A stretch of DNA of 64,000 nucleotides from Acidobacteriota bacterium (GCA_965205505.1 CBDBHB010000009.1:1984001-2048000), one strand, 5' to 3'; shown: positions 1 through 64,000, numbered from the stretch's first letter. Numbers and translations: made by a program. The notes: generated by a model from the letters alone, not told the origin.

Positions 1-1962
1 GATCGCGCCATCACGCGGCGCGATTTTCTCAATGGCGCCAGCGTCGCGATCGGTGGTGCAGGTGCGATAGGCGCGATGCGCCCGGCCGACGCCCACGCGG
101 CGAGCGACTCGAGCGTCGCGACGTCTCCGAAACGCGGCTTCCAGGATGCCGATGAGCACTATCCGCCGGGTCTGACCGGAATGCGGGGTAGCCACGAGGG
201 CTCGTTCGAGGTGGCGCACGAGATGCGCTACGGCAAGACCTGGGACAACCCAGAGGATACGGGCGAAATCTACGACCTGATTGTCGTGGGCGGAGGGTTG
301 AGCGGCCTGGCAGCGGCGTATTACTTCAAGAAGGCGCTGCCGGAATCGAAGGTGCTGGTGCTCGACAACCATGACGACTTCGGCGGGCACGCCAAGCGCA
401 ACGAGGTCATGGTCAACGGTCACCAGATCATCGGTACCGCGGGTACATCGTACATCACCGGTGCATATACGCCGGAGGGCGAGACGCTGCTCGAGGAGAT
501 CGGTATCGATCCCCATCGTTTCCATAAGCTCGGCGGCGAACGAGGCGTACTGGCCGGCGAGTACGGCTTGATGAACGCGGTGTTCTTCGACGAGGAGAAC
601 TTCGGCGAGGACCGACTCGTGGTGGGCGTCCCGGGCCGACGGGCCAGCGGTGCGCCACCCCTTTCGTGGGCCGAGTTCCTCGCCAAGACGCCCCTCCCTC
701 GGCAGGGGCAACAGGACATCGTCGACCTGTACGAAAGCCCGCGTGACTACATGCCGGGCGCGAGTGTCGACGAGAAGGTCCGCCGCCTCAAGAAGATGAG
801 TTACAGAGACTTCCTCGTTGACCTCGTCGGGGTGGATGCCAGCGTCGTCAAGTACTTCTGGCATAGCCCGGATTCCAACGGCGTCGCCGGCATCGACACG
901 CAGAGCGCCTGGGGAGCGTTCCGATCGGGATGGGTTCCCGGACTCGACGCGATGGGGCTCGAACGGCCGCCGCGCAACTGGCTCGAGGGACACGACAACC
1001 CGTGGGAGGGAATCAAATTTCCGGATGGCAACGCCGGGATCGCGCGGCTGATCGTTCGCTGGCTGATCCCGGACGCGCTACCGGGAACCACGATGGAAGA
1101 CTCGGTCGCCGCGCACGTCCGCTACGGGGAGCTCGACAAGCCGAGCAATGCGGTGCGCATCCGTCTGAGCAGCACGGTGGTCAACGCCCGACATCGTGGC
1201 GAGCGCCGCACCGCCGGCGAGGTGGAGGTGACCTACGTGCAAGACGGCAAGGCGCGCCGCGTCCGCGGTGGCACCTGCGTCATGGCCTGCTACAACGCCA
1301 TGATCCCGTATTTGTGCCCTGACTTCCCGCAGGAGCAGAAGACGGCGCTGAAGTGGGCGGTTCGTAAGCCTTATGTCTCGACCAACGTCGTGCTACGAGA
1401 CTGGCGCGCATTTCACGAGCTCGGCATCGCCCGCATTAGCTGTCCGTTGGGCTACCACCAATCAATCTCGCTCAGTGACTGGGCTCCGAGCATCGGTGAT
1501 TACGAGCGCTCCCAAAACCCCGAGCACCCGATGAACCTTCACCTGTCGTTCGTCCCGATCAAGCCGGGGTTGCCGCCGAAGGACCAGTTCCGGGCCGGAC
1601 GCGAGGAGCTGCTGGCGACGACGTTCGAAACTGTCGAGCGCAAAACCCGCGATCAGCTCGCTCGTGCCCTCGACGGCAGCGGGTTCGACCCGGTGCGCGA
1701 CATCGAGGCGATTATTTGCAACCGCTGGCCGCACGGCTACGCGGGCGCAGCGAACGACCTCTACGATCCCGACTGGGGCTACGACGAGGCGCCCTGGGTG
1801 ATGGGTCGCAAGCGCTTCGGGCGCATCGCGGTGGCCAATTCTGACGCAGCGGCGACCTGTCTCACACAGGCGGCGTTCGACCAGGCGCACCGCGCGGTGC
1901 AGGAGCTGGTCACCGACGTCATTCGCCCGGAGTTCCAGTATCCGTGGGCGGAGCGTACCTGA
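1..1962 (+). CDS. spdH: Tat-exported FAD-dependent oxidoreductase, spermidine dehydrogenase (SpdH)-like; 5' end lies before the window
   Basis: Frame open from base 1 and reads ITRRDFLNG (twin-arginine). GGGLSG FAD motif, DNHDDFGGHAKRNE, GSHEGSFE and WPHGY motifs as in the SpdH family. Confidence 0.75.
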   Translation, partial: DRAITRRDFLNGASVAIGGAGAIGAMRPADAHAASDSSVATSPKRGFQDADEHYPPGLTGMRGSHEGSFEVAHEMRYGKTWDNPEDTGEIYDLIVVGGGLSGLAAAYYFKKALPESKVLVLDNHDDFGGHAKRNEVMVNGHQIIGTAGTSYITGAYTPEGETLLEEIGIDPHRFHKLGGERGVLAGEYGLMNAVFFDEENFGEDRLVVGVPGRRASGAPPLSWAEFLAKTPLPRQGQQDIVDLYESPRDYMPGASVDEKVRRLKKMSYRDFLVDLVGVDASVVKYFWHSPDSNGVAGIDTQSAWGAFRSGWVPGLDAMGLERPPRNWLEGHDNPWEGIKFPDGNAGIARLIVRWLIPDALPGTTMEDSVAAHVRYGELDKPSNAVRIRLSSTVVNARHRGERRTAGEVEVTYVQDGKARRVRGGTCVMACYNAMIPYLCPDFPQEQKTALKWAVRKPYVSTNVVLRDWRAFHELGIARISCPLGYHQSISLSDWAPSIGDYERSQNPEHPMNLHLSFVPIKPGLPPKDQFRAGREELLATTFETVERKTRDQLARALDGSGFDPVRDIEAIICNRWPHGYAGAANDLYDPDWGYDEAPWVMGRKRFGRIAVANSDAAATCLTQAAFDQAHRAVQELVTDVIRPEFQYPWAERT

Positions 1963-1964
1963 CG

Positions 1965-2236
1965 TTCTTCGGCGAACAGCAGAGCCAGTGCGTTCCCTCG
2001 GGTCGTCGCTCAGCCAGTAGCCGCAGACGCTGGCGGTGCCGAAACGGCTGCAACTCCTCGTACTGGTAGCTCGACAACTTCGCCGCGTCGTCGACACAGG
2101 GGATGCTGGCTATCCGGTGTGTGGCGGCCAGGCGAGCGGCGAGCAACTCACCAGTACCGGCATGCACGAAGTCGTGTACCTCGATGATCAGGTCGTGGTC
2201 GCGCAGGGCCAACACGACGGCCTGGTCAGGAAACAA
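1965..2236 (-). pseudogene. C-terminal fragment of a probable methyltransferase-like protein
   Basis: LRDHDLIIEVHDFV...YQYEELQPF...LLAERRP reads as protein-like, but there is no N-terminal part. Family recalled from memory only. Confidence 0.35.
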
Positions 2237-2393
2237 GAGAATTCACGAGGCATTATACATTGTGCAACGCAGCCGGTCGATCGGAGTCTTGACATCGTCT
2301 TGCTGTTTCGCGCGGCAGGGATCACCGTGCACTGGACGATGGGTGGTTACGGAGATACCGTCAGGGCGAGTGCCAACTTGGAGGTGATCTGAA

Positions 2394-4793
2394 ATGGCGG
2401 ATTACAAGCTGCTCGGCAAGAGCTACACGCCCCCGGATTTGGTGGCCAAGGTTCAAGGGAAGGCGAAGTACGCCGAGGACTTCCGTGCCGAGGGGATGCT
2501 GTTCGCTAAGCTACTGGTCAGCCCGATGCCGCACGCGCGCGTGCGTCGTATCGATGCGAGCCGGGCGTTGGCCATGCCCGGCGTGGAAGGCGTGTTGACC
2601 GCCGACGATCTTCCAGAAGTGCCGCCGCACCGCGAGCCGGCGCTTACCAACGAGCCACTGTACGAAGGCGCGCCGATCTTGGCTGTTGCGGCAGTCGACG
2701 AGACCACTGCTGCCAATGCGATCGAGCTGATCGATGTCGATCTCGAGCCGTTGCCGTTCGTCATCGACCCGCTGGATAGCTTGCGGCCCGATGGTGTCGA
2801 CGCGCGATCCGAGGGCAACGTCTACGGCGGCCGTGAATTCCACACCATCAAGTGGACGGAGGAGGATTTCGCCGAGGCCGACGAGGATCGCTTGCCGATG
2901 GGCGAGCCGTTTTTCGAGTGGACGAACGGTGACCTCGAGGAGGGGTTCGGCATCGCTGACGTCGTGCTGGACGAGACGATCACTCACCAGTCGTTGACTC
3001 ATCATCCGCTCGAGCCGCGTAGCGCCATGGCGTACTGGCAAAACGGCAAGCTTTACTTGCACGCCTCTACGCAGAGCACCGCCAACAGCGCTCCGGGATC
3101 GGCGCGAGCCTGTGGTGTGGAGCCCGAAGACCTGGTGCTGGTCGCCGAGTACTGTGGCGGCGGGTTCGGCAGCAAGATCGGTGGCTCGGTCAACTTGCCG
3201 GTGGCGGCGCTGCTCTCCAAACAGACCGGTCGCCCGGTGATGCTCCGCGTGACACGTGCCGAGGAGAACTACTTCGGCATGGCGCGACCGGGTTTCCAGG
3301 GTCGCGTCAAGGTGGGGTTCCGCGCCGACGGACGCATGACGGCGCTCGATTTCTACGTTGTCCAGGACAACGGCCCCTATCTGGGCGAGGCGGACTACTG
3401 GATTGCCGGCGAGATGGCGTCGCTCACCTACACGCCGCTTTCGATGCGCTTCCGTGCTGTCCCGGTGGTGACCAACACGCCGCCGCGGTCGGCGCAGCGG
3501 GCCCCTGGTGGGGTGCAGGCAACGGCGATGTTGGAGCCGGTTGTCGACCGGGCGGCGCGTCAGCTGGGGATCGACCGACTGGAGATTCGTCGAATCAACG
3601 CCCCAGACGCAACCAGCACGTACGGCTCGGGGCAGGGGAGCCTGTCGAGCGTCTACGCTCGGGAGGCACTCGAACGCGGCGTTGAGCTATTCGACTGGGA
3701 GGCTCAGAAAGCGCTCAGTGGGCAACGTCGTGGTACCAAGGCGACCGGTACCGGTGTGGTGCTCAGTCCGTTCTACGCCGGCAGCAGTGGATGGGATGCG
3801 TTGCTGGTGATTCGGCCGGACGGCAAGCTCTACATCCACCAGGGTGTCGGCAACTTGGGCACCCACTCGACGTTCGATACGGCGCGCACGGCGGCCGAGG
3901 TGCTGGATCTTCCCTGGGAGCAGTGCGAGGTAGTTTGGGGCAGCACCGCTCGACACTTGCCGAACACCGCGTCGCAGTCGGGCAGCCAGACGACCTGGGC
4001 GCACACGCGAGCCAACTACGTGGCCGCGCTACACGCCAAGGCATTGCTGCAGGAGATCGCGGCGCGTGATCTCGGCGGCTCTGCCGCTAACTACGACGTC
4101 GGTGGCGGCAGGGTATACGCGCGTGCCAATCGGAGCCGTGGGATGAGCTTCGCGCAAGCGGCCCGTCGTGCCATCGATCTGGGAGGCAAGTACAGCGGCC
4201 ACGAGCGCGCAGAAGACCTCGACGAGATGACGGTACGGTCGGTCGAAGCGCTCGCCGGCGAGGGGTTGATCGCGGCGACCAAGGACACCCTGCCGCACGA
4301 CGGCGATACCCTCTCGTTCGTGGCGGGGTTCGCGCGAGTCGAGGTCGACGTTGAGACTGGCCACGTCGATATCGTCGACTATCGGTGCGTCGCCGATTGC
4401 GGCACCGTGATACATCCGCGCGGCCTCGGGGCACAACTGTTGGGAGGAGCGATCCAAGGCTTTGGTGTCGCCCGCAGCCACAAGTGGGTATACGACCCGA
4501 AATGGGGCGTGCCGTTCACCAAGGGCTTCCATGCAGCAAAGCCGCCGACGATCCTCGACGTACCGCTCGATGTCCAATGGGAGGCCGTGAACCTGCCGGA
4601 CCCCTCGAATCCTATCGGCGCCAAGGGCATCGGCGAAGCGTCGATGCCGGCGGGCGCCGCGGCGGTCGCCTGTGCGATTCAGGACGCCATCGGCGGTGCA
4701 GCATTCAACCGTACGCCCATTACCACCGACATGGTGCTGGCGGCGCTCCAGGAAGAGCGTCAGCCGCACGGCGCGCTGACCCAGCACGTCTAG
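2394..4793 (+). CDS. Xanthine dehydrogenase-family molybdopterin-binding subunit
   Basis: GKAKYAED, SPMPHARV, GGGFGSK, QRAPG and AKGIGE motifs; GGAGG RBS upstream. Confidence 0.9.
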   Translation: MADYKLLGKSYTPPDLVAKVQGKAKYAEDFRAEGMLFAKLLVSPMPHARVRRIDASRALAMPGVEGVLTADDLPEVPPHREPALTNEPLYEGAPILAVAAVDETTAANAIELIDVDLEPLPFVIDPLDSLRPDGVDARSEGNVYGGREFHTIKWTEEDFAEADEDRLPMGEPFFEWTNGDLEEGFGIADVVLDETITHQSLTHHPLEPRSAMAYWQNGKLYLHASTQSTANSAPGSARACGVEPEDLVLVAEYCGGGFGSKIGGSVNLPVAALLSKQTGRPVMLRVTRAEENYFGMARPGFQGRVKVGFRADGRMTALDFYVVQDNGPYLGEADYWIAGEMASLTYTPLSMRFRAVPVVTNTPPRSAQRAPGGVQATAMLEPVVDRAARQLGIDRLEIRRINAPDATSTYGSGQGSLSSVYAREALERGVELFDWEAQKALSGQRRGTKATGTGVVLSPFYAGSSGWDALLVIRPDGKLYIHQGVGNLGTHSTFDTARTAAEVLDLPWEQCEVVWGSTARHLPNTASQSGSQTTWAHTRANYVAALHAKALLQEIAARDLGGSAANYDVGGGRVYARANRSRGMSFAQAARRAIDLGGKYSGHERAEDLDEMTVRSVEALAGEGLIAATKDTLPHDGDTLSFVAGFARVEVDVETGHVDIVDYRCVADCGTVIHPRGLGAQLLGGAIQGFGVARSHKWVYDPKWGVPFTKGFHAAKPPTILDVPLDVQWEAVNLPDPSNPIGAKGIGEASMPAGAAAVACAIQDAIGGAAFNRTPITTDMVLAALQEERQPHGALTQHV

Positions 4794-5962
4794 CTTGGAG
4801 GGACGGAGGGCAAGAGCCCGTTGTCCAGCAGATGGTCCGCCGTGTGGCGTGCGCGTAGCTCGTTGCTGAAGTGGTAGCCGTCGACGAAGTACTGCCCATC
4901 GTCGGGCATGAGCTCGGCCATATCGAGCAGCGTCGCGGCGGTGCTGTTTGAACCGAGCGATTTCAACACAGTGTTCTGTTGCCCGATGGCGCGCTGATAC
5001 TCGGGTGTAGCCAAACGGGTCTCATGGACGAAGGATGGCGCGTAGGCGAACGTCGTAAGCACGACGGCCACCTCGTTGGCGGCGGCAACCTCGACCAGGC
5101 TAGTGAGGTTGCGTTCGAAATACTCTGCCCCGTTCTGGGTCAGCATCTGACTGGCCGAGGTCGTCTGGAACACGCCGACGGGGTACCGACCGTCGCGCAT
5201 CTGCACCCAGAAATCGAACGCCCGGGACGTTTCCGGCGGCGCTCCGAACGCCCGGCGGAGCGACGTCTGGGGCTCGGTGAGTCCGAAGCGCAACATCAAC
5301 ATTCGCACCAAGGTGCTGTGTTCCCATATCGAGGGCGAACGGCCGCTCCACGACAGCCCGTTGTGCCCGGAATTGTCGCCGCGGAAAGCCTCCGGCGGCC
5401 ATACGAGCCTCGGGTGGATATCGTTGAAGCCGTGGTACACGATGATCAGATCTGGCGCCAGATCCAAGGTTCGGGACTGGAAGTTGATCAACGTCTCGAG
5501 CGTCCCGTATCCGGGCACGCCTGCATTGATGACCTGCGCGGAGGCGAAGCCACGCTCGTTAAGCTGAGTTTGGAGCGCTCGAGGGTAGGAGTCGTGGAAG
5601 TCGTCTACACCGCCGGAGTAGACGGTGGATCCGCCGAGGCAGACAATCCGGAACACGGACTCTGGCTTGTCGCGGCCGATCTCCTCGCCGCGGAAGCCGA
5701 GCGAGTTGTGCTGGTTGGGGCCACGTCGGTACCCTTGTGTCGGCACGTAGCCGAGGTAACGGTGGGGTGAGAACTTGGGAACCGATTCCGGCCGATCGAG
5801 TGCCTGCGGAATCGAGGCGTACCACGTGACCTGTTCCGGGGTCGCCAAATAACGTAGGAATAGCCGCGCCGAGACCTCCACTAAGATGAAGCCGAGACCG
5901 AGTGACAGGCACATGAGAAAGAGCCGTGCCAGCAGGCGTTCGGAGTAGGCTTGGGCGCGCAT
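4790..5962 (-). CDS. SGNH/GDSL hydrolase family protein, membrane-anchored
   Basis: N-terminal TM helix; NSLGFRG, CLGGSTVY, INAGVPGY, GFND and DGYH blocks. Confidence 0.85.
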   Translation of the reverse strand: MRAQAYSERLLARLFLMCLSLGLGFILVEVSARLFLRYLATPEQVTWYASIPQALDRPESVPKFSPHRYLGYVPTQGYRRGPNQHNSLGFRGEEIGRDKPESVFRIVCLGGSTVYSGGVDDFHDSYPRALQTQLNERGFASAQVINAGVPGYGTLETLINFQSRTLDLAPDLIIVYHGFNDIHPRLVWPPEAFRGDNSGHNGLSWSGRSPSIWEHSTLVRMLMLRFGLTEPQTSLRRAFGAPPETSRAFDFWVQMRDGRYPVGVFQTTSASQMLTQNGAEYFERNLTSLVEVAAANEVAVVLTTFAYAPSFVHETRLATPEYQRAIGQQNTVLKSLGSNSTAATLLDMAELMPDDGQYFVDGYHFSNELRARHTADHLLDNGLLPSVPPS

Positions 5963-6021
5963 TGTCGTAGCTCCCGAGTTGAAGCCGTCACGCACGGTTG
6001 CTTCCAGCGTGCCAGCAGAAA

Positions 6022-7635
6022 ATGAAACGATCGTTGCCAGACTACGATTTCGTTCGCGTGAAGATCAAAGGTAGGGCCCCAGCTAGACTGCGAGCGACTT
6101 CGATCGTCGTGGCGGTACTTGCAGCGGCTAGCCCGGAGGTAGGCGCGTTGGATCAGGCGCCCCCTGAATCTGTACCCTTTCAACTGCTGGAGGCCACCGT
6201 CTCGGAGCTGCAGGCTGCGATGGCGGCGGGCTCGACCACGTCGCACGCGCTCGTCGAAGCCTATTTGGCACGCATTGACGCGTACGACCAGGCCGGGCCG
6301 AAGCTCAACGCCATCCTCGCCATCAACCCGAGGGCAGTCGAGGAGGCGACGGCGCTCGATGAGGAAAGGGCACGACAGGGCGCCAGAGGGCCCCTGCATG
6401 GGATCCCGGTGATCCTCAAGGACAACTACGACACATTCGATATGCCGACTACTGCGGCATCCAAGGCGTTGGAAGGGTCGATGGCGCCTGACGACTCGTT
6501 TCAGGCTCGCAGGCTGCGCGAGGCTGGGGCCATCATCCTGGCGAAGGCGAATCTGCACGAGCTGGCTTGGGGTTGGGAGACGTTCAGCTCACTCGGGGGA
6601 CAGACGCTGAACCCGTATGACTTGAGCCGTAATCCGGGGGGTTCCAGCGGCGGCACGGGCGCTGCGATCACGGCGAACTTCGCGGCCGTGGGCATGGGCA
6701 CCGATACCTGCGGCTCGATCCGCGTGCCCGCCTCGCACAACAACCTCGTCGGCATCCGCCCGACGCGCGGGCTGTCGAGCGTTGACGGAATCGTTCCCCT
6801 GGCGCTCACGCAAGATACCGCCGGGCCGCTGGCACGCAGCGTCGAGGACGTGGCCATCGTGCTCGACGCCACCGTTGGCTTTGACCCGAAGGATCCGGTG
6901 ACGGCGCTCGGCGTGGGAAATGTTCCCGATACCTACACGCGCTTTCTGGCATCCGATGCGTTGCAGGGATCGCGCATCGGGATCTTCCGGGAGCTGTTCG
7001 GTGAGACCGACGCCGATCAGGTGGTCAACGATATCGTGCGCCGGGCGGCGGGCGACATGGCGGCGCAGGGCGCCGAGTTGGTTGCGGTGGGCAGCGCCGC
7101 GATCGTCGATATCCTGGTGTTGCCCGACCTGGAGATCCCCGAGTTCCGTGCCCATTTGGAGGGCTACCTGGCTGCCACGCCGGATGCGCCAGTCAAGACG
7201 CTGCGCGAGATCGTCGAGTCCGGGCTGGCTCACCCGGGCGTGCTCCGCTATCTCCAGCGGTCACTCGACTCCGACGGCCTCGCCGGCGCGGAGTACAAGG
7301 ACATGTTGATTCGTCGCGACGAGCTCAGGGTCAGGATCTTGGCGCTGATGGCGGAGCATCAGCTCGAGGCGCTGTTGTATCCGACCGTCAACGAGCCGCC
7401 GGCTCCCATCGGTCCGGAGCAGGGCGGAGCGATGCCCAATTGCGACCTCAGCGCCCGGTCCGGGTTGCCGGCGATCACCGTGCCGGCGGGGTTTACGGTG
7501 GACGGACTACCGGTCGGCGTGGAGCTGCTGGGGCGCGAGTTCGATGAGCCGACCTTGATTGCGCTGGCCTACGCCTACGAGCAGGCGACGCGCCATCGCC
7601 GGCTGCCGGATACGACACCAGCGCTGTCTCAATAG
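6022..7635 (+). CDS. Amidase (amidase-signature family), probably secreted
   Basis: GPLHGIPVILKDN, GGSSGG and GTDTCGSIRVPAS motifs. Start uncertain. Confidence 0.9.
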   Translation: MKRSLPDYDFVRVKIKGRAPARLRATSIVVAVLAAASPEVGALDQAPPESVPFQLLEATVSELQAAMAAGSTTSHALVEAYLARIDAYDQAGPKLNAILAINPRAVEEATALDEERARQGARGPLHGIPVILKDNYDTFDMPTTAASKALEGSMAPDDSFQARRLREAGAIILAKANLHELAWGWETFSSLGGQTLNPYDLSRNPGGSSGGTGAAITANFAAVGMGTDTCGSIRVPASHNNLVGIRPTRGLSSVDGIVPLALTQDTAGPLARSVEDVAIVLDATVGFDPKDPVTALGVGNVPDTYTRFLASDALQGSRIGIFRELFGETDADQVVNDIVRRAAGDMAAQGAELVAVGSAAIVDILVLPDLEIPEFRAHLEGYLAATPDAPVKTLREIVESGLAHPGVLRYLQRSLDSDGLAGAEYKDMLIRRDELRVRILALMAEHQLEALLYPTVNEPPAPIGPEQGGAMPNCDLSARSGLPAITVPAGFTVDGLPVGVELLGREFDEPTLIALAYAYEQATRHRRLPDTTPALSQ

Positions 7636-7657
7636 AACCGAACTACTAAGAGGGATC

Positions 7658-8554
7658 ATGAGAGGACAAGCGGCGTTCTTGCTGATGGCGCTCGTGTTGA
7701 TTGCGACGCCGGCGTTGGCGCAGGAGGAGGAAGACTTCAGCGCCGTCGAGATTCGTACCACGCGGCTGAGTGATTCGATCTACATGCTAGAAGGCAGCGG
7801 CGGCAATATCGGTGTGTGTATCGGCGACGACGGCACCTTCATCGTCGACGACCAGTTCGCGCCCCTCACCGACAAGATCACCGCGGCGATCGCGCAGCTG
7901 ACCGACCAACCGGTGGAGTTCGTGATCAACACCCACTGGCACTACGACCACACCGACGGCAACGAGAACTTCGGTGAGGCGGGCGCGTTGATCGTCTCGC
8001 ATGAGAACAGTCGCCGCCGTATGGAGACCGACCAGTTCCTCGAGCTGTTCGATCGGCCGCAGCCGGCGTATTCGGCCGCCGGATTGCCGAAGATCACCTT
8101 CACCCGCTCGATGAGCTTCTATCTCAACGGGGAGAGCATCGACGTGTTTCACCGTGGCGCGGCCCATACCGACGGTGACGCGGTGATCTACTTCCGCACC
8201 ACCAACATCGTGCACTCCGGCGACGTATTCGTCCGCTACGGGTTTCCGTATATCGACCAGCCGAACGGCGGCTCGATCGAGGGGATGATCCGTACGGTCG
8301 ATTACCTCGCCAGCATTACCGACGCGGATACGAAGTTCATTCCTGGCCACGGGCAGCTCTCGACCCGCGATGACCTGCTCGCGTACGGAGCCATGTTGCG
8401 CACCATTCGGGATCGCGTTCAGGCGCTGATGAACCAGGGTAGATCGCTCGATCAGGTGATCGCCGCGAACCCCACCGCCGGGTATGAGGAACGTGGCACT
8501 GCCCGCGCGGATTTCGTCAAGATCGTCTACGACAGCCTGCGCTCCCGAGAGTAG
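7658..8554 (+). CDS. MBL-fold metallo-hydrolase (cyclase-like), secreted
   Basis: Signal peptide; THWHYDHTDGN, AHTDGD and PGHG motifs. Confidence 0.9.
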   Translation: MRGQAAFLLMALVLIATPALAQEEEDFSAVEIRTTRLSDSIYMLEGSGGNIGVCIGDDGTFIVDDQFAPLTDKITAAIAQLTDQPVEFVINTHWHYDHTDGNENFGEAGALIVSHENSRRRMETDQFLELFDRPQPAYSAAGLPKITFTRSMSFYLNGESIDVFHRGAAHTDGDAVIYFRTTNIVHSGDVFVRYGFPYIDQPNGGSIEGMIRTVDYLASITDADTKFIPGHGQLSTRDDLLAYGAMLRTIRDRVQALMNQGRSLDQVIAANPTAGYEERGTARADFVKIVYDSLRSRE

Positions 8555-8623
8555 TGGCGATTCGCCAGGCAACTGTGGCGATGCTCGAACCTGGCGGTTG
8601 AGGCAGACGAGGGTGATTGTCGG

Positions 8624-10003
8624 CTACACGAGCAGGTTCGCCGCGATCGCCATCAACGGCAGCGCGATCGCCGTGCGCAGACAGAAGATGGCGACTAGCT
8701 GACCGAGCGACAGGGGGATGCTCGAGCGCAGGATCAGGACCGCGGTCTCGGCAAAGAAGATCAGCTGCGTAACCGATAGTCCGGCGAGCAGGAAGCTGGT
8801 GGTTTGGTTGTCGATGGTGCCGGCGATCAACGCCGGCACGAACTGATCTAGCAATCCGACAACGACGCCAGGGGCGGCGGCCGCCGCCTCGGGAATCTGC
8901 AGAAGGTTCAGCAACGGGATCAGAGGTAGGGTGACGGTCTGCAGCACCGGTGTGTGTGGTGATACGCAACCAGGGCGACGAACTCGATCGTCATCGCCGC
9001 CGGCATCATGGTGAAGAAGATGTCGAAGACTACCTTGAGGCTGCGTTTGAACATCGCTCCGAGCCTCGGAGCGCTCCGGGCTTGCGCAACCGCCTGTTGT
9101 ACGGCCCAGCTGAGCCGCGAGCTCTCGCTGGTCACTTCCTCGTGTATCTGCCGGCCCACGGGCTCGTAGTAGGTATCGGCAAAACCCGACAGGGGAGGAA
9201 GGTGTGGCGTGATCACGGCGCACGCAAGTCCGACCACCAGCATCGACGCGTAGAGCGCGACGAAGTGCTCACCGATGCCGGCGACCTGTGAGGTGAGCAC
9301 CACGAACGGAATCGACACCACCGAGAAGTTGGTGGCGATGACGGCTGCCTCCCGCCTCGAGTAGAAGCCCGACTCGTACTGCCACCGTCACCAGTATCGC
9401 CACGCTCGAGGCGCCGACCCACGACGCCAGCGTGTCGATGGTAGCGCGCCCCGGGAGGTTGAAGATGCGCTTGAACGGGGCGCGCATCAGCGTACCGACG
9501 AACTCCAGCAATCCGAACTCGGTCAGGAACGGAAGCAGCAGACAGGCGACGCCGATGATCAGGAAGATAAGACCAGCGATCTCGACATAGGCCGTACCGC
9601 CCGTCTGGGCTCCGTGGACCCACGCGGGCCCGAGCGTCAGCATCGTCATCGGGGCGCCGATCCCGGCGATTACCCGCATGACGAGCCAGACGGTGTTCGT
9701 CTCGAACACCGAGTCCAGGTAGGGGAATCGCGCCTTGAGTGTCGTAGGGCCATATGTGAACGCCACCGACAGCAGCGCTCCGGTGACGAAGATAGGTGTG
9801 GTGAACAATGCCATCCGGTCGCCGATGAGGGCCTGGAGGGTCGATGTGATCACCCCCATCACGATCGTCACGTCGCCGCCGAACCGTATCGGAACGAGAA
9901 ATAGCGCAACCCCTATTGCCGACGGCACCGCCACACGCAAGTAGTCGCGCACCGTGGCGTGTGCCGGATCGGTCGTCTGCTCCTCCGGTTCGGGATTCCT
10001 CAT
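8624..10003 (-). pseudogene. YjiH-family (Gate domain) transporter with two frameshifts (~9385, ~8955)
   Basis: Three consecutive frames give LTEFGLLEFVG..PGRATID / YESGFYSRREAAVIATNFSVVS / SVTQLIFFAE. May be sequencing indels. Confidence 0.8.
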
Positions 10004-10099
10004 CCGCTCACCGTGGCGGTTGGGTTGCCGATGGCCCGGCCGAGACCTACTGTCAGTGTGGTCATCATGTCTTCAAGGTTTTCCGAGCCCCGGAGCGCC

Positions 10100-10133
10100 T
10101 GAAGCCTATCCGCATCGGGCTTGGCGATCCAAC
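10100..10133 (-). repeat. Motif A copy (promoter-like) upstream of the YjiH gene
   Basis: Minus strand TTGGAT-N18-TAGGCT-TCA. Confidence 0.6.
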
Positions 10134-10159
10134 AACGGGGAGCGGCAGCGAGGTCGGCG

Positions 10160-12577
10160 ATGGACATCTCGAACCTACGTATTTCTTCAAATCGCGGCGC
10201 CTTCAGGGTGCTGGTTCTCTCGATGCTGATCTGCTTGTTGGTGTCGGTGTTGCCGGCGGAGGCACAGTTCAACTTCGGCCTCACGGTGGCGGCGGTGGAG
10301 GGCGAGGTGCTGGTAGGGGAGCCGGGCAATCGCATCGCTCCCGGCTTCGTGTACGTCTACCGCGCCGATGCCGGCGGCTGGCAGGAGGTTCAACGCCTGA
10401 CGCGCTCAGAGGCGACCAACGGCGATGCCTTCGGCCAGGGACTGGTGGCCGACGGCGATCGGCTACTGATCGGCGCCGCGCCGGATGGCCAGGGGACGAT
10501 CTATGTCTTCGAGCGCCGCGGCGCTGGTTGGATCCAGGTCGGGCGGTTCGCAAGCCACGATGGCGAACCGCACGACAGCTTCGGGACGGCCATCGCCGTG
10601 AGCGGCGACGTGGCCCTTGTCGGTGCCGCCGGCAGCGGCGACGACAGCGGAACGGCGTACCTGTACAGCCGTCAGGGTGATGGCTGGCGGCAGCTGCAGG
10701 CGCTCACGCCGGATGACGTCGTCACCGACGTCTCCGACCAGGAGGGCGCGGAGGAAGCCGACGACACTGCAGAGCCGACGGCACGATTCGGCGCTGCGGT
10801 GGCGATCGATGGCGACTGGGCGATGGTCGGTGCCCCGACGGAATCGGGGACCGGGACCGTCTATGCCTTCCGCCGCGAGGAGGAAGGCTGGCAATTCTTC
10901 GACAAGCTGGCGCCGGCCGACGCGGACGAAGAAGCGGGATTCGGCTCAACGGTGGTGTTGTCCGACGGCGTGGCTCTTGTCGGAGAGGTCGGTGCGGACG
11001 GCGGCGGCGCGGTGCACGTCTACGTCTTGGACGACGACGACGGCGGCTGGATCGCCGACAGCGTGCTGCAGCCGTTCGACGGACAATCCGGTGCGGGGTT
11101 CGGCACCGCGATCGCAGTCGGCGACGGCGAGTTGTTGGTAGGTGCGCCCGGTGCCGACGACGACGGCCGTATCTATCGGTTCAGCTACGATGACGAGGGG
11201 ACCTGGACCGGTTCGACCAAGCTGGGCACCTCCTTCTTGGGCTTCCGCGCCGCCTTCGCCTCGGCCCTGGCGGTCAGCGGCGACGTGCTGGTGGCGGGGG
11301 TACCGGAAGATGATCTTGGCGCTGGCTCCGCCGTCATCATGGAGCGCTCCCTTGGTGGTTGGGATCGCACCAGGGTGCTCAGCGAGGCGCTGGCTTTCGA
11401 CCCGGTGGTCGGTGGCGCCGTGGAGTGCGTCGAGGGCATGGCGGGCGTCTTCCCCTGCGACAACTTCGACCTGATCTCGTTTCTGCCCAACCACACGATG
11501 GGTGGCAAGCGTGGCACCTGGGCCAACGACGTCTGGGGCTGGATAGACCCTGACACCGGCCACGAATACGCACTAGTGGGGCTTTCGGGGCGCACGTCAT
11601 TCGTCGACGTGACCGACCCGTACAACCCCGTCTACGTGGGCAACCTGCCGAAGACCGCAGGCTCGCCAGACAGCTACTGGCGCGACATCAAAGTGTACGC
11701 CGACCATGCCTTCATCGTGGCGGATGCCGCCGAGGAGCACGGTGTGCAGGTTTTCGACCTGGCGCGGTTGCGCGAGTACGACGGCACCCCGCTCGTGTTC
11801 AACGCCGACGTCCTCTACGACCGTATCGACAGCGCCCACAACATCGTCATCAACGAGGAGAGCGCCTTCGCATACGTGGTCGGGGCCAGCGGCGGCGGGG
11901 AGACCTGCGGCGGTGGCTTGCACATGATCAACATCGAGGACCCGAAGCAGCCGATCTTCGTCGGTTGCTTCTCCGACGTCAGTACCGGGCGCGCCAGCAC
12001 CGGGTACTCACACGACGCCCAGTGTGTGATCTACGAAGGGCCTGACGAGCAGTACGCGGGCCGTGAGATCTGCTTCGGTTCCAACGAGACGGCGGTCAGC
12101 ATCGCCGACGTCACCAACAAGCGGAACCCGGTGGCGGTGTCGCTGGCGACCTACCCGAATGTCGGCTACACGCACCAGGGTTGGCTAACCGATGATCATC
12201 GCTTCTTCTACATGAACGACGAGCTCGACGAGGCGTCGGGGACGGTCGACGGCACCCGCACACTGATCTTCGACGTGCAGGAGCTCGACGATCCGATACT
12301 GGTGGACGAATACATCCACGACACCGACGCCATCGACCACAACCTCTATATCGTCGGGGATCGGATGTATCAGTCGAATTACAACGCCGGCCTACGGGTG
12401 CTCGACATCAGCGATCCCGAACAACCCGAGATGGCGGGTTACTTCGACACCGTCCCGTGGGACGAGAACGAGGCGCAGTACTCCAGCTTCTCTTGGAGCA
12501 ACTATCCGTTCTTCGACAGCGGTTATGTGCTCATCACCAGCATCCGCGAAGGGCTCTTCATCGTGAAGGAACGCTGA
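10160..12577 (+). CDS. Choice-of-anchor B family protein with N-terminal FG-GAP repeats
   Basis: Repeated FG.A.A..GD..LVGAP units; NDVWGW, WRDIKVY, HDAQCV, HQGWLT and WSNYPFF motifs. Confidence 0.85.
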   Translation: MDISNLRISSNRGAFRVLVLSMLICLLVSVLPAEAQFNFGLTVAAVEGEVLVGEPGNRIAPGFVYVYRADAGGWQEVQRLTRSEATNGDAFGQGLVADGDRLLIGAAPDGQGTIYVFERRGAGWIQVGRFASHDGEPHDSFGTAIAVSGDVALVGAAGSGDDSGTAYLYSRQGDGWRQLQALTPDDVVTDVSDQEGAEEADDTAEPTARFGAAVAIDGDWAMVGAPTESGTGTVYAFRREEEGWQFFDKLAPADADEEAGFGSTVVLSDGVALVGEVGADGGGAVHVYVLDDDDGGWIADSVLQPFDGQSGAGFGTAIAVGDGELLVGAPGADDDGRIYRFSYDDEGTWTGSTKLGTSFLGFRAAFASALAVSGDVLVAGVPEDDLGAGSAVIMERSLGGWDRTRVLSEALAFDPVVGGAVECVEGMAGVFPCDNFDLISFLPNHTMGGKRGTWANDVWGWIDPDTGHEYALVGLSGRTSFVDVTDPYNPVYVGNLPKTAGSPDSYWRDIKVYADHAFIVADAAEEHGVQVFDLARLREYDGTPLVFNADVLYDRIDSAHNIVINEESAFAYVVGASGGGETCGGGLHMINIEDPKQPIFVGCFSDVSTGRASTGYSHDAQCVIYEGPDEQYAGREICFGSNETAVSIADVTNKRNPVAVSLATYPNVGYTHQGWLTDDHRFFYMNDELDEASGTVDGTRTLIFDVQELDDPILVDEYIHDTDAIDHNLYIVGDRMYQSNYNAGLRVLDISDPEQPEMAGYFDTVPWDENEAQYSSFSWSNYPFFDSGYVLITSIREGLFIVKER

Positions 12578-12630
12578 TCGTCGCTAGCAGGCTCGTGGCA
12601 GCAGACCCATCAGAGTCTCACCACAGTTTG

Positions 12631-13965
12631 CTAGGCTACGACCAGCAGGTCCGCCGGGGTCATCGAGAGCCGCCGACAACGATCGGTCTCGTGCACGAAC
12701 GTATCGATCAACGCCGTGCTGCCGGTCGAGTAGCTCTCGTAGTTGAACACCTGGCGCTCCTGGATGATCCAGTCGTTGGTGTCTTCCTCACCAACGCTGA
12801 AGCTCCACCATCCTACCCAGTCGGGCGGGAAGCTGATGCCGAGCTCATAGCCGCCGGTATAGCCGCTGATCTCGCCGCGCTGGCGCATCTGCCACGCACC
12901 GGTCTCTTGATAGAACTCGCGCATGATCTTGGTGAGCTCCTTCAGCGGCATGCCAGCACGAGCGTGATGGGCCAGCGTTTCCATGGCGCGACCGTTCATC
13001 TTGTAGAGGTCGGCCAGCTTCTTGGGCGGGTCGCCGACGAAGAAGCCGCGGGCAGTGTTGGAGTGGTACCGGTTCTTGACGCCACAGATGTCGCAGATCA
13101 CGTGATCGCCCATCTGCACCACACGCGTGGAAGCGATGCCGTGCAGGAACGTCGCGCCGCCTACCTTGATGGATGACAAGAGCCCCGACATCCCGCCTCC
13201 GGCTCGCGTCATCGCCCGTACCATCTCGCCGTAGACCTCGAGCTCGGTGACGCCCGGCTGCAGCGTTTCCATGATCGCCTGCAGACCGATGTCGCAGATC
13301 CGCGCCGCCTCCATCATGACGTCGATCTCGGCGGGCGATTTGTGTAGCCGCACTTCGGCCATGATGTCGGAGCCGTCGACGAGCGGACATCCGCGTGCTT
13401 CGAACACGGTTTCGAGCTGCTTCATGCGCGCCGGTACCGGTCGGTAGCTCCAATACTGCAAGCCGACGGTGCCCTTCAGCCAACCGGCGGCTTCGAGCTC
13501 CATGGCGTGACCTTCATAGGGACGGCCGCCACCGCTCTGCGGACGTCGGATGTCCTCGGCTGCCGACGTGGCCGCCATCAGATCGTCGTGGCTGTCGAAG
13601 TGAATCAGCGTGTCGTGGTCCACGTGCACGGCGCTGATCGAGTTCATGCCCCATGCCTTGGGGCCGTTCTGCTGGAACCAGTTGAGCTCGATGCCGTGCA
13701 GGTAGCACATGTCCTCGGGCATGGTGACGAACAGCATGTCGATATTGTCCTGCGCCATGCGCTCGCGGACGCGATTGAGTCGCCCCTGGTACTCGGCCTT
13801 CGAGAACGGCGGTGGGGGATGCGCGCCGATGGTTGCCCCGGGAGTCGTCCTGTGCGGGGTAAACCCGCCCGCGGCGGCCCTCGCTGAACCGGTAGCGAGC
13901 AGACCCGCGGCGGTGGCGGCCGAGGTCGCCATGAAGTTTCGTCGATTCAACTCCGGATTTTTCAT
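12631..13965 (-). CDS. M24/creatinase-fold hydrolase, ectoine hydrolase (DoeA)-like, with Tat signal
   Basis: NRRNFM Tat motif; PFSKAEYQGRL, KSPAEI and GYELGISFPPDW motifs. Confidence 0.75.
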   Translation of the reverse strand: MKNPELNRRNFMATSAATAAGLLATGSARAAAGGFTPHRTTPGATIGAHPPPPFSKAEYQGRLNRVRERMAQDNIDMLFVTMPEDMCYLHGIELNWFQQNGPKAWGMNSISAVHVDHDTLIHFDSHDDLMAATSAAEDIRRPQSGGGRPYEGHAMELEAAGWLKGTVGLQYWSYRPVPARMKQLETVFEARGCPLVDGSDIMAEVRLHKSPAEIDVMMEAARICDIGLQAIMETLQPGVTELEVYGEMVRAMTRAGGGMSGLLSSIKVGGATFLHGIASTRVVQMGDHVICDICGVKNRYHSNTARGFFVGDPPKKLADLYKMNGRAMETLAHHARAGMPLKELTKIMREFYQETGAWQMRQRGEISGYTGGYELGISFPPDWVGWWSFSVGEEDTNDWIIQERQVFNYESYSTGSTALIDTFVHETDRCRRLSMTPADLLVVA

Positions 13966-14199
13966 CGATCTCCTCCGAGCCGTCGGCCGCGATGGATCCC
14001 ATCGCGCAGTGAGCGGCGGCGAGCAATCCGCCTGCAATGTGTGTCGGACGTCGCCGCGACACTAACTCCGGAAGGTCGGGTTTTCCACCGAGAGACGGGA
14101 GTGAAGCCGAATGATGGTGGATCGCTTTCGAACATCGAGGTCGCGGGCAGCCTAAACTCCTCTCCTGATCCCGGTCGCCAGAGACAAGGAAGTCGTCGA

Positions 14200-15030
14200 G
14201 TGTCAGCGAAATCGAGCTTGAGTGGAAAGACTCTGTTCATTACCGGTGGCAGCCGCGGCATCGGCAAGGCAATCGGAGTGCGCGCGGCGCGCGACGGGGC
14301 CAACGTGGTGATTGCTGCCAAGACAGTGGAGCCCCATCCCAAGCTGCCGGGGACAATCCATACGGCCGCCGAGGAAATGGAGTCCGCCGGTGGCGCGTCT
14401 CTCGCCTGTCAGGTCGACATCCGCTTCGAGGAACAGGTCGAAGCCGCCGTGGCACTGGCGGTCGAGACTTTCGGCGGAATCGACATCCTGGTCAATAACG
14501 CCAGTGCCATCAGTCTGACGGGTACGCTTCAGACCGAGATGAAACGCTACGACCTGATGCACTCCATCAACACGCGCGGCACTTTCGTGTGTTCCAAAGC
14601 GTGCATACCGCATCTGAAGAATGCCGAGAATCCGCACATGCTCAACCTCTCGCCGCCGCTGGATATGGAAGCGCGATGGTTCGCGCCGCACCTCGCCTAC
14701 ACGATGGCGAAGTTCGGCATGAGCATGTGCGTGCTCGGGATGGCGGAGGAGCTCAGAGAAGACGGCATCGCCGTCAACGCCCTCTGGCCGCGGACTGTCA
14801 TCGCCACCGCGGCGGTACAGAATCTTCTGGGTGGCGATGAGGCGATAAAGCGGTGCCGCAAGCCCGAGATCATGGCCGACGCGGCGCATGCCATCCTTAC
14901 CAAAAGCAGCCGCGATTTCACCGGCAACTTCGTGATCGACGACGAGATCCTCACTGCCGAAGGAGGAACGGATCTCGACTCCTATGCGATGACTCCCGGT
15001 GGGGAGTTGCTCCCTGATTTCTTCGTTTGA
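14200..15030 (+). CDS. Short-chain dehydrogenase (HSDL2/AtuG-like)
   Basis: TGGSRGIG, PHPKLPGTI, NNASAI, YTMAK and NALWPRT motifs. Confidence 0.9.
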   Translation: MSAKSSLSGKTLFITGGSRGIGKAIGVRAARDGANVVIAAKTVEPHPKLPGTIHTAAEEMESAGGASLACQVDIRFEEQVEAAVALAVETFGGIDILVNNASAISLTGTLQTEMKRYDLMHSINTRGTFVCSKACIPHLKNAENPHMLNLSPPLDMEARWFAPHLAYTMAKFGMSMCVLGMAEELREDGIAVNALWPRTVIATAAVQNLLGGDEAIKRCRKPEIMADAAHAILTKSSRDFTGNFVIDDEILTAEGGTDLDSYAMTPGGELLPDFFV

Positions 15031-15043
15031 GAGGATTCATACG

Positions 15044-15580
15044 ATGACACGAGTGGTGCGCGTTCCGTTGAAACAACTTACGCCCGAAAATGTCGAGGGC
15101 TTTGGCGAGGTGATTCGCAGCCTCGATGAAGTGGAGCCCGTGGTTCGCGAGGGCGAGATGGTGACGGAGCGCATGGAGATGCTCCGCAAGGGCGACGACC
15201 TGTACTTCGCGAATCTCGCGGTGGGTGACGAAGGCGTGGTGGCCACCCTGGTCGAGGGCGCGGCACAGGTCAGCCACGTGAACTTCCACAGCGATGCGAC
15301 ACAGGCGTTCATCGGTGCAGATCGCAAACCTACCGTGTTCCTGCTCGCCAAGCCGACGAACAACCTCCGCCCGGAGGACTTTGTGGCGTTCTATTCCGAT
15401 GGTTCTCTCGGTATGAGCATGCTCCCCGATGTGTGGCACACATCGCCGCTACCGGTCGAGGGGAGTCAGAGCTACGAGAACACGCAGGGCAAGGGCTACC
15501 ACCATGCGACCGTCGGGCACGATTTTCTCGACGAGGACGTGGTGTTGGAGGTGCCGCTCCACGCACCGGAGCACCGGTAG
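15044..15580 (+). CDS. Ureidoglycolate lyase-like cupin
   Basis: LTPENVEGFGEVI, H.DATQAF and PDVWH motifs. Confidence 0.65.
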   Translation: MTRVVRVPLKQLTPENVEGFGEVIRSLDEVEPVVREGEMVTERMEMLRKGDDLYFANLAVGDEGVVATLVEGAAQVSHVNFHSDATQAFIGADRKPTVFLLAKPTNNLRPEDFVAFYSDGSLGMSMLPDVWHTSPLPVEGSQSYENTQGKGYHHATVGHDFLDEDVVLEVPLHAPEHR

Positions 15581-15591
15581 GGGGCAAGTCC

Positions 15592-17808
15592 GTGCAAAGA
15601 TGCGCGCGTCTCCGCCGCTGTCGTGCCGAGCGCGCCGCAGTGTCGGTGGTGGTCGCCTTCCTAGGGTCGCTTGCCGGCTCGGCGGAGGCGTCGCCGCGGC
15701 CTCAGTCTCCACAAGCAGGCGAAACGGTGCTCCACGCGACACGTGTTGCTGAGGCGCCGAGGCTCGACGGCGTCCTCGATGAGCGGATCTGGGACCAGGC
15801 GGTGCCCTTCGACCAGTTCCTTCAGCAGGTGCCGAAAACCGGAGCGCCGGCGAGCGAACTAACCGAGGTGCTGATCCTGTATACCGACACCAATCTGTAC
15901 TTCGGCGTACGCGTCTACCAGCGCGATCCGGACACGATTCGCGCTAACGAGCTGCGCTACGACCAGCCACAGATGCACCGGCAGGACGACACCATCTCCA
16001 TCATCCTCGACACCTTTCACGACCATCGCAATGGCTACGAGTTCATATTCAACGCCTTGGGAACGCGCGGCGACTGGGCCTGTACGGACGAGGGGCGCCA
16101 CTGGAACCGGTTCTGGGATCCGGTCTGGGATGTCGCCACGAAGATCACCACACAAGGCTGGACCGCCGAGGTGGAGATCCCATTCAAGAGCATTCGCTAC
16201 CGCAGTGGTGGCGGGCGCTGGGGGATCAACGTTCGGCGCGCCATCTTGTACCGCAACGAATGGGTGCACGCGACCCAGATATCGCCGGCCTACTCTCATC
16301 CGTCGCAGGGCATCGGCGAGCTCTCGTCGGCCGCCGATCTGGATGGGCTGGAAGGGATCGGCGGCGGCCACAACGTGGAGATCAAGCCGTATGCGTCGAT
16401 CGACTCCAGCGCCCAGGTGGCCGGGCTGGAGCGCACGCAGTCGGGAGTAGAGCCGGGGCTCGATCTCAAGTACGGGTTCACCCCGAGCCTGAACCTCGAC
16501 CTGACGTACAACACCGACTTTTCCCAGGTCGAGGTGGACGAGCAGCAGATCAACCTGACCCGCTTCGGGTTGTTCTTCCCGGAGAAGCGCACGTTCTTCC
16601 AAGAGGGGCAGGGGATCTTCGATTTCGGCGTGCGCAACGGCGACTACCGCGTGCTGCCGTTCTTCAGTCGTAGAATCGGGCTGGAGGATGGTGTGCCAGT
16701 GCCGATCGGCGGGGGCGGCCGTCTGACCGGCAAGCTGGGCGGCTACAGCGTCGGTGTGCTGGGATTGCGCACTGCGGCGGAGGGGCAATACGTGCGCAAC
16801 GACTTCTCGGCAGTGCGCATCAAGCGAGACGTCTTCGGTCGGTCCAGCGTCGGGATGCTCTTCACCGATCGCCGTTCCAGTGGCACCGACACCGCCAACC
16901 AGGTGTTCGGACTCGACGCCAACGTGGCGTTTGGGGCGCGTAACAAGGCCGACCTGTTCTGGGTGCGCAGCAGCGACGATCGAGCCGGCGAGAGCTCGTC
17001 CGCCTACCGGGCGCATGTGCTGCTGGAGAATGACCTGCTCGGTTTCGAGACCGACTGGATGCGCGTCGGTGACGCCTTCGACCCCGGTGTTGGCTTCGTG
17101 CAGCGTCGCGGCATGAACCGCCGCTATATCAAGGCACAGGTGAGCCCACGGCCGGGACGACTCGGCATTCGCAAGATCTACCTGCGTACGGAGCTCGACT
17201 ACGTCGAGGATCTGCAGGGTATTCTCGAGACGCGGGTCTGGGAGGAGAGCCTGACGATCCAATCGGAGTCCGACGATACGCTGTTGTTCGGGTGGCAGAG
17301 CGCTGATGAGGTAGTGCAGCAGCCGTTTCTCGTCGCCGGCGTTTTGCCGGTAGAAAACGGGAGCTACGGGTTCAATCACTGGCAGCTTCGCGTCGCTACC
17401 TCACAGAGCCGGAATCTGTTTGCAACCCTGCGCCTGCGCGGCGGCGGCTTCTTCGGCGGTACTCGCACCGATGTGGGCGCCGACGCGTTTCTCAAGGCCA
17501 GCCGGCACCTGCTGGTGGACGCTGGCTACTCCAACAGCAGCATCCACCTGTCGACCGGCGATCTCGATGCCACGCTAATGCGCTTGCGCGGCACGTACAT
17601 TTTCAACCCGCGCATCTGGACGGCAACGCTCGTGCAGTGGAATAGCGTGAGTCGCGAGCTGGGCGTCAACGCGCGTCTCCGCTACACCTACCGACCTGGC
17701 AGCGACATCTACGTGGTGTTCAACGAGCGTGCCATCAGCCCCGAGAGCGCCTGGCTGCTTCGCGAGCGTAGCCTGATCGTCAAATGGATCTACTTGCTTC
17801 GAATGTAG
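15592..17808 (+). CDS. CBM9-like/DUF5916 outer-membrane protein
   Basis: PRLDGVLDE, GWTAEVEIPF, NTDFSQVEVD and LTRFGLFFPEKRTFF motifs; beta-barrel-like C-terminus. Confidence 0.85.
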   Translation: MQRCARLRRCRAERAAVSVVVAFLGSLAGSAEASPRPQSPQAGETVLHATRVAEAPRLDGVLDERIWDQAVPFDQFLQQVPKTGAPASELTEVLILYTDTNLYFGVRVYQRDPDTIRANELRYDQPQMHRQDDTISIILDTFHDHRNGYEFIFNALGTRGDWACTDEGRHWNRFWDPVWDVATKITTQGWTAEVEIPFKSIRYRSGGGRWGINVRRAILYRNEWVHATQISPAYSHPSQGIGELSSAADLDGLEGIGGGHNVEIKPYASIDSSAQVAGLERTQSGVEPGLDLKYGFTPSLNLDLTYNTDFSQVEVDEQQINLTRFGLFFPEKRTFFQEGQGIFDFGVRNGDYRVLPFFSRRIGLEDGVPVPIGGGGRLTGKLGGYSVGVLGLRTAAEGQYVRNDFSAVRIKRDVFGRSSVGMLFTDRRSSGTDTANQVFGLDANVAFGARNKADLFWVRSSDDRAGESSSAYRAHVLLENDLLGFETDWMRVGDAFDPGVGFVQRRGMNRRYIKAQVSPRPGRLGIRKIYLRTELDYVEDLQGILETRVWEESLTIQSESDDTLLFGWQSADEVVQQPFLVAGVLPVENGSYGFNHWQLRVATSQSRNLFATLRLRGGGFFGGTRTDVGADAFLKASRHLLVDAGYSNSSIHLSTGDLDATLMRLRGTYIFNPRIWTATLVQWNSVSRELGVNARLRYTYRPGSDIYVVFNERAISPESAWLLRERSLIVKWIYLLRM

Positions 17809-17836
17809 GCGCCGTGTCGACGCTCGATCGTGCCGC

Positions 17837-18223
17837 TCAGTCGGATCCGCTCGCGCGGAGCACTTGGATTCGGGCCGGCAGCTCGGAGAAGACCAGCGGA
17901 TTGGAGCTGTCGGCGTTTGCCATGATGACGAACCCGTACCCCTCCTCCAGGTGCGCCACGAGGTTGCTCCGAAACCCCCAATTGCCTCCGGCATGTCCGA
18001 AGTACTGTGGCGCTTCGCCGGCCGGGGCCGGCACGTGTGGAGAGAGCGATCCGACCGTGAACCCCAACGCATAGTGGCCGATGCCGCCCTGGGTCACCAT
18101 CTTCCGGGTCATCTCTCGGGTGAGGACCTCGTTGGAGCGCCCCTGGAGCGATAGCTGAACTTCAATGAGGAATTTGGCGAGATCGGTCGGTGTCGTCCAC
18201 AGCCCGGCGGCGTAGAGCTCAGG
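17837..18223 (-). pseudogene. C-terminal fragment of a serine hydrolase (beta-lactamase family) truncated by IS3
   Basis: PELYAAGLWTTPTDLAKF...FGHAGGNWGF directly abuts the IS left end at 18224. Confidence 0.8.
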
Positions 18224-19700
18224 TGACCCAAACCCCGAAAACGGTGCCAGGTTGATGTTTAGGAAATCGGTGTACCGTCGTAGCGGCTGGCAGAGGCAGC
18301 TGACGCCCATACCGATCGGAGAACGGACAGATGAAGCGGAAGAGGTACACGGACGAGCAGATCGCCTACGCGCTGCGGCAGGCTGAGGCGGGCACGCCGA
18401 TCAAGGAGGTGTGTGTCGCAAGCTGGGCGTCAGCGAGCAGACGTTGCCTCGACGTGGCGCCGCAAGTTCGCCGGGATGGGCGTGGCCGAACTTCGGGAGC
18501 TACGACAACTCCGCCATGAGAACCGGAAGTTGAAGCAGCTGGTGGCAGATCTGAGCTTGGCCAACACCATCTTTGAACACGATGCTCACGTTACGGATCA
18601 TGCTTCCGTCAAAAAAGGTGGTCGCCATCGATCACCACCAGGTCTGCAACCGCGACGGGTTCCGTGTCAGTGAGCGTCGAGCGTGTCGGCTGATCGAGTT
18701 GTCGCGCACCAGCCATCGGTATCAGAGCACAAGGACGGACGACCCCGTGCTGCGGCGTCGTCTTGGCGAGCTCGCCGCGGCGCGTCCGCGGTTCGGGTAT
18801 CGGAGGTTGTGCGTGTTGCTACGCCGCGAGGGATGGGTAGTCGAATACCGAAGCGTCGACGTCAGCGACACCCCGTGGGCCACGATGTGGCGGATGGCTG
18901 TAGGTCATCGCTGGCAATGTCCAGGTTGGCAAGCATCGTGCTCATCTCGGGCGGACTTGTTGACCTCTTTGCCGGGTACGAAGTCGCTCATCGTGATGAA
19001 AGCGAGGGTCGCGAGCTCGACCGCCTCAGCGTGGGTCACATACGGCTTGTGCTGCCGCCCGCAGAGCGGCCCAACGAGCGCTGGAGCATGGACTTCGTGA
19101 CCGATCGGCTCGAGAGTGGCCGGCCGTTTCGGGTGCTGACGGTGGTCGATCAGTTTAGCCGTGAATGTCCGTTACTTGAGCCGGCGTGTCGATGACCGGC
19201 AAGGCGGTGGCTGGAGCACTCGAGCGGCTGTCGTTTGCCGGGCCGTTGCCACGGGTCATCACCGTCGACAATGGCTCAGAATTCTACTCCCAGGCGATGG
19301 ACTCCTGGGCGTACCGAAGAGGCGTGCAGTTGGAGTTCATTCGGCCGGGAAAGCATCCGTGGAGAATGCGTTCATCGAGAGTTTCAACGGACGGCTTCGC
19401 GACGAATGCCTCAACGCCAACCTGTTCTTCTCGATCGATGACGCGCGCCGAAAACTGGAGGCTTGGACAGGCTTGACAATACCTTCAGACCACACAGCTC
19501 ACTAGAACGATCGTACCCGGAAACGGAGTCTCGCCAGGGGCTCGGAGGCGTTGCTCGAGCTCGAATCTCCAACTCGACGTGCGCGGCTCCAGGCCACTGT
19601 TTTTGGTGGGTTGGCTACGGTCACCAATCGACGATCGACCTCCCATCCCCAGGAGGTTCGATCCAAACCTCTGACTGGTACTGATTTCGGGGTGGGGTCA
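18224..19700 (+). mobile_element. Degenerate IS3-family element (IS407-like)
   Basis: Imperfect terminal IRs TGACCCAAACCCCGAAAACGGTGCCAG and revcomp TGACCCCACCCCGAAATCAGTACCAG. orfA starts MKRKRYTDEQI; orfB has WSMDF, DNGSEF and NAFIESFNGRLRDECLN. Several frameshifts and foreign sequence at ~18840-19020. Confidence 0.9.
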
Positions 19701-19726
19701 CAGCACCGAGTTACTGAGATAAGACG

Positions 19727-19751
19727 TGGTACTAACCGTGGGGTCAGGTCA
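19727..19751. mobile_element. Second, isolated IS3-type terminal inverted repeat
   Basis: TGGTACTAACCGTGGGGTCAGGTCA resembles the IS right end just upstream and ends in CA. Confidence 0.55.
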
Positions 19752-20759
19752 GTAGGTACCGTCGTCGCGCAAGATGCGGTTGTCGATCTCGGGCGGGGTG
19801 GTGGCGTCGGCGGCGAAGGTTGCTGCTGGCTGTGCGAACTCCGCACCACCGGGTTCTACAATCAGGCTCGCTGGCACGTCTCCGCGGGCGGCGATCTCGG
19901 TGCGGGCTGTCGGCACCCAATCGTAGAACGGGTAGGGTTTGTCGAGCCGTGGGCCGTACTGCTGGATGCGGCGGCGCCAGATGTAGTTGTTCGGATCGAC
20001 CGCTAGCGCAGCCTCCCAGTAGTGCACGGCGCGCTGGAAGTCACCGGGGTGCGGCGCGGTCGAGTCGTACCGCCGACGAAATGCCACGCCGGTGCGGAAC
20101 AGCCCGTAGCCATGCTCCGGATTGGCGCTGGCGGCAGTCTTGAACGCGTCGACGATGGCGTCGATCTGGGTGTTGTCACCCCAGCGGTACAGATCGTGGG
20201 CCCGCTGACGATGCAGGTCGAGTGGTGCCGTCGACGTCGACGCCGTGTTGTCTGGTGGCTTGAACTGCACATCCACGAACGTACGCCGTAGCTCTTCCGG
20301 ACGATCCAGCGGCGGATGGATCTGCCGGATGATGCCATGCTCGTCGATCGCGAAGGTCAGGGGAACGACCTGGATCTCGAGCAGGTCGAGAGAGTCGACC
20401 AGCACCGGCCAATCCATTTCCTTCCATTGCATGAACAGGCGCGCTCGGTCCGGATGCTGTTCCTGAACGATGCCGAGCATCTGCACGTCGCCGGCCGCCT
20501 GCCATGCCTTCGTCGCTTCGTGCCACCCGGGCACGTGCACGCGGCAGCCTGCTCACCATGAGGCGAACACATGCAAGATCAGCTTGTGGCCACGAAAGTC
20601 GGCAACACTGCGGCGATTGCCGTCCAGGTCGGGCAGCGCGATGTTCGGGAAGGGGTGACCGATCTGCAAGCCGCCCTCGTCTTGCTGCGCATAACCGCTG
20701 GCCGGCAACAGTGCTAAGAGCATCACCAGAATCTCGAGCGTCACGGTGCGCACCGTCAT
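19749..20759 (-). CDS. Putative selenoprotein: secreted TlpA/AhpC-TSA thioredoxin fold with UxxC plus TPR-like region; 3' end probably truncated
   Basis: ORFs 20553-20759 and 19749-20540 share a frame; the junction reads FASW-TGA-AGCRVHVP. A hairpin follows the UGA. Confidence 0.8.
20514..20552 (-). promoter_or_regulatory. Candidate bacterial SECIS hairpin
   Basis: CGTGCC-CGGGT-GGCACG stem-loop with a G-rich loop about 23 nt 3' of the UGA. Confidence 0.55.
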
Positions 20760-20912
20760 CGAATTGTTCGCTCCAGCGTTGCGCCGCCTGGCAGGGCCTG
20801 CGACTGGCGGCCGATCACCTGGTCACGCAGTCTACCGTGGTTGCGCTTGAATACACTAACGGGGTGGCCTGGCTAAGCGCCTGTCGACTTACTCTCCCTG
20901 CGGAAGCGCTCG

Positions 20913-22268
20913 ATGACGAGAAGCGGATGGTTCGGTTGGCCTCGGAGACTCGGCGGCATCCTTGCCGCCTTGCTGGTCGCGGCAGCGGCGGCTGAATCGC
21001 CGACCGATGCTGGGCAGGGCGTCGATGTCGCCTCGGAGATCTGGCAGGGCGACTTGGTCCACCGCCTGGCCGTCGCGGATCGCCTGGCCGAGTCGGGTTC
21101 TTTTGACGAGATCTTCGCCGCGCTCGAGGCCGGCCCACGCTACCGGAGCCAGGTTGCCCTGGGCCGAGTGCAGGGGAGTCACCGCGTTGGCGGCCTCGAG
21201 CACCCCTACTTGGTGCTGGTGCCGGATGGTTACGACCCCGAGTCGCGCTACCCGGCACGTGTCTATCTGCACGGCGGTGTTGCGCGACGCGAGCTGCCGA
21301 CCAACGGTGACTGGTGGCGTGACCCAGACCGCCTGGCGAGCGACTACCACATTGCCGTGTTTCCCGCCGCTTGGGACGAGTCCAAGTGGTGGCAAGAAAG
21401 CCAGCGTGCCGCCCTTGCGGGAGTGCTGGAGCGTTTGAAGCTGATCTACAACGTCGACGAGAACCGCGTGCACGTGCTGGGAGTGTCGGACGGCGCCACC
21501 GGTGCCTGGTATCTGGCCTTTCGCGACCCGACACCGTGGGCCGGCTTTGTGCCAATGATCGGCCACCCGGCGGTACTAGCCAGCCCACGGGTAGATGTGG
21601 ACGGCCAGATGCACGTAGTGAACCTCCGCGGCCGTTCATTTCTGGTGTTCAACGGCGAGACGGACGCACTCTACCCGGCGCGCAGCGTCCGTCCTTACAT
21701 CGAGCTGTTTCGCGATGCGGAGGTGGCGGTGGAGTTCATCGAGATCGCTGGCGAAGGGCACACGGTGAGGTGGTGGCCCGAACATGCCGAGCGTATCGAC
21801 GCTTTCGTGGCGTCGACGCCGCGCGATCCGTTGCCGAGCCGCGTCAGCTGGGAAACCGACGACGTCGGCAGCTTCAATCGCCTGCATTGGCTGGTAATCG
21901 ATGAGCTGGGCCCCGCCGCAGGCGACGCCGAATTGCCCGACATCGAGCGCCACTTGCCGGGTGCGACCGGTCTCCTGGTCGGCTTTCCGCGGCATGCGCC
22001 GAGCGGTCGCGTCGAAGTGACAGCTGAGGGCAACGAAATCGAGATCCGCTCGCGCGGCGTGCGTCGTCTGCGCCTGCTGCTGTCACCACGCCAGTTCAAC
22101 TTGTCGCGGCCGCTGCGTGTTTTGGTCAATGGGGTGGAGCGACACCTCGGCGTCGTGACTCCAGACCGCGGCACGCTGTTGCGCTGGGCGGCCCGTGATC
22201 TAGACCGTTCGATGCTCTTCGCCGCGGAGCTGGAGATCCGGATTCCCGCTGCCAGCGGTCCGTGGTGA
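20913..22268 (+). CDS. Secreted alpha/beta hydrolase (esterase/PHB depolymerase-like)
   Basis: VYLHGG, YNVDENRV, GVSDGA nucleophile elbow, then Asp (GETD) and His (GEGH). Confidence 0.75.
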   Translation: MTRSGWFGWPRRLGGILAALLVAAAAAESPTDAGQGVDVASEIWQGDLVHRLAVADRLAESGSFDEIFAALEAGPRYRSQVALGRVQGSHRVGGLEHPYLVLVPDGYDPESRYPARVYLHGGVARRELPTNGDWWRDPDRLASDYHIAVFPAAWDESKWWQESQRAALAGVLERLKLIYNVDENRVHVLGVSDGATGAWYLAFRDPTPWAGFVPMIGHPAVLASPRVDVDGQMHVVNLRGRSFLVFNGETDALYPARSVRPYIELFRDAEVAVEFIEIAGEGHTVRWWPEHAERIDAFVASTPRDPLPSRVSWETDDVGSFNRLHWLVIDELGPAAGDAELPDIERHLPGATGLLVGFPRHAPSGRVEVTAEGNEIEIRSRGVRRLRLLLSPRQFNLSRPLRVLVNGVERHLGVVTPDRGTLLRWAARDLDRSMLFAAELEIRIPAASGPW

Positions 22269-22438
22269 CGCTCTCCGCGTGTCCGTTGTCCGGTTCCTGT
22301 AGTCTGGCCAGGGTTGACTGCTGATTTCTACGCCATCCTCGTCGCGCCCTGAGCTTGCCCCCATCTCGACCTAGCAACATGCAACGAACCTCTGTTACAG
22401 GACACTAGTGCGAAGGCACCTCAGATAGAGAAGCAAGC

Positions 22439-23518
22439 ATGCCGCTGGTCGCCCATTCTCAGCTGCCGAGTTTTGATCGGTTGCGAGCGCGAGGACAGGA
22501 GGTTCTCAGCCTCGAGCGGGCGCTGTCCCAAGACATACGGGAGCTTCATGTTGGTCTGTTGAACATGATGCCCGATGCCGCTCTGAGGATCACCGAGCAG
22601 CAGTACATGCGGCTCATCGGTAGCTGCAATAAGATTGCGCAGTTCTACGTCTATCCCTTCTCGGTTTCTGGTTTGCCGCGTAGCGCCGAGGCCGAGGCCT
22701 ACATAGATAGTCACTACGCCAGCTTCGACAAGCTACGCGACGCGGGCCTCGATGCCCTCATTATCTCGGGGGCCAACGTCACCAATCCTTCGATTCAACT
22801 GGAGCCGTTCTGGGAACCGTTGAAGGACGTCATAGCTTGGGCCGCGGAGAACGTGACCAGCGTGCTGTGTTCATGCTTGTCTACCCATGCACTGGTCAAA
22901 CATCTGTACCAGATCGACCGCCATCGGTTGCCGTGCAAACGTTGGGGGGTGTACAGCCATCAAGTGCTGGATAGACATCATCCGCTCATGCAAGACATCA
23001 ACACCCGCTTTGATGTGCCCCACTCTCGCTGGAACGAGGTGCGGCGCGACGAGCTGGAAGCGGCGGGTCTGAAGACCCTGGTGCAAAGCGAGGTAGCAGG
23101 GGTGCACATGGCAGCCAGCCCGGACCAATTTCGCATTGTCTACATGCAGGGGCATCCCGAGTACGATTCCAACAGTCTGCTCAAGGAATACAAGCGTGAG
23201 GTACTGCGATTCCTCAACGACGAGATCGACGGTCCGCCTCCATATCCGGAGAACTACTTCAACGCCGCCGCCATCGATATTGCCGAGGCCTATCTGCACG
23301 CCGCGAGGCAAGCCAAGAGCACCGGGAACGCCGTTCCCGAGTTTCCGGAGGCGGAGCTTGCGCCCCATTTAGACAACACCTGGAACGACACCGGCAAAGC
23401 CATTTTCAACAACTGGCTCGGACTTGTATACCAGTACACCGACCACGACCGTCATCGGCCGTTCGCCTCGGGGGTAGACCCGGAGGACCCGCTCGGCCTT
23501 GGGCACCGGTCCCGTTGA
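22439..23518 (+). CDS. metA: Homoserine O-succinyl/acetyltransferase
   Basis: GLLNMMPD, DALIISGAN, catalytic Cys in CSCL, PHSRWN and QGHPEYD. Confidence 0.93.
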   Translation: MPLVAHSQLPSFDRLRARGQEVLSLERALSQDIRELHVGLLNMMPDAALRITEQQYMRLIGSCNKIAQFYVYPFSVSGLPRSAEAEAYIDSHYASFDKLRDAGLDALIISGANVTNPSIQLEPFWEPLKDVIAWAAENVTSVLCSCLSTHALVKHLYQIDRHRLPCKRWGVYSHQVLDRHHPLMQDINTRFDVPHSRWNEVRRDELEAAGLKTLVQSEVAGVHMAASPDQFRIVYMQGHPEYDSNSLLKEYKREVLRFLNDEIDGPPPYPENYFNAAAIDIAEAYLHAARQAKSTGNAVPEFPEAELAPHLDNTWNDTGKAIFNNWLGLVYQYTDHDRHRPFASGVDPEDPLGLGHRSR

Positions 23519-23588
23519 CTCGCCAATCCAGGCACGATTTCGCTATCGGCGACGATACGGACACCCGATAAGGGAGAGGAAGATTCAT

Positions 23589-24860
23589 ATGAAGGACGAA
23601 ACGCTGGCCATACACGCCGGTTATACAACCGACCCGACAACCAAAGCAGTGGCGGTGCCGATCTATCAAACCGTGGCCTACGAGTTCGACAATGCGCAGC
23701 ACGGGGCCGATCTCTTCAATCTCGCCGTCCCGGGCAACATCTACACCCGCATCATGAATCCCACGGCAGACGTGCTCGAACAACGCGTTGCGGCACTGGA
23801 GGGCGGCGTCGCGGGTTTGGCCTTGAGCTCCGGTCAGGCTGCTGTCAACTATTCGATTCTCAACATTGCCGAAGTCGGTAACAACGTGGTCTCCGTGCCT
23901 CTGCTCTACGGCGGTAGCTACACGCTATTTGCCCATATGTTGCCCAAGCAAGGCATCGAGGTGCGCTTTGCGGAAGACGATAACTCCGCCAATCTGGAAA
24001 AGCTGATCGACGACAAGACGGTTGCGGTTTTTGCGGAGACCATCGGTAATCCCGCTGGCAATATTGCCGACATCGAAGCGATCTCGATGATGGCGCATGA
24101 ACACGGTATCCCCGTCATCGTCGACAACACGGTGGCTCCGCCGCCGCTGCTCAAGCCGATCGACTACGGCGTCGACATTGTGGTGCACTCGCTGACCAAA
24201 TACATGGGCGGACACGGCAACTCGCTTGGCGGCATGATCGTGGATAGTGGGAACTTTCCGTGGGCCGACAATGCCGACAAGTTCCCGGGCCTCACCCAGC
24301 CTGAGCCCTCCTACCACGGTGTGGTCTACACCGATGCGCTAGGCCCGGCTGCGTATATCGGACGGGCGCGAACCGTGCCGCTGCGCAATACTGGCTCGGC
24401 CATCAGCCCGCTCAACGCGTTCCTGATCTTGCAGGGCATCGAGACGCTGCCGCTACGTATGGAGCGGCATGTTGACAATGCGCTGGCGGTAGCGAAGTTT
24501 CTGCAAGGACACGCCAAGGTGGATTGGGTGCACTATGCGGGATTGCCGGACTCGAAGTATTACGACCTGGCAAAGAAGTACACCAACGGCCGTCCATCCG
24601 CCCTGTTGAGCTTCGGGGCCAAGGGGGGATTCGACGCCGGGGTGAAATTCTACGACGCGCTCGAGTTGTTCAAACGGCTGGTGAACATCGGCGATGCCAA
24701 ATCACTCGCCGCCCACCCGGCGTCTACCACCCACCGGCAGCTGAGCGAAACCGAGCTGACGGCCGCGGGCGTGACCCCGGACATGATCCGGCTGTGCGTG
24801 GGGATCGAGCATATCGACGATATTCTCAGCGACCTGGATCAAGCCCTGTCTGTGTCATAG
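23589..24860 (+). CDS. metY: O-acetylhomoserine aminocarboxypropyltransferase (sulfhydrylase)
   Basis: AVPIYQT, GNIYTRIMNPT, HSLTKY (PLP Lys), NIGDAKSL and HPASTTHRQL; GGAG RBS. Confidence 0.93.
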   Translation: MKDETLAIHAGYTTDPTTKAVAVPIYQTVAYEFDNAQHGADLFNLAVPGNIYTRIMNPTADVLEQRVAALEGGVAGLALSSGQAAVNYSILNIAEVGNNVVSVPLLYGGSYTLFAHMLPKQGIEVRFAEDDNSANLEKLIDDKTVAVFAETIGNPAGNIADIEAISMMAHEHGIPVIVDNTVAPPPLLKPIDYGVDIVVHSLTKYMGGHGNSLGGMIVDSGNFPWADNADKFPGLTQPEPSYHGVVYTDALGPAAYIGRARTVPLRNTGSAISPLNAFLILQGIETLPLRMERHVDNALAVAKFLQGHAKVDWVHYAGLPDSKYYDLAKKYTNGRPSALLSFGAKGGFDAGVKFYDALELFKRLVNIGDAKSLAAHPASTTHRQLSETELTAAGVTPDMIRLCVGIEHIDDILSDLDQALSVS

Positions 24861-24939
24861 CGTTGTGCCGCGGATGGCGGTCCAGTGACGTCGATCCGTG
24901 GCGCACGTTGAGCTCCACTGCTGACTTGGAAGGTGAGAC

Positions 24940-26412
24940 ATGAAGACGGGAGGGGTGCGCGCGTCCAACATTGCGGGCCTGGTCGTGCTGGTGGTTGCGA
25001 CGGTATCGGGGGTGGATCCGGCGGCTGGACAGTGGGCTCAGGCGCCGCCTCGTGAGGTCGTGATCACCGGCGGCTGGCTGTTCGACGGTATCGGCGATGC
25101 GCGCGTCCGCAACACCGGGATCGTCATCCGGGACGGCAAGTTCATCGAGGTCGGCGCCGACCTCAACGGCCGCTATTTCCCGGCGGCACGGGTGATCGAG
25201 CTCGACGACGGTGCCACCATCTTGCCGGGGATGATCGATCTGCACGCGCACCACAACATGAACATGGTGGGGGTAGGGCGTGCCGAGGAGGTCACCTACA
25301 ACTCGATCATCTTTTTGGCAAACGGTGTGACCGCCACCTGGTCGGCGGGGGAATTCTTTCCCGAGCGCGTCATCGAGGCGCGCGACCGGATTGATCGTGG
25401 CGAAGCGATCGGGGCACGCGTATTCGCGTCCGGGCCGTACTTCGGTGCGTTCCGATGCGAGTACCAAATCCAGACAGCCGAAGATGACTGCCCGGCGTGG
25501 CCGAACGACATCACCGAGCCGGAGATCCGTGCCGAAGTGGACTATTGGGCGCAGCGAGGAGTCACGAGCATCAAGATCAAACAGTCGACTCCGGACGAGA
25601 TGCGCATCCTGATCGACCAGGCGCATCGTCGCGGCATGACGACTACGAGCCATCTCGGCAACTACGCCGGGAGCTACGACGTCGAGCCCGAGGACGCCAT
25701 TGCCATGGGGCTCGACCGAGTCGAGCACTGGATCACGCGCGGACGAGACTCCGATCCGGCCGAACTGGAACGCCTGATCGATCTGTTCTTGGAAGAGCAG
25801 GTCTACTTCGATGCCAACTTGCAGATGTTCGGTGGCAATATGGCCAATCATACGAAGCTGGACATGGTGTGGGTCGACGAGTTCAAGTTCTTCACGCCGT
25901 ATGCGCAGAAACGGATCAGGGAGCGTCTGGCTTCCACCGTCGCGCCGGAAGGCGACTACGTAGAGTCGGCGAGCTTTCGCCAGCGGATGGCCGAGGTTGG
26001 AGCGTTCTTCGAATCGGGTGGCGCCGATCTGATCATCGTCGGCACCGACGAGCCCACTTCAGGGCCCTGGCTCCCAGGCTTCGCCTATCAGCGCGAGTTG
26101 ATGGTCATGGCCTATGCCGGGCTGCCACCGGCGGCGGTGCTGAAGGCCGCCACGATCAACGGCGCTCGGGCGCTGGGGGTCGTGGATCGCCTCGGCTCGA
26201 TCGAGCCTGGCAAGCTCGCGGATCTTTATGTCGCCGAGGGCAACCCGCTAGAGGACATCTCGACCGCTCGCAACGTCCGCCTGGTGATCAAGGCAGGGGT
26301 GGTGTATGACCCGGCGGCGTTGCTGAGGTCAGCCGAGGGGATGATCGGGCCATCCGGGCCCGACGATCACGATGCCTGGGAACTGAAGATTCGACCGCTC
26401 ACCAGACAGTAG
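24940..26412 (+). CDS. Amidohydrolase family protein, secreted
   Basis: PGMIDLHAH, GTD, ATINGARALG and GSIEPGKLADL motifs. Confidence 0.88.
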   Translation: MKTGGVRASNIAGLVVLVVATVSGVDPAAGQWAQAPPREVVITGGWLFDGIGDARVRNTGIVIRDGKFIEVGADLNGRYFPAARVIELDDGATILPGMIDLHAHHNMNMVGVGRAEEVTYNSIIFLANGVTATWSAGEFFPERVIEARDRIDRGEAIGARVFASGPYFGAFRCEYQIQTAEDDCPAWPNDITEPEIRAEVDYWAQRGVTSIKIKQSTPDEMRILIDQAHRRGMTTTSHLGNYAGSYDVEPEDAIAMGLDRVEHWITRGRDSDPAELERLIDLFLEEQVYFDANLQMFGGNMANHTKLDMVWVDEFKFFTPYAQKRIRERLASTVAPEGDYVESASFRQRMAEVGAFFESGGADLIIVGTDEPTSGPWLPGFAYQRELMVMAYAGLPPAAVLKAATINGARALGVVDRLGSIEPGKLADLYVAEGNPLEDISTARNVRLVIKAGVVYDPAALLRSAEGMIGPSGPDDHDAWELKIRPLTRQ

Positions 26413-26429
26413 GTCAGGAGGAGGGTCTG

Positions 26430-27401
26430 CTAGCCTCGGTCCGGCATCTCCATGCCGCGCGCGCCGCCTTGCCAAGCGCGGACGCACAGGTATTCGAGGG
26501 CAATCGCCGCCCCCGCGAGTGACGTGATTTGGGCATGATCGTACGGCGGCGAGACCTCGACGAGGTCCATGCCGACATAGTCGATCTCCGTCAGCTTTCG
26601 CAGGATAGACAACGCCTGATGCGTGGTCAGGCCGCCAGGTACAGGAGTGCCGGTGCCGGGCGCGAAGGCCGGATCGAGGCAGTCGATGTCAAAGGTCAGA
26701 TATGCCTTGCGATCGCCGACCGTGCGCCGGATCTCCGCGGCGATCTGCTCGGCCGAGGAAGCGTGGACCTCGTCGACGTACACGACCCGCATGCCGAATG
26801 CTCGCTCGCCTGTGTAGTTGGTGCGGATGCCGATCTGAACCGACCCTTCCGGATCGATGACGCCGTCCTCAATAGCCTGGCCAAACATGGTTCCGTGGTC
26901 GATGCGGCCGTGGCCGCCGGGTTCGACGTCTCGGTGCGCATCGAACTGAATCAGCGATAGCGGTCCATATACCTCGGCGTAGGCTCGTAGGATCGGATAG
27001 GTGACGTAGTGATCGCCGCCGATCGCCAACGACGATGCACCGCCGGTGATGATTTCGGCGATGTGTGTCTCGATCGCCCCCGGCGCCCCCGTCAGGCTAC
27101 CGTAGTCGAGTATGCAATCCCCGTAGTCGGTGACCGCCAAGGTATCGAACGGGTCGAACATCCATGGCCATTGGGGCCCCCAGGCGTAGTTCGCCGCCGC
27201 TTGCCTCACCCCCTGAGGCCCGAGGCGCGTGCCGGGGCGGTTGCTGGTCGCCTGGTCGAATGGGATGCCGGTGACCGCGATGTCGACCCCGGCCAGGTCA
27301 CGAGTGTACTTGCGCCGCATGAACGACAGCGCGCCGGCGTACGTCGACTCGATTTCGCTGCCCTTGAGACGTTCGCGCCGAAACGCGGCGTCGCCCGTCA
27401 C
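26430..27401 (-). CDS. speB: Agmatinase (ureohydrolase)
   Basis: GGDHYVT, DAHRD, DIDCLDPAFAPGTGTP and DLVEVSP motifs. GTG start overlaps the upstream stop. Confidence 0.88.
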   Translation of the reverse strand: MTGDAAFRRERLKGSEIESTYAGALSFMRRKYTRDLAGVDIAVTGIPFDQATSNRPGTRLGPQGVRQAAANYAWGPQWPWMFDPFDTLAVTDYGDCILDYGSLTGAPGAIETHIAEIITGGASSLAIGGDHYVTYPILRAYAEVYGPLSLIQFDAHRDVEPGGHGRIDHGTMFGQAIEDGVIDPEGSVQIGIRTNYTGERAFGMRVVYVDEVHASSAEQIAAEIRRTVGDRKAYLTFDIDCLDPAFAPGTGTPVPGGLTTHQALSILRKLTEIDYVGMDLVEVSPPYDHAQITSLAGAAIALEYLCVRAWQGGARGMEMPDRG

Positions 27402-27947
27402 TTGAGTTGCACGAGCTGCTCCGGATCTACCCGTACCACCAGGTAGGTAATGTCCGTCTGCAGCTCGCTGAACCCGTGCGGTACACCGGCCGGGATGATG
27501 ACCATGTCGCCGGCCGTGACCTGCCGGCTTTCGCCGCCTTGAATCCCGCTGCCGTAGGAGCTCGGGCCGGTCAGCTGCTTGACGACGTCGCCGTCGGGGG
27601 GGGAGACGCCGGCTGTCGATCAGCTCGCCACCCGTTATCAGCGTCCCCGAGCCCGCCAGGACCCGGTAGATCTCGGTTTGCTTGTCGTGCTCGATCGCAC
27701 CGCCGGGCGCCGACGCGGGCCGCTGCACGACGCCGATACCGACGTTGTACCCACCCGCGTCCACCATGCGGAACTGCACATCGCTAACGCGATCTTCTGG
27801 AGCCGCGTCGATCACAGCTCGAATTTCGGCATGGGTTACCACCGTGGCGGAAGCGACATCGGCGCCGCTCTGCGGGAGTGTGCCCGCGTTCGCGCTAGCT
27901 AGCTGGAGCGCGATGACGATTCCCAGGCCGGCGATCGTGTTGCTCAT
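27398..27947 (-). CDS. Secreted cupin-domain protein, frameshifted in a G8/C8 run (27596-27603)
   Basis: EHDKQTEIYRVLAGSGTLITGG continues in another frame as GDMVIIPAGVPHGF. Confidence 0.75.
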
Positions 27948-27969
27948 GAAACCCTCCGTTGGCAGGCAC

Positions 27970-29469
27970 CTACTGGAAGACCCAGGGGCCCAGCGGCACG
28001 TCGTTCGTGCAGCTGTCGTCGACAACAGCGTGGGGGTCTTCGAGGAAGGCCGCGATCATCGTCGTGCGGCAGGGCCCCGGGATCCCGTGTCCAAGCGCCT
28101 GGAACTCCACGAGCTGCAGGTTGGGCATGGTCCTGGCCACGTAGTGCCCCCAACGGATGCCGCAACACGAGTCGACCTGGCCGTGTAGCGACAATCCCGG
28201 AACATCGGAGTGGAAGCGATCGTTGTGTTCGGGCGGAACGGCCCCGTCAACGCCCCACCAGGCGCAGATCTTGATGTCTTCGAAACCAAGCAAGGCCGGC
28301 TCGCGCTCGAGCATGGCGCGAACGTCGTCCTTCGAGGGGCGGTTGGTTCCCAGGTCGCCACAGATATGCGCCAGGTAGTAACCGTAGGGAAGAATGCCGG
28401 AAGTGTCGTCGCCCGACACCTCGACCCACTGATCCGTTCCGAAGAAGTCGTCGAGGGCCGAGTAGTCATCGCGCTGGATCCTCGAGAGGACGTTCGGCAA
28501 CCTCGCGTAGATGTTCTCGAAGTCGCGGTAGATCTTGCCCATGAGCGCGACGCCGTCGAAAGACAATGTACGCTGCTCGCCGCTGGCAGTCTCGACGATG
28601 CTCGAGAAGGGCTTCTCGTCGAGGGCGCGCCGGGCGCGATCGATAGCGTAGTACCAGGCGGGCAGCAGCTCTCGGCAGTGCGGATCCTCGGCCACACAGA
28701 GTCCCAGGATGTCCGTGTACTTCTGCTTCAGGGTGTAGAACTCGTCGATCGCGGCGCGATTGCGGTACTCGCCGAACCACGGCGCGCCGAGGACCATGGA
28801 GCGCACGTTTTCCTGGTAGTAGCGCAAGTACGAGATCGCGCCGCCGCCGCCGGTCGACCAGCCGAGGATGTTGATCTTGTCGTACCCGAGCAGGGCACGA
28901 ATCTCGTCGACGTCGCGGGCCACGTCGTACTCATTGTAGTGAGCAACGTCGATGCCCTCGCTGACCAGCTTCTCGTAGCAGCGCTCAACGGATTCTGCGT
29001 GAATGCGCAGCCGCTCCCAGGTGTCGGTGGACGACACGATCGCCGGCGACAGCTGGTTGAACCACGGAGCGAGCTGGCTCCCGGGGCACTCCAGGTGGGG
29101 CTTGGCGTTGACGAACCCGCGATGATCAATGAGGACGACGGCGCGATCAGCGCTTACGTCGCGCAACCAGTCGAAACCGCGTAGCGGTGACCCGCCGGGT
29201 CCTCCGGGAAAGTAGAACAGAGGGTCATCGGACGGTGCGACCCCGCTGTTTGGCGGGATGATCCCCACGGGTAGCTCGACCACCGTATCGTTGGGGTCGT
29301 CGCGATTCTCCTGTCCGTAGAAGCGGTAACAATCCGCGTCGGCGGCCGCTAGCTCCTGGGTGACGCATTCCTCCGGTTCCAACCGTGGGATCTCGGCCGA
29401 CTCCTGTCCGCTTGCCCAGGCGCCGAGCATGAGGATGAACCCAGCGGCCAATGTCCTTACCGTCGCCAT
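27970..29469 (-). CDS. Secreted alpha/beta hydrolase (TAP-like peptidase)
   Basis: GGPGGS, DHRG, GWSTG and late GH motifs; signal peptide. Confidence 0.8.
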   Translation of the reverse strand: MATVRTLAAGFILMLGAWASGQESAEIPRLEPEECVTQELAAADADCYRFYGQENRDDPNDTVVELPVGIIPPNSGVAPSDDPLFYFPGGPGGSPLRGFDWLRDVSADRAVVLIDHRGFVNAKPHLECPGSQLAPWFNQLSPAIVSSTDTWERLRIHAESVERCYEKLVSEGIDVAHYNEYDVARDVDEIRALLGYDKINILGWSTGGGGAISYLRYYQENVRSMVLGAPWFGEYRNRAAIDEFYTLKQKYTDILGLCVAEDPHCRELLPAWYYAIDRARRALDEKPFSSIVETASGEQRTLSFDGVALMGKIYRDFENIYARLPNVLSRIQRDDYSALDDFFGTDQWVEVSGDDTSGILPYGYYLAHICGDLGTNRPSKDDVRAMLEREPALLGFEDIKICAWWGVDGAVPPEHNDRFHSDVPGLSLHGQVDSCCGIRWGHYVARTMPNLQLVEFQALGHGIPGPCRTTMIAAFLEDPHAVVDDSCTNDVPLGPWVFQ

Positions 29470-29803
29470 CGTTGAAGCTCGGCGCTCGCTCATCCGAAAT
29501 CTCCTGATCCGAGGGGCGTGGACGCGCGACCAGTAGAATGGAGCCCGCGCGCGCCGGACGCAACGACCCGACCAGGATGACGTCAAGAAGGGGCCGCTCC
29601 GGTGGTCACGGAACTCGAGGTTTCGGGCCCTAGCAGGCCCGCGGCGCGTTGTTTGATAGTCTTCTCATTGTCGCGACGAGCATCCCCGGAATGTAGATTA
29701 CGCACTACTCACATCGAGGATGGCCTGGCAGTTGAACCGGCGCGCGGCCGGCAGGTAGGTTTGCGGCGATGTGTGAGGTGCCCTTGGGCGCAGGAGATCT
29801 TCG

Positions 29804-32128
29804 GTGAAAGAGCGCGAGCACGCGATCCGGTTTTTCGGCTTCCTCCTGGCGTTGACGGTCAGTGGGCTACCGGTCTCGAGCGCCGTCGCGGTGGCCGGTG
29901 CGAGCTGGAGTGCGACGTCGTCCGTGATGTTGGCGCAGGAGGCGCTGCCGGCGCAGACACCGAACTTCCGGTCCGCGGTTACGCGCGTGCGTGTCGACGC
30001 GATCGTTTCAAACAAGGACGGCAACTTCATCGACGACTTGAAGGCGGACGACTTCCGCGTATTCGAGGATGGGGTCGAGCAGTCGATCTTGAACGTCCAG
30101 TTGGTCAGCCTGGCAAAGGGCCAGGTGACGACCGTGGCCTCGCGCGACGAGGCGGTCGTGGCGTTCGATAGCGACATTGACGGCAGCCCGGGGGACAGCC
30201 AACCAGTGGCGCGCGAGGAATCGCCCGGCGCGCCGGCAGAGCCCACGCCCATCCGGCGAAGCCCTGCAAATCTGGGTGCTGTCGTCTATCTGGTCGACCT
30301 GCCGAGCCTGGATCGACGGAACAAGCCTCGGCTGACGAAGACATTCGAGGGATTCTTCGAAGGGGAGGGTGACCTGGAGGTACCGCGCAGCGTGTTCATG
30401 ATCGATCACAGCGGCACCGTTCAGGAGCTGGCCCCATTGACGACCGATCGTGAAGTGCTTCGCAATGCGGCGGCGGCGGTGGCGGCGGCAGGGCTAACGA
30501 GCACGTCTATCTTCAGCCGCATGGAACGCGAGTATCAGCCACTAATGCAGCAGGCTATCGACGCGCAGAATGCGGCGTCGGCCGGCGCACGAGGCCTCGA
30601 CGACTCCATGCCCATTACGGTGCGCGAGATCGTCGAAAATCTAGAGCGAAAGGCCGAGAGAGACGGCGAGGTCGAGCGCATGCGCGGCGAGCGGACGCTC
30701 CGGACACTTCTTCAGTTCACCAACGCCTTGTCGGCAATGGAGGGCCGCACCGCTCTGGTGTGGATCTCGTCCGGTGCGATGATCACCGAGGGTGGACCCT
30801 ACTCGGCTTTCTCGGCAGCGGTGCGTGAGGCGGTCGACGCTCCGATGGGAACATCGACGCTGGCAAGGTCGGCACCCAATACGCACATCCTGGACTTGAT
30901 GCAGGAAGTGTACGAGACGGCGAACACGGGTAACGTGAGCATCTACACGGTCGATCCGCGACCGATCTCGGAGCTCAACAACCTCGGCACCAGCGCCGCC
31001 ATCGGCCAGGGCTTGGTCTCCACGGCATTGCGGCGCCACGTCCGGCCGGCCTATCGCGACCTCACCACACCGCTCGTGGAGTTGGCCGCCAAGACCGGCG
31101 GCCGGGCGTTCATCGGCTGGGGGGATCTCGACCGGGCGTTCGAGGAGCAATACAACGACTCGACGCAGTTCTACCTGATCTTCTATGAGCCGCCAGCGCC
31201 CCACGAGGATGGTGAGTACCACGAGATCGAGGTGCAGGTGAGCTACCCGGATGCCGAGGTGCGAGCGCGGCCAGGCTATCGAGAGCTGCCGGGCTCGGAG
31301 CTCGAGACCCTCAAGGTGGCCGCCGCCTTGGCCTTGCCGGGCTCAGTCATGGGACGACCCGTGCCGGCCGCCGCGTTCCACCGTTTTGAGGCCGACGGCT
31401 CGGCCAAGATCGTGCTGGTTGCCGGGCTGCCGCGGCCCGCAGAGGCGGTCACGGGTAGCTGGGCACCGGCGTTCGGGGGAATCGATCCCGCCGAGGATAT
31501 CCTCGAGGAAATGATCGACATGCTCGGCATCCCGTTCTTCCGCGTGCACGCCATCGTGTTGAGCCGCGCCGGCGAGATCAGTGGCGAGACTCACGAGTTG
31601 GTTCAGCCACGCGAGGATCTGGCGGAGTACGCACCCGATGCAGCCTTCCGACACTTCCGCTATACGACGGAGTGGTCGGTCGAGCCGGGCACTTATGAAA
31701 TCCGTCTGTTGGTGGCCGAAGACGGCGGTGACCGACTCGGTACGTCAAGGCTCCAGGTGCAGGTTCCGTCCATTGACGAGTGGACGATAGCGGACCCGAT
31801 GCTTGTCGTGGTGGACGCCGATGCCGGGCTCAGACCCTTGCTGGACCAGGGCGTACCCGCAGGTATCCAGATCTCCGCGAGTGTTCAGGTGCGCGGTGCC
31901 ACGAGCCCCTACGTTTCTGCCTCGATCTTCCATCGCGCCACGCGACGCACCATGGCTGAAGTGCCAGCCCAGGCACTGCAGCTCGAGGGCCCCGGAGTAC
32001 ACGGTGGGGTGCTGCCGTTGCCGTATCTCGACCCCGACGAGTACCTGGTCGAGCTGCAGGTAGTGGATACGACCGCCGATGGCCAGACGGTCCGGCTGAT
32101 GCCGCTACGCGTGGTGGAAGGCGAATAG
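29804..32128 (+). CDS. VWA domain protein (Acidobacterial VWFA-related type)
   Basis: FRSAVTRVRVDAIV..DLKADDFRVFEDGVEQ, GRTALVWIS, SIYTVDPR, TGGRAF and ARPGY motifs. Confidence 0.85.
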   Translation: MKEREHAIRFFGFLLALTVSGLPVSSAVAVAGASWSATSSVMLAQEALPAQTPNFRSAVTRVRVDAIVSNKDGNFIDDLKADDFRVFEDGVEQSILNVQLVSLAKGQVTTVASRDEAVVAFDSDIDGSPGDSQPVAREESPGAPAEPTPIRRSPANLGAVVYLVDLPSLDRRNKPRLTKTFEGFFEGEGDLEVPRSVFMIDHSGTVQELAPLTTDREVLRNAAAAVAAAGLTSTSIFSRMEREYQPLMQQAIDAQNAASAGARGLDDSMPITVREIVENLERKAERDGEVERMRGERTLRTLLQFTNALSAMEGRTALVWISSGAMITEGGPYSAFSAAVREAVDAPMGTSTLARSAPNTHILDLMQEVYETANTGNVSIYTVDPRPISELNNLGTSAAIGQGLVSTALRRHVRPAYRDLTTPLVELAAKTGGRAFIGWGDLDRAFEEQYNDSTQFYLIFYEPPAPHEDGEYHEIEVQVSYPDAEVRARPGYRELPGSELETLKVAAALALPGSVMGRPVPAAAFHRFEADGSAKIVLVAGLPRPAEAVTGSWAPAFGGIDPAEDILEEMIDMLGIPFFRVHAIVLSRAGEISGETHELVQPREDLAEYAPDAAFRHFRYTTEWSVEPGTYEIRLLVAEDGGDRLGTSRLQVQVPSIDEWTIADPMLVVVDADAGLRPLLDQGVPAGIQISASVQVRGATSPYVSASIFHRATRRTMAEVPAQALQLEGPGVHGGVLPLPYLDPDEYLVELQVVDTTADGQTVRLMPLRVVEGE

Positions 32129-32144
32129 CCGGGCGAACCGCCGC

Positions 32145-33198
32145 GTGACTTCGTTGGCAGCGCCGTCAACGCGCGCTGCTCGCTTGGGTTCACTGGATGC
32201 CCTGCGCGGCTTCGACATGTTCTGGATCATCGGCGGCGAGGAGATCGTCCACGCGCTCGCCGGGCTCACCGGTTGGTCGCTGGCAGTGTGGGGCTCGACC
32301 CAGCTACATCATGTCGAATGGGACGGGTTCGTCTTCTACGACCTGATCTTTCCGCTCTTTCTGTTTGTTGCTGGCGTGGCGATGCCGTTCTCGCTGACCG
32401 GGCGTCTGGAGCGCGGCGACGACAAGCGGGCGCTTATCTTCCACGTCGTCCGGCGCGGCCTCCTGTTGGTTGCCCTGGGGATTGTGTAAAATCACGGGCT
32501 CTTCCGCGTGAGCGCCGAGCAGATGCGCTACCCCAGTGTGCTGGGGAGGATCGGCTTGGCGTACATGTTCGCTGCCCTCATCGTGTTGAACACTCGCCGG
32601 CGCGCGCAGGTCGCTTGGTTCGTGAGCTTGCTTCTCGGCTATTGGGCAGCCATGACGCTGATTCCGGTGCCCGGCCACGGAGCCGGCCAGCTGACGGTGG
32701 ACGGGAGCCTCGCAGGCTACCTCGATCGACTACTGATTCCCGGCAGGCTGCACCTGGGCGTCCATGATCCGGAGGGCTTGCTGTCGACGATTCCAGCGAT
32801 CTCGACAGCACTGCTCGGGGCCGGTGCTGTGGGCTTGCTGTCCGGGGGGCCTCTGGGATCTGGTCTTTCCGATCAACAAGAACTTGTGGACGAGCTCTTT
32901 CGTGGTGTACGCCGGTGGGTGGAGCTTGCTCCTGCTCGCCGCCTTCTATGCGGTGATCGACGTATGGGGCAAAAAGCGGTGGGCGATGTTCTTCGTCGTG
33001 ATCGGTATGAACCCCATCCTCATCTACATGGCCGGGTCGATCGTCGACTTCGGCCACTCGACAGACTTCTTTCTGCAAGGCTTGCTGAGACCGTTCAGCG
33101 AGCCCGCCGGAGCGACCCTTTGGTGGAGCGGCTTCGTGCTCATCGAATGGGGGTTCCTGTACTTTCTCTACCGAAAGCGGGTATTCCTGCGGATCTGA
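32145..33198 (+). pseudogene. HGSNAT/DUF5009-like membrane acyltransferase, disrupted
   Basis: RLGSLDALRGFDMFWI, DLIFPLFLF, DPEGLLST and PINKNLWTSSF motifs. In-frame TAA at 32487 and a frameshift/deletion at ~32820-32850. Confidence 0.85.
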
Positions 33199-33304
33199 CC
33201 GCCGGGCGGGTCGGGGGCGTGAGGGACCGAAAGCTGTTCGGCTGCGGTAGAATCAGGCGGCGCTCAGGCTGCGGCCCGAGCCTCCTGCGGCGGAGGACAC
33301 CTCC

Positions 33305-34273
33305 ATGAGCTCCATTTTGACGGCGACGCTGGTGCTGGTCATGCTCGCCGCGACGGTCTCTCCGAGTGCCGCGGGAGCGGGTGCGCAAGAGGTCGATGCC
33401 GAGCTACAAGATCAGACGATCCGCAGGGCCCAATGGCACATCGATCACGAAGAAGCGGAGTTTGCTCTGCGATTGCTCGACGGCGCCCTGGAGGAGGATG
33501 GCGGTCTCTGGACGGCACAGTTTCTCAAGGGCATGGCTCTCGGACAGCTCGGAGATGAGCAAGGTGCGCTAGAGGCGTTTCTGGCCGCCGACGATCTCAA
33601 TCCCGGGATAGCCGATGTTTACTTCTGGGCCGGTATAGCGTCCTTTGGCCTGGGTGACTACGACACCTGCTGGGAGCAAACCATCCTTGCCCATCAGGCG
33701 GGCCGGAACATGAGCCTCGAGATCGAACAGCTGAAAGAGGTTGCCGATCCGCCGGGCGACCTGAGGGAACGGCTCAAGGCGCCGCGCGCATTCGTCGCGG
33801 AGATCGATACGTCGGTGCGGGAACATGACACAGGCCTGGACATCGCACTGATGCTCGGTCGGGGAGAGCTGGTGACCGTGCGCCAGCAGCTCGGGCAGGC
33901 GCTCCGGAACTCACCCGGATTCGGCCTGGTGCGCGCCCGAGAGCTGGCGGAATACGTCGTCGAGCTCACCGTCAGCGACTACGGCAATGCCGCCTACGCC
34001 GACTCGGCCAGCAACCCAGGCGATTTGCCAACGGAGGTGGTCGACGTCGAGATGATGTCGCCTTCCGCCAACCCCAACACGCATATGACTGACACCGAAG
34101 AGCCGCTCACGCATGCACTGCAGGGCCATCTCGAGCTGCTGAGGGCAGACACCGGTACAGTCGCGTTTTCGGTTCCGCTGAGCATCGAGGACATCACCTC
34201 GATGGGCGACCTTGGCCGGGAGCTACGGCGCTACGTCGGCTACCTGGAGCGCTGGGCGCGAGAGAACGGCTGA
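33305..34273 (+). CDS. Secreted TPR-repeat protein (paralog of 48837-50291)
   Basis: GGAGG RBS, signal peptide and TPR-like helices; shares CWEQTILAHQAGR with the paralog. Confidence 0.75.
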   Translation: MSSILTATLVLVMLAATVSPSAAGAGAQEVDAELQDQTIRRAQWHIDHEEAEFALRLLDGALEEDGGLWTAQFLKGMALGQLGDEQGALEAFLAADDLNPGIADVYFWAGIASFGLGDYDTCWEQTILAHQAGRNMSLEIEQLKEVADPPGDLRERLKAPRAFVAEIDTSVREHDTGLDIALMLGRGELVTVRQQLGQALRNSPGFGLVRARELAEYVVELTVSDYGNAAYADSASNPGDLPTEVVDVEMMSPSANPNTHMTDTEEPLTHALQGHLELLRADTGTVAFSVPLSIEDITSMGDLGRELRRYVGYLERWARENG

Positions 34274-34331
34274 GCGGCGCCTTGGACGGCGCCGGAGTGA
34301 GCTCCGACCAAGAAGGTCGGGCCACTAGCGC

Positions 34332-36338
34332 CTACTTCTTGAGCGGAACCGGGTGGACGAAATCCGGCGTGTCGGCGCCGTAGAGGTGCTCGTCGAACCA
34401 GGCGAGCGCGTGCTCGTTGATGGCGCGGCGCATGCGAGGTGTCGAGGGGCCATGGCCCATGCCCTGGTAGACGATCATGCGCGCCTCGACGCCCTTGTCC
34501 AACAACAACTGACGAAACTGGTAGCCGTTGGCGATGGGGACACGATGGTCGTTCTCGCCGTGCTGGATGAGCACCGGCGTCTTCGCCCGATCGATGTAGG
34601 TGACCGGCGAGGTTTTGGCGTAGACGTCGTCGTCAGCCAGCGGCGTCGCTCCGAAGTACTCGGTGGTGAACTGGGTGATATCGGTGTTGTAGTAGTAGGT
34701 GCGCCAGTCGCTGATCCCGGCACCCATGATCGCGGCGGTGCAGATGTCCGAATATGTCGACAACATCGCCGAGATATGCCCGCCCTGGCTCCAGCCCAGA
34801 CACGCTACGCGATCTGGGTCGACAAGGCCCTGCTCGGTCAGCATCTCGACTCCCGCGATGATGTCGCGCGCCGGGCCCACGCCGAGGTTGCGCAGGTTGC
34901 TCATCTGGAAGTCTTCGCCGTAGCCGTCGCTACCGCGATAGTTGGTTTGGAGGACGAGCGCGCCTCCTCCCTGGCTCGCCAGCACGGCTGGCGGGTAGAG
35001 GCTCCGCGGTAGCCCCACGATCCACGGCCGATCAGTTCCCGTCGGCCCGCCGTGGGTCCTCACGTACAGCGGGTAGCGGCGCCCCTCCTGGAAGTCGTGA
35101 GGCTTCGTGAGCACGCCCTCGATCTCCAGTCCGTTGTCCGACTCCCATCGGATGAGCTCTTTGGTGGGCAGCTGCAGCCCGGCGAGCTGCGCGGACATGT
35201 CGGTGAGCTGCCGTTCCCCGCCGCCGATCAGGACGACGATCTCCGAGAGACTCGATCTGCCCGCCCTCAAGCAGGCGACCACACTGGCGTCGCTCGAGAA
35301 CGTGCATCCGCGAGTTGAGTCGATGTCGGACTCGGTGACGGGCTCGGCGCTGCCGGATCCGACGGCCGCACGGTACAGCTGCAAGCTCGTCTGCCAGGCG
35401 CCGGAGAACAGAAGAGCGTCGCCGTCCCAGCGCAGTAGGTTCGGACTGCCCGGAAAGTCGAGGTCGAGGATCCGCTCGTTCTGTCCGTTGGCTTCGACGA
35501 TGGCGATACGGTTGATGTTCGGAAACCCCGGCGCGGTGGTGAAAGCCAGCGCCCGCCCGGATGCGTTCCAGATCGGCGCGGACTTGTCGCCGTGGCTGGT
35601 CGTGAGCTTCTCAGGGGCACCGTCGTTGGCGTCGACGACGTAGATCTGCGATTCCAGTACGTCGACGAGGTAGGGCGTGGGCCAAGCGGTAAACGCCAGC
35701 TTCGACCCGTCTGGCGACCAGTTGTATCCGATGACCGATAATTCGCGTCCGGTGGTCACTTGCCGGGGGGCGCCGTCGGCCCTCATGTCGTCCCTGAGGG
35801 CCATGACCCACAGGTGTTCGTAGGCTCCCTCCTCGCGAAACACTTCGTACTTGCCGTAACGCTCCTCGCGGGCGTCGATGAGCGCTTTGTTCTTGGGTCC
35901 AGCGACGAACGCGAGGGCCGCGCCATCCGGCGAAAAGCGTAGGTTGCTCGCGCCCTCCACGTCGGTGTCGAGCACCATGGGCTCGCCCCCGGTGCGACGC
36001 ATCACGTTGAGCTGGTCGTCGCGCATGAACGCGATCCATGCGCTGTCCGCCGACCACTCGTAGTCGCCAACCGGATCCTCTCCATGGGTGAGCTGTACCG
36101 GTTTGCCACCGCTTACCGGCACCAGCCACAGTTGGCGCATGTCCTTGTCGGCTTCGAAGTCGCTCTCGAAGCCGGCGAATGCCACGTGGCTTCCGTCGGG
36201 CGAGATCTCGGCCGAGGTGATCATTCGAAGCGCCATGATGTCGTCGATGCTCGGCCGCTGCGGCTCCGAGGCGTAGGCGCCCGTCCATCCACCAAGCACC
36301 ACGAGGGCGATCCCGCCCGTGACCACGACTGCTCGCAT
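34332..36338 (-). CDS. S9 family peptidase with PD40/beta-propeller region
   Basis: SPDG repeats, HGGP, GWSQGG, HGEND and GH catalytic motifs. Confidence 0.92.
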   Translation of the reverse strand: MRAVVVTGGIALVVLGGWTGAYASEPQRPSIDDIMALRMITSAEISPDGSHVAFAGFESDFEADKDMRQLWLVPVSGGKPVQLTHGEDPVGDYEWSADSAWIAFMRDDQLNVMRRTGGEPMVLDTDVEGASNLRFSPDGAALAFVAGPKNKALIDAREERYGKYEVFREEGAYEHLWVMALRDDMRADGAPRQVTTGRELSVIGYNWSPDGSKLAFTAWPTPYLVDVLESQIYVVDANDGAPEKLTTSHGDKSAPIWNASGRALAFTTAPGFPNINRIAIVEANGQNERILDLDFPGSPNLLRWDGDALLFSGAWQTSLQLYRAAVGSGSAEPVTESDIDSTRGCTFSSDASVVACLRAGRSSLSEIVVLIGGGERQLTDMSAQLAGLQLPTKELIRWESDNGLEIEGVLTKPHDFQEGRRYPLYVRTHGGPTGTDRPWIVGLPRSLYPPAVLASQGGGALVLQTNYRGSDGYGEDFQMSNLRNLGVGPARDIIAGVEMLTEQGLVDPDRVACLGWSQGGHISAMLSTYSDICTAAIMGAGISDWRTYYYNTDITQFTTEYFGATPLADDDVYAKTSPVTYIDRAKTPVLIQHGENDHRVPIANGYQFRQLLLDKGVEARMIVYQGMGHGPSTPRMRRAINEHALAWFDEHLYGADTPDFVHPVPLKK

Positions 36339-36502
36339 GTTTCCTCCTGACGCCCCGACGTGTGACCGCCGCGGCTGAAGTAAGACGCGGCTACAAAGTC
36401 GATGTTTCCGCGGCCCAGGCACCATCCTGGGCAGGCGCGTCGGACGCCGCGCCTGCCAGAAAACCGCAGGGACGACGAGGCTGGAGCCCAAGCGTCCCTT
36501 GC

Positions 36503-37771
36503 TCATGGCTCGGTGATTACCGAACCGCCTTTGATCACCAGCATCACCTCGCGCAGGGTGGAGATGTTGCGCGTGGGGTCGCCAAGCACTGCGACGAGAT
36601 CCGCGAGCATCCCGGCGCGGATGGAGCCGAGATGTTCGTCGAGCTCGAAGACGGCGGCGTTGCCGGCGGTGGCAGCGCGCAGCGCGGCTCTCGGCGTCAT
36701 GCCGTAGTCCACCATCAGCTCGAGCTCACGCACGTTGTCGCCGTGCGGATACACCCCGACGTCACCGCCGAAGCAGATGGACACGCCGGCAGCCATGGCG
36801 GCGGCGAAGCTGTCGCGCTTGCTCCGCACCCGCTCGGGCTCCGGATCTTGTCCCTTCCGCCAGCCGCCGTACTGCAGGATCGCATCGCCGGCGGCGATCG
36901 TCGGGCACAGCGTGACATCGTTGGCAGCCAAGATGGCGAACGTCTCGGCATCGCCGCCGTCGCCGTGCTCGATGGTACGGACACCGGCCAGGGTGGCTCG
37001 GCGCATGCCCTCCGCGGTGGCGGCGTGGGCCACCACCCGACGGCCCGAGCTTTCGGCCACCTCGACAACGAGCTGCAGTTCGCGTTGGGTGAAGGTCGGC
37101 TGCGCCGTGCCGTCCGGGCCCCATCGATAGTCGGCGTAGACTTTGATCCAGTCGGCTCCGCGGCCGATCTGGTCGCGCACCACCCGGATCAGCTCGTCGT
37201 GGCCGTCGGCGATCTCGGCGCCCTTGTGGAAGCGGATCTCGGGGGCGCCACGTGGGTTGTAGCTGCCGGTGGTAACGATCGCTTTGGTCGCCACCAGCAT
37301 GCGCGGCCCGGGTACCACACCTTTGGCGATCGCTTCCTTGAGCCCGGCATCGGCGTCCCCTGCCAGCAGGGTCTTGCGGGCGTGCACAACCGCACGAGCG
37401 GTGCGTTCGGCCAACGATTCACGTAGCACCTGATCGGTGCACGGGGTCTCGTTGTACGGGTGCAGCAGGAGATGCGAGTGGCCCTCGATGAGGCCGGGCA
37501 GCAAGGTCGCGTTCGCGAGGCGCACCACTCTGGCATCGGCGGTTGTCACGATCTCTTCGGCGGGACCCGCCTGGACAATCCGCTCGCTTTCCACCAACAC
37601 CGCCCAGCCCTCGTGGCTCCGCTCGCCGTCGAAGACCCTGTCGGGTACCAACAGCAGCGGGCCCGGCCGCAGTTGGGCAGCTGCCACTGCCGTAGTCATC
37701 AGCGTCAGCGCGGCCATGCTGAGCAGCAGCGCCCGGCGCACGGTTGTCGGGCGCGGTTGGACTCGATCCAT
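36503..37771 (-). CDS. Metal-dependent amidohydrolase (prolidase-like) with a probable in-frame internal deletion
   Basis: PGLIEGHSH, GADWIKVY, AHA, TIEHG, GGD and ADLVAV motifs. Lacks the usual FTTVRDLG segment. Confidence 0.8.
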   Translation of the reverse strand: MDRVQPRPTTVRRALLLSMAALTLMTTAVAAAQLRPGPLLLVPDRVFDGERSHEGWAVLVESERIVQAGPAEEIVTTADARVVRLANATLLPGLIEGHSHLLLHPYNETPCTDQVLRESLAERTARAVVHARKTLLAGDADAGLKEAIAKGVVPGPRMLVATKAIVTTGSYNPRGAPEIRFHKGAEIADGHDELIRVVRDQIGRGADWIKVYADYRWGPDGTAQPTFTQRELQLVVEVAESSGRRVVAHAATAEGMRRATLAGVRTIEHGDGGDAETFAILAANDVTLCPTIAAGDAILQYGGWRKGQDPEPERVRSKRDSFAAAMAAGVSICFGGDVGVYPHGDNVRELELMVDYGMTPRAALRAATAGNAAVFELDEHLGSIRAGMLADLVAVLGDPTRNISTLREVMLVIKGGSVITEP

Positions 37772-37853
37772 GGTGCAGGAGAAAAGAGCTGTCATGGCGG
37801 CGAGCCCCAGAGTCGTCGTGTGCGAGTCGGTCTTCACAGCATGGTGGGTGGCA

Positions 37854-37875
37854 CCTGAAGCCTATCGTCAGAGCG
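37854..37875 (-). repeat. Motif A copy (partial) upstream of the amidohydrolase gene
   Basis: CCTGAAGCCTATCGTCAGAGCG is identical to 41024-41045. Confidence 0.75.
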
Positions 37876-38149
37876 GGCGACCGGCCACTCGCCTTCCCGG
37901 GCACCGATCATATTGGCGCACCCCTCGCGGGTTGTGCCATTCGTGAGCTACTTACATCCTGAGCGAACAACGACGTGAGATCGGGTATCCCCGATACGAT
38001 TGGGAGACTCACGTCGAGCACAAAGACCCACCAAGTAGCAGCGGCCAATCGACGAGACGGCCGATCAGGCGGTCCTCGGGGTACGCGGAGACGATCCCCT
38101 GGCAGAGCACCGCGACGGCGACCAGAGAATCACACCGATCCCGTTTGCC

Positions 38150-38386
38150 GATCGGCTGAGGGCCTTCGGCAAGCCCTTCTGGGCCGGCATCGTCATGGAG
38201 ATGGAGGCGATGAGCGTCCTTCAACGAGCCCTGGACAAGACCCCGGCCGAGGTCACGGACATTCTCTGGCTTACGTATTCTCCCTACCAGGTCGGGTTCC
38301 TGTTTGGCGCCATCGGCATCGCGTCGGCAGTGGCCTTGGCGGTGTTCACTCGCTACGCCCGGAGATGGCCTGATTTCGATGCTTGA
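38150..38386 (+). pseudogene. C-terminal fragment of a membrane transporter (MFS-like)
   Basis: TPAEVTDILWLTYSPYQVGFLFGAIGIASAVAL TM helix with no upstream body. Confidence 0.45.
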
Positions 38387-38422
38387 GGGCGACACGGAGG
38401 TCGTCCCCGCGCCGCGCCCGCG

Positions 38423-38851
38423 CTACCTGGCGGGTGAGAAATCGGTCGGGTTCATGAACGTCGACTCCACATCCGTCACGATTGGCCCGTCTGCAACCGA
38501 CTCTTCGCGCATCGTCTCCCAGTCGGGATCGTCGAAGAATCCTTGCCACGACTCCGCCGCAGCTTCGCGACTGTCATGCGCGAGCATGTAGATCATCGTG
38601 TTGTCCGAGCCCGGCGCGTCATCCGGCACCCAATAGCCGACGCTGGTCATGCCTTGCTTGTGAAACAGCTCGAGCTCGCCTCCCCCGAAACGTTCAAGCA
38701 ACGCTGGCAGCCGGCCCTCGGCCGTGGTGTAGATGCGGAGCTCGTAGATCTGGTTGCTCTGCGCCGCCACCGTGGTCGCCGCGGTGACCGATATGCCGGC
38801 AAGGAACGCAAGAGCCGCCACCCCAACCACAAGACCGTATTTGCGAATCAT
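38423..38851 (-). CDS. NIPSNAP family protein
   Basis: YELRIYT, GMTSVGYW, F..DPDW and PTDFSP motifs; AGGAG RBS. Confidence 0.9.
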   Translation of the reverse strand: MIRKYGLVVGVAALAFLAGISVTAATTVAAQSNQIYELRIYTTAEGRLPALLERFGGGELELFHKQGMTSVGYWVPDDAPGSDNTMIYMLAHDSREAAAESWQGFFDDPDWETMREESVADGPIVTDVESTFMNPTDFSPAR

Positions 38852-38924
38852 GATGTTCTCCTTGTTTGGTATCAGCCGGTTGCTAGAATCGCGCGCGAAT
38901 CCTTGCATCAACAAGAGGTCGCTG

Positions 38925-40079
38925 TCAGAAAGCGCTGAGCCGCTCCACCGTAGTAGCGTCGAGCCGGGTTAGCACGGCGATCAGCAGATCGACCGCCTGA
39001 TCGAAATCGCTACGCTGGATGATGCCGCTGTGCGCGTGTAGGTAGCGGGTGGGTACGGTCATGTTTACGGACGGTCGCCCGGTGTCGTAACGCTGGATCT
39101 CGGCCCCGTCTTCCCCGTACCCGGTCAGCACATCCGCTTGAAGGTCAAGGCCCTCCTCATCGGCAACGCCAAAGAAAAAGTCGCGCAGTTTCTGGTTGGG
39201 GATCATCGAGCTGTCGAGCAGGAAAATGCCGGGACCGGCGCCGAGCCGCTCCTGTGCCTGCTCCGGCCGCGATCCAGGGTAGTCGGCGGCGACCCCTGCC
39301 TCGATCGAGATGCCAAGGTCTGGATCGGCGATCGGCACCGATGTCTGCGCCCCGCGCAGACCGATCTCTTCTTGCACGGTCGCCACCCAGGAAACCCGGT
39401 TGGGCAAGCTGATGCTCCGCTCGGTAACGCGCCGCGCCGCTTCGAGCATCACCGCGAGGCCGACTCGATCATCCCAGGCCTTGGCCGCGTATCGGTCGTT
39501 GGGAAGCACCGCGAACGGGCTCCAAGGCGCGATCGGATCTCCTGGTCGGATTCCCATCGCCGCGACCTCGTCGGCCGATCTGGCTCCCACGTCGAGAAAG
39601 ATCTGCTCGAGAGGCCAGACTTGGCTGCGTTCGCTCTGCGGTGTTACGTGGACCGTCCGCAGGCCGCTTATCGCCAGCACCGGCCCATTGGCGCCGACGA
39701 TCATCCATCGCTGGTCTGGAAGTGCCTGCCGGAGCCAGCCGCCCAGCGTCTTGAACTTGATGAAGCCGTCGGGGCGCACGTGCTGCACCATCAGGCCGAC
39801 TTCGTCCAGGTGCGCGGTTACCATGATGCGCGGCCCCTCAGCAGCACCGGGCAGCGTAGCGATGACGGAGCCGAGCCCGTCGTACTCGATCGCCGCGTTC
39901 AACTCCCCGAACTCGCGCACGACGATCTCTCGCACTGGACCCTCGAATCCCGACGGACCGGGGGCGTTGGTGAGCTCCTCCATCAAGCGCGCGGTGCGGT
40001 CGAGTTGTTGCGCCACACTCGAGGTATCAGCCGAGAGGGCGGAGAGCAGCGCGAAGAGCATGAGCGCGGTCCGGTTCAT
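38925..40079 (-). CDS. M42 family metallo-aminopeptidase
   Basis: GPSGFE, AHLDEVG, KAWDDRVG, TVQEEIGLRGA and RYLH motifs. Confidence 0.92.
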   Translation of the reverse strand: MNRTALMLFALLSALSADTSSVAQQLDRTARLMEELTNAPGPSGFEGPVREIVVREFGELNAAIEYDGLGSVIATLPGAAEGPRIMVTAHLDEVGLMVQHVRPDGFIKFKTLGGWLRQALPDQRWMIVGANGPVLAISGLRTVHVTPQSERSQVWPLEQIFLDVGARSADEVAAMGIRPGDPIAPWSPFAVLPNDRYAAKAWDDRVGLAVMLEAARRVTERSISLPNRVSWVATVQEEIGLRGAQTSVPIADPDLGISIEAGVAADYPGSRPEQAQERLGAGPGIFLLDSSMIPNQKLRDFFFGVADEEGLDLQADVLTGYGEDGAEIQRYDTGRPSVNMTVPTRYLHAHSGIIQRSDFDQAVDLLIAVLTRLDATTVERLSAF

Positions 40080-40101
40080 GGCGTAATCCCGCCACGGCCC
40101 G

Positions 40102-40941
40102 CTAACGCCGATCATGCATGAACCTGTGAACGGCTTCCCGGATCTGGTCGTCTTCCGCGTTCAACTTCGAGATGAGGCTGAGGTGGTCGCGGTCTGGGAC
40201 CTCAATCACGGCTACCTCGTTGCTCCCCGCGGCGCGCATGGCTTCAGCGAAGCTATCGTTCTGCCGCCTGCGCCATTCGGCGTCGTGATCGGCGTAGATC
40301 AACAGCATGGGCCCTTTTCCGGCGGCAATGTGCGGCGTGACTGACGCGTTCGACCAGGCGGCGGGATCCTCGCCCCAAACGTCCTTCGGCCGGTCTCTAG
40401 CAGTCTCCTCCACATAGAGAAACGGACTGATTGCAATCGTTCCGCGGATCGCGCTCAACTCCAGATGATGTTGGGCTAGATGGGTGGCGTCGAGCGCCAG
40501 GAGGGCGGCGAGGTAAGCACCAGCCGAATGACCAGCAACGTACACGTTGCTCGGATCACCACCGTTGCGATCGATATTCTCCACGACCCAGGCGAACGCA
40601 GCGGCGGCGTCTTGGACATGGGAGGGGTGCGTCACTCGGGGGGAAAGTCGGTAGTTGGCCGATACCACTCCAATTCCAGCCGGAACGAATCGGTCGGCGA
40701 GCGCCTTCCCCTGGCTCTTGTCCCCGGCGCGGAGGGCTCCACCGTGGTAGAAGACGATGACCGGAGCACGGTCGGCACGATTTGGCATATAGACGTCGAG
40801 TAGGTCTCGGTTGTCTTCGTACTCCGCGTCGAGCCGGTAGTCCAAGTCAGTTGTTGCGACAACCTGCGACTCGGCCGGCGCCGGCCCGAGACCGAGAATC
40901 GCGGCGATCAGGCCGGCCAACGGTGCAACCCAAAGAGTCAT
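40102..40941 (-). CDS. Secreted alpha/beta hydrolase (carboxylesterase-like)
   Basis: LDVY, HGG, NYRLSP and GHSAG motifs. Confidence 0.88.
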   Translation of the reverse strand: MTLWVAPLAGLIAAILGLGPAPAESQVVATTDLDYRLDAEYEDNRDLLDVYMPNRADRAPVIVFYHGGALRAGDKSQGKALADRFVPAGIGVVSANYRLSPRVTHPSHVQDAAAAFAWVVENIDRNGGDPSNVYVAGHSAGAYLAALLALDATHLAQHHLELSAIRGTIAISPFLYVEETARDRPKDVWGEDPAAWSNASVTPHIAAGKGPMLLIYADHDAEWRRRQNDSFAEAMRAAGSNEVAVIEVPDRDHLSLISKLNAEDDQIREAVHRFMHDRR

Positions 40942-41023
40942 AGTCGTACCTCCGCGGACGATCCAGCTGCGCCATCGAAACGGATGACGGTCAACAACGC
41001 CCGCCTCAGCAACGACAGCGCGT

Positions 41024-41060
41024 CCTGAAGCCTATCGTCAGAGCGTCCTTGGTTCCAAGG
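41024..41060 (-). repeat. Motif A copy upstream of the hydrolase-M42-NIPSNAP genes
   Basis: Minus strand TTGGAA-N18-TAGGCT. Confidence 0.75.
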
Positions 41061-41108
41061 AGGGTGGCTCGCCAGGGTCGCGTGAAGATCCTGCGGGGTT
41101 GTCGCTTG

Positions 41109-42443
41109 TCAGGCCGGCTCGAGGCCACACCACTCGGCGATGAACAGTGCGATCGTGCCGGTGACCCGTTTGACGGACGCCAGGCTGACGCGTTTATCGA
41201 ACGCGTGGATGTTCTCCGAGCGGGGGCCATAGACGAGGCACGGACAATCGTCATAGAGCACGAACACGCGGCCGTCGAGGTAGCCGGGCGTAACGAAGCT
41301 TTGCAGCGATGTTCCGAAGGCTCTGATATGGGCATGCGCCAGCGTCTGTTCCGCGTCGGAGCCCTCATCAAGCACATAGCCCTCGGCGAAGAAGCCGTTG
41401 AACTCGACCTCAGGTGGGTTGTTTGCCAGAAACGGAGTGTCGCGCGCCGCCGCTCCAATAGCGTCTTCGATCTCGCGCGCCGCATCGCGCGGATCGGTAC
41501 CAGGGAAGATCGCTATACGGCAATCAAATGTGCACCACGCTGGCACCGACGATGCCCAATCGCCGCCCCGAATCTTGCCGACGTTGAAGTTGATGGGGTG
41601 ATCGAGATCCGCGAAGTGTTGCTTGCCGATCTTGCGCATGTTCCACGCGATTTCGAGCTTCCTCAATGCCTGGATTAGGTGGAGGGAGGCTTCGATCGCG
41701 TTCGTTCCGGTACCGGCCTCGCGGACGTGGGCCGGTCGGCCTCGAACCGACACCTTGAACCAGATCACGCCGACGTTGGCGCGTACCAGCTTCTCGTCCT
41801 CCGGCTCCGGGATGATCGCAGCATCGGCCCGGTAGCCGCGAACCAGGGCCGACAGCGCGCCATTACCCGTGCACTCTTCTTCCGTAACCGACTGGACATG
41901 GACGGTGGCGGCCGGTTGGTAGCCGAGCGCCCGCAAGGCATCCAGGGCAAAGATGTTGGCCGCCAGCCCCGCTTTCATGTCGGCCCCGCCGCGGCCATAG
42001 AGCCAATCGCCGTCGATCCACGGGTCGAACGGCGGCCTCGTCCACATATCAACAGGTCCTGTGGGGACGACATCGACGTGGCCGTTGAGGATCAGCGAGC
42101 GACCGGTTTCCTCCCGCGGGCGATGTGTGCCCACCACATTGATCGCGTTGTCGTAGTCGACCTTGACCGGTGAGAAGCCAGGATGCTGCGCGATGTCGGC
42201 GACATCGATTGCCCAGCGGTCCATCGTAAGCGCACGCTCCGCCAGCTGCTGGAAGATGAAATCCTGACAGGTGTGCTCGTGGCCGCGCAGCGATGGATGG
42301 CGGATCAGGTCCTGAGTAAAGACGGTTTGTGCCTCGAAGCTGGCCTCGACGGCGGCGAGGATATCGGCGGCGAGCTTGTCGTCGATGGTCGGGGGAGCCA
42401 CTTCGCTCAACTCGGCTCCCAACCCCGTGTGCTCATGCCGCAT
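41109..42443 (-). CDS. ArgE/DapE-family deacylase (M20)
   Basis: NGHVDVVP, GRGGADMKAG, EEECTGNG and NIH motifs. Start uncertain. Confidence 0.9.
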   Translation of the reverse strand: MRHEHTGLGAELSEVAPPTIDDKLAADILAAVEASFEAQTVFTQDLIRHPSLRGHEHTCQDFIFQQLAERALTMDRWAIDVADIAQHPGFSPVKVDYDNAINVVGTHRPREETGRSLILNGHVDVVPTGPVDMWTRPPFDPWIDGDWLYGRGGADMKAGLAANIFALDALRALGYQPAATVHVQSVTEEECTGNGALSALVRGYRADAAIIPEPEDEKLVRANVGVIWFKVSVRGRPAHVREAGTGTNAIEASLHLIQALRKLEIAWNMRKIGKQHFADLDHPINFNVGKIRGGDWASSVPAWCTFDCRIAIFPGTDPRDAAREIEDAIGAAARDTPFLANNPPEVEFNGFFAEGYVLDEGSDAEQTLAHAHIRAFGTSLQSFVTPGYLDGRVFVLYDDCPCLVYGPRSENIHAFDKRVSLASVKRVTGTIALFIAEWCGLEPA

Positions 42444-43440
42444 CCCGCCTCACCGGTAACGTGATGCACCGGATGGCGCCGCCCCAGAAACCGATCGCGT
42501 CGCATGGGGCTGGAAGCGGTTCCACGCCATGCTTGTCGAGGATGTCCATGATTCGGCCGAATCGTGGGTTGATCATGTAATGGCTGTCGTCGAGGCTGAT
42601 GCCGACGGTGGCGTGCGCGTCCATTTCCTCTCGCGTGATCTCCAGCACCTCCCAATCCTCGAGCGGTTCGGGTAACCCCTCCTCGAGGGCTGGTAGATGG
42701 GCCATGAGCAGACCCTCGCGCAGCAGGCACACGACGCCGAGCGCATGAAGTATTCTGCCCTTTATCGGCATGGGGTGCACGCTGTAGCCGAAGTCTCCGA
42801 TGTAGCGGGCGAGCCAGTCGACGCCAGCGCGGTCCGAGCACAGATCACCGACCCCGACAATGACATCATGGTCGTGGATCAGAATATCGCCGCCCTCCAG
42901 GAACGGCCCCGGTCCTTCATCCGGCGGTGTCCAAGGGCCCGATGTCGGCATGGCCACGTAGTGGGCCTCGGGATCGGCCTCGATCATCGGCAAGATCAGG
43001 TCGCGCAGCGGGAAAACCTCTTTGCGGCGATAGGCGCGTCGGATCGAAACCTCTATGTAGTGCTTCCCGATGACGAACACCGGGTCGGCGACATAGAGTT
43101 GGGAATGGCCTCGTTGCAGGTGGTCAAGGTAGAGGACTTCCTCGCGCGCATAGGGGCGCACGCGATGCACCGTTATGCCGAATCGCTCATAGGTCGCGGC
43201 GATGCCGTCCATCTGCTCGACGGTGGCTTGCCAACGCTCGGGAAACGCCGCCGTGATCTCGAGCGGCTTGCCGTTATTGTTGATCAGGGCGGCGCGCAGT
43301 TCCTCGTTGTAGTGACTGAGGTCTTTGGAGAACGGCGGCAGAGTCAGCCCGTCTGCGATGCCGACCACCACCTCGCGCAGCTTGCCGAACTCGCCGTGCG
43401 AGCCGAAACCGGACGCTTGCATCCCGACGTCGATTGCCAT
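42433..43440 (-). CDS. Amidinotransferase/arginine deiminase (pentein) superfamily protein
   Basis: EFGKLREVVVG, LEGGD and C-terminal GGAIRCIT (catalytic Cys). Confidence 0.82.
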   Translation of the reverse strand: MAIDVGMQASGFGSHGEFGKLREVVVGIADGLTLPPFSKDLSHYNEELRAALINNNGKPLEITAAFPERWQATVEQMDGIAATYERFGITVHRVRPYAREEVLYLDHLQRGHSQLYVADPVFVIGKHYIEVSIRRAYRRKEVFPLRDLILPMIEADPEAHYVAMPTSGPWTPPDEGPGPFLEGGDILIHDHDVIVGVGDLCSDRAGVDWLARYIGDFGYSVHPMPIKGRILHALGVVCLLREGLLMAHLPALEEGLPEPLEDWEVLEITREEMDAHATVGISLDDSHYMINPRFGRIMDILDKHGVEPLPAPCDAIGFWGGAIRCITLPVRRDAA

Positions 43441-43501
43441 GTATTCTCCGAGGCTCGTGCAGTGCCAATGAACGTCATAACGACGGGGGGCGCAAGCGGG
43501 C

Positions 43502-43696
43502 ATGCAGCCGAATCTCGACGTATTTCTGCTGTTCTTCAATGCCGTGCTGAGCGTGGCGCTGGTGGCGGGAGTCGTGGTCGCGATCCTGCGCCGGGAGTAC
43601 CTCCCGGTGATCCGACGCCTGGAGGCTGCCGAGTTGGCGCAGTCCCTCGGGGAGGCAGGGGCCGGGCGCAGCGGAATCGCTGAGGACGACAAGTAG
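43502..43696 (+). CDS. Small single-TM hypothetical protein
   Basis: 64 aa with one hydrophobic helix; stop overlaps the next start (TAGTG). Confidence 0.5.
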   Translation: MQPNLDVFLLFFNAVLSVALVAGVVVAILRREYLPVIRRLEAAELAQSLGEAGAGRSGIAEDDK

Positions 43697-44019
43697 TGGC
43701 GACTACTGTCTTCTTCTTGACGCTGACCATTGACATCATTGTTGGCGCGCGCTCGTCGCGAGACGCGTCAAGAGCAGTGACGATTTCCGTCATGGGTGAG
43801 CGAGCCTCCACGCTCCTCATCGTGGGCACCCTTGCCGCGACTTATCTCAGCGTCGTTACCCTGAGTGCCTCGGCCAGAACCATCCAGACCATCCTTGCCA
43901 GACCCGATGGCTTGGTGGAGCTCCGGCGCGAGTACCGCAGCGTATGCACGATCGCGGCGGTGTTCTTGACGCTCGCCGTGCTGATTTGGGGGTATCTCTT
44001 CGTGAACCTGGGACTCTAG
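43696..44019 (+). CDS. Small membrane hypothetical protein
   Basis: Three hydrophobic segments; coupled to the previous ORF and directly before the BCCT gene. Confidence 0.5.
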   Translation: MATTVFFLTLTIDIIVGARSSRDASRAVTISVMGERASTLLIVGTLAATYLSVVTLSASARTIQTILARPDGLVELRREYRSVCTIAAVFLTLAVLIWGYLFVNLGL

Positions 44020-44053
44020 CAGGGTGCTAAGAAACTCCGCTAAGGAGCAAGCC

Positions 44054-45595
44054 GTGGACCCCAGCGACGGTGCGTCGGCGCCGCAGATCGACCGCGTCAT
44101 GCTCGCGGTCGTGCTGCTGGTCGTCGGCTCCACGTGCATCCCCCTGGGTCTCATGCCGGAGCGGGCGGGTGCCTTCGTCTCCGAGCTCTACGATGGTCTG
44201 ACGAGCAACTTCGGCTTCCTGTACCAGTGGTTTGCCGTCGGCGTGATCGGCTTCTTGGCGTGGCTGGCGTTCGGACGCTTCGGATCGGTGCGTCTGGGGG
44301 CCGAGCACGAGGAACCGGATTTTTCGACGTTCTCCTGGGCTGGCATGTTGTTTTGTGCCGGAACCGGAGCCGCGTTGCTGTCTTGGGGGGCGGTGGAATG
44401 GGTTGCCTATTACAACAACCCACCCTTCGGCGCAGAGCCTCGTTCCGCCGAGGCCCTCAGTTGGGCGACTGCCTATGGTCCGTTCCACTGGGGGGTGGTC
44501 GCGTGGTGTATCTACGCGTTGCCGACGGTGGCGATCGCCTATCCGTTCTACGTCAATCGGGTACCGCATCTATGCGCCAGCACGGCATGTTGCGGGCTGC
44601 TGGGGCCGGACGCGCATCGGAGCCTCTTCGGCCGATTGGTGAACCTCGCCGCCGTACTCGGAATCCTCGGCGGCGCCGGCACCTCGCTGGGCTTCATTGC
44701 CCCCTTGATCGCCGCGACCGTTGCCGAGCTCTTCGGCGTCGCCACCTTGTTCGCCCTGGAGGGTCTCGCGATGGCGATCTGCGTGGCGCTGTTCGGTGCC
44801 AGCGTGTACCTGGGCCTGGAGGCGGGGATCAAGCGGCTCAGCGATTTGAATGTGACGCTGTTCGGGCTTCTTCTGACGTACATCTTCGTCGTCGGGCCGA
44901 CATTGTTCATCCTCAAGCTATCGACCGAGACGCTGGGGTTTATGACGGCGAACTTCGTCCGCATGCTCACCTGGACGGATCCGGTCCGGGATGCCGGCTT
45001 CGTGGAGTCGTGGACCGTTTTCTACTGGGCTTGGTGGATCGCCTTCGCGCCGGTGGTGGGCACCTTCGTGACTCGTATCTCGCGCGGGCGTACGCTTCGT
45101 CAGGTGATTCTGGGGATGACCTGCCTGGGCAGCGCCGGCTGTTGGGTCTTCTTTTTTATTCTGGGCAACTACGCGCTCTTTTTGGAGATTGAGGGCCTCC
45201 TGCCGGTGAGCGACATCCTCGCCGAAGCGGGCATGAGCGTGGCGACGGCCAAGATCCTTGCTTCGCTTCCGGCAGGCACCGTGGCGCTGGCGACCATGGC
45301 CGTGGTGAGCATCGTGTCTGCCGCCACGAGCTATGACTCAGCGTCCTACACGATCGCTGCGACGGTGACCCAGGAGCTCGATGCGGCCGAGAACCCGGGT
45401 CGAGCGCACCGGTTGTTCTGGGCGCTCGTGCTCGGTACGTTGCCGCTGTTCATGCTGTTCGTCGGCGGCCTGCAGATCATACGGCTGGCGGCACTCCTGG
45501 CGTCGTTTCCGATCTTGTTCGCCGGCGTGGCGATGGCCGTGTCGCTGACGAAATCGCTCCGCGCCGACGAACGAGCACCGACGCCGCCGCGGTAG
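44054..45595 (+). CDS. BCCT family transporter
   Basis: SWAGMLFCAG, FHWG, GIKRLS, WTVFYWAWW and RISRGRT motifs; AAGGAG RBS. Confidence 0.93.
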   Translation: MDPSDGASAPQIDRVMLAVVLLVVGSTCIPLGLMPERAGAFVSELYDGLTSNFGFLYQWFAVGVIGFLAWLAFGRFGSVRLGAEHEEPDFSTFSWAGMLFCAGTGAALLSWGAVEWVAYYNNPPFGAEPRSAEALSWATAYGPFHWGVVAWCIYALPTVAIAYPFYVNRVPHLCASTACCGLLGPDAHRSLFGRLVNLAAVLGILGGAGTSLGFIAPLIAATVAELFGVATLFALEGLAMAICVALFGASVYLGLEAGIKRLSDLNVTLFGLLLTYIFVVGPTLFILKLSTETLGFMTANFVRMLTWTDPVRDAGFVESWTVFYWAWWIAFAPVVGTFVTRISRGRTLRQVILGMTCLGSAGCWVFFFILGNYALFLEIEGLLPVSDILAEAGMSVATAKILASLPAGTVALATMAVVSIVSAATSYDSASYTIAATVTQELDAAENPGRAHRLFWALVLGTLPLFMLFVGGLQIIRLAALLASFPILFAGVAMAVSLTKSLRADERAPTPPR

Positions 45596-45617
45596 GCGCG
45601 GCCGGGTCCCGCGAACG

Positions 45618-46466
45618 TCAGAGCTCCATCGCTCGCGTCATGTCGAAGCCGCCATCGATCTTGATATTCTGCCGCACGATATAATCGTTCAGAGGCGACA
45701 CCAGGAACAGAATCAGGTTGGCAATGTCGAGCCCATCGGCGCGCCTCCCTCGTGGGATGCTCTCGGAGATCTGCCGTTCGACATCCCCGACGGAGGCTCC
45801 TTTTACGCTCGCGTACCATTCCAGCTCGTGCTCGCCGATCTGAGTAGCCACCCAGCCTGGCGTGATCGAGTTCACCAGAATGTGCTCCGGCGCGAATTCC
45901 TGGGCAACCGCCTCGGTCATCGACCACAGCGCGGCTTTGCTGGCAATGTAGGCGCCGTAGCCGGCGCCGCCGGTGAACGAAGTCACGACGTTGACGATTC
46001 TGCCGCCCCCGACCTTGCGCATCTCGGGTATCGCGGCGCGCATGGTGTAAAAGGGCCCCTTCGCGTTCACTGCGAAGGTCTTGTCCCATGCCGCCTCGGG
46101 AATCTCTAGAAACGGCCCGGTCCCCACTGTGGTGGCCGCGCAGTTCACCAGAATATCGAGTCGGCCGAACGTATCGACGGTTGCCCGAACGAGTTTCTCG
46201 ACGTCGTCGCGGCGCGTAAGGTCACAGCAAACGGCCAGGGCTCGGTCACCGATCGTTTCGACGAGGTCGTCGAGATGGGCCTTGGATCCGAGCGCCGAGT
46301 TGGCCTCCGGCGTGCGCTCGCCGAGGTCTTCGGCGTAGAGGTGGCAGATGTCGGTGACGACGACCGCTGCGCCTTCCTGCGCCAGCTTGAGAGCCGACGC
46401 CTCGCCCATGCCGCGCGCTCGCCCGCACCCCGTGATCAAGGCAACTTTGTCCTCAAGGATTCCCAT
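45618..46466 (-). CDS. SDR family oxidoreductase
   Basis: ITGCGRARGMG, GRLDILVN, YIASK and IDGG motifs. Confidence 0.9.
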   Translation of the reverse strand: MGILEDKVALITGCGRARGMGEASALKLAQEGAAVVVTDICHLYAEDLGERTPEANSALGSKAHLDDLVETIGDRALAVCCDLTRRDDVEKLVRATVDTFGRLDILVNCAATTVGTGPFLEIPEAAWDKTFAVNAKGPFYTMRAAIPEMRKVGGGRIVNVVTSFTGGAGYGAYIASKAALWSMTEAVAQEFAPEHILVNSITPGWVATQIGEHELEWYASVKGASVGDVERQISESIPRGRRADGLDIANLILFLVSPLNDYIVRQNIKIDGGFDMTRAMEL

Positions 46467-46887
46467 ATCGGTCTGGCCTCCAAGTCGTACAGCAGTGTGC
46501 TGTTGCTATTCTCGGTGCGACTCTGCTGGCAGGTCGCTTCGCCGGGAGACTCGGCTGAGGAAGCTACGGCTCGGTCGGCACGGGCCGTTTCAGTTGGACC
46601 TAGCGAACCAGCCGGGATTCTACTCGCATGGATGCGCGAGCAAAACTGGAAGGTTCACCAGGTAGCCTCAACGGTCACTGTTTGGACTCGACCCCGCCTA
46701 GTGCTCCTGATCATAAGTGCGGTGACGTTTGTGGCGCGCGCGACCGAGGCGAATTGTAGGAGCGGCGACGAGGGCGATGCTGGGTGTATCGTCGAGGCGC
46801 CGCGACGCCCAAGGTGGCCGGTCCCGCGGCCACCCGGAGGGCAGGGGCGGTCTCCCTGTACAGTACGTAGAACGTCGTTCGTGCCGC

Positions 46888-48582
46888 CTATACGCCCTCG
46901 GCCTTGCTGCAACGACGAGGATCGCCGCAGGCAGTCATCGTGCCCGAGCCCGATTCGAAGTGAATTCCTTCGAAGGAACCGTGGTAGAGACTCCAGGGAT
47001 TGATGACATCGAAGTCGATGCCCCGCTGCTCCACGGCCTCGCGGACATGCGCATCATAGTTCTTCTCGATCGTGATGCCGCGGTCGCCGACCGGTCCCCC
47101 GTAGCGCGGACGATTCACCGATTCCTCGATCGGCATCGCGAAGTCCATGATGTTGACGGCGTTCTGGAGCATGCACTGGGAGAGGCTCCGGCTCGGCGAC
47201 CCGCCGGCGAGAAAAGGTGCCCCGTCCTTGAACACGATCATGCCGCCGGGCCCCACGAGCCCGCGCTCGCCCGGACTGCCACCATAAATTCGCAACGAGC
47301 ACAGGTTGACGCCATTCACCCACAGACCGGTTTCGAAAGGAGCCTGGTTAGATGAGTGCACCAGGCAGGCGACGTTTCCTTGTTCGTCCGCCACGGTCAC
47401 GGCGCACGTGTCTTCGGGCAGGGCGCCGAACGACGTGTCTGACGCTAGCTGCCCGGTCTGCAGCTGCTCGAGTCGACGGCGCGCCAGCTCCTCCGGGTCG
47501 AGGTCGCTCGTATCCTGCCTGCGGTAATCGCCTTCGACGATCGTCAAGCTGCGGATCATCTGGTACATGGTCTCCGGCGATTCCGTCGGCGGGCCCTGCG
47601 CCGGGATATCCAGCAACTCCAGAACGTCCAGGGTCTCGGTGATCACCGGCAGGGAGTAGCCGTTGAAGGTGCGGTAGGCGCGCGGCAGCGCGCGAACCTC
47701 GAACCCCCGGTAGGTGCTCGAAGCCACTTCTGCGGTCGTCGCCTCGTAGCGCTCCATATCCTGGCGGGTGACGTTGCGGCCGCCTGCCTGGGAGATTCGG
47801 CAGAACTCCTCGGCAAAGTTGCCCCGGTAGAAGTATTCGTTACCTCGTTCGGCGAGCTGCTCGAGCGTATCCGCGGCCTCCACCTGGTAGAGCATCTCGC
47901 CCGGTTGAGGAATGGCACTGTTGGGCATGTAGATCCTCAGTCCCGCGTCGGAGCGGCCGATCTTCTCGGACTCCATGAAGATCTCTCCCCAGAGGAACGG
48001 ATGGGTCTCGAACCCCTCGCGAGCGTAACGGATGGCCGGGGCCATGAGCTCTTTCTTCGACTTCGTACCGAAACGCGAGAGTGATTCCTCGAAGCCGGCC
48101 CAGAACCCTGGCACACCGACTCCCCCCCATGTATCGGGAGTGCCGTCTGCTTCCTCGGCTCCAAGCGGTACATTGGCACTGCCGTCGACATACATCGTCT
48201 CGCCGCTCGCAGCTTCGTAGTACGTCAACGTCAAGTAGCCAGTAACACCCACCAGGTGCGGCTGGATGACGGTCTGCGTGATGGCGACGCAGAGCGCTGC
48301 GTCGCAGGCGTTGCCGCCGGACTTCAGGACATTGACGGCTTCGCGCGTGGCCAGCGGATGAGAGGTGATCGCCATGCCCGTCCTGCTCTGCGCGGGCGTC
48401 TTGCGACCGAACTGAGCTTCAGCGATGAGCTCCTTCCGCTTCTGGTCACCGATTTCGTATACGCCCTGCAGGGAGGCCGGATCCCGTCTGACGTTTGATT
48501 TCGAGAGACCAAACTCGCCGACTCCCGCTACGGCAGCGCCGGCGAACGCGTTCCTGAGAAAAGCTCTTCGATCGTGCTGCAT
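46888..48582 (-). CDS. Tat-exported gamma-glutamyltransferase family protein
   Basis: DRRAFL Tat motif; GGNACDAA, GVPG, PAIRYAREGF, and DT (nucleophile) followed by DEQGN. Confidence 0.85.
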   Translation of the reverse strand: MQHDRRAFLRNAFAGAAVAGVGEFGLSKSNVRRDPASLQGVYEIGDQKRKELIAEAQFGRKTPAQSRTGMAITSHPLATREAVNVLKSGGNACDAALCVAITQTVIQPHLVGVTGYLTLTYYEAASGETMYVDGSANVPLGAEEADGTPDTWGGVGVPGFWAGFEESLSRFGTKSKKELMAPAIRYAREGFETHPFLWGEIFMESEKIGRSDAGLRIYMPNSAIPQPGEMLYQVEAADTLEQLAERGNEYFYRGNFAEEFCRISQAGGRNVTRQDMERYEATTAEVASSTYRGFEVRALPRAYRTFNGYSLPVITETLDVLELLDIPAQGPPTESPETMYQMIRSLTIVEGDYRRQDTSDLDPEELARRRLEQLQTGQLASDTSFGALPEDTCAVTVADEQGNVACLVHSSNQAPFETGLWVNGVNLCSLRIYGGSPGERGLVGPGGMIVFKDGAPFLAGGSPSRSLSQCMLQNAVNIMDFAMPIEESVNRPRYGGPVGDRGITIEKNYDAHVREAVEQRGIDFDVINPWSLYHGSFEGIHFESGSGTMTACGDPRRCSKAEGV

Positions 48583-48748
48583 CAGCTTTATCCCTCCGGG
48601 CTGGAGATCCTCACTCCGATAGCGCTGATCGAGGTCGGTTGTCTCAGCGTCCCATCAGCATTTCAGGCGGTACTTCCTCTCAACGACTTGGAGAAAGCCC
48701 GCAGCCAATGCTGCACCGACCCCACCGAGCACGAGCGACAAGAACGTC

Positions 48749-48783
48749 TGAAGCTTGTGGCCGCGGGAGGCGAGATCCAACGG
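48749..48783 (-). repeat. Motif A copy (degenerate) upstream of the GGT gene
   Basis: TGAAGC...CGAGATCCAACGG; minus strand TTGGAT-N17-CAAGCT. Confidence 0.65.
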
Positions 48784-48836
48784 GTGGAACCTGACAGCGC
48801 TCCGGCGCGGTTCACGACTACGTGGACACCGACAGT

Positions 48837-50291
48837 CTATCGTCGCGCGTCCTCGCGTGAGGCGCCGAGTCGGGTCGCAAATTTCGTTTTGCGCCACCCC
48901 GAATCACCTACCGCGTTTCGAGCCCGTATACGACATTTGTATCGTGTATCCGCGGTGAGCTCGTCGAGGATCACGCCCTCGACGTTCGCATAGGCTCGCG
49001 CGACGGTGCTCCATTTATCGCCGCTCGGCTTGCATTGCACAGGGTGGAGCACCAGTGGCCTGTAACAGATGATCGTTGCGTATCGTGGTGGCGAAATGGG
49101 TCCGGATGCCAGGCGCGACGACGAGACGATGTTTGCCCATCGTGGAGGAGGAGCAACGCCGCAGACGGGCCGATTTCGCCGCCATCCTGCGGACAGATGG
49201 GCAGTTGCGGGCGATATCGGCGTTGCGCCTCGTCGACGATGCCCACTGCATCGCCTTCCTCGCCGCGCCTTGATCTCACCCGCAAATCCCATCTGCGATA
49301 TGCAACGATCATCTGTTACAGGCCACTGGTTCTTGCTGCTTTCGCGAGCCCAGCGTTCGAGAAGTTCGACGCGCCGCCGAAGGTCGCGACTGAGATCGCC
49401 GATCGATGTGATGTCGGTCAGGGTCATTGGTAGAGAGAACGCTGCCTTGTTGGTCTTCGGGTCCATCAGCTCGAGCAGGCCCGTGAGTGTGTGGCTTCCG
49501 GCTCCGCGGCGCAGGCCATCTTGACGCGTATAGTTCGAGTTTACGGCCTCGACACGGCTCTCTCTCGTGTTCGCCTCGTCTGCACGGTTCTCGAACGAGA
49601 CCCCGGCGGCGCCGCCGTAGTCGGCGACATTCACCACGACGATGTAGTCGGCGATCTGGCGTGTGCGCACCAAGCCGAAGGCGGGCGAGTCGCGTAGTGC
49701 CTTGGCAACCTGCTGCTGGACGACCGCCAGCTCGCCTCGCACCTGCATCAACGTTGACTCCATCGAGGCATTCCGGTCGGTGACGGTCGTGTCCATCGGA
49801 CCGACGAAGACGCGCGGCGCGTTGATACGCTCCGCGAGATCATCCGGCGGGTCTGCTACCTCCCGGAGCTGCACGATCTCCTTGCTCATGTCGCGGCCCG
49901 CCTGATGCGCGAGGATCGTCTGCTCCCAGCAGGTCTCGTAGTCCCCGACGCCGAAGGAGGCGATGCCGGCCATGAAGTAGACATCGGGCACCCCGGGCTG
50001 GCGCTCGTCCGCGGCCAGGAACGCCTCAAGGGCGTCCTTCTCGTCGCCCATCTGGCCGTGCGCCAGGCCCTTCAAGAAGTGTGCCGTCCACAGCGTATCG
50101 TCCGCCTTCAACACATCTTCGAGCAGGTCGAGCGCGTACGCCGGCTCACCCTGATCGATGTACTCTTGGGCCCGCTTGAGTTGCTGCTGTAGCTCTCGTC
50201 CGTCCCCGTCCTGGCGTGCCTGTGCGGGCGCAGCGACGACTAGCGCAACCAGCAGGACGCGGAACAAGGGGATATGGCCACGGTTCCGCAT
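48837..50291 (-). CDS. TPR protein (paralog of 33305-34273) extended through a palindromic element into an FN3-like fragment
   Basis: Homology to the paralog ends at ERWARE (~49343). The frame stays open through 49051-49330 and into WSTV...TRYKCRIRARNAVGDSGW. Confidence 0.7.
   Translation of the reverse strand: MRNRGHIPLFRVLLVALVVAAPAQARQDGDGRELQQQLKRAQEYIDQGEPAYALDLLEDVLKADDTLWTAHFLKGLAHGQMGDEKDALEAFLAADERQPGVPDVYFMAGIASFGVGDYETCWEQTILAHQAGRDMSKEIVQLREVADPPDDLAERINAPRVFVGPMDTTVTDRNASMESTLMQVRGELAVVQQQVAKALRDSPAFGLVRTRQIADYIVVVNVADYGGAAGVSFENRADEANTRESRVEAVNSNYTRQDGLRRGAGSHTLTGLLELMDPKTNKAAFSLPMTLTDITSIGDLSRDLRRRVELLERWARESSKNQWPVTDDRCISQMGFAGEIKARRGRRCSGHRRRGATPISPATAHLSAGWRRNRPVCGVAPPPRWANIVSSSRLASGPISPPRYATIICYRPLVLHPVQCKPSGDKWSTVARAYANVEGVILDELTADTRYKCRIRARNAVGDSGWRKTKFATRLGASREDARR
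49051..49330. mobile_element. 280-bp palindromic MITE-like element
   Basis: 35-bp terminal IR ACCAGTGGCCTGTAACAGATGATCGTTGCRTATCG with 1 mismatch; interior is also imperfectly self-complementary. Confidence 0.85.
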
Positions 50292-50429
50292 CGTCGAGCC
50301 CCTTTGTCTGCGGGCAACCCTTCCCGGGGCCCCCAACGGCGACTAGCCAGAGAACCCTCTCACGATGCCTGCCACAACATCAACGGGACAAGGGTGGTCG
50401 GTGTTCTCGGGAGCACGCAACGCGATTCG

Positions 50430-50519
50430 GTAGCCGAAATCACCCTGAGTTGGAATCGGATCATCCAGGAAGAACGGGCTCGGCTCGCGGGACTCGGCTG
50501 AAGACGCTACAGATCCAAT
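50430..50519 (+). repeat. Motif B core plus peptide tail, followed by a shortened motif A
   Basis: GTAGCCGAAATCACCCTGAGTTGGAATCGGAT closely matches 56044-56075; followed by TGAAG...AGATCCAA. Confidence 0.7.
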
Positions 50520-50532
50520 AGCACGAGCTGCT

Positions 50533-51375
50533 TCAGCTCGTCGGCTTGGTGAACTTCAGCAGGTAGCGATCGGTGTCGTAGCGGCCGTCATAGGTGCCCT
50601 CCTCGAAGCCGGAGGTGCTACGGTCGTCCGCTGGGTTTGCCAGCATGGCGGAGCGCCCCGACAGCTCAAAGCCCCCGGCGGTGAACTCGTCGATTACGGT
50701 CTGCTCGTTGAGGCGATGCGTCTCGGGGTCCCATCCCGGCTTGTCGCTGGCTGCCTCGACGATGCCCACGACTCCACCGGGCTTTAGGGCTCGGTGCATC
50801 TCGGCCACCGCCTCGGGGCGCGAGGGGCCCGGGACGGTCCCGAGGTCGTGGTAGTTGCGCACCGCGACCATCACGTCGACGCTGCCCGATTTCATATCCG
50901 TAAGCTTGTCGATTAGCTCGACGTTGCTCAGACCATGGTCCTGGATACGCTGCTTCAAGCCTTCCCTGGTGGAGTAGTCGGTGTCTAGACCAAAGAAACC
51001 CAGGACACTCAACACGTGCCCGTCAGCACCCATCAGGCGTGACATCAAGTGAGTGTTGTAACCCTCGGCAGGCCATAGATCCGCAACCGTCATGCCCGGC
51101 TGCATGCCCAGCCACTGGTAGACATCGATCGCTTTGCGGTCACTATCCTCGGTGCGCTCGGCATCGGGGCGCGCAGGGTCATCGAGAACGGACCGATCTA
51201 GCTGCGTCACGATCGAATCTTGTGGCAACGCCGAGGCAGTCTCTTCCGAGGCTATTGGCTCGGTTTCCGGGCTACAGGCGATCATCGTTGCCGCCACTCC
51301 CACGAGCAGCGAGAACACGTGCGTATCTCCGACTACGCCGCGACGGTTACCCTTGAACAGATTCGCTTGTCTCAC
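50533..51375 (-). CDS. Class I SAM-dependent methyltransferase-like exported protein
   Basis: PARPDAER..D..RK, QPGMTVADL, RNYHD, ALKPGG and LANPADD motifs; AAAGGAG RBS. Confidence 0.8.
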   Translation of the reverse strand: MRQANLFKGNRRGVVGDTHVFSLLVGVAATMIACSPETEPIASEETASALPQDSIVTQLDRSVLDDPARPDAERTEDSDRKAIDVYQWLGMQPGMTVADLWPAEGYNTHLMSRLMGADGHVLSVLGFFGLDTDYSTREGLKQRIQDHGLSNVELIDKLTDMKSGSVDVMVAVRNYHDLGTVPGPSRPEAVAEMHRALKPGGVVGIVEAASDKPGWDPETHRLNEQTVIDEFTAGGFELSGRSAMLANPADDRSTSGFEEGTYDGRYDTDRYLLKFTKPTS

Positions 51376-51445
51376 CGTTGATCTCCTTTTCACCGGGGAA
51401 GGTCACTAACTTCGACTCTGTTGAGTCAAGGGCGATACATCACCA

Positions 51446-51509
51446 TGGCGCCACCACAGGGATGGGTGAGCGCGTGAAGCCTATCGCCGGAGCGTGCGAG
51501 ATCCAACGG
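51446..51509 (-). repeat. Motif A copy with adjacent TGGCGCCACCA core, upstream of the methyltransferase gene
   Basis: Minus strand TTGGAT-N17-TAGGCT; GGTGAGCGCGTGAAGC shared with 58415-58430. Confidence 0.8.
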
Positions 51510-51891
51510 GGCCCCGGAGCAGAATACCTGTGCGCTGACCGTACGGACGATGTCAGGAAATCGTCGGAATACCCGTGGCGACTCGGACCTCAGCCCTGCT
51601 TGCCGAGTAGCATGGGCGTCTACGCGTGCCGCCCCCTCGGGCGACTGATGGAGGTCGAATGAAGGGATTCAGCCGCCTGATCACGATCGCGTCGACTTCG
51701 CCTCGGATGGCAAGGAGACGAAGCGTGTGGCTCGCGCGATGATGCGAATGGTGGCGGCCATCAACGACGAGTTGTTGCCGCCCAGCCAAGGGGGGAGGGC
51801 CGGTGCTCGTGAAATCGGCGTCGAGCTCATCTAGGATCACCGGTCGTGGCTCCCATCAATCTCGACCCAGCATCAGAGGGGCCCTTCATAG

Positions 51892-51914
51892 GTGTCATAG
51901 CTGTCGTATGACAC
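51892..51914. promoter_or_regulatory. Candidate operator (8-7-8 inverted repeat)
   Basis: GTGTCATA-N7-TATGACAC ends 22 nt before the transporter start codon. Confidence 0.5.
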
Positions 51915-51936
51915 AAAACAGGTCAAGGAGCCGAGC

Positions 51937-53361
51937 ATGACGGCTGCCAAGCAGGTCATCGAGCCGGATATGACTCCCGTCCAAAAGTTAGGTGAGGCGA
52001 TCGCCGACCGGGTAGAGCGGTGGATGCCGAGCCCGTTCCTCTTCGCGATCCTCCTGACCTACGTCGCCGCGGGCGCCGCATTTATCTCGGAAGGGTCGGC
52101 AGTGACCGAGATCGCCCTGTCATGGTACGGAGGCTTCTGGGCCCTACTGCAGTTCGCGATGCAGATGGTGATCATCCTCGTGACGGCCAATGTGGTGGCG
52201 TATCACCCACGGGTGAGGGGTGTGATCCTAAGCCTCGTTCGGATTCCCAAGAATGGTCGGCAGGCCGTCGTTCTGGTAGGCGTGGGATCGATGCTGACCG
52301 GATGGATCTCCTGGGGTTTGGGGCTCATCTTCGGAGGGATCATGGCCCGCGAGATGGGCAAGCACGCCGCCCGAAAGGGGATGGCTGCGCACTATCCGTT
52401 GTTGGCCGTGGCGGGCTACATGGGGATGAGCCTCACGTGGGGATGGGGGCTGTCCAGTTCCGCCGGTCTCCTTCAAGCGACCGAGGGAAACGCGCTGATG
52501 CAGATGGGCTTCGTCGATCGCGTGATCCCCTCGACGGAGTGGGTGTTCCACCGCTATCCGCTGATTCTCACAGCGCTGTCGATCATCTTCTGCTCGATCA
52601 TGCTGTATCTGCTGAGCCCGCCCGATCAGAACTGCAGGCCGATCGGGTATTACGTGGACGACGACGGTGGGGATGCTCAACCGGAGAGGACCCCGGCCGC
52701 GCAAAAGGAAACCGCCGGCGCCGCCAAGCCTGCGATAGCCGACAGGATCGACAACAGCAGGATCCTCGGGGGCGTCCTCGCGTTAACCGGTGTCGTGCTG
52801 TTTCTGAGGCAGTTCTTCACGCAAGGCCTCGGGGCGCTGGACCTGAATAACTTCAACTTCGGGTTCCTGATGATCGGGCTCTTGCTCTACGCCAGTCCCA
52901 CCAAGTACCTGCGCGAGTTCTACGACGCCGTTCAGGGGAGCGCGGGAGTCGTCCTGCTCTTCCCGTTCTACGCTGGCATCATCGGAATCATGACCGGGAC
53001 GGGGCTGGTCGATACGATGACCGCCTCGCTGCTCTCGATCGCCACACCGGAGAACTTCGCGGTGACCGCCTGGATCACCGGTGGGGTCCTCAATATCTTC
53101 GTGCCGTCAGCCGGAGGTGAGTGGGCGATCATCGGCGGCCCCATGATGGTGGCCGGTGCCGAGTTGGGTATCCCTCACGGCCAAACGATCGCCGCCTACG
53201 CGGTCGGGGACGCACACACGAACCTCCTCAACCCGTTTTGGGCGATCCCGCTGCTGGCCATCACCGGCCTCCGTGCTCGGGACATGTTCGGCTACGCGAT
53301 CACCATGATGATCTTGCTCGTCCCATTTCTGGCGATCGTGCTCTACGTTCTGCCCTACTGA
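51937..53361 (+). CDS. atoE: Short-chain fatty acid transporter (AtoE family)
   Basis: RWMPSPFLFAILLT, LLQFAMQM, FPFYAGI, FVPSAGGEW and PFWAIPLL motifs. Confidence 0.85.
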   Translation: MTAAKQVIEPDMTPVQKLGEAIADRVERWMPSPFLFAILLTYVAAGAAFISEGSAVTEIALSWYGGFWALLQFAMQMVIILVTANVVAYHPRVRGVILSLVRIPKNGRQAVVLVGVGSMLTGWISWGLGLIFGGIMAREMGKHAARKGMAAHYPLLAVAGYMGMSLTWGWGLSSSAGLLQATEGNALMQMGFVDRVIPSTEWVFHRYPLILTALSIIFCSIMLYLLSPPDQNCRPIGYYVDDDGGDAQPERTPAAQKETAGAAKPAIADRIDNSRILGGVLALTGVVLFLRQFFTQGLGALDLNNFNFGFLMIGLLLYASPTKYLREFYDAVQGSAGVVLLFPFYAGIIGIMTGTGLVDTMTASLLSIATPENFAVTAWITGGVLNIFVPSAGGEWAIIGGPMMVAGAELGIPHGQTIAAYAVGDAHTNLLNPFWAIPLLAITGLRARDMFGYAITMMILLVPFLAIVLYVLPY

Positions 53362-53595
53362 GATCCGCGCGTAGGAGGCACCATGTGTTACATGGCGGCA
53401 TTCGTCGACCAGGCGTACTCGTCGTGACGGCTTGGGGCATCCCGGCGGCGGCGCTTGCTCAGACTGGAATCTACGAGCTCGTCTCCAATTGGCCGAATGT
53501 TCCCTCCGGAATGTTCTTCGGGTCAGGTGAGGGTTGGCCAGATCGGAACCTCTTCATTCTAAAGAAGTACCGAGGGAGGGACGACTGAACGATAG

Positions 53596-55896
<2,301 letters not shown>

Positions 55897-55967
55897 TCAT
55901 TGCGGTCGCCTAGACATGTTCTACACACGTGTGTAGCTTGCCTAGGAGTCCAATGCGGCTGGACGGG

Positions 55968-56184
55968 GCCTATCATCAGAGTCACGAGATCCAACGGAGA
56001 GGGCAGGGGATACCCTAGGGCGCAGCACCCCAGAAGGGAGGAAGTAGCCCCAATCACCCCGAGTTGGAACCGGATTCAGGAAGAACTCAGGAGCCTGGAT
56101 CGGTTCTCCGCCTGATTCGGAGGCTGCCAGTGGGGGGTGGGCCAGCGCTTGAAGCCTATTGTTAGCGCCGGCACGAACCAACGG
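55968..56184. repeat. Motif A - motif B - motif A cluster
   Basis: CGAGATCCAACGGAGAGGGCAGGG (55985-56008) is identical to 58447-58470; GTAGCCCCAAT at 56044; TGAAGCCTAT at 56150. Confidence 0.8.
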
Positions 56185-56259
56185 TAGGCGTAGCGGAGTG
56201 GGCCTCCCCCGATTTCCCGGACACCTTTGGAAGTCCGATAATGGGCTCGGAGGTGAAGC

Positions 56260-56553
56260 ATGGGGTCACGACGGCGGTACAGTCGCGAGTTCAAGATTGA
56301 GGCAGTGAGGATGGTGACGCAGCTGGGCCATCCGGTGTCTGAGGTGGCCCGGGATCTGGGTGTTGGCCGCGGCATGTTGACCAAGTGGCGCAAACAGCTC
56401 CAGGAGCAGGGGGTCACGGCGTTTCCGGGCGCGGGGAAGATGCCCGACCAGGACCTGGACGGGCAACAGCTACGGCGGGACGTGCGGCGAGTACGGCAGG
56501 AGCGCGACATTCTAAAAAAAGCGTTGGCGATCTTCTCGGAACGCCCGCGATGA
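56260..56553 (+). CDS. IS3 transposase OrfA
   Basis: RRRYSREFKIEAV...VARDLGV HTH and ERDILKKA. Confidence 0.9.
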   Translation: MGSRRRYSREFKIEAVRMVTQLGHPVSEVARDLGVGRGMLTKWRKQLQEQGVTAFPGAGKMPDQDLDGQQLRRDVRRVRQERDILKKALAIFSERPR

Positions 56554-57545
56554 AGTACCCGATCATCAAGCAACTGTCCGGCAAGTTCCCGGTGCGGCGG
56601 TTGTGCAAGATGCTCGAGGTGTCTCACGGCGGTTACTACGAGTGGCGAGGAAGGGGGCCGAGCCCGAGAGCGCGAGAAGATCGCCGTCTACGTGTGCAGA
56701 TCAGAGCTGCATTCCGAGAGAGCCGCGACCGTTACGGAAGTCCGCGCATCCACAAGCAACTTCGGCAACGAGGGATCCGCTGCTCTCGCAAGCGGGTAGC
56801 TCGGCTGATGCGCCAGGAAGGACTTCGAGCTCGCCAACCCCGTCGGTTCCGGGTGACAACACGGCCCACACCTGGCCGGTCAGCGGCGCCCAACGTGCTG
56901 GCACGGCGCTTCACGGTGGATGCCGTGGACAGCGTCTGGGTGGGCGACCTGACATACCTGTGGACGCAGGAAGGATGGCTATACCTGGCCGTGCTGATGG
57001 ATCTGTGCTCGCGACGGATCATCGGCTGGGCGGTGAGCGAGACGATGACGGACGATTTGACGCTGGCGGTCCTGGATCAGGCCTTGGAGCAACGCCGTCC
57101 CGGTTCCGGAGTGCTCCATCACAGCGACCGCGACAGCCAGTACAGCAGCGACGATTACCTAGACAAGCTGCGTGACCGTGGCTTCACCATCAGCATGAGC
57201 AGGAAAGGAGACTGCTGGGATAACGCGCCGATGGAGAGTTTCTTCTCTACCCTGAAGTTCCAACTCGGTGGCTGCTTCAGTTCCCGGGCGGCGGCCCGAG
57301 CCGAGTTGTTCCACTACATCGAAGTGTTCTACAACCGGGCTCGCATGCACACCTGGATCGGAGACCAGAGTCCGGCTCAGTTCGAGGCGGCAATGCGGCG
57401 GCCAGGCCAGAGCGGCCAATCAGCTGTGGAAGCTGACGCGCCCGTGGAAATCGACTCCCGATTTCCACCGTCGCTTGGACAACGCTCCGCGTTGCCAACA
57501 GCTCCCACAGCCGCTAATACGACTACGACAATGGATCTTAACTAA
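56550..57545 (+). CDS. IS3 transposase OrfB (DDE)
   Basis: YGSPRI, WVGDLTY, HHSDR and CWDNAPMESFF motifs; ATGA overlap with orfA. Confidence 0.92.
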   Translation: MKYPIIKQLSGKFPVRRLCKMLEVSHGGYYEWRGRGPSPRAREDRRLRVQIRAAFRESRDRYGSPRIHKQLRQRGIRCSRKRVARLMRQEGLRARQPRRFRVTTRPTPGRSAAPNVLARRFTVDAVDSVWVGDLTYLWTQEGWLYLAVLMDLCSRRIIGWAVSETMTDDLTLAVLDQALEQRRPGSGVLHHSDRDSQYSSDDYLDKLRDRGFTISMSRKGDCWDNAPMESFFSTLKFQLGGCFSSRAAARAELFHYIEVFYNRARMHTWIGDQSPAQFEAAMRRPGQSGQSAVEADAPVEIDSRFPPSLGQRSALPTAPTAANTTTTMDLN

Positions 57546-57686
57546 GTGTCCGGGAAAGCGGGGCAAGGTCAAAGTGGCGACGTGCCCGTTTTCGCGTCAG
57601 GAACACCGATGACCTAGTCTTGTGATGTTGTCGTCTCGTTTGCCCGTCCAGCCAAGTTCGAGGGAGGCCACACTGTGAGGAGCCTG

Positions 57687-58184
57687 ATGCCAAAACGCCT
57701 GACCGTGTTGCAGGTAGCGCTGATCCTGATCGGCTCGGCCGCAAGCGCTCACGCCCAAACCGAGTCGCGGGATCCGTTGATCGGCACCTGGACACTCAAC
57801 GCCGAGAAGTCGGTCTTTGGCGGCAACGCGCCTCCGCCGACCAGCCTGACGAGGACGTTCGACTACACCAAAGACGGGCTGATGCTCGTGACGCTCGAGA
57901 CCGTGAACGCCCGTGGCCGCTCATTTCTGCACTGGTACTTGGGCTTCGACGGCAAGGAGTACCCGGAGTATTCAAGGGAATCCGGGGCGAAGCCGACATA
58001 CTGGCTCTCGGCTAAGGTGATCGATCCCTACACGAAGGAGGTGATAGATCGCGTTGCGGACCAAGACGAGCCATTCCTGATGATCACCTTTGCCGTCTCG
58101 AAAGACGGTGAGACCATGACGATGACGTACAAGGACATGGATGGTACGCCCGGCAACGTTGTCGTGTACGACAAGGTGTTCTAG
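57687..58184 (+). CDS. Secreted hypothetical protein (beta-barrel-like)
   Basis: Signal peptide; DPLIGTWTLNAEKS, FDGKEYP and VVVYDK motifs. Confidence 0.7.
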   Translation: MPKRLTVLQVALILIGSAASAHAQTESRDPLIGTWTLNAEKSVFGGNAPPPTSLTRTFDYTKDGLMLVTLETVNARGRSFLHWYLGFDGKEYPEYSRESGAKPTYWLSAKVIDPYTKEVIDRVADQDEPFLMITFAVSKDGETMTMTYKDMDGTPGNVVVYDKVF

Positions 58185-58190
58185 GTAGCC

Positions 58191-58391
58191 TCAATGCGGT
58201 CCCGCGCCATGGACGGCTGCGATGTGTGGATGGTTCAGGGCTGCGGCAGCGCGAGCCTCCTGCTCGAAACGAGCGAGGCGCTCGGGGTCAGAGGCGAACT
58301 CGGCGGGCAGCACCTTGATGGCCACCTTGCGGCCCAGGCGCGTGTCCTGCGCCAGGTACACCTCGCCCATGCCGCCAGCACCGAGCTGCTC
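58191..58391 (-). pseudogene. N-terminal fragment of a Ser/Thr protein kinase
   Basis: [27 protein letters not shown]...[17 protein letters not shown] followed by a stop. Confidence 0.9.
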
Positions 58392-58393
58392 GG

Positions 58394-58571
58394 TGGCGCT
58401 ACCAGGGAGGGTTAGGTGAGCGCGTGAAGCGTATCGTCAGAGACGGCGAGATCCAACGGAGAGGGCAGGGAAGGCGCAGGTGGGGCGTTGCGAAAAAGAG
58501 GTAGTAGCCCCAATGGCGAGGATGTTGAACACCACATGCAGTACGTGGCGCGCCTCGCGAGGGTCGGCTGA
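58394..58571. repeat. Inverted core - motif A - motif B unit
   Basis: TGGCGCTACCA (58394), motif A (58425-58470), then GTAGCCCCAAT (58504) with a tail. Confidence 0.8.
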
Positions 58572-58576
58572 GCGTC

Positions 58577-58769
58577 CTACGGGTCCGTCGGCACGAGCCG
58601 GTTTAGCTCCTCGAACCAGTTGGTGACCAGCATCACGTTCCCGACGCCGCTCAGCGATTGGGTGGCGGCTTCCAGCATCACGAAACGCTGCCCGTCCCCC
58701 GTCACATCGAAGTCCGAGGCACCGTTGGCGTATCCGTTCAAACCGCCCAGGAAGTCCCCCTCTGACAAA
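58577..58769 (-). pseudogene. C-terminal fragment of a kinase/PD40 beta-propeller protein
   Basis: FDVTGDGQRFVML...VTNWFEELNRLVP* is the typical C-terminus of these kinases. Confidence 0.75.
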
Positions 58770-58788
58770 GTAGCCCCAAGGGGATTGA
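58770..58788 (-). repeat. tRNA 3'-end-like att core (motif B)
   Basis: Minus strand reads AATCCCCTTGGGGCTAC, resembling a T-arm/acceptor 3' end (tRNA-Glu-like). Confidence 0.6.
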
Positions 58789-58930
58789 CCGGTTGCAATG
58801 CCGATTGGCGGTGGTGAGTAGCGGGTGGTTCGAGGCGGGTACTAGGGGCGCTTGACGCGCGTGGCGTCCACCTCGCCTCCGTCGCTCGGTTGCGTTGTAC
58901 CGCCGCTCGATCGTCGCTACGCTCGGTCGC

Positions 58931-60100
58931 ATGCAGGAACGCACAGGTATCGCCACGCCGATCGGCCGGTCGAAGCCCTTGGACCGAGGCGGGCGTTGCT
59001 GCGGCCGTGATCAGGCGCGGGGCAACGAGTTGATCCTGGGACTGCCTTCGGGAACAGTTTCGTTGCACCGCGCGCACGACGAGTGGGCGCGCGCGTTCGA
59101 ACACGAGGCACAGCGCATCGAGTCGGCGATCGGTCCGTACATCCTCGATGTCCGCCACATCGGGAGTACGGCGATCAAGGGCGTGCCCGCCAAGCCCATT
59201 CTCGACCGCCTACGCTACGTGATGGAGGCCCACGTGATGCCGACGCTGGGCGAGGTGCCCGTGGACCGGCTGACGGCGAACCGCATCCGGCGGTGGCATG
59301 AAGCCTTGGCCGATAAACCGGCCCACGTGCGGACCTCGAAGCACAGCCGGAAGCGCCAGGTACGCCACGCCAAGACCGCTGATGAGAAGCGCGCCCGCAA
59401 GGTCACCGCGAATCGGTCGCTGACGGCGCTGAAGGCGGCGCTACACCGGCGATGGCTCGGCAACCGCCGTGTGGTCGGGCCGTGGTCGGAGGTAGCGCCG
59501 TTCCGCGACGTGGACCGAAGCAGGGACCGCTACCTCGACACCGATGAAGCGCAGCGGCTCGTGAACGCGTGTGAGCCGGACTTTCGCGCCCTGGTGCAGG
59601 GAGCGGTCTACACGGGGCAGCGATATGGCGAGCTGGCGCGGCTGCGCGTCGCGGACGTGAACCTCGACGCCTGCGCCGTCGCGGTGCGCGAATCGAAGAG
59701 TGGAAAGCCGCGCTACGTGTTCCTGAACGACGAGGCGCTGGCGTTCTTCGAGGCGCAGGCTGCCGGCTGCGGTGGAGACGAGACGCTGTTCCGGCGAGCC
59801 GACGGCGAGCCCTGGGGCCATGGGCACCAACACAAGCGCATGAAGGCCGCCTGCGAGCGGGCCGGGATCGACCCACCCATCGGGTTCCACGGGTTTCGGC
59901 ACGGCTACGCCTCGTCCTATCTCATGAACGGTGGCGGTCTGCCGGACCTGGCAAAGCAGTTGGGGCACACGAGCACCCGGATGGTGGAAGAACACTACGG
60001 CCATCTCGCCGACGCCTGGCGCGCGGAGCGGGCGCGGCAGTTCGCGCCGACCCTAGGAGTGAAGCCGGGCAAGGTGCGGAGGATGCGAGGGCGCAGGTAA
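58931..60100 (+). CDS. Chimeric ORF: GrpB-family N-terminus fused at ~59206 to a tyrosine integrase lacking its N-terminus
   Basis: LGLPSGTV...HIGSTAIKGVPAKPILD is followed by an integrase body with TGQRYGE, HGFRH, LGH and HYGH. Confidence 0.85.
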   Translation: MQERTGIATPIGRSKPLDRGGRCCGRDQARGNELILGLPSGTVSLHRAHDEWARAFEHEAQRIESAIGPYILDVRHIGSTAIKGVPAKPILDRLRYVMEAHVMPTLGEVPVDRLTANRIRRWHEALADKPAHVRTSKHSRKRQVRHAKTADEKRARKVTANRSLTALKAALHRRWLGNRRVVGPWSEVAPFRDVDRSRDRYLDTDEAQRLVNACEPDFRALVQGAVYTGQRYGELARLRVADVNLDACAVAVRESKSGKPRYVFLNDEALAFFEAQAAGCGGDETLFRRADGEPWGHGHQHKRMKAACERAGIDPPIGFHGFRHGYASSYLMNGGGLPDLAKQLGHTSTRMVEEHYGHLADAWRAERARQFAPTLGVKPGKVRRMRGRR

Positions 60101-60109
60101 AACGGGGAT

Positions 60110-60898
60110 GTGACCATGCACAGATCGGCCACCGCCGCCGCCCGGCAGCGCAAGGTGCACAAGCTGGCGGACGATCTAGAGCGCGCGCTGCGGGCGCTCG
60201 AAGATGCCCACGAGCGCGGCGACGAGCGCGATGTTCTCGCCCGCTTCGAAGCCGTGATCGATGAGCTGGGCGCGGGTCTCGTGTGGGCGGCGATGCTCGC
60301 GGACATGCCGTGGCGACTGAGCGCTGCTCGCCGGGCCGCGCTAGCGATTTACGCACGCGACCAGCACCATGGCGTCGCCTGGATGGCGAAGCTAGACCTC
60401 GCACTCACTGCGCTAATCGAAGTGGTGGGCGCGTGGTCGGAACCGTGGCGGGGGCGGATCGGCTCCGGCCCCGGCAGCGGCAAGCCGAGGGACGAAGCAG
60501 GCGAGATCACGGAGATCATCCCTGTCGAGCAGCCGATCGAGGACCTGCTGGTATGGCTGCGGCAGGAAGCACTCGCGCGGGCAATTGCCGCCTTGGACAC
60601 CTACATCCCGCTCGCCGTCACCCGGGCCGTGCGAGAGTCCGACTGGCCCAAGGACCGCAGGCCCACCGTCGAGGATGACGAAATCGGGGCCGTCCGCCAG
60701 AACGAGGCCCTGGCCGCCGTCTACGAGGCCACCACGACTGTCCGGCAGCGCGAGGTGCTAGAGGCTATGGAGCGCCACGCCGAAGATGCCGACGACGGCA
60801 ACGAGATCCGATGCCGCGCCGCCGCCGACCTCGACATGTCCCGCGCCAATCTCCGCAACATCATCAAGCGCATCATCGACGGCCGCGAAAAGAAGTAG
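60110..60898 (+). CDS. Hypothetical phage-element protein with C-terminal HTH
   Basis: RQREVL...AAADLDMSRANLRNIIKRI resembles a sigma-region-4/LuxR-like HTH. Confidence 0.55.
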   Translation: MTMHRSATAAARQRKVHKLADDLERALRALEDAHERGDERDVLARFEAVIDELGAGLVWAAMLADMPWRLSAARRAALAIYARDQHHGVAWMAKLDLALTALIEVVGAWSEPWRGRIGSGPGSGKPRDEAGEITEIIPVEQPIEDLLVWLRQEALARAIAALDTYIPLAVTRAVRESDWPKDRRPTVEDDEIGAVRQNEALAAVYEATTTVRQREVLEAMERHAEDADDGNEIRCRAAADLDMSRANLRNIIKRIIDGREKK

Positions 60899-60991
60899 GC
60901 GGCGCCACGTTACGCCGCATCCTCGAATTCGCATAGGTACGCGTAGGCCGGACGACTACGCAACCCTATTGCGAGTGGAGGTGACGCGGCG

Positions 60992-61189
60992 ATGAAGCAG
61001 GTCGACCGAGTTTTCCTGAGCATCAACACAGGGCCAACGCCCCGCGACGCGGTGCCGGTGGTCGCCACCGAGGACCCGGCGATCGTCGATGCTGCGCTCT
61101 TGGCCGTCTGCCGGCGGCTCGGACGCGGGCTCGACGACCCGGACCCTGACCCGCCGCCCGGCGAGGAGGTGCGTCGTGGGCGCGTCTGA
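60992..61189 (+). CDS. Small hypothetical protein
   Basis: GGAGG RBS; overlaps the excisionase-like ORF. Confidence 0.5.
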   Translation: MKQVDRVFLSINTGPTPRDAVPVVATEDPAIVDAALLAVCRRLGRGLDDPDPDPPPGEEVRRGRV

Positions 61190-61379
61190 CGGACGTGCCG
61201 TCGGCCAGGTTGCTGTTGGGCTCCGCGACGGCGCGAAACTGCTCGGGCTGGGAACGAACGCGCTCTACACGGCGTTGCGCGAGGGTCACGGCCCGAGGAC
61301 TTTCCGCGTGGGTCGTCGCCACCTTGTGCGTGTCGCAGAGCTTGAGCGCTGGGCTCGCGAGCTGGAGGCACAGGGGTAG
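61176..61379 (+). CDS. Excisionase/AlpA-like HTH protein
   Basis: GAKLLGLGTNALY...GPRTFRVGRRHLVRVAELERW; GAGGAGG RBS. Confidence 0.75.
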   Translation: MGASDGRAVGQVAVGLRDGAKLLGLGTNALYTALREGHGPRTFRVGRRHLVRVAELERWARELEAQG

Positions 61380-61530
61380 CCCACCTGGACGGAACAACTC
61401 TTGGAGGGGTCCGACAGTTATCGCACCGAACCAAGTCTGTAGCTTCCGACGGAGGTCGCAATGCCGCGTAACAAGAATAACCCCGACCGGTGGGCCGCCG
61501 GCCGGGGCAATTTGTCTCCGCGAACTCGTG

Positions 61531-61881
61531 ATGCATTCGATCTCAACGTATCACAGCCGGTTCTACGCGGAGATGAAAGTGATGCCACAGGTAGCGAGGG
61601 AGGTAGCCCAGCGGGTCCGCAAGCTGGTGGAGGAGCACGGGTTCAGACAGCTGATGCTTGCGTTGAACCTGAACGCCATGGGCGACCCCGAGAGTCTGCG
61701 CAGGGCAGCCATACTCCTCGCCATGGTGAGAGCCCCAGAGATGAGCAGTTACGCGCAGACTTGGCCCACGCCGAGATGCGAATCCGGGGAGTCTCCTCCG
61801 GACCCCCGGACAGACTGGATACAGACCGGAACCAGACCGGAAACCGACCCGACTCCCGAAGGGAAACGGACTGGAGGGTGA
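61531..61881 (+). CDS. Hypothetical protein
   Basis: Protein-like ORF coupled by GTGA overlap to the next gene. Start uncertain. Confidence 0.4.
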   Translation: MHSISTYHSRFYAEMKVMPQVAREVAQRVRKLVEEHGFRQLMLALNLNAMGDPESLRRAAILLAMVRAPEMSSYAQTWPTPRCESGESPPDPRTDWIQTGTRPETDPTPEGKRTGG

Positions 61882-62669
61882 ATCTCGCTGCTGACGACTT
61901 GGGAGGGATTCTCGATCTTCACCGAGGCAACCTCGATGAAGTTGTTCTGGACGCCGTTAAGCGAAACGAACGCGAGCTGGCGCTTGTCGGGTCGGGGGAC
62001 CCGCTTGCAACTGACAGGCGTTACCAGAGTTCAGCTTGGAGGCTGGCCTCGGAGCTTCGGGGGCACCCGCTCTTTGCCGATCACGAGTCTTACGAAGCCG
62101 TGGCGAAGGTCGACGCAGTACTCGCGGGGCACGGCGGCTGGGACGCTGTCTCGCAGCACGACGTGATGGTATGCGGACACGAGGTGTCGCACCTGGAGAG
62201 CGACCCGAGGGAGGACTTCATCTCTTGCTGGTCTGAGATCAAGACTCCGTTGTCTCCCGCATATCACCCCGAGATAGCCCTGCCTCCTGCGAACGAGTTC
62301 CCCTTATCTTCCGATCGGTGGCAGGCCGACTCCGACGCGTGCTACCGCCTGGCGATTTCGATTTGCTACTGGTTCGCGCAGCTCTTGGGCAACGAGGGCC
62401 GGTTCTTCATGTCGTGCCGGATGCTGGCGGGTCTTGTCGGGAAGCCGCACACGACAGCAGCCTCGTATCTTCGCAGGGCTGTTGCAGAGGGGGCGCTTGA
62501 ATTGCGGCGAAAGGGCGTCCGTGGGAGGACCTCACGCTACAGGTTCAGATTCGCGGTCGTCGCCTTTGCTGACGAGTCCCCTGCCAGCGTCGAACATGAC
62601 GGTAGCGGTGCAGTACCACAGGACCAGCCCGTACCTGCCACGTCGGTGTCCGTTAGAGGGGTTGCGTAA
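61878..62669 (+). CDS. Putative replication-associated protein with C-terminal winged helix
   Basis: FFMSCRMLAGLVG...AASYLRRAVAEGAL...RYRF; GGAGG RBS. Confidence 0.5.
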   Translation: MNLAADDLGGILDLHRGNLDEVVLDAVKRNERELALVGSGDPLATDRRYQSSAWRLASELRGHPLFADHESYEAVAKVDAVLAGHGGWDAVSQHDVMVCGHEVSHLESDPREDFISCWSEIKTPLSPAYHPEIALPPANEFPLSSDRWQADSDACYRLAISICYWFAQLLGNEGRFFMSCRMLAGLVGKPHTTAASYLRRAVAEGALELRRKGVRGRTSRYRFRFAVVAFADESPASVEHDGSGAVPQDQPVPATSVSVRGVA

Positions 62670-62692
62670 AACTTTTACGATGGAGTGCGAAG

Positions 62693-62923
62693 ATGACGAT
62701 CAAGACGAAAATTATGGTGAAGGCGACGCGTGCCCAGGTAGCGGAGGAGAGCGAGGGGAGATGCGCCCTTGCTCACTCCGAGCACGGGCGGTGCGCTAGG
62801 AGTGTGAAGTCGGAGGATCACCACATCATCCGGCGGGGCGAGGGGGGTACCGACGAGCTTGAGAACCGCGTCCGGGTCTGCCCTGACCACCACCGGCAAA
62901 TCCATCAGCAGCAGGCACCCTGA
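62693..62923 (+). CDS. Small HNH endonuclease
   Basis: DHHIIRRGEGGTDELENRVRVCPDHHRQIH. Confidence 0.85.
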   Translation: MTIKTKIMVKATRAQVAEESEGRCALAHSEHGRCARSVKSEDHHIIRRGEGGTDELENRVRVCPDHHRQIHQQQAP

Positions 62924-62977
62924 CTATATCGTGTCCATTATTCTACCGGTGGGCGGCGGACCAAAGCTAAAGGCGCG

Positions 62978-63751
62978 ATGGGAGCCGAGGGGGTGTTTCT
63001 ATATGCCGAGGACATCCAAGCCCAGGGTGTCGACCACCTGGAGGCGGTCGTTGCGTCCGTCGGCCGGTCGAAGTTGTCGAAAGTGGTACAGGAGATCGCG
63101 TCGTCCGAGTATGACGTCTGGCGTCTGTGGCCTGACGTGAAGAAGGAGTGGACCGAGGAGGCGATCCGGCTTGACAAGGAGTTGACTAAACTTGTCGAGG
63201 CGGACCAGTCGCTGATGTGGGCGCTCGCGATGGTCGCGTTTGATCTCCAGAGACGGAACCTCTGGTCGCTGTTTGACTACGATTCTCTTGCCGACTACAC
63301 GCGCTCCAAGAAGCTGAAGCCGGCCACTCTGATTAGCTACGCGAGGGCCGAGAGGATCTTGCGGGAAGTCGTACCGGAGGACCGACGGGCTGAAGCGCGC
63401 AATATCGGCGTCTCGGTCTGGCACCTGAAGGGAAAGGATATCCGACGCCTCGGGATGCCGATCGTGGAGACGATGCTCCAACTCTTGCAGCAAGGAGTCC
63501 CGGACACGTCCATCATCGCCATGATCGAGGAGCAGGTTCCGATCGGCGAGACCGCGACCGGCAAGCCACGGTACGAAGTGACGCTGAACCTGAAGTCGGT
63601 GCGCTTCGTCATCGGCGTTAACGCACACAACCGCGAGGCGGCTGAGGAGAAGGCGATGAAGCAGTTCCTCGCCTACAAAGCGCTGGAGCGCTACAAGATG
63701 ATCGATGACCCAGAGGCGGTGTTGAAGGGCTCGGCCGGGGACGACACGTAG
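62978..63751 (+). CDS. Hypothetical phage-element protein
   Basis: 257-aa ORF co-oriented with the module; no family recognised. Confidence 0.6.
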   Translation: MGAEGVFLYAEDIQAQGVDHLEAVVASVGRSKLSKVVQEIASSEYDVWRLWPDVKKEWTEEAIRLDKELTKLVEADQSLMWALAMVAFDLQRRNLWSLFDYDSLADYTRSKKLKPATLISYARAERILREVVPEDRRAEARNIGVSVWHLKGKDIRRLGMPIVETMLQLLQQGVPDTSIIAMIEEQVPIGETATGKPRYEVTLNLKSVRFVIGVNAHNREAAEEKAMKQFLAYKALERYKMIDDPEAVLKGSAGDDT

Positions 63752-64000
63752 GTGGTCGGGGAGGGGTTGTTCGGCACGGCGTCGGTCGCGGGCGAGGGGG
63801 CGGCTGACGAGCCGACGCTCGGCGACCTGGGCGCGAAGGTGGACCGCCTGCAGGTTGAGATGAAGGAGGCGATGAAGATCCTCCACCGCATTGACCGGCG
63901 TGGGGCGGTGACGAGGCAGAAGAGGATGCAGATGCCCTCGGGCTGGAAGGCGAGGTACGACTACGTGGACGAGTGGAACGCGGCGGCGGCCGCGTCCTTG
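63752..64000 (+). CDS. Hypothetical protein, runs off the window end
   Basis: Open frame from GTG 63752 to the end of the window. Confidence 0.45.
   Translation, partial: MVGEGLFGTASVAGEGAADEPTLGDLGAKVDRLQVEMKEAMKILHRIDRRGAVTRQKRMQMPSGWKARYDYVDEWNAAAAASL

Follow-up and report, generated by a model that had tools for sequence, protein, structure and literature searches.

A short repeat stands in one orientation ahead of genes of unrelated function in the window analysed here, a 64,000-nt stretch of the genome of an Acidobacteriota bacterium, raising the question of how one repeat came to precede so many different genes. The first-pass annotation had read it as a promoter joined to a recombination site, deposited by repeated site-specific capture as in an integron. 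The repeat belongs to PD40-type Ser/Thr kinase genes, a genus-specific family of an uncultured acidobacterial genus, and constitutes their 5' control region. Its copies are probably relics of kinase-gene turnover that are reused as promoters and act as crossover points, rather than an integron-like array.

Anatomy of the repeat

The full unit consists of a promoter-like box (P; TTGGAT-17-TAGGCT), a leader of ~30 nt predicted to fold into a hairpin, and the opening codons of a PD40-type Ser/Thr kinase. The hexamer geometry is present as first described, with a spacing of 17 nt and a -10 box that has A at position 2 and T at position 6, and judged from its sequence the unit is promoter-like. The ends of the leader are complementary (GGCGCT...AGCGCC) and could pair directly 5' of the ATG. 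Transcription would start ~7 nt past TAGGCT, which would put the hairpin at the very start of the mRNA, with a GGAG-like ribosome-binding site predicted to be buried in it. Hairpin prediction was positive in 25 of 36 leaders, with a median z-score of only -1.07 over the leaders folded. The element TGGCGCYACCA, which had been proposed as a recombination core at 51446 and 58394, is present at both places, where it consists of the hairpin's 3' arm and the kinase ATG. By eye, the words TTGGATC and CTTCA are common to the box and to the kinase 3' stub described below, a likeness that might make the two a candidate pair of recombination sites.

Some of these features would suit a box that is a transcribed RNA leader or the regulator-binding site of a regulon, transcription then beginning at a site 5' of the box. 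Agreement with the E. coli sigma-70 hexamers (TTGACA/TATAAT) is found at only 6 of 12 positions, and a consensus scan of 36000-55999 with these hexamers called 0 sites; furthermore, the whole 46 nt are conserved, beyond the two hexamers, and a structured leader is predicted to follow. Such a role of the box is nevertheless quite unlikely. Conservation begins sharply at the -35 box, and shared upstream flanks are scarce among the 57 copies of the genome (26 matches in an all-against-all search); with no conserved sequence 5' of the box, each copy would need a separate promoter. A search of the whole window with Rfam 15 covariance models yielded no match at gathering score, and positions 48000-59000 yielded none at E up to 5. 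The leader hairpin shows no covariation, its changes being mismatches and wobble pairs only, with no two-sided compensatory changes. Finally, the kinase coding stubs attached to the copies show shared descent, not convergence on a binding site.

Copies in the window

The features of the window are collected in Table 1, in which the copies were scored by nhmmer with a profile built from the copies. An 18-nt half-motif occurs five times with at most 3 mismatches (37856, 41026, 51475, 56150 and 58425), against a chance expectation of 0.03, and five copies were reached by 0 of 100 shuffles; the other half-motif, CGAGATCCAACGG, is exact at 48771, 51497, 55985 and 58447. The co-orientation reported for the window is confirmed by all five half-motif copies lying on a single strand, and the identical blocks of 22, 24 and 16 nt can be seen in the printed sequences. 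About nine copies had been counted, of which five are strong and three degenerate or truncated, while the one claimed at 50499 is a different element, namely the coding end of the kinase (its last ~40 nt) and the 3' flank.

Table 1. Repeat copies, kinase remnants and neighbouring genes in the window
Feature	Position	Strand	Evidence and context
P, strongest window copy	51467..51510	-	nhmmer E=1.4e-12; leader hairpin and ATG to ~51440, then unrelated sequence
P with leader, heading a kinase stub	58417..58460	-	nhmmer E=6.9e-10
P, promoter-like box alone kept	41024..41062	-	nhmmer E=1.6e-8; 84 nt 5' of alpha/beta-hydrolase gene
P, divergent -35 half, with first ~17 nt of leader	37850..37887	-	nhmmer E=3.7e-7; directly 5' of amidohydrolase gene
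P with leader, no ATG, orphan	56144..56186	-	nhmmer E=2e-4; points into katG 3' end
Diverged P with leader start	10093..10138	-	nhmmer E=0.021 (10110-10093); 5' of Gate-domain membrane protein gene
Truncated P, orphan (-35 and -10 boxes only, ends after TAGGC)	55968..55999	-	nhmmer E=1.7
Degenerate P (-35 half exact, -10 box lost)	48749..48783	-	~167 nt 5' of gamma-glutamyltranspeptidase gene
Kinase 5' stub	58201..58395	-	blastn, 92% identity to reference kinase positions 503-697
Kinase 3' stub (last ~13 codons, stop, conserved 3' flank)	50486..50543	-	blastn with kinase C-terminal segment; alignment
Kinase 3' stub of the preceding (upstream) kinase remnant	58556..58636	-	96 nt 5' of P-58425
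Degenerate kinase 3' stub	46543..46593	-	3' of gamma-glutamyltranspeptidase gene
Methyltransferase gene, cargo	50533..51393	-	Pfam Methyltransf_11/31; between P and kinase 3' stub
Alpha/beta-hydrolase gene	40102-40941	-	Pfam
Amidohydrolase gene	36503-37837	-	Pfam
Gamma-glutamyltranspeptidase gene	46888-48582	-	
Gate-domain membrane protein gene	9269-10003	-	Pfam
IS3-family insertion sequence	56192..57578	+	Pfam rve/HTH_21; adjoins upstream edge of P-56150
Tyrosine-recombinase ORF	58895-60100	+	PF00589 E=7.8e-29; N-terminal part matches GrpB

The copies differ in what they share with the relative G004. The copy at 41024..41062 is conserved there at the syntenic place, a P match lies at the place syntenic to 10093..10138, and the copy at 37850..37887 is common to both, with interspecies homology ending at its upstream edge. 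Near the copy at 48749, which is absent from the nhmmer profile list, synteny with G004 stops at 48589, and G004 carries no P there. The degenerate 3' stub at 46543 sits in a 379-nt segment whose G004 counterpart is 34 nt long.

The kinase remnants of the window are eroded in different ways. The 5' stub at 58201..58395 has lost its first 12 codons and meets a stop after 59; it retains a partial PF00069 match with one TGA, and 210 open codons precede the stop of the 3' stub at 58556..58636. The methyltransferase gene has its own ribosome-binding site, and a contig spanning 49914-51503 was recovered with 0-4 differences from 4 runs of 4 studies. The IS3-family insertion sequence, with many 99% copies in G002 and G004, is outside the repeat family. 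A tRNA-Val called by ARAGORN at 61152-61234 is probably false, with no Rfam tRNA in the window and the T-loop absent, and on these grounds a tRNA-linked island was no longer considered.

Distribution and cargo

A profile search of the 5.98-Mb genome gave 57 P copies, 29 on the plus and 28 on the minus strand, on contigs C7, C8 and C9. The repeat is genome-wide and forms no local array. The clustering in an island and the strand bias proposed from the window were not upheld, and scattering over both strands is the very pattern that the first-pass annotation had named as speaking against its reading. The motif was found in all 4 congeneric species; among the 36 genomes searched from other genera, none carried it. 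Literature searches on acidobacterial kinase paralogs with PD40 and on mobile promoters gave no description of the kinase-promoter repeat family.

An unrelated gene now begins 0-300 nt downstream of most kinase 5' ends, and some have nothing after them. Among the downstream ORFs scanned, non-kinase Pfam families were found in 23 of 26 and Pkinase in 0 of 26, in agreement with the original observation of a seemingly promoter-like unit ahead of genes of unrelated function. Sequences past the junctions are mutually dissimilar, except for two duplicated pairs and two pairs in which the kinase continues, and almost every copy has an inner junction of its own. The copies also show the mark by which putative mobile promoters are recognised, identity of 80% or more across at least 50 nt ahead of genes with unrelated coding sequences. 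Because orphan copies without a downstream gene exist (55968, 56150 and C9:712413), not every P copy is a working promoter.

The kinase parent family

The P copies run on into kinase codons (MEPGTKLGPYEI...) for differing lengths, and most carry a kinase 5' stub, short or long, after which comes an unrelated gene or nothing. The stub ends, and with them the cargo junctions, range over reference kinase positions 446 to 1124, and blastn identities among the repeat copies are 75-94% over 46-370 nt. Following a P copy, PF00069 was matched in full six times, partially once (167 of 263 positions) and by short matches three times; the whole genome holds 36 kinase-domain matches, fewer than the P copies. 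Third codon positions account for 66 of 122 differences in the stubs versus 34 of 62 in the intact genes, and this likeness indicates that the stubs come from distinct, once functional genes.

The kinase 3' end is likewise dispersed, with 42 copies in the genome, and these 3' stubs end fairly sharply, either just past the stop codon or ~20 nt on. A same-strand 3' stub lies at most 5 kb downstream of 18 of the 57 P copies; random placement in 2000 trials gave a mean of 0.96 such copies and a maximum of 6. No kinase domain intervenes in 12 of these 18 pairs. Conclusively, the kinase family has turned over massively, with 57 5' ends and 42 3' ends versus 6 promoter-linked full kinase domains.

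Comparison between species

The expectation that synteny would break at the motif was borne out, in that P often coincides with homology breaks between species, and at several loci interspecies homology ends at the upstream edge of the box. Some promoter-cargo junctions are common to 4 species. The region 5' of one 2-hydroxyacid dehydrogenase gene forms a deletion series, in which G003 keeps P and 792 nt of the kinase, G000 keeps P and 165 nt, and G004 keeps none. Two segments of G004, 99.8% identical over 3.2 kb, are unlike in the -35 half and identical from the -10 box on, which places a crossover inside the repeat. A crossover at this position, between copies otherwise 99.8% identical, would be as expected for homologous recombination. 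Direct evidence of events comprises only this one deletion series and this one crossover.

No clean empty site was found for the promoter-cargo unit unique to G000 (L026), the flanks of which lie on different replicons in the relatives; the lack of clean empty sites is attributed to the heavy rearrangement of these genomes. Contigs of 4 DNA sequencing runs break at the repeats, and 5-9% of the sampled words were present in the contigs of 6 RNA runs. A joint from 58395 to 51463 was considered as a structural variant and rejected, as one side comprises just 22-37 nt and the joint is a link between repeats.

Mechanism and alternatives

In the mechanism that we favour, kinase bodies would have been deleted or replaced step by step, with the promoter and leader left behind. 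The remaining promoter and leader would now drive whatever gene follows, which amounts to promoter capture. The relics would also constitute dispersed homology stretches of 45-300 nt, and homologous recombination between them would reshuffle their flanks; this would explain the presence of P at module junctions and synteny breaks. Since 57 P copies exceed 36 kinase domains, the decay model needs many lost kinases.

A more active role can be imagined for the two kinase ends, which might form an "expression shell" of paired homology arms at ~50 loci, where genes are captured and swapped by homologous recombination. We regard this as unlikely. If true, a captured gene would find a promoter, a structured leader and a 3' end already in place and would become part of a co-regulated set, and the arrangement would be the recombinase-free counterpart of a gene-cassette system.

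The sharp upstream edge of the box would also be compatible with the terminus of a defined element. Together with the fairly sharp ends of the 3' stubs, the 12 box-to-3'-stub units without a kinase domain between and the excess of P copies over kinases, it would suit a non-autonomous mobile cassette (a mobile insertion cassette or MITE-like element), with P as its left end and the kinase 3' stub plus flank as its right end. That the repeat is such a cassette is very unlikely, and no less so that an enzyme acting in trans moves the unit with any gene enclosed. In all 3 units examined, neither terminal inverted repeats joining the unit ends nor flanking direct repeats or target duplications were found. 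Furthermore, the inner junctions are unlike at almost every copy, the substitutions in the stubs fit diverse functional genes and not one master copy, some junctions are common to 4 species, and one junction shows stepwise deletion.

The window had been said to show no intact recombinase, which the tyrosine-recombinase ORF of Table 1 contradicts. This ORF scores 59.7 bits against TIGR02249 (cutoff 265) and 39.6 bits against NF011946 (cutoff 435), and by these profiles it is not an integron integrase. From 59211 onward there is no homolog in G001-G004, and no link between the ORF and the repeat was found. Neither a conserved attC/attI at a fixed position nor one co-oriented array of promoterless cassettes beside one promoter is seen, the junctions being spread from 446 to 1124 and every cargo having its own P copy. 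Although the window copies are co-oriented, several of them at module junctions, and the recombinase ORF is 260 nt away from the last element, a Pc/attI-like promoter and recombination site that gathered its cargo into a co-oriented array by repeated site-specific capture is highly improbable, given 57 scattered copies on both strands of three contigs, a "core" made of hairpin arm and kinase ATG, varying cargo junctions, a recombinase far below cutoff whose segment is missing from all 4 relatives, and a crossover that looks like homologous recombination.

Comparison with known systems

Cargo genes of an integron, unrelated in function, lie downstream of the promoter in its Pc/attI region, and P likewise stands upstream of unrelated cargo. 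The differences are that the kinase relics come with no IntI and no conserved site at cassette ends, that each cargo has its own P, and that copies lie on both strands. Correia elements and ERIC are promoter-bearing miniature transposons, short dispersed repeats with promoter-like hexamers beside genes. Both are named in PMC3575422. P units differ from these elements in having no terminal inverted repeats or target duplications in the 3 units examined, in a variable right end, and in the derivation of the repeat from the 5' region of a protein-coding gene.

There is also a close resemblance to the putative mobile promoters of Nijveen, Matus-Garcia and van Passel (2012), defined as upstream sequences of high similarity (identity of 80% or more across 50 nt or more) before unrelated genes of one genome, with no known mobilising mechanism (PMC3575422). 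Highly similar upstream sequences ahead of unrelated genes within one genome are the common feature. That survey gave mostly pairs and filtered out promoters extending into coding sequence (PMC3575422), whereas P is one 57-copy family with an identifiable parent gene, and its copies keep coding stubs of varying length and have a matching 3' stub family.

What is seen here appears to be large-scale promoter reuse in one genus, an abundant and uncultured acidobacterial one. One putative promoter family precedes at least 26 unrelated genes in one genome, 23 of them with non-kinase Pfam families, and if the box is active, many secreted hydrolases, oxidoreductases and transporters would be wired to one control signal. 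The relics would also serve as the genome's main recombination seams. Attached coding stubs mark each reuse event, and the family offers a concrete, countable system for the frequency and route of promoter capture.

Promoter capture by rearrangement is cited for aerobic citrate utilisation in E. coli and for ldh in Lactococcus (PMC3575422). As in those cases, a resident promoter would here drive a different gene after rearrangement; in contrast to those events, single ones as that source presents them, captures of the P family would number in the dozens within a single genus. Bacterial promoter reuse is otherwise known mostly as isolated pairs without visible origin, while here the origin can be read from the repeat as a family of kinase paralogs.

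Box copies in the window and across the genus

The window copies of the box have the minus-strand sequence CCGTTGGATCTCG...CGATAGGCTTCA, with the hexamers TTGGAT and TAGGCT 17 nt apart. An 18-nt half-motif had five window matches at up to three mismatches, on a single strand (chance expectation 0.03), and a second half-motif had four exact matches. The identical 22-, 24- and 16-nt blocks described in the first-pass annotation between distant copies are present in the copies' sequences. Its count of about nine copies stood in part: with a profile built from 33 copies, five scored at E <=2e-4 and those at 10100 (E 0.021) and 55968 (E 1.7, ending at the -10 box) were weaker, while the 48749 copy, absent from the profile list, kept only its -35 half, and the "50499 copy" proved to be a different element, a kinase 3' stub.

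The profile search at E<0.01 recovered 57 copies in the genome holding the window (G000; 5.98 Mb, 9 contigs, 64% G+C; window at C9:1984001-2048000), located on contigs C7, C8 and C9 and on none of the six small contigs, 29 on the plus and 28 on the minus strand. Clusters as dense as that of the window occur elsewhere in the genome, such as six copies in C9:1403-1420 kb, and the supposed local co-oriented array thus dissolves into a dispersed family. A stringent pattern matched 32 times in G000 and 4, 11, 8 and 51 times in all four other species of the genus, with no match in 36 genomes drawn from other genera, families and orders; exact matches among public records carried titles of Acidobacteriota MAGs. 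From position and geometry only, we infer that the box would be an active promoter; of its 12 hexamer positions, 6 agree with the E. coli consensus, and a consensus promoter scan of 36000-55999 returned no calls.

The parent kinase gene

The best-preserved copies continue from the box into a leader of ~30 nt and then into ATG GAA CCC GGC ACC..., which encodes the opening, glycine-loop portion of a Ser/Thr kinase. A Pkinase domain is encoded by the intact members (418-903 aa), and PD40 repeats were also present in one of the two scanned. The leader begins with GGCGCT and ends with AGCGCC abutting the ATG, so that the TGGCGCYACCA core once read as a recombination site is the leader 3' arm plus start codon, seen from the opposite strand. 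A terminal hairpin was predicted in 25 of 36 ATG-retaining leaders (medians -10.3 kcal/mol and, relative to mononucleotide shuffles, z -1.07), and it stays a prediction since the variants held mismatches or wobble pairs only and no compensatory changes; Rfam gave no match.

In tandem kinase arrays (C9:1431-1440 kb and C9:2054937), the box stands at the first gene only, and the second and later genes begin ~16 nt past the previous stop codon without a box. At C8:1092509, C8:607117, C9:1141084 and C9:2792094, ~60 nt more are shared beyond the kinase 3' flank (...TTCGATTCCGCTCGTCCGTGATGCCAGG...), a piece that looks like a diverged box variant. This arrangement hints at an ancestral head-to-tail array of kinase units.

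Truncated copies and the genes behind them

BLAST with one intact kinase gene and its flanks as query placed the onset of homology in 41 box-containing copies at reference positions 391-430, on the -35 box, where conservation across copies likewise begins, or slightly before it, and its end anywhere from position 446 to 3499. The upstream flank was common to few copies (26 matches in an all-against-all search of the 57 flanks). Pkinase matched 36 times in G000, but behind a box stood only six full kinase domains, one partial domain covering 167 of 263 positions, and three short fragments. Behind the remaining boxes, stubs with 0 to ~100 kinase codons are left before unrelated sequence sets in, and no similarity was detected among the sequences past the break, except in two duplicated pairs and two pairs where the kinase continues. 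Non-kinase Pfam families were found in 23 of 26 downstream ORFs scanned and Pkinase in none. They include amidohydrolase, alpha/beta hydrolase, two gamma-glutamyltranspeptidases, methyltransferase, M24 and M23 peptidases, two sulfatases, Rieske oxygenase, glucose/sorbosone dehydrogenase (GSDH) fused to cytochrome c, 2-hydroxyacid and zinc dehydrogenases, cytochrome c, periplasmic binding protein, sodium:solute symporter, cupin and YceI; the PD40 protein counted among the 23 may represent the C-terminal portion of the kinase family itself. Orphan boxes lie at 55968, 56150 (both in the window) and C9:712413, and they face either nothing or a convergent gene's 3' end. Most box copies are relics.

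The last ~15 kinase codons (...NWFDELKRLVPTDP, stop) with ~20 nt of 3' flank occur 42 times in G000; in the 31 copies with a canonical stop, the open frame is below 60 codons in 15 and at least 300 codons in only three. A same-strand 3' stub lies within 5 kb downstream of 18 of the 57 boxes, against 0.96 on average and never more than 6 in 2000 random placements, and 12 of these 18 pairs enclose no kinase domain. In the clearest such shell of the window, box, leader and ATG are followed by a methyltransferase gene that has a ribosome-binding site of its own and by 40 nt of kinase 3' end. Contigs spanning 49914-51503 with 0-4 differences recur in four runs from four studies, so the junctions of this shell are not an artefact of the G000 assembly. 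In a second shell, a gamma-glutamyltranspeptidase gene lies between a box and a 3' stub that are both degenerate; the gene is syntenic in the closest relative, G004, where both flanking segments with box and stub are missing.

A cassette-like mobile element is retained as a minority reading because the upstream edge of the box is sharp and boxes outnumber kinases; in three units, neither terminal inverted repeats nor flanking duplications were found joining the unit ends. Integron-like capture at a fixed site is contradicted by repeat-cargo junctions at varying positions.

Turnover of the copies between species

Returning to the copies as remnants of kinase genes, third codon positions held 66 of 122 differences among stubs and 34 of 62 among intact genes (20 copies, roughly classed by ORF length), an equal share, so that the stubs must descend from several distinct, once functional kinases and not from one neutrally evolving master copy. 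Before one 2-hydroxyacid dehydrogenase gene, a deletion series was observed: box plus 792 nt of kinase in G003, box plus 165 nt in G000, and neither in G004. The box-GSDH junction is common to G000, G002, G003 and G004, and the window copies 10100, 37856 and 41026 to G000 and G004; three species have the cytochrome c box copy and two lack it, and one cargo gene was found in G000 only. At three loci, GSDH (in G002 and G003), 37856 and 48749, homology between species breaks off on the upstream border of the box or close to it. Window positions 1-48589 are syntenic with G004, and this synteny stops 7 nt short of the start codon of the gamma-glutamyltranspeptidase gene. Two 3.2-kb segments of G004, possibly separate loci or separate strains within its assembly, show 99.8% identity; differences in the -35 half of the box give way to full identity from the -10 box on, which places an exchange inside the repeat.

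Other elements in the window

Two pieces of intact G000 genes, from prolyl-oligopeptidase (1.9 kb) and M20 peptidase (781 nt), are missing in G004 and present in G002 and G003. A ~277-nt repeat inside a mechanical ORF has dozens of copies (78-98% identity) in G002, G003 and G004, and the contigs of four DNA runs all break there. Many 99%-identical copies of an IS3-family element in two other congeneric species point to very recent activity or interspecies transfer.

The window, in which the first-pass annotation saw no cognate intact recombinase, carries a tyrosine-recombinase ORF with a match to GrpB over its N-terminal ~100 residues; as integron integrase or Xer, it scored far under thresholds. 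From 59211, within this ORF, to the window end, no homologs were found in four congeners and no Pfam families in the four ORFs scanned, and the window from 58895 on probably represents a strain-specific segment that was inserted into a GrpB-like gene.

Coordinates of features in the window
Feature	Position	Remark
Piece of prolyl-oligopeptidase gene	34412-36341	missing in G004
Piece of M20 peptidase gene	41451-42232	missing in G004
Kinase 3' stub	46543-46593	degenerate
Gamma-glutamyltranspeptidase gene	46888-48582	second shell
Mechanical ORF	48837-50336	
~277-nt repeat	49050-49330	
Kinase 3' stub	50486-50543	the "50499 copy"
IS3-family insertion sequence	56192-57578	
Transposase ORF	56385-57545	in IS3-family element
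Kinase 3' stub	58556-58636	
Tyrosine-recombinase ORF	58895-60100	
Probable strain-specific insertion	58895-64000	
tRNA-Val (GAC), 83 nt	61152-61234	ARAGORN call, probably false: lacks T-loop; no Rfam tRNA in window at gathering score

Relation to known systems

In the literature on acidobacterial PD40 kinase paralogs and mobile promoters, no description of the box family was found. The closest described class is the "putative mobile promoters", alike upstream regions before unrelated genes, mostly in pairs, whose mechanism is not known (PMC3575422). By comparison, the box family is larger in scale, retains a readable parent gene and coding stubs, and is accompanied by matching kinase 3' stubs.

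Follow-up and report, generated by a model that had tools for sequence, protein, structure and literature searches.

The piling up of islands at tRNA and tmRNA genes is a known route by which bacteria gain and reshuffle genes. Elements with an attP inside a gene are also known, such as those with an SSV-type split integrase and some mycobacteriophages with integration-dependent immunity. For accretion of ICEs, IMEs and CIMEs in streptococci, Pavlovic 2004 and Bellanger 2011 are cited in the review on the subject. According to that review, elements accrete at the 3' end of a target gene by integration, decay to an integrase-less element flanked by att sites, and a new integration, which results in tandem structures (PMC5704250). 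At the ssrA (tmRNA) gene of Dehalococcoides, many direct repeats of the gene 3' end lie downstream and bound tandem islands in a high-variability region; many of these islands have no integration module and were read as cis-mobilizable remnants, and the sequence adjacent to the repeat is conserved (PMC3146451).

Here, we analysed a stretch of 64,000 nucleotides (the window, in which all positions below are counted unless another sequence is named) with a cluster of short repeated motifs towards its right end. We consider it rather probable that this region is a decayed tandem array of small att-bounded blocks, and that the motif is the att core of a tyrosine integrase targeting tRNA-Glu(UUC). 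The region resembles the Dehalococcoides ssrA islands in its direct repeats of a small RNA 3' end, its tandem islands and the conserved sequence beside the repeat. That work reports a serine recombinase, a 20-base repeat and repeats within 100 kb of ssrA (PMC3146451), whereas here we find a tyrosine recombinase, a core of ~13 bases (45 in the intact island of one relative) and blocks down to 0.3–0.9 kb; a pseudo-tRNA remnant closes the array at a distance of 64 kb from the live tRNA, and att-type units also occupy scattered non-tRNA loci. With streptococcal CIMEs the region shares the three-step logic of integration, decay and reintegration, and the tandem structures. However, the mobility of those elements is experimentally shown (PMC5704250), while ours is read from sequence and the sole integrase of the family in this genome is truncated.

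Core motif and probable tRNA-Glu target

The earlier note placed its motif at 46662, 50430, 56044, 58185, 58504 and 58770, and all six positions hold as matches to GTAGCCNNAA, each on the + strand; within these 12 kb of the window the motif occurs on the + strand only. Its reading was made to depend on a core frequency above background, and the six copies compare with a mean of 0.70 per window in 100 dinucleotide-preserving shuffles (maximum 3; 0 of 100 reaching 6). The narrower motif of the earlier note, GTAGCC[CTG][CA]AA, has 48 copies on both strands in the whole genome of 5,980,488 bases, a rate from which ~0.1 copies would be expected in 12.2 kb (arithmetic). Eight of the 48 fall between C9:2030662 and C9:2106677, all of them on the + strand. 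Moreover, a T-loop-like TTGRM lies 4–12 bases beyond the core in five of the six window cores and in none of the 100 shuffles, a pattern that was picked post hoc, after inspection of the data. Contigs of four public runs span cores 50430, 58185, 58504 and 58770 with the arrangement unchanged, which rules out that the arrangement in the window was created by the assembly of this genome. The contigs of the public runs, assembled material that is unable to show rare excision events, contained no circular or excised form.

Read on the opposite strand, the motif corresponds to the terminal bases of tRNA-Glu(UUC), whose gene is at C9 c[2106676-2106751] on the minus strand and ends ...CCCGTTGGGGCTACC. 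This is the matching tRNA end that the earlier note proposed to look for. The gene is located 64 kb to the right with its 3' end facing the window, which lies on the 3' side of the tRNA in the fitting orientation. The layout is that of direct repeats, with eight motif copies on the + strand and the tRNA gene on the minus strand, its 3' end at the lower coordinate. Among the 55 tRNA genes of the genome, only the two tRNA-Glu end in GGGCTACC. Core 58770 does read GTAGCCCCAAGGGGATT, as had been quoted, and 16 of these 17 bases agree with the two tRNA-Glu gene 3' ends in reverse complement. The other window cores share 8–12 of 13 bases with the tRNA-Glu end (by eye), an incomplete match that counts against the att reading, and two copies of the right-hand arm B described below, at C9:1220912 and C9:2264964, share 14 of 14 and 13 of 13 bases with tRNA-Glu(UUC), counted from the last bases of the tRNA.

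The DNA between the window and tRNA-Glu(UUC) is occupied by gltB, sarcosine oxidase and other core genes. This speaks against viewing the array in the window just as the far end of one continuous island pile, and a single unbroken pile from the window to the tRNA gene was ruled out. A tRNA-Val called by ARAGORN at 61152–61234, with its anticodon at position 37, was taken as false: an Rfam scan of 44–64 kb at E ≤ 1 returned one chance miRNA match only and no tRNA at that place.

Architecture of the proposed array

Three modules recur around the cores. Arm A lies left of the core with a purine-rich spacer; many kinase-family genes have it as their 5' region as well. Arm B lies right of the core and is often followed by module C, which is the last 14 codons and 3' flank of a Ser/Thr-kinase/TolB-like family.

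At the left end, an orphan degenerate copy of module C (46540–46600, − strand; genome entry C9:2030571-) is contained in an insertion of ~345 bases, which carries core 46662 as well and is missing from the SDR-GGT spacer of the same-genus genome G004, an empty site. Core 1 (GTAGCCTCAACGG with a short arm; 46662–46690, + strand), absent from G004, has an arm resembling the one upstream of the ORF169 locus (C9:2090426; G004:C2). This arm is cut off by a MITE-like dispersed repeat of 152 bases (46698–46849, strand unassigned), which has 36 further megablast matches in the genome at 82–98% identity and is present in other genera of the order. Core 2 (GTAGCCGAAATCA; unit 50430–50545, + strand) is followed by a variant-2 arm, the tail VAEITLSWNRIIQEERARLAGLG* and a module C that overlaps the 3' end of a methyltransferase gene; it is bridged by one run contig (X15 record 12). 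Core 3 (GTAGCCCCAATCA) forms an attP-type junction with an A arm, a purine-rich spacer and a variant-2 arm (55968–56115, + strand; A-profile E 1.5e-06). In a search covering the five genomes of the genus (this genome, G000, and G001–G004), relatives of variant 2 were found in G003 and G004.

An IS3-family insertion sequence (56199–57571, + strand; Pfam HTH_Tnp_1 and rve), with eight other genomic copies of at least 1,326 bases and at least 99.4% identity, lies in the block from core 3 to core 4. Next to it is a recent 603-base duplicate (57582–58184, + strand) of the 169-aa ORF locus C9:2090499–2091102, 99.2% identical, which stops exactly at the stop codon and abuts core 4. This core (GTAGCCTCAA; 58185–58194, + strand) is bare, without recognisable arms, is unmatched by the extended pattern and is spanned by X20 record 31. 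An armless core at 58185 is a counterpoint to reading the region as an att array.

Right of core 4, the N-terminal fragment of a Ser/Thr kinase paralog (58197–58415, − strand; Pfam Pkinase E 5.8e-08) has no start codon, is broken on its 3' side and is 92–96% identical to its paralogs. The unit around core 5 (58395–58573, + strand; A-profile E 1.6e-20, B-profile E 4.3e-23) is an attP-type junction composed of an A arm (58395–58473), a spacer, the core GTAGCCCCAATGG, a B arm and the tail SPNGEDVEHHMQYVARLARVG*. It is followed by a kinase/TolB-like C-terminal fragment (58577–58769, − strand; ...NWFEELNRLVPTDP*) that is broken at core 6. Here the core and a T-arm-like remnant (GTAGCCCCAAGGGGATTGACCGG; 58770–58792, + strand) make up an attB-like pseudo-tRNA-Glu end, and this junction recurs in G004:C15 (96.7% identical) and G002:C25 (95%). 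Further to the right, a GrpB N-terminal fragment (59057–59205, + strand; Pfam GrpB, residues 55–117 of a 401-aa frame) is fused in frame to the remnant of a tyrosine integrase (59201–60100, + strand; Phage_integrase E 7.8e-29), which is 5'-truncated and without ~150 N-terminal residues. One X18 contig departs from the window sequence right of 59211, a hint that some strain may have its GrpB gene uninterrupted. Contig joints inside katG derive from the katG of other organisms and are uninformative here.

Two cores had been described as sitting at the broken ends of gene fragments, and the paralogs bear this out. In the TolB-like C-terminal fragment (window:58580-58861, − strand), paralog homology starts at residue 31–33, about nt 58769, abutting core 58770, and core 58185 is placed between the 603-base duplicate and the kinase N-terminal fragment (paralog homology 58201–58395). 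That cores abut broken gene fragments at these two places is in favour of the interpretation in the earlier note. Integration and transfer genes are missing from the att-bounded blocks, namely 46662–50430 (GGT, TPR), 50430–56044 (methyltransferase, SCFA transporter, KatG), 56044–58185 (ORF169, IS3), 58185–58504 and 58504–58770.

Junctions and islands in related genomes

All four junction types are observed at the 13-base core in genomes of the same genus: flank-core-tRNA, flank-core-B, A-core-tRNA and A-core-B. The first is found in this genome and in G001 (G001:C145, query 66–272, E 5.4e-19), and in G002 the same flank is joined to B-C at the core (G002:C22:8300-8411, query 96–207, 80%, E 1.3e-19; B-profile E 5.1e-17). 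The order A-spacer-core-tRNA-Glu comes from G003 with a weak A-profile match (L051:11578-11652, E 0.0037) and 11-base exact blocks, and A-core-B is present at window position 58504, at C9:2264964, in G003 and in G004.

In G003, a co-oriented series ends at the tRNA gene, with cores at 2932 and 6390 of L051 and tRNA-Glu at 11685; a variant-2 arm with a diverged core is located at 3837–3922, and an A copy marks the right end of each block. The two cores and the variant-2 arm are thus within 8.8 kb of the tRNA-Glu gene, in the same layout as in this genome. G004 contains a 22.3-kb island at tRNA-Glu (C7), with a 45-base direct repeat that is 100% identical, a DnaB/AAA_25 protein and a 450-aa tyrosine integrase adjoining the distal repeat. 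The comparison of relatives for empty sites, suggested in the earlier note, yields both occupied and empty sites, with recombination exactly at the core. Inter-core blocks in G003 and G004 hold unrelated genes, i.e. a GNAT acetyltransferase (~0.9 kb, G003), an FAD oxidoreductase, and GrpB, whose complete gene in G004 is a block of 893 bases between two cores. Blocks of the window are found scattered across G002–G004, in favour of the att reading. Against it, some synteny breaks in the region have no core, e.g. the one from the SCFA-transporter gene to katG.

The integrase

The cores had been attributed to a recombinase family targeting a Glu-like tRNA, and a tyrosine integrase of a tRNA-Glu-island family adjoins core 58770. 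The window integrase is 52% identical (155/299, E 1e-99) to residues 151–448 of the integrase in the G004 tRNA-Glu island, of which it is the closest relative in this genome, and it is placed alike relative to core 58770; it also matches phrog_1 (E 1.1e-43, profile positions 190–452 of 611). It lies 430 bases right of the core, but it is fused to the GrpB fragment, and the same core in G004 has no adjoining integrase. No intact integrase of the G004-island family was found in this genome, a point against the att reading. An attP overlapping the 3' end of the integrase, as the earlier note supposed, does not fit the one intact island seen: in G004 the integrase gene begins beside the att site and is transcribed in the direction leading off from it, which leaves the 3' end of the gene remote from attP.

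Arms and the kinase/TolB-like family

Module A has about 60 nhmmer matches genome-wide, and module C (NWFDELKRLVPTDP* plus flank) has 44 blastn matches, 33 of which span the stop codon. Because A and C form the conserved termini of a large family of kinase paralogs, they are not att-specific, and some A-core-B units could have spread with gene duplication. To our knowledge, CIMEs do not have site arms that serve at the same time as conserved gene ends in a large kinase family. Arm B is rare in comparison, with 5 full and 2 partial copies. Similarity between B copies sets in at the core: in an order-wide DNA search, 11 of 20 non-self matches begin at query 17–21, and the core begins at 21. The spacer left of the core varies in both length and sequence. 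A conserved hairpin in B (CCACG...CGTGG) was considered and dropped, as it is not retained in the G002 copy (by eye), and none of the 55 tRNA ends fits the more frequent 'type I' 3' flank of kinase-family genes, for which a matching tRNA was sought.

The abundance of A and C raises another explanation, in which core and B are a conserved intergenic module between tandem kinase/TolB-like genes, spread by segmental duplication, gene conversion and deletion. At most one ancient event would then account for the resemblance to tRNA-Glu, and the cluster in the window would be a graveyard of family fragments. Several features agree with it: 12 of 20 translated family 3' ends are truncated fragments with stops upstream, kinase 5' ends share 92–96% DNA identity, three of the six window cores lie between A and C or adjoin one of them, and other family members share a 3' flank that resembles a diverged B lacking the core (by eye). 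We nevertheless regard this explanation as doubtful. The joins of the tRNA-Glu flank to B in G002 and of A to the tRNA in G003, both exactly at the core, are left unexplained and count against it; 13 shared bases are too few for homologous recombination. Unrelated genes between the cores of G003 and G004, the rarity of B although A and C are common, and the related integrase beside core 58770 argue in the same direction. On the other side, tandem junctions of the family without core or B exist (C8:344522 and C9:1404840), a point against the att reading.

Isolated A-core-B units are present in unrelated intergenic regions, at C9:2264964 and C9:2790496, and would be unexpected leftovers of simple integration and excision. 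Such units, in a genome rich in small dispersed repeats (152-base and 278-base families), recall a MITE-like repeat, A-spacer-core-B of about 170–230 bases, moved by a transposase with the cores as its ends or preferred targets. We find this hardly credible, although the left edge of A by kinase genes (TGGCGCTACC) matches the core in inverted orientation at 9 of 10 bases (by eye): copies away from kinase genes lack this inverted match, the copies (A only, B only, or B+C) have no common outer boundaries, an informal look saw no target-site duplications, and the tRNA and tRNA-flank junctions at the core would remain without a cause.

The array can also be compared with those of integrons, which likewise consist of co-oriented short blocks, often of one gene (as with the GrpB and GNAT blocks above), with a conserved recombination site between them and a tyrosine recombinase adjoining. 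However, the integrase is not IntI, since it scores 59.7 bits with the integron-integrase model TIGR02249 (cut-off 265) and 39.6 with PRK15417 (cut-off 435). The site is a tRNA-end core with direct arms, not a folded attC with RYYYAAC/GTTRRRY ends or an imperfect palindrome (by eye). Unlike integron cassettes, the blocks are not promoterless, since each brings along a conserved upstream region (A). A more far-reaching proposal, which we judge decidedly unlikely, is that an undescribed cassette system at tRNA-Glu, run by a non-integron tyrosine integrase, uses the ~170-base A-spacer-core-B unit as its recombination site. Single genes with a shared leader (A) and trailer (B, often with the kinase-family 3' end) would be captured, stacked and shuffled by this system, which would have contributed to the dispersal and fragmentation of the Ser/Thr-kinase/TolB-like family, and the B tail would be the exchangeable C-terminus of a gene assembled in one recombination state only.

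Peptide tails downstream of the cores

The translations of the tails quoted in the earlier note are correct, but the frameshift it assumed in the 58504 tail is not there, and this tail reads SPNGEDVEHHMQYVARLARVG* in the +2 frame. The proposal that the tails are recombinase C-termini fails, with scores no better than those of shuffled tails and no match in this genome. Against the C-termini of 35 tyrosine-recombinase (PF00589) matches, the score of the real tail was equalled or exceeded by 187, 126, 51 and 153 of 200 shuffles, and the numbers for three serine recombinases (PF00239) are 60, 13, 178 and 121 of 200; none of the tails was above its own shuffles at the 5% level. None of the tails is preceded by an upstream reading frame, whatever its length. 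Part of the conserved sequence, with the shared endings ARLAGLG* and ARLARVG*, is the opposite strand of the 3' flank that is conserved in the kinase/TolB-like family.

The variant-1 tail, with the pattern SPNGxDxEHHAEYVARLARxx*, keeps a puzzling coding-like substitution pattern. Differences among nine aligned B copies are distributed 17/41/24 by codon phase over 68 positions (permutation p = 0.025), a soft statistic because the copies are few and related. Between C9:2264964 in this genome and the G002 copy there are five differences in the 33-base tail core, all five in the biased phase and synonymous. The tail stop is TAG, TGA or TAA at one aligned position, varying by copy, and in several copies a TGA interrupts the antisense frame with the same wobble positions (by eye). 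Read-through of a minus-strand kinase gene past its TAG was rejected as the source of the tail: that frame is open in the window copy and has TGA elsewhere, and the spacer length is variable.

A coding signature of this kind might be expected if the variant-1 tail were the true C-terminus encoded by a gene extending across the att core and complete only in one recombination state (e.g. circular, excised), the chromosomal tails being displaced or waiting 3' ends. An att repeat within an integrase gene is reported from Dehalococcoides ssrA islands (PMC3146451). Even so, such a split gene seems very improbable to us. At 11 sites in this genome there is no upstream frame that is longer than 100 codons or has a plausible start, the G002 tail has a stop directly before the core, and the variable spacer is a further obstacle. 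The variant-1 peptide pattern is found in 4 of 401 genomes of the phylum, all of a single genus, and in two metagenome contigs, and is an orphan each time. A search for proteins of 75–2000 residues with the tail in a 5.8-billion-protein database gave 14 candidates, none with E ≤ 10, which is weak evidence. The dissimilarity to recombinase C-termini and the softness of the phase statistic weigh on the same side. Like attP-in-gene elements, the region has an orphan coding tail beginning at the att core. Unlike in those elements, an N-terminal partner or complete gene was found neither at the sites of this genome nor in the 401 phylum genomes, the metagenomes or the protein database, and it is the 5' end of the integrase, not the 3' end, that faces the att site in the intact G004 island.

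Model of formation

The att-array model that we prefer builds on what is shown above: the tRNA match, the four junction types in relatives, the kinship of the integrases and the empty site in G004. In this model, the integrase would exchange strands within ~13 bases, GTAGCCCCAACGG on the + strand of the window, a segment that in the tRNA covers the discriminator, the 3' acceptor strand and the first part of the T-stem. Accretion, with one integration after another at the tRNA end or into att copies of earlier elements, would generate a head-to-tail array, in which each junction is a core of constant orientation. Later decay may have involved deletions at or near cores, the insertion of IS3 and of the small dispersed repeat, the 603-base duplication and the loss of the integrase N-terminus. 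The outcome at 46.6–58.8 kb of the window would be five small blocks bounded by six cores, the array ending at the pseudo-tRNA remnant 58770–58792 beside a dead integrase. We infer that each window core arose by the action of a recombinase and not by copying of an older junction. Deletions at the cores were probably recombinase-mediated, and the array appears to be immobile in this genome now. The many successive integrations assumed in the earlier note are inseparable from fewer integrations combined with duplication and rearrangement of junctions.

Significance

In summary, the region is a fine-grained form of the known island accretion at tRNA and tmRNA genes. Its blocks are very small, often of one gene, and the array is detached from the live tRNA. 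The site arms are common to the ends of a very large kinase family, and one arm has a protein-coding signature but no gene. The host lineage is little studied and apparently marine, which is a lead only: the public runs with most of the stretch carry coded organism names, and sponge and marine metagenomes hold small shares. If the site is inactive, the region can serve as a worked example for reading att scars in decayed DNA; if it is active, it would provide a handle on the shuffling of single genes (katG, transporters, kinases) between loci in this genus.

Core motif and layout of the window

The core is an att-type motif with the proposed exchange site GTAGCCCCAACGG. In the window GTAGCCNNAA has six matches, all on the plus strand, at 46662, 50430, 56044, 58185, 58504 and 58770, exactly the positions reported in the earlier note. 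Shuffled windows contained 0.70 matches on average, and 0 of 100 shuffles attained six. The narrower motif GTAGCC[CTG][CA]AA has 48 matches in the whole genome (G000; both strands, 5.98 Mb), so that about 0.1 would be expected in the 12.2-kb span. Eight of the 48 matches fall in C9:2030662-2106677, all of them on the plus strand; the window itself spans C9:1984001-2048000. A T-loop-like TTGRM, a pattern picked post hoc, lies 4–12 bases after five of the six window cores and was found in 0 of 100 shuffles. Moreover, contigs of four public sequencing runs bridge the cores at 50430, 58185, 58504 and 58770 in the same arrangement.

The gene layout was obtained from Pfam and NCBIfam. Core 46662 is preceded by a BCCT transporter (44024-45595, +) and a short-chain dehydrogenase (SDR; 45618-46466, -), and followed by a gamma-glutamyltranspeptidase (GGT; 46888-48582, -) and a TPR protein in a 499-aa ORF (48837-50336, -). 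Between cores 50430 and 56044 lie a methyltransferase (50533-51393, -), a short-chain fatty acid (SCFA) transporter (51937-53361, +) and a catalase-peroxidase (KatG; 53599-55896, +), and between cores 56044 and 58185 an IS3 element (56199-57571, +) and a 169-aa ORF (ORF169; 57675-58184, +). A kinase N-terminal fragment (58415-58197, -) separates cores 58185 and 58504, and a TolB-like C-terminal fragment (58769-58577, -), ending in NWFEELNRLVPTDP*, separates cores 58504 and 58770. Beyond the last core, a GrpB fragment (about 59057-59205, +) is fused in frame to a tyrosine integrase without its N-terminus (59201-60100, +). Two cores had been said to sit at the broken ends of gene fragments, and this is borne out: paralog homology of the TolB-like fragment starts at about 58769, abutting core 58770, and core 58185 has the kinase fragment on one side and, on the other, the end of a duplicate that is 99.2% identical to C9:2090499-2091102.

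Two dispersed repeats also occur in this region. The 152-base repeat at 46698-46849 has 36 other copies in G000 (82–98% identity) and relatives in other genera of the order, and looks MITE-like. A repeat of about 278 bases (49046-49330), inside the frame of the TPR ORF, recurs in G000 in well over 50 copies, full or partial, and is also abundant in three relatives (G002-G004). ARAGORN called an 83-base tRNA-Val(GAC) at 61152-61234 with the anticodon at position 37; Rfam gave no tRNA there at an E-value of 1 or less, and the call is probably false.

Modules around the core and the kinase family

By aligning the window copies with their relatives in G000, three modules were recognized, in the order A, a variable purine-rich spacer, core, B and C. 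Module A, left of the core, is the upstream region of a kinase family (about 60 nhmmer matches). Module C, right of B, corresponds in reverse complement to the final 14 codons and the 3' flank of the same family; of its 44 blastn matches, 33 span the stop codon, and many are orphan fragments with differing cut points. Pieces of the family lie in the window at 58197-58415(-), 58577-58769(-), 46540-46600, 50500-50545, 51457-51510 and 56123-56192. The shared peptide endings ARLAGLG* and ARLARVG* come from DNA that is antisense to the conserved stretch following the kinase stop codon. Module B is rare in G000, with five full and two partial copies, and homology among its copies begins at the core. 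When B was searched against DNA of the whole order, 11 of 20 non-self matches started at query positions 17–21, and the core starts at 21.

The main rival to successive integration is that many A-core-B units were spread by duplication of kinase-family flanks, not by new integrations. The two accounts do not exclude each other.

The Ser/Thr-kinase/PD40 (TolB-like) paralog family itself is very large in G000. Its 5' region, last 14 codons and 3' flank are kept at 80–96% DNA identity, with divergence in between. Throughout the genome there are also dozens of 3' ends that stand as orphans, 5'-truncated at varying points; some come immediately behind an unrelated gene, for example the methyltransferase at 50533. 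At 58395-58404, and in other A copies that adjoin kinases, the left edge of module A reads TGGCGCTACC. This stretch, which in reverse complement immediately precedes the kinase ATG, matches the core in inverted orientation at 9 of 10 positions. This match is absent from A copies not adjoining kinases, and could be chance or a second half-site.

The proposed tRNA-Glu target

Among the 55 tRNA genes found in G000 by ARAGORN, only two end in GGGCTACC, namely tRNA-Glu(UUC) at C9 c[2106676-2106751] and tRNA-Glu(CUC) on C7, and the matching tRNA end that had been postulated therefore exists. Core 58770 agrees with both genes at 16 of 17 bases, and the tRNA-Glu(UUC) end is matched by two B copies, C9:1220912 at 14 of 14 bases and C9:2264964 at 13 of 13. 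The tRNA-Glu(UUC) gene is on the minus strand, 64 kb to the right of core 58770, which places the window on its 3' side. The genome also carries a tRNA-Sec gene (C9:2545440-2545537), from which the organism probably uses selenocysteine.

Junctions in related genomes

We searched four other genomes of the genus (G001-G004) for the tRNA-Glu gene with its flank and read the loci. In G001, flank and tRNA are contiguous, as in G000. In G002, the same flank (80% identical, E 1.3e-19) is joined at the core to B (B-profile E 5.1e-17) and then C. In G003, it is the tRNA-Glu body that meets A and spacer at the core, with a weak A-profile match (E 0.0037); upstream in the same orientation are cores at L051 2932 and 6390 and a variant-2 arm (3837-3922). 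All G003 blocks carry a copy of A at the right-hand end, and their contents are a GNAT acetyltransferase, an FAD oxidoreductase, or a mixture with two IS3 copies. In G004, contig C7 carries an island of the classical kind: the tRNA end recurs as a 45-base, 100% identical copy 22.3 kb downstream of tRNA-Glu, the gene for a 450-aa tyrosine integrase begins some 70 bases inward of this distal repeat, and a DnaB/AAA_25 protein follows. These junctions are the attB, attL, attR and attP types expected of site-specific recombination at one core, and A-core-B at window position 58504 is of the attP or tandem-junction type.

G004 shows an empty site for core 46662: the gap between SDR and GGT is 33 bases there versus 378 in the window, and the extra sequence comprises a module-C fragment, core 46662 and the 152-base repeat. 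In G002-G004, GGT, the methyltransferase, the SCFA transporter, KatG and ORF169 are dispersed, either over separate contigs or at distances of tens of kilobases; in G002 and G003 the methyltransferase is found close to the tRNA-Glu region.

Integrase remnant and GrpB

Over residues 151-448 of the G004 island integrase, the remnant in the window shares 52% identity (155/299, E 1e-99); it is the best match to that protein in G000, where no intact member of that integrase family was found. It does not belong to the integron integrases. The G004 equivalent of core 58770 lies in sequence that shares 96.7% identity with the window, and there GrpB is complete, in an 893-base block between the core 58770 counterpart and a core-B-C junction. 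This suggests an order of events in G000, in which an integrase-bearing element would have sat at the second core and a later deletion, a step that we infer, would have fused GrpB to the integrase interior. One contig of public run X18 tracks the window to about 59211 (59203-59211) and then continues into other sequence, which would fit a strain with GrpB uninterrupted by the integrase remnant.

Coding-like signal in the tails

The B arm contains a short orphan reading frame, the tail, which had been taken as recombinase-like. This reading fails, since the tails scored no better than shuffled tails against the C-termini of the 35 tyrosine and 3 serine recombinase matches in G000. In the +2 frame, the variant-1 tail translates as SPNGxDxEHHAEYVARLARxx*. 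Differences by codon phase were 17/41/24, with the excess in a single phase (permutation p-value 0.025), among 9 of 14 aligned B copies, counted after leaving out five partial or diverged rows (C8_500948, C9_2101195, L027, L023 and L019). Between C9:2264964 of G000 and the G002 tail, all five differences in a 33-base core are in phase and synonymous, and the stop varies among copies (TAG, TGA or TAA). From phase bias, synonymous changes and varied stops, a coding-like signal, the variant-1 tail may be, or may have been, coding. Against a working gene, an upstream frame that could be used was missing from all tail copies examined. The peptide pattern was detected in only 4 of 401 sampled genomes of the phylum, each belonging to this genus, and in two metagenome contigs, as an orphan each time; a longer protein carrying it was not found in a large protein database, a negative that the search tool itself labels weak evidence.

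Possible other mobile elements and known parallels

Identical-score tyrosine recombinase matches occur in G000 in 423-aa frames (C9:1754492, C8:549409, C9:917424 and C9:332384) and, twice more, in 460-aa frames (C7:156490 and C9:165451), and three serine recombinase matches in 614-aa frames have identical C-terminal sequence. Judged from these repeated copies, other mobile elements may be active or recently active. From C4:33613 onward, the 3' end of one kinase-family member has, about 50 bases further on, the tRNA-3'-end-like GCGGGTTCAAATCTCGTCGGCCCCGCC, which resembles tRNA-Asp, with a tyrosine recombinase 4 kb away; this locus may be a second att system.

The array parallels the tandem ssrA islands of Dehalococcoides, for which the account in PMC3146451 describes numerous repeats of 20 bases and 15 islands that lack an integration module, and also the CIME/accretion model, derived from streptococci as outlined in PMC5704250. 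The best-supported reading of the window is that a tRNA-Glu-specific tyrosine integrase family built up, by accretion, an array of small att-bounded blocks that has since decayed and now stops at a pseudo-tRNA remnant, next to a dead integrase.
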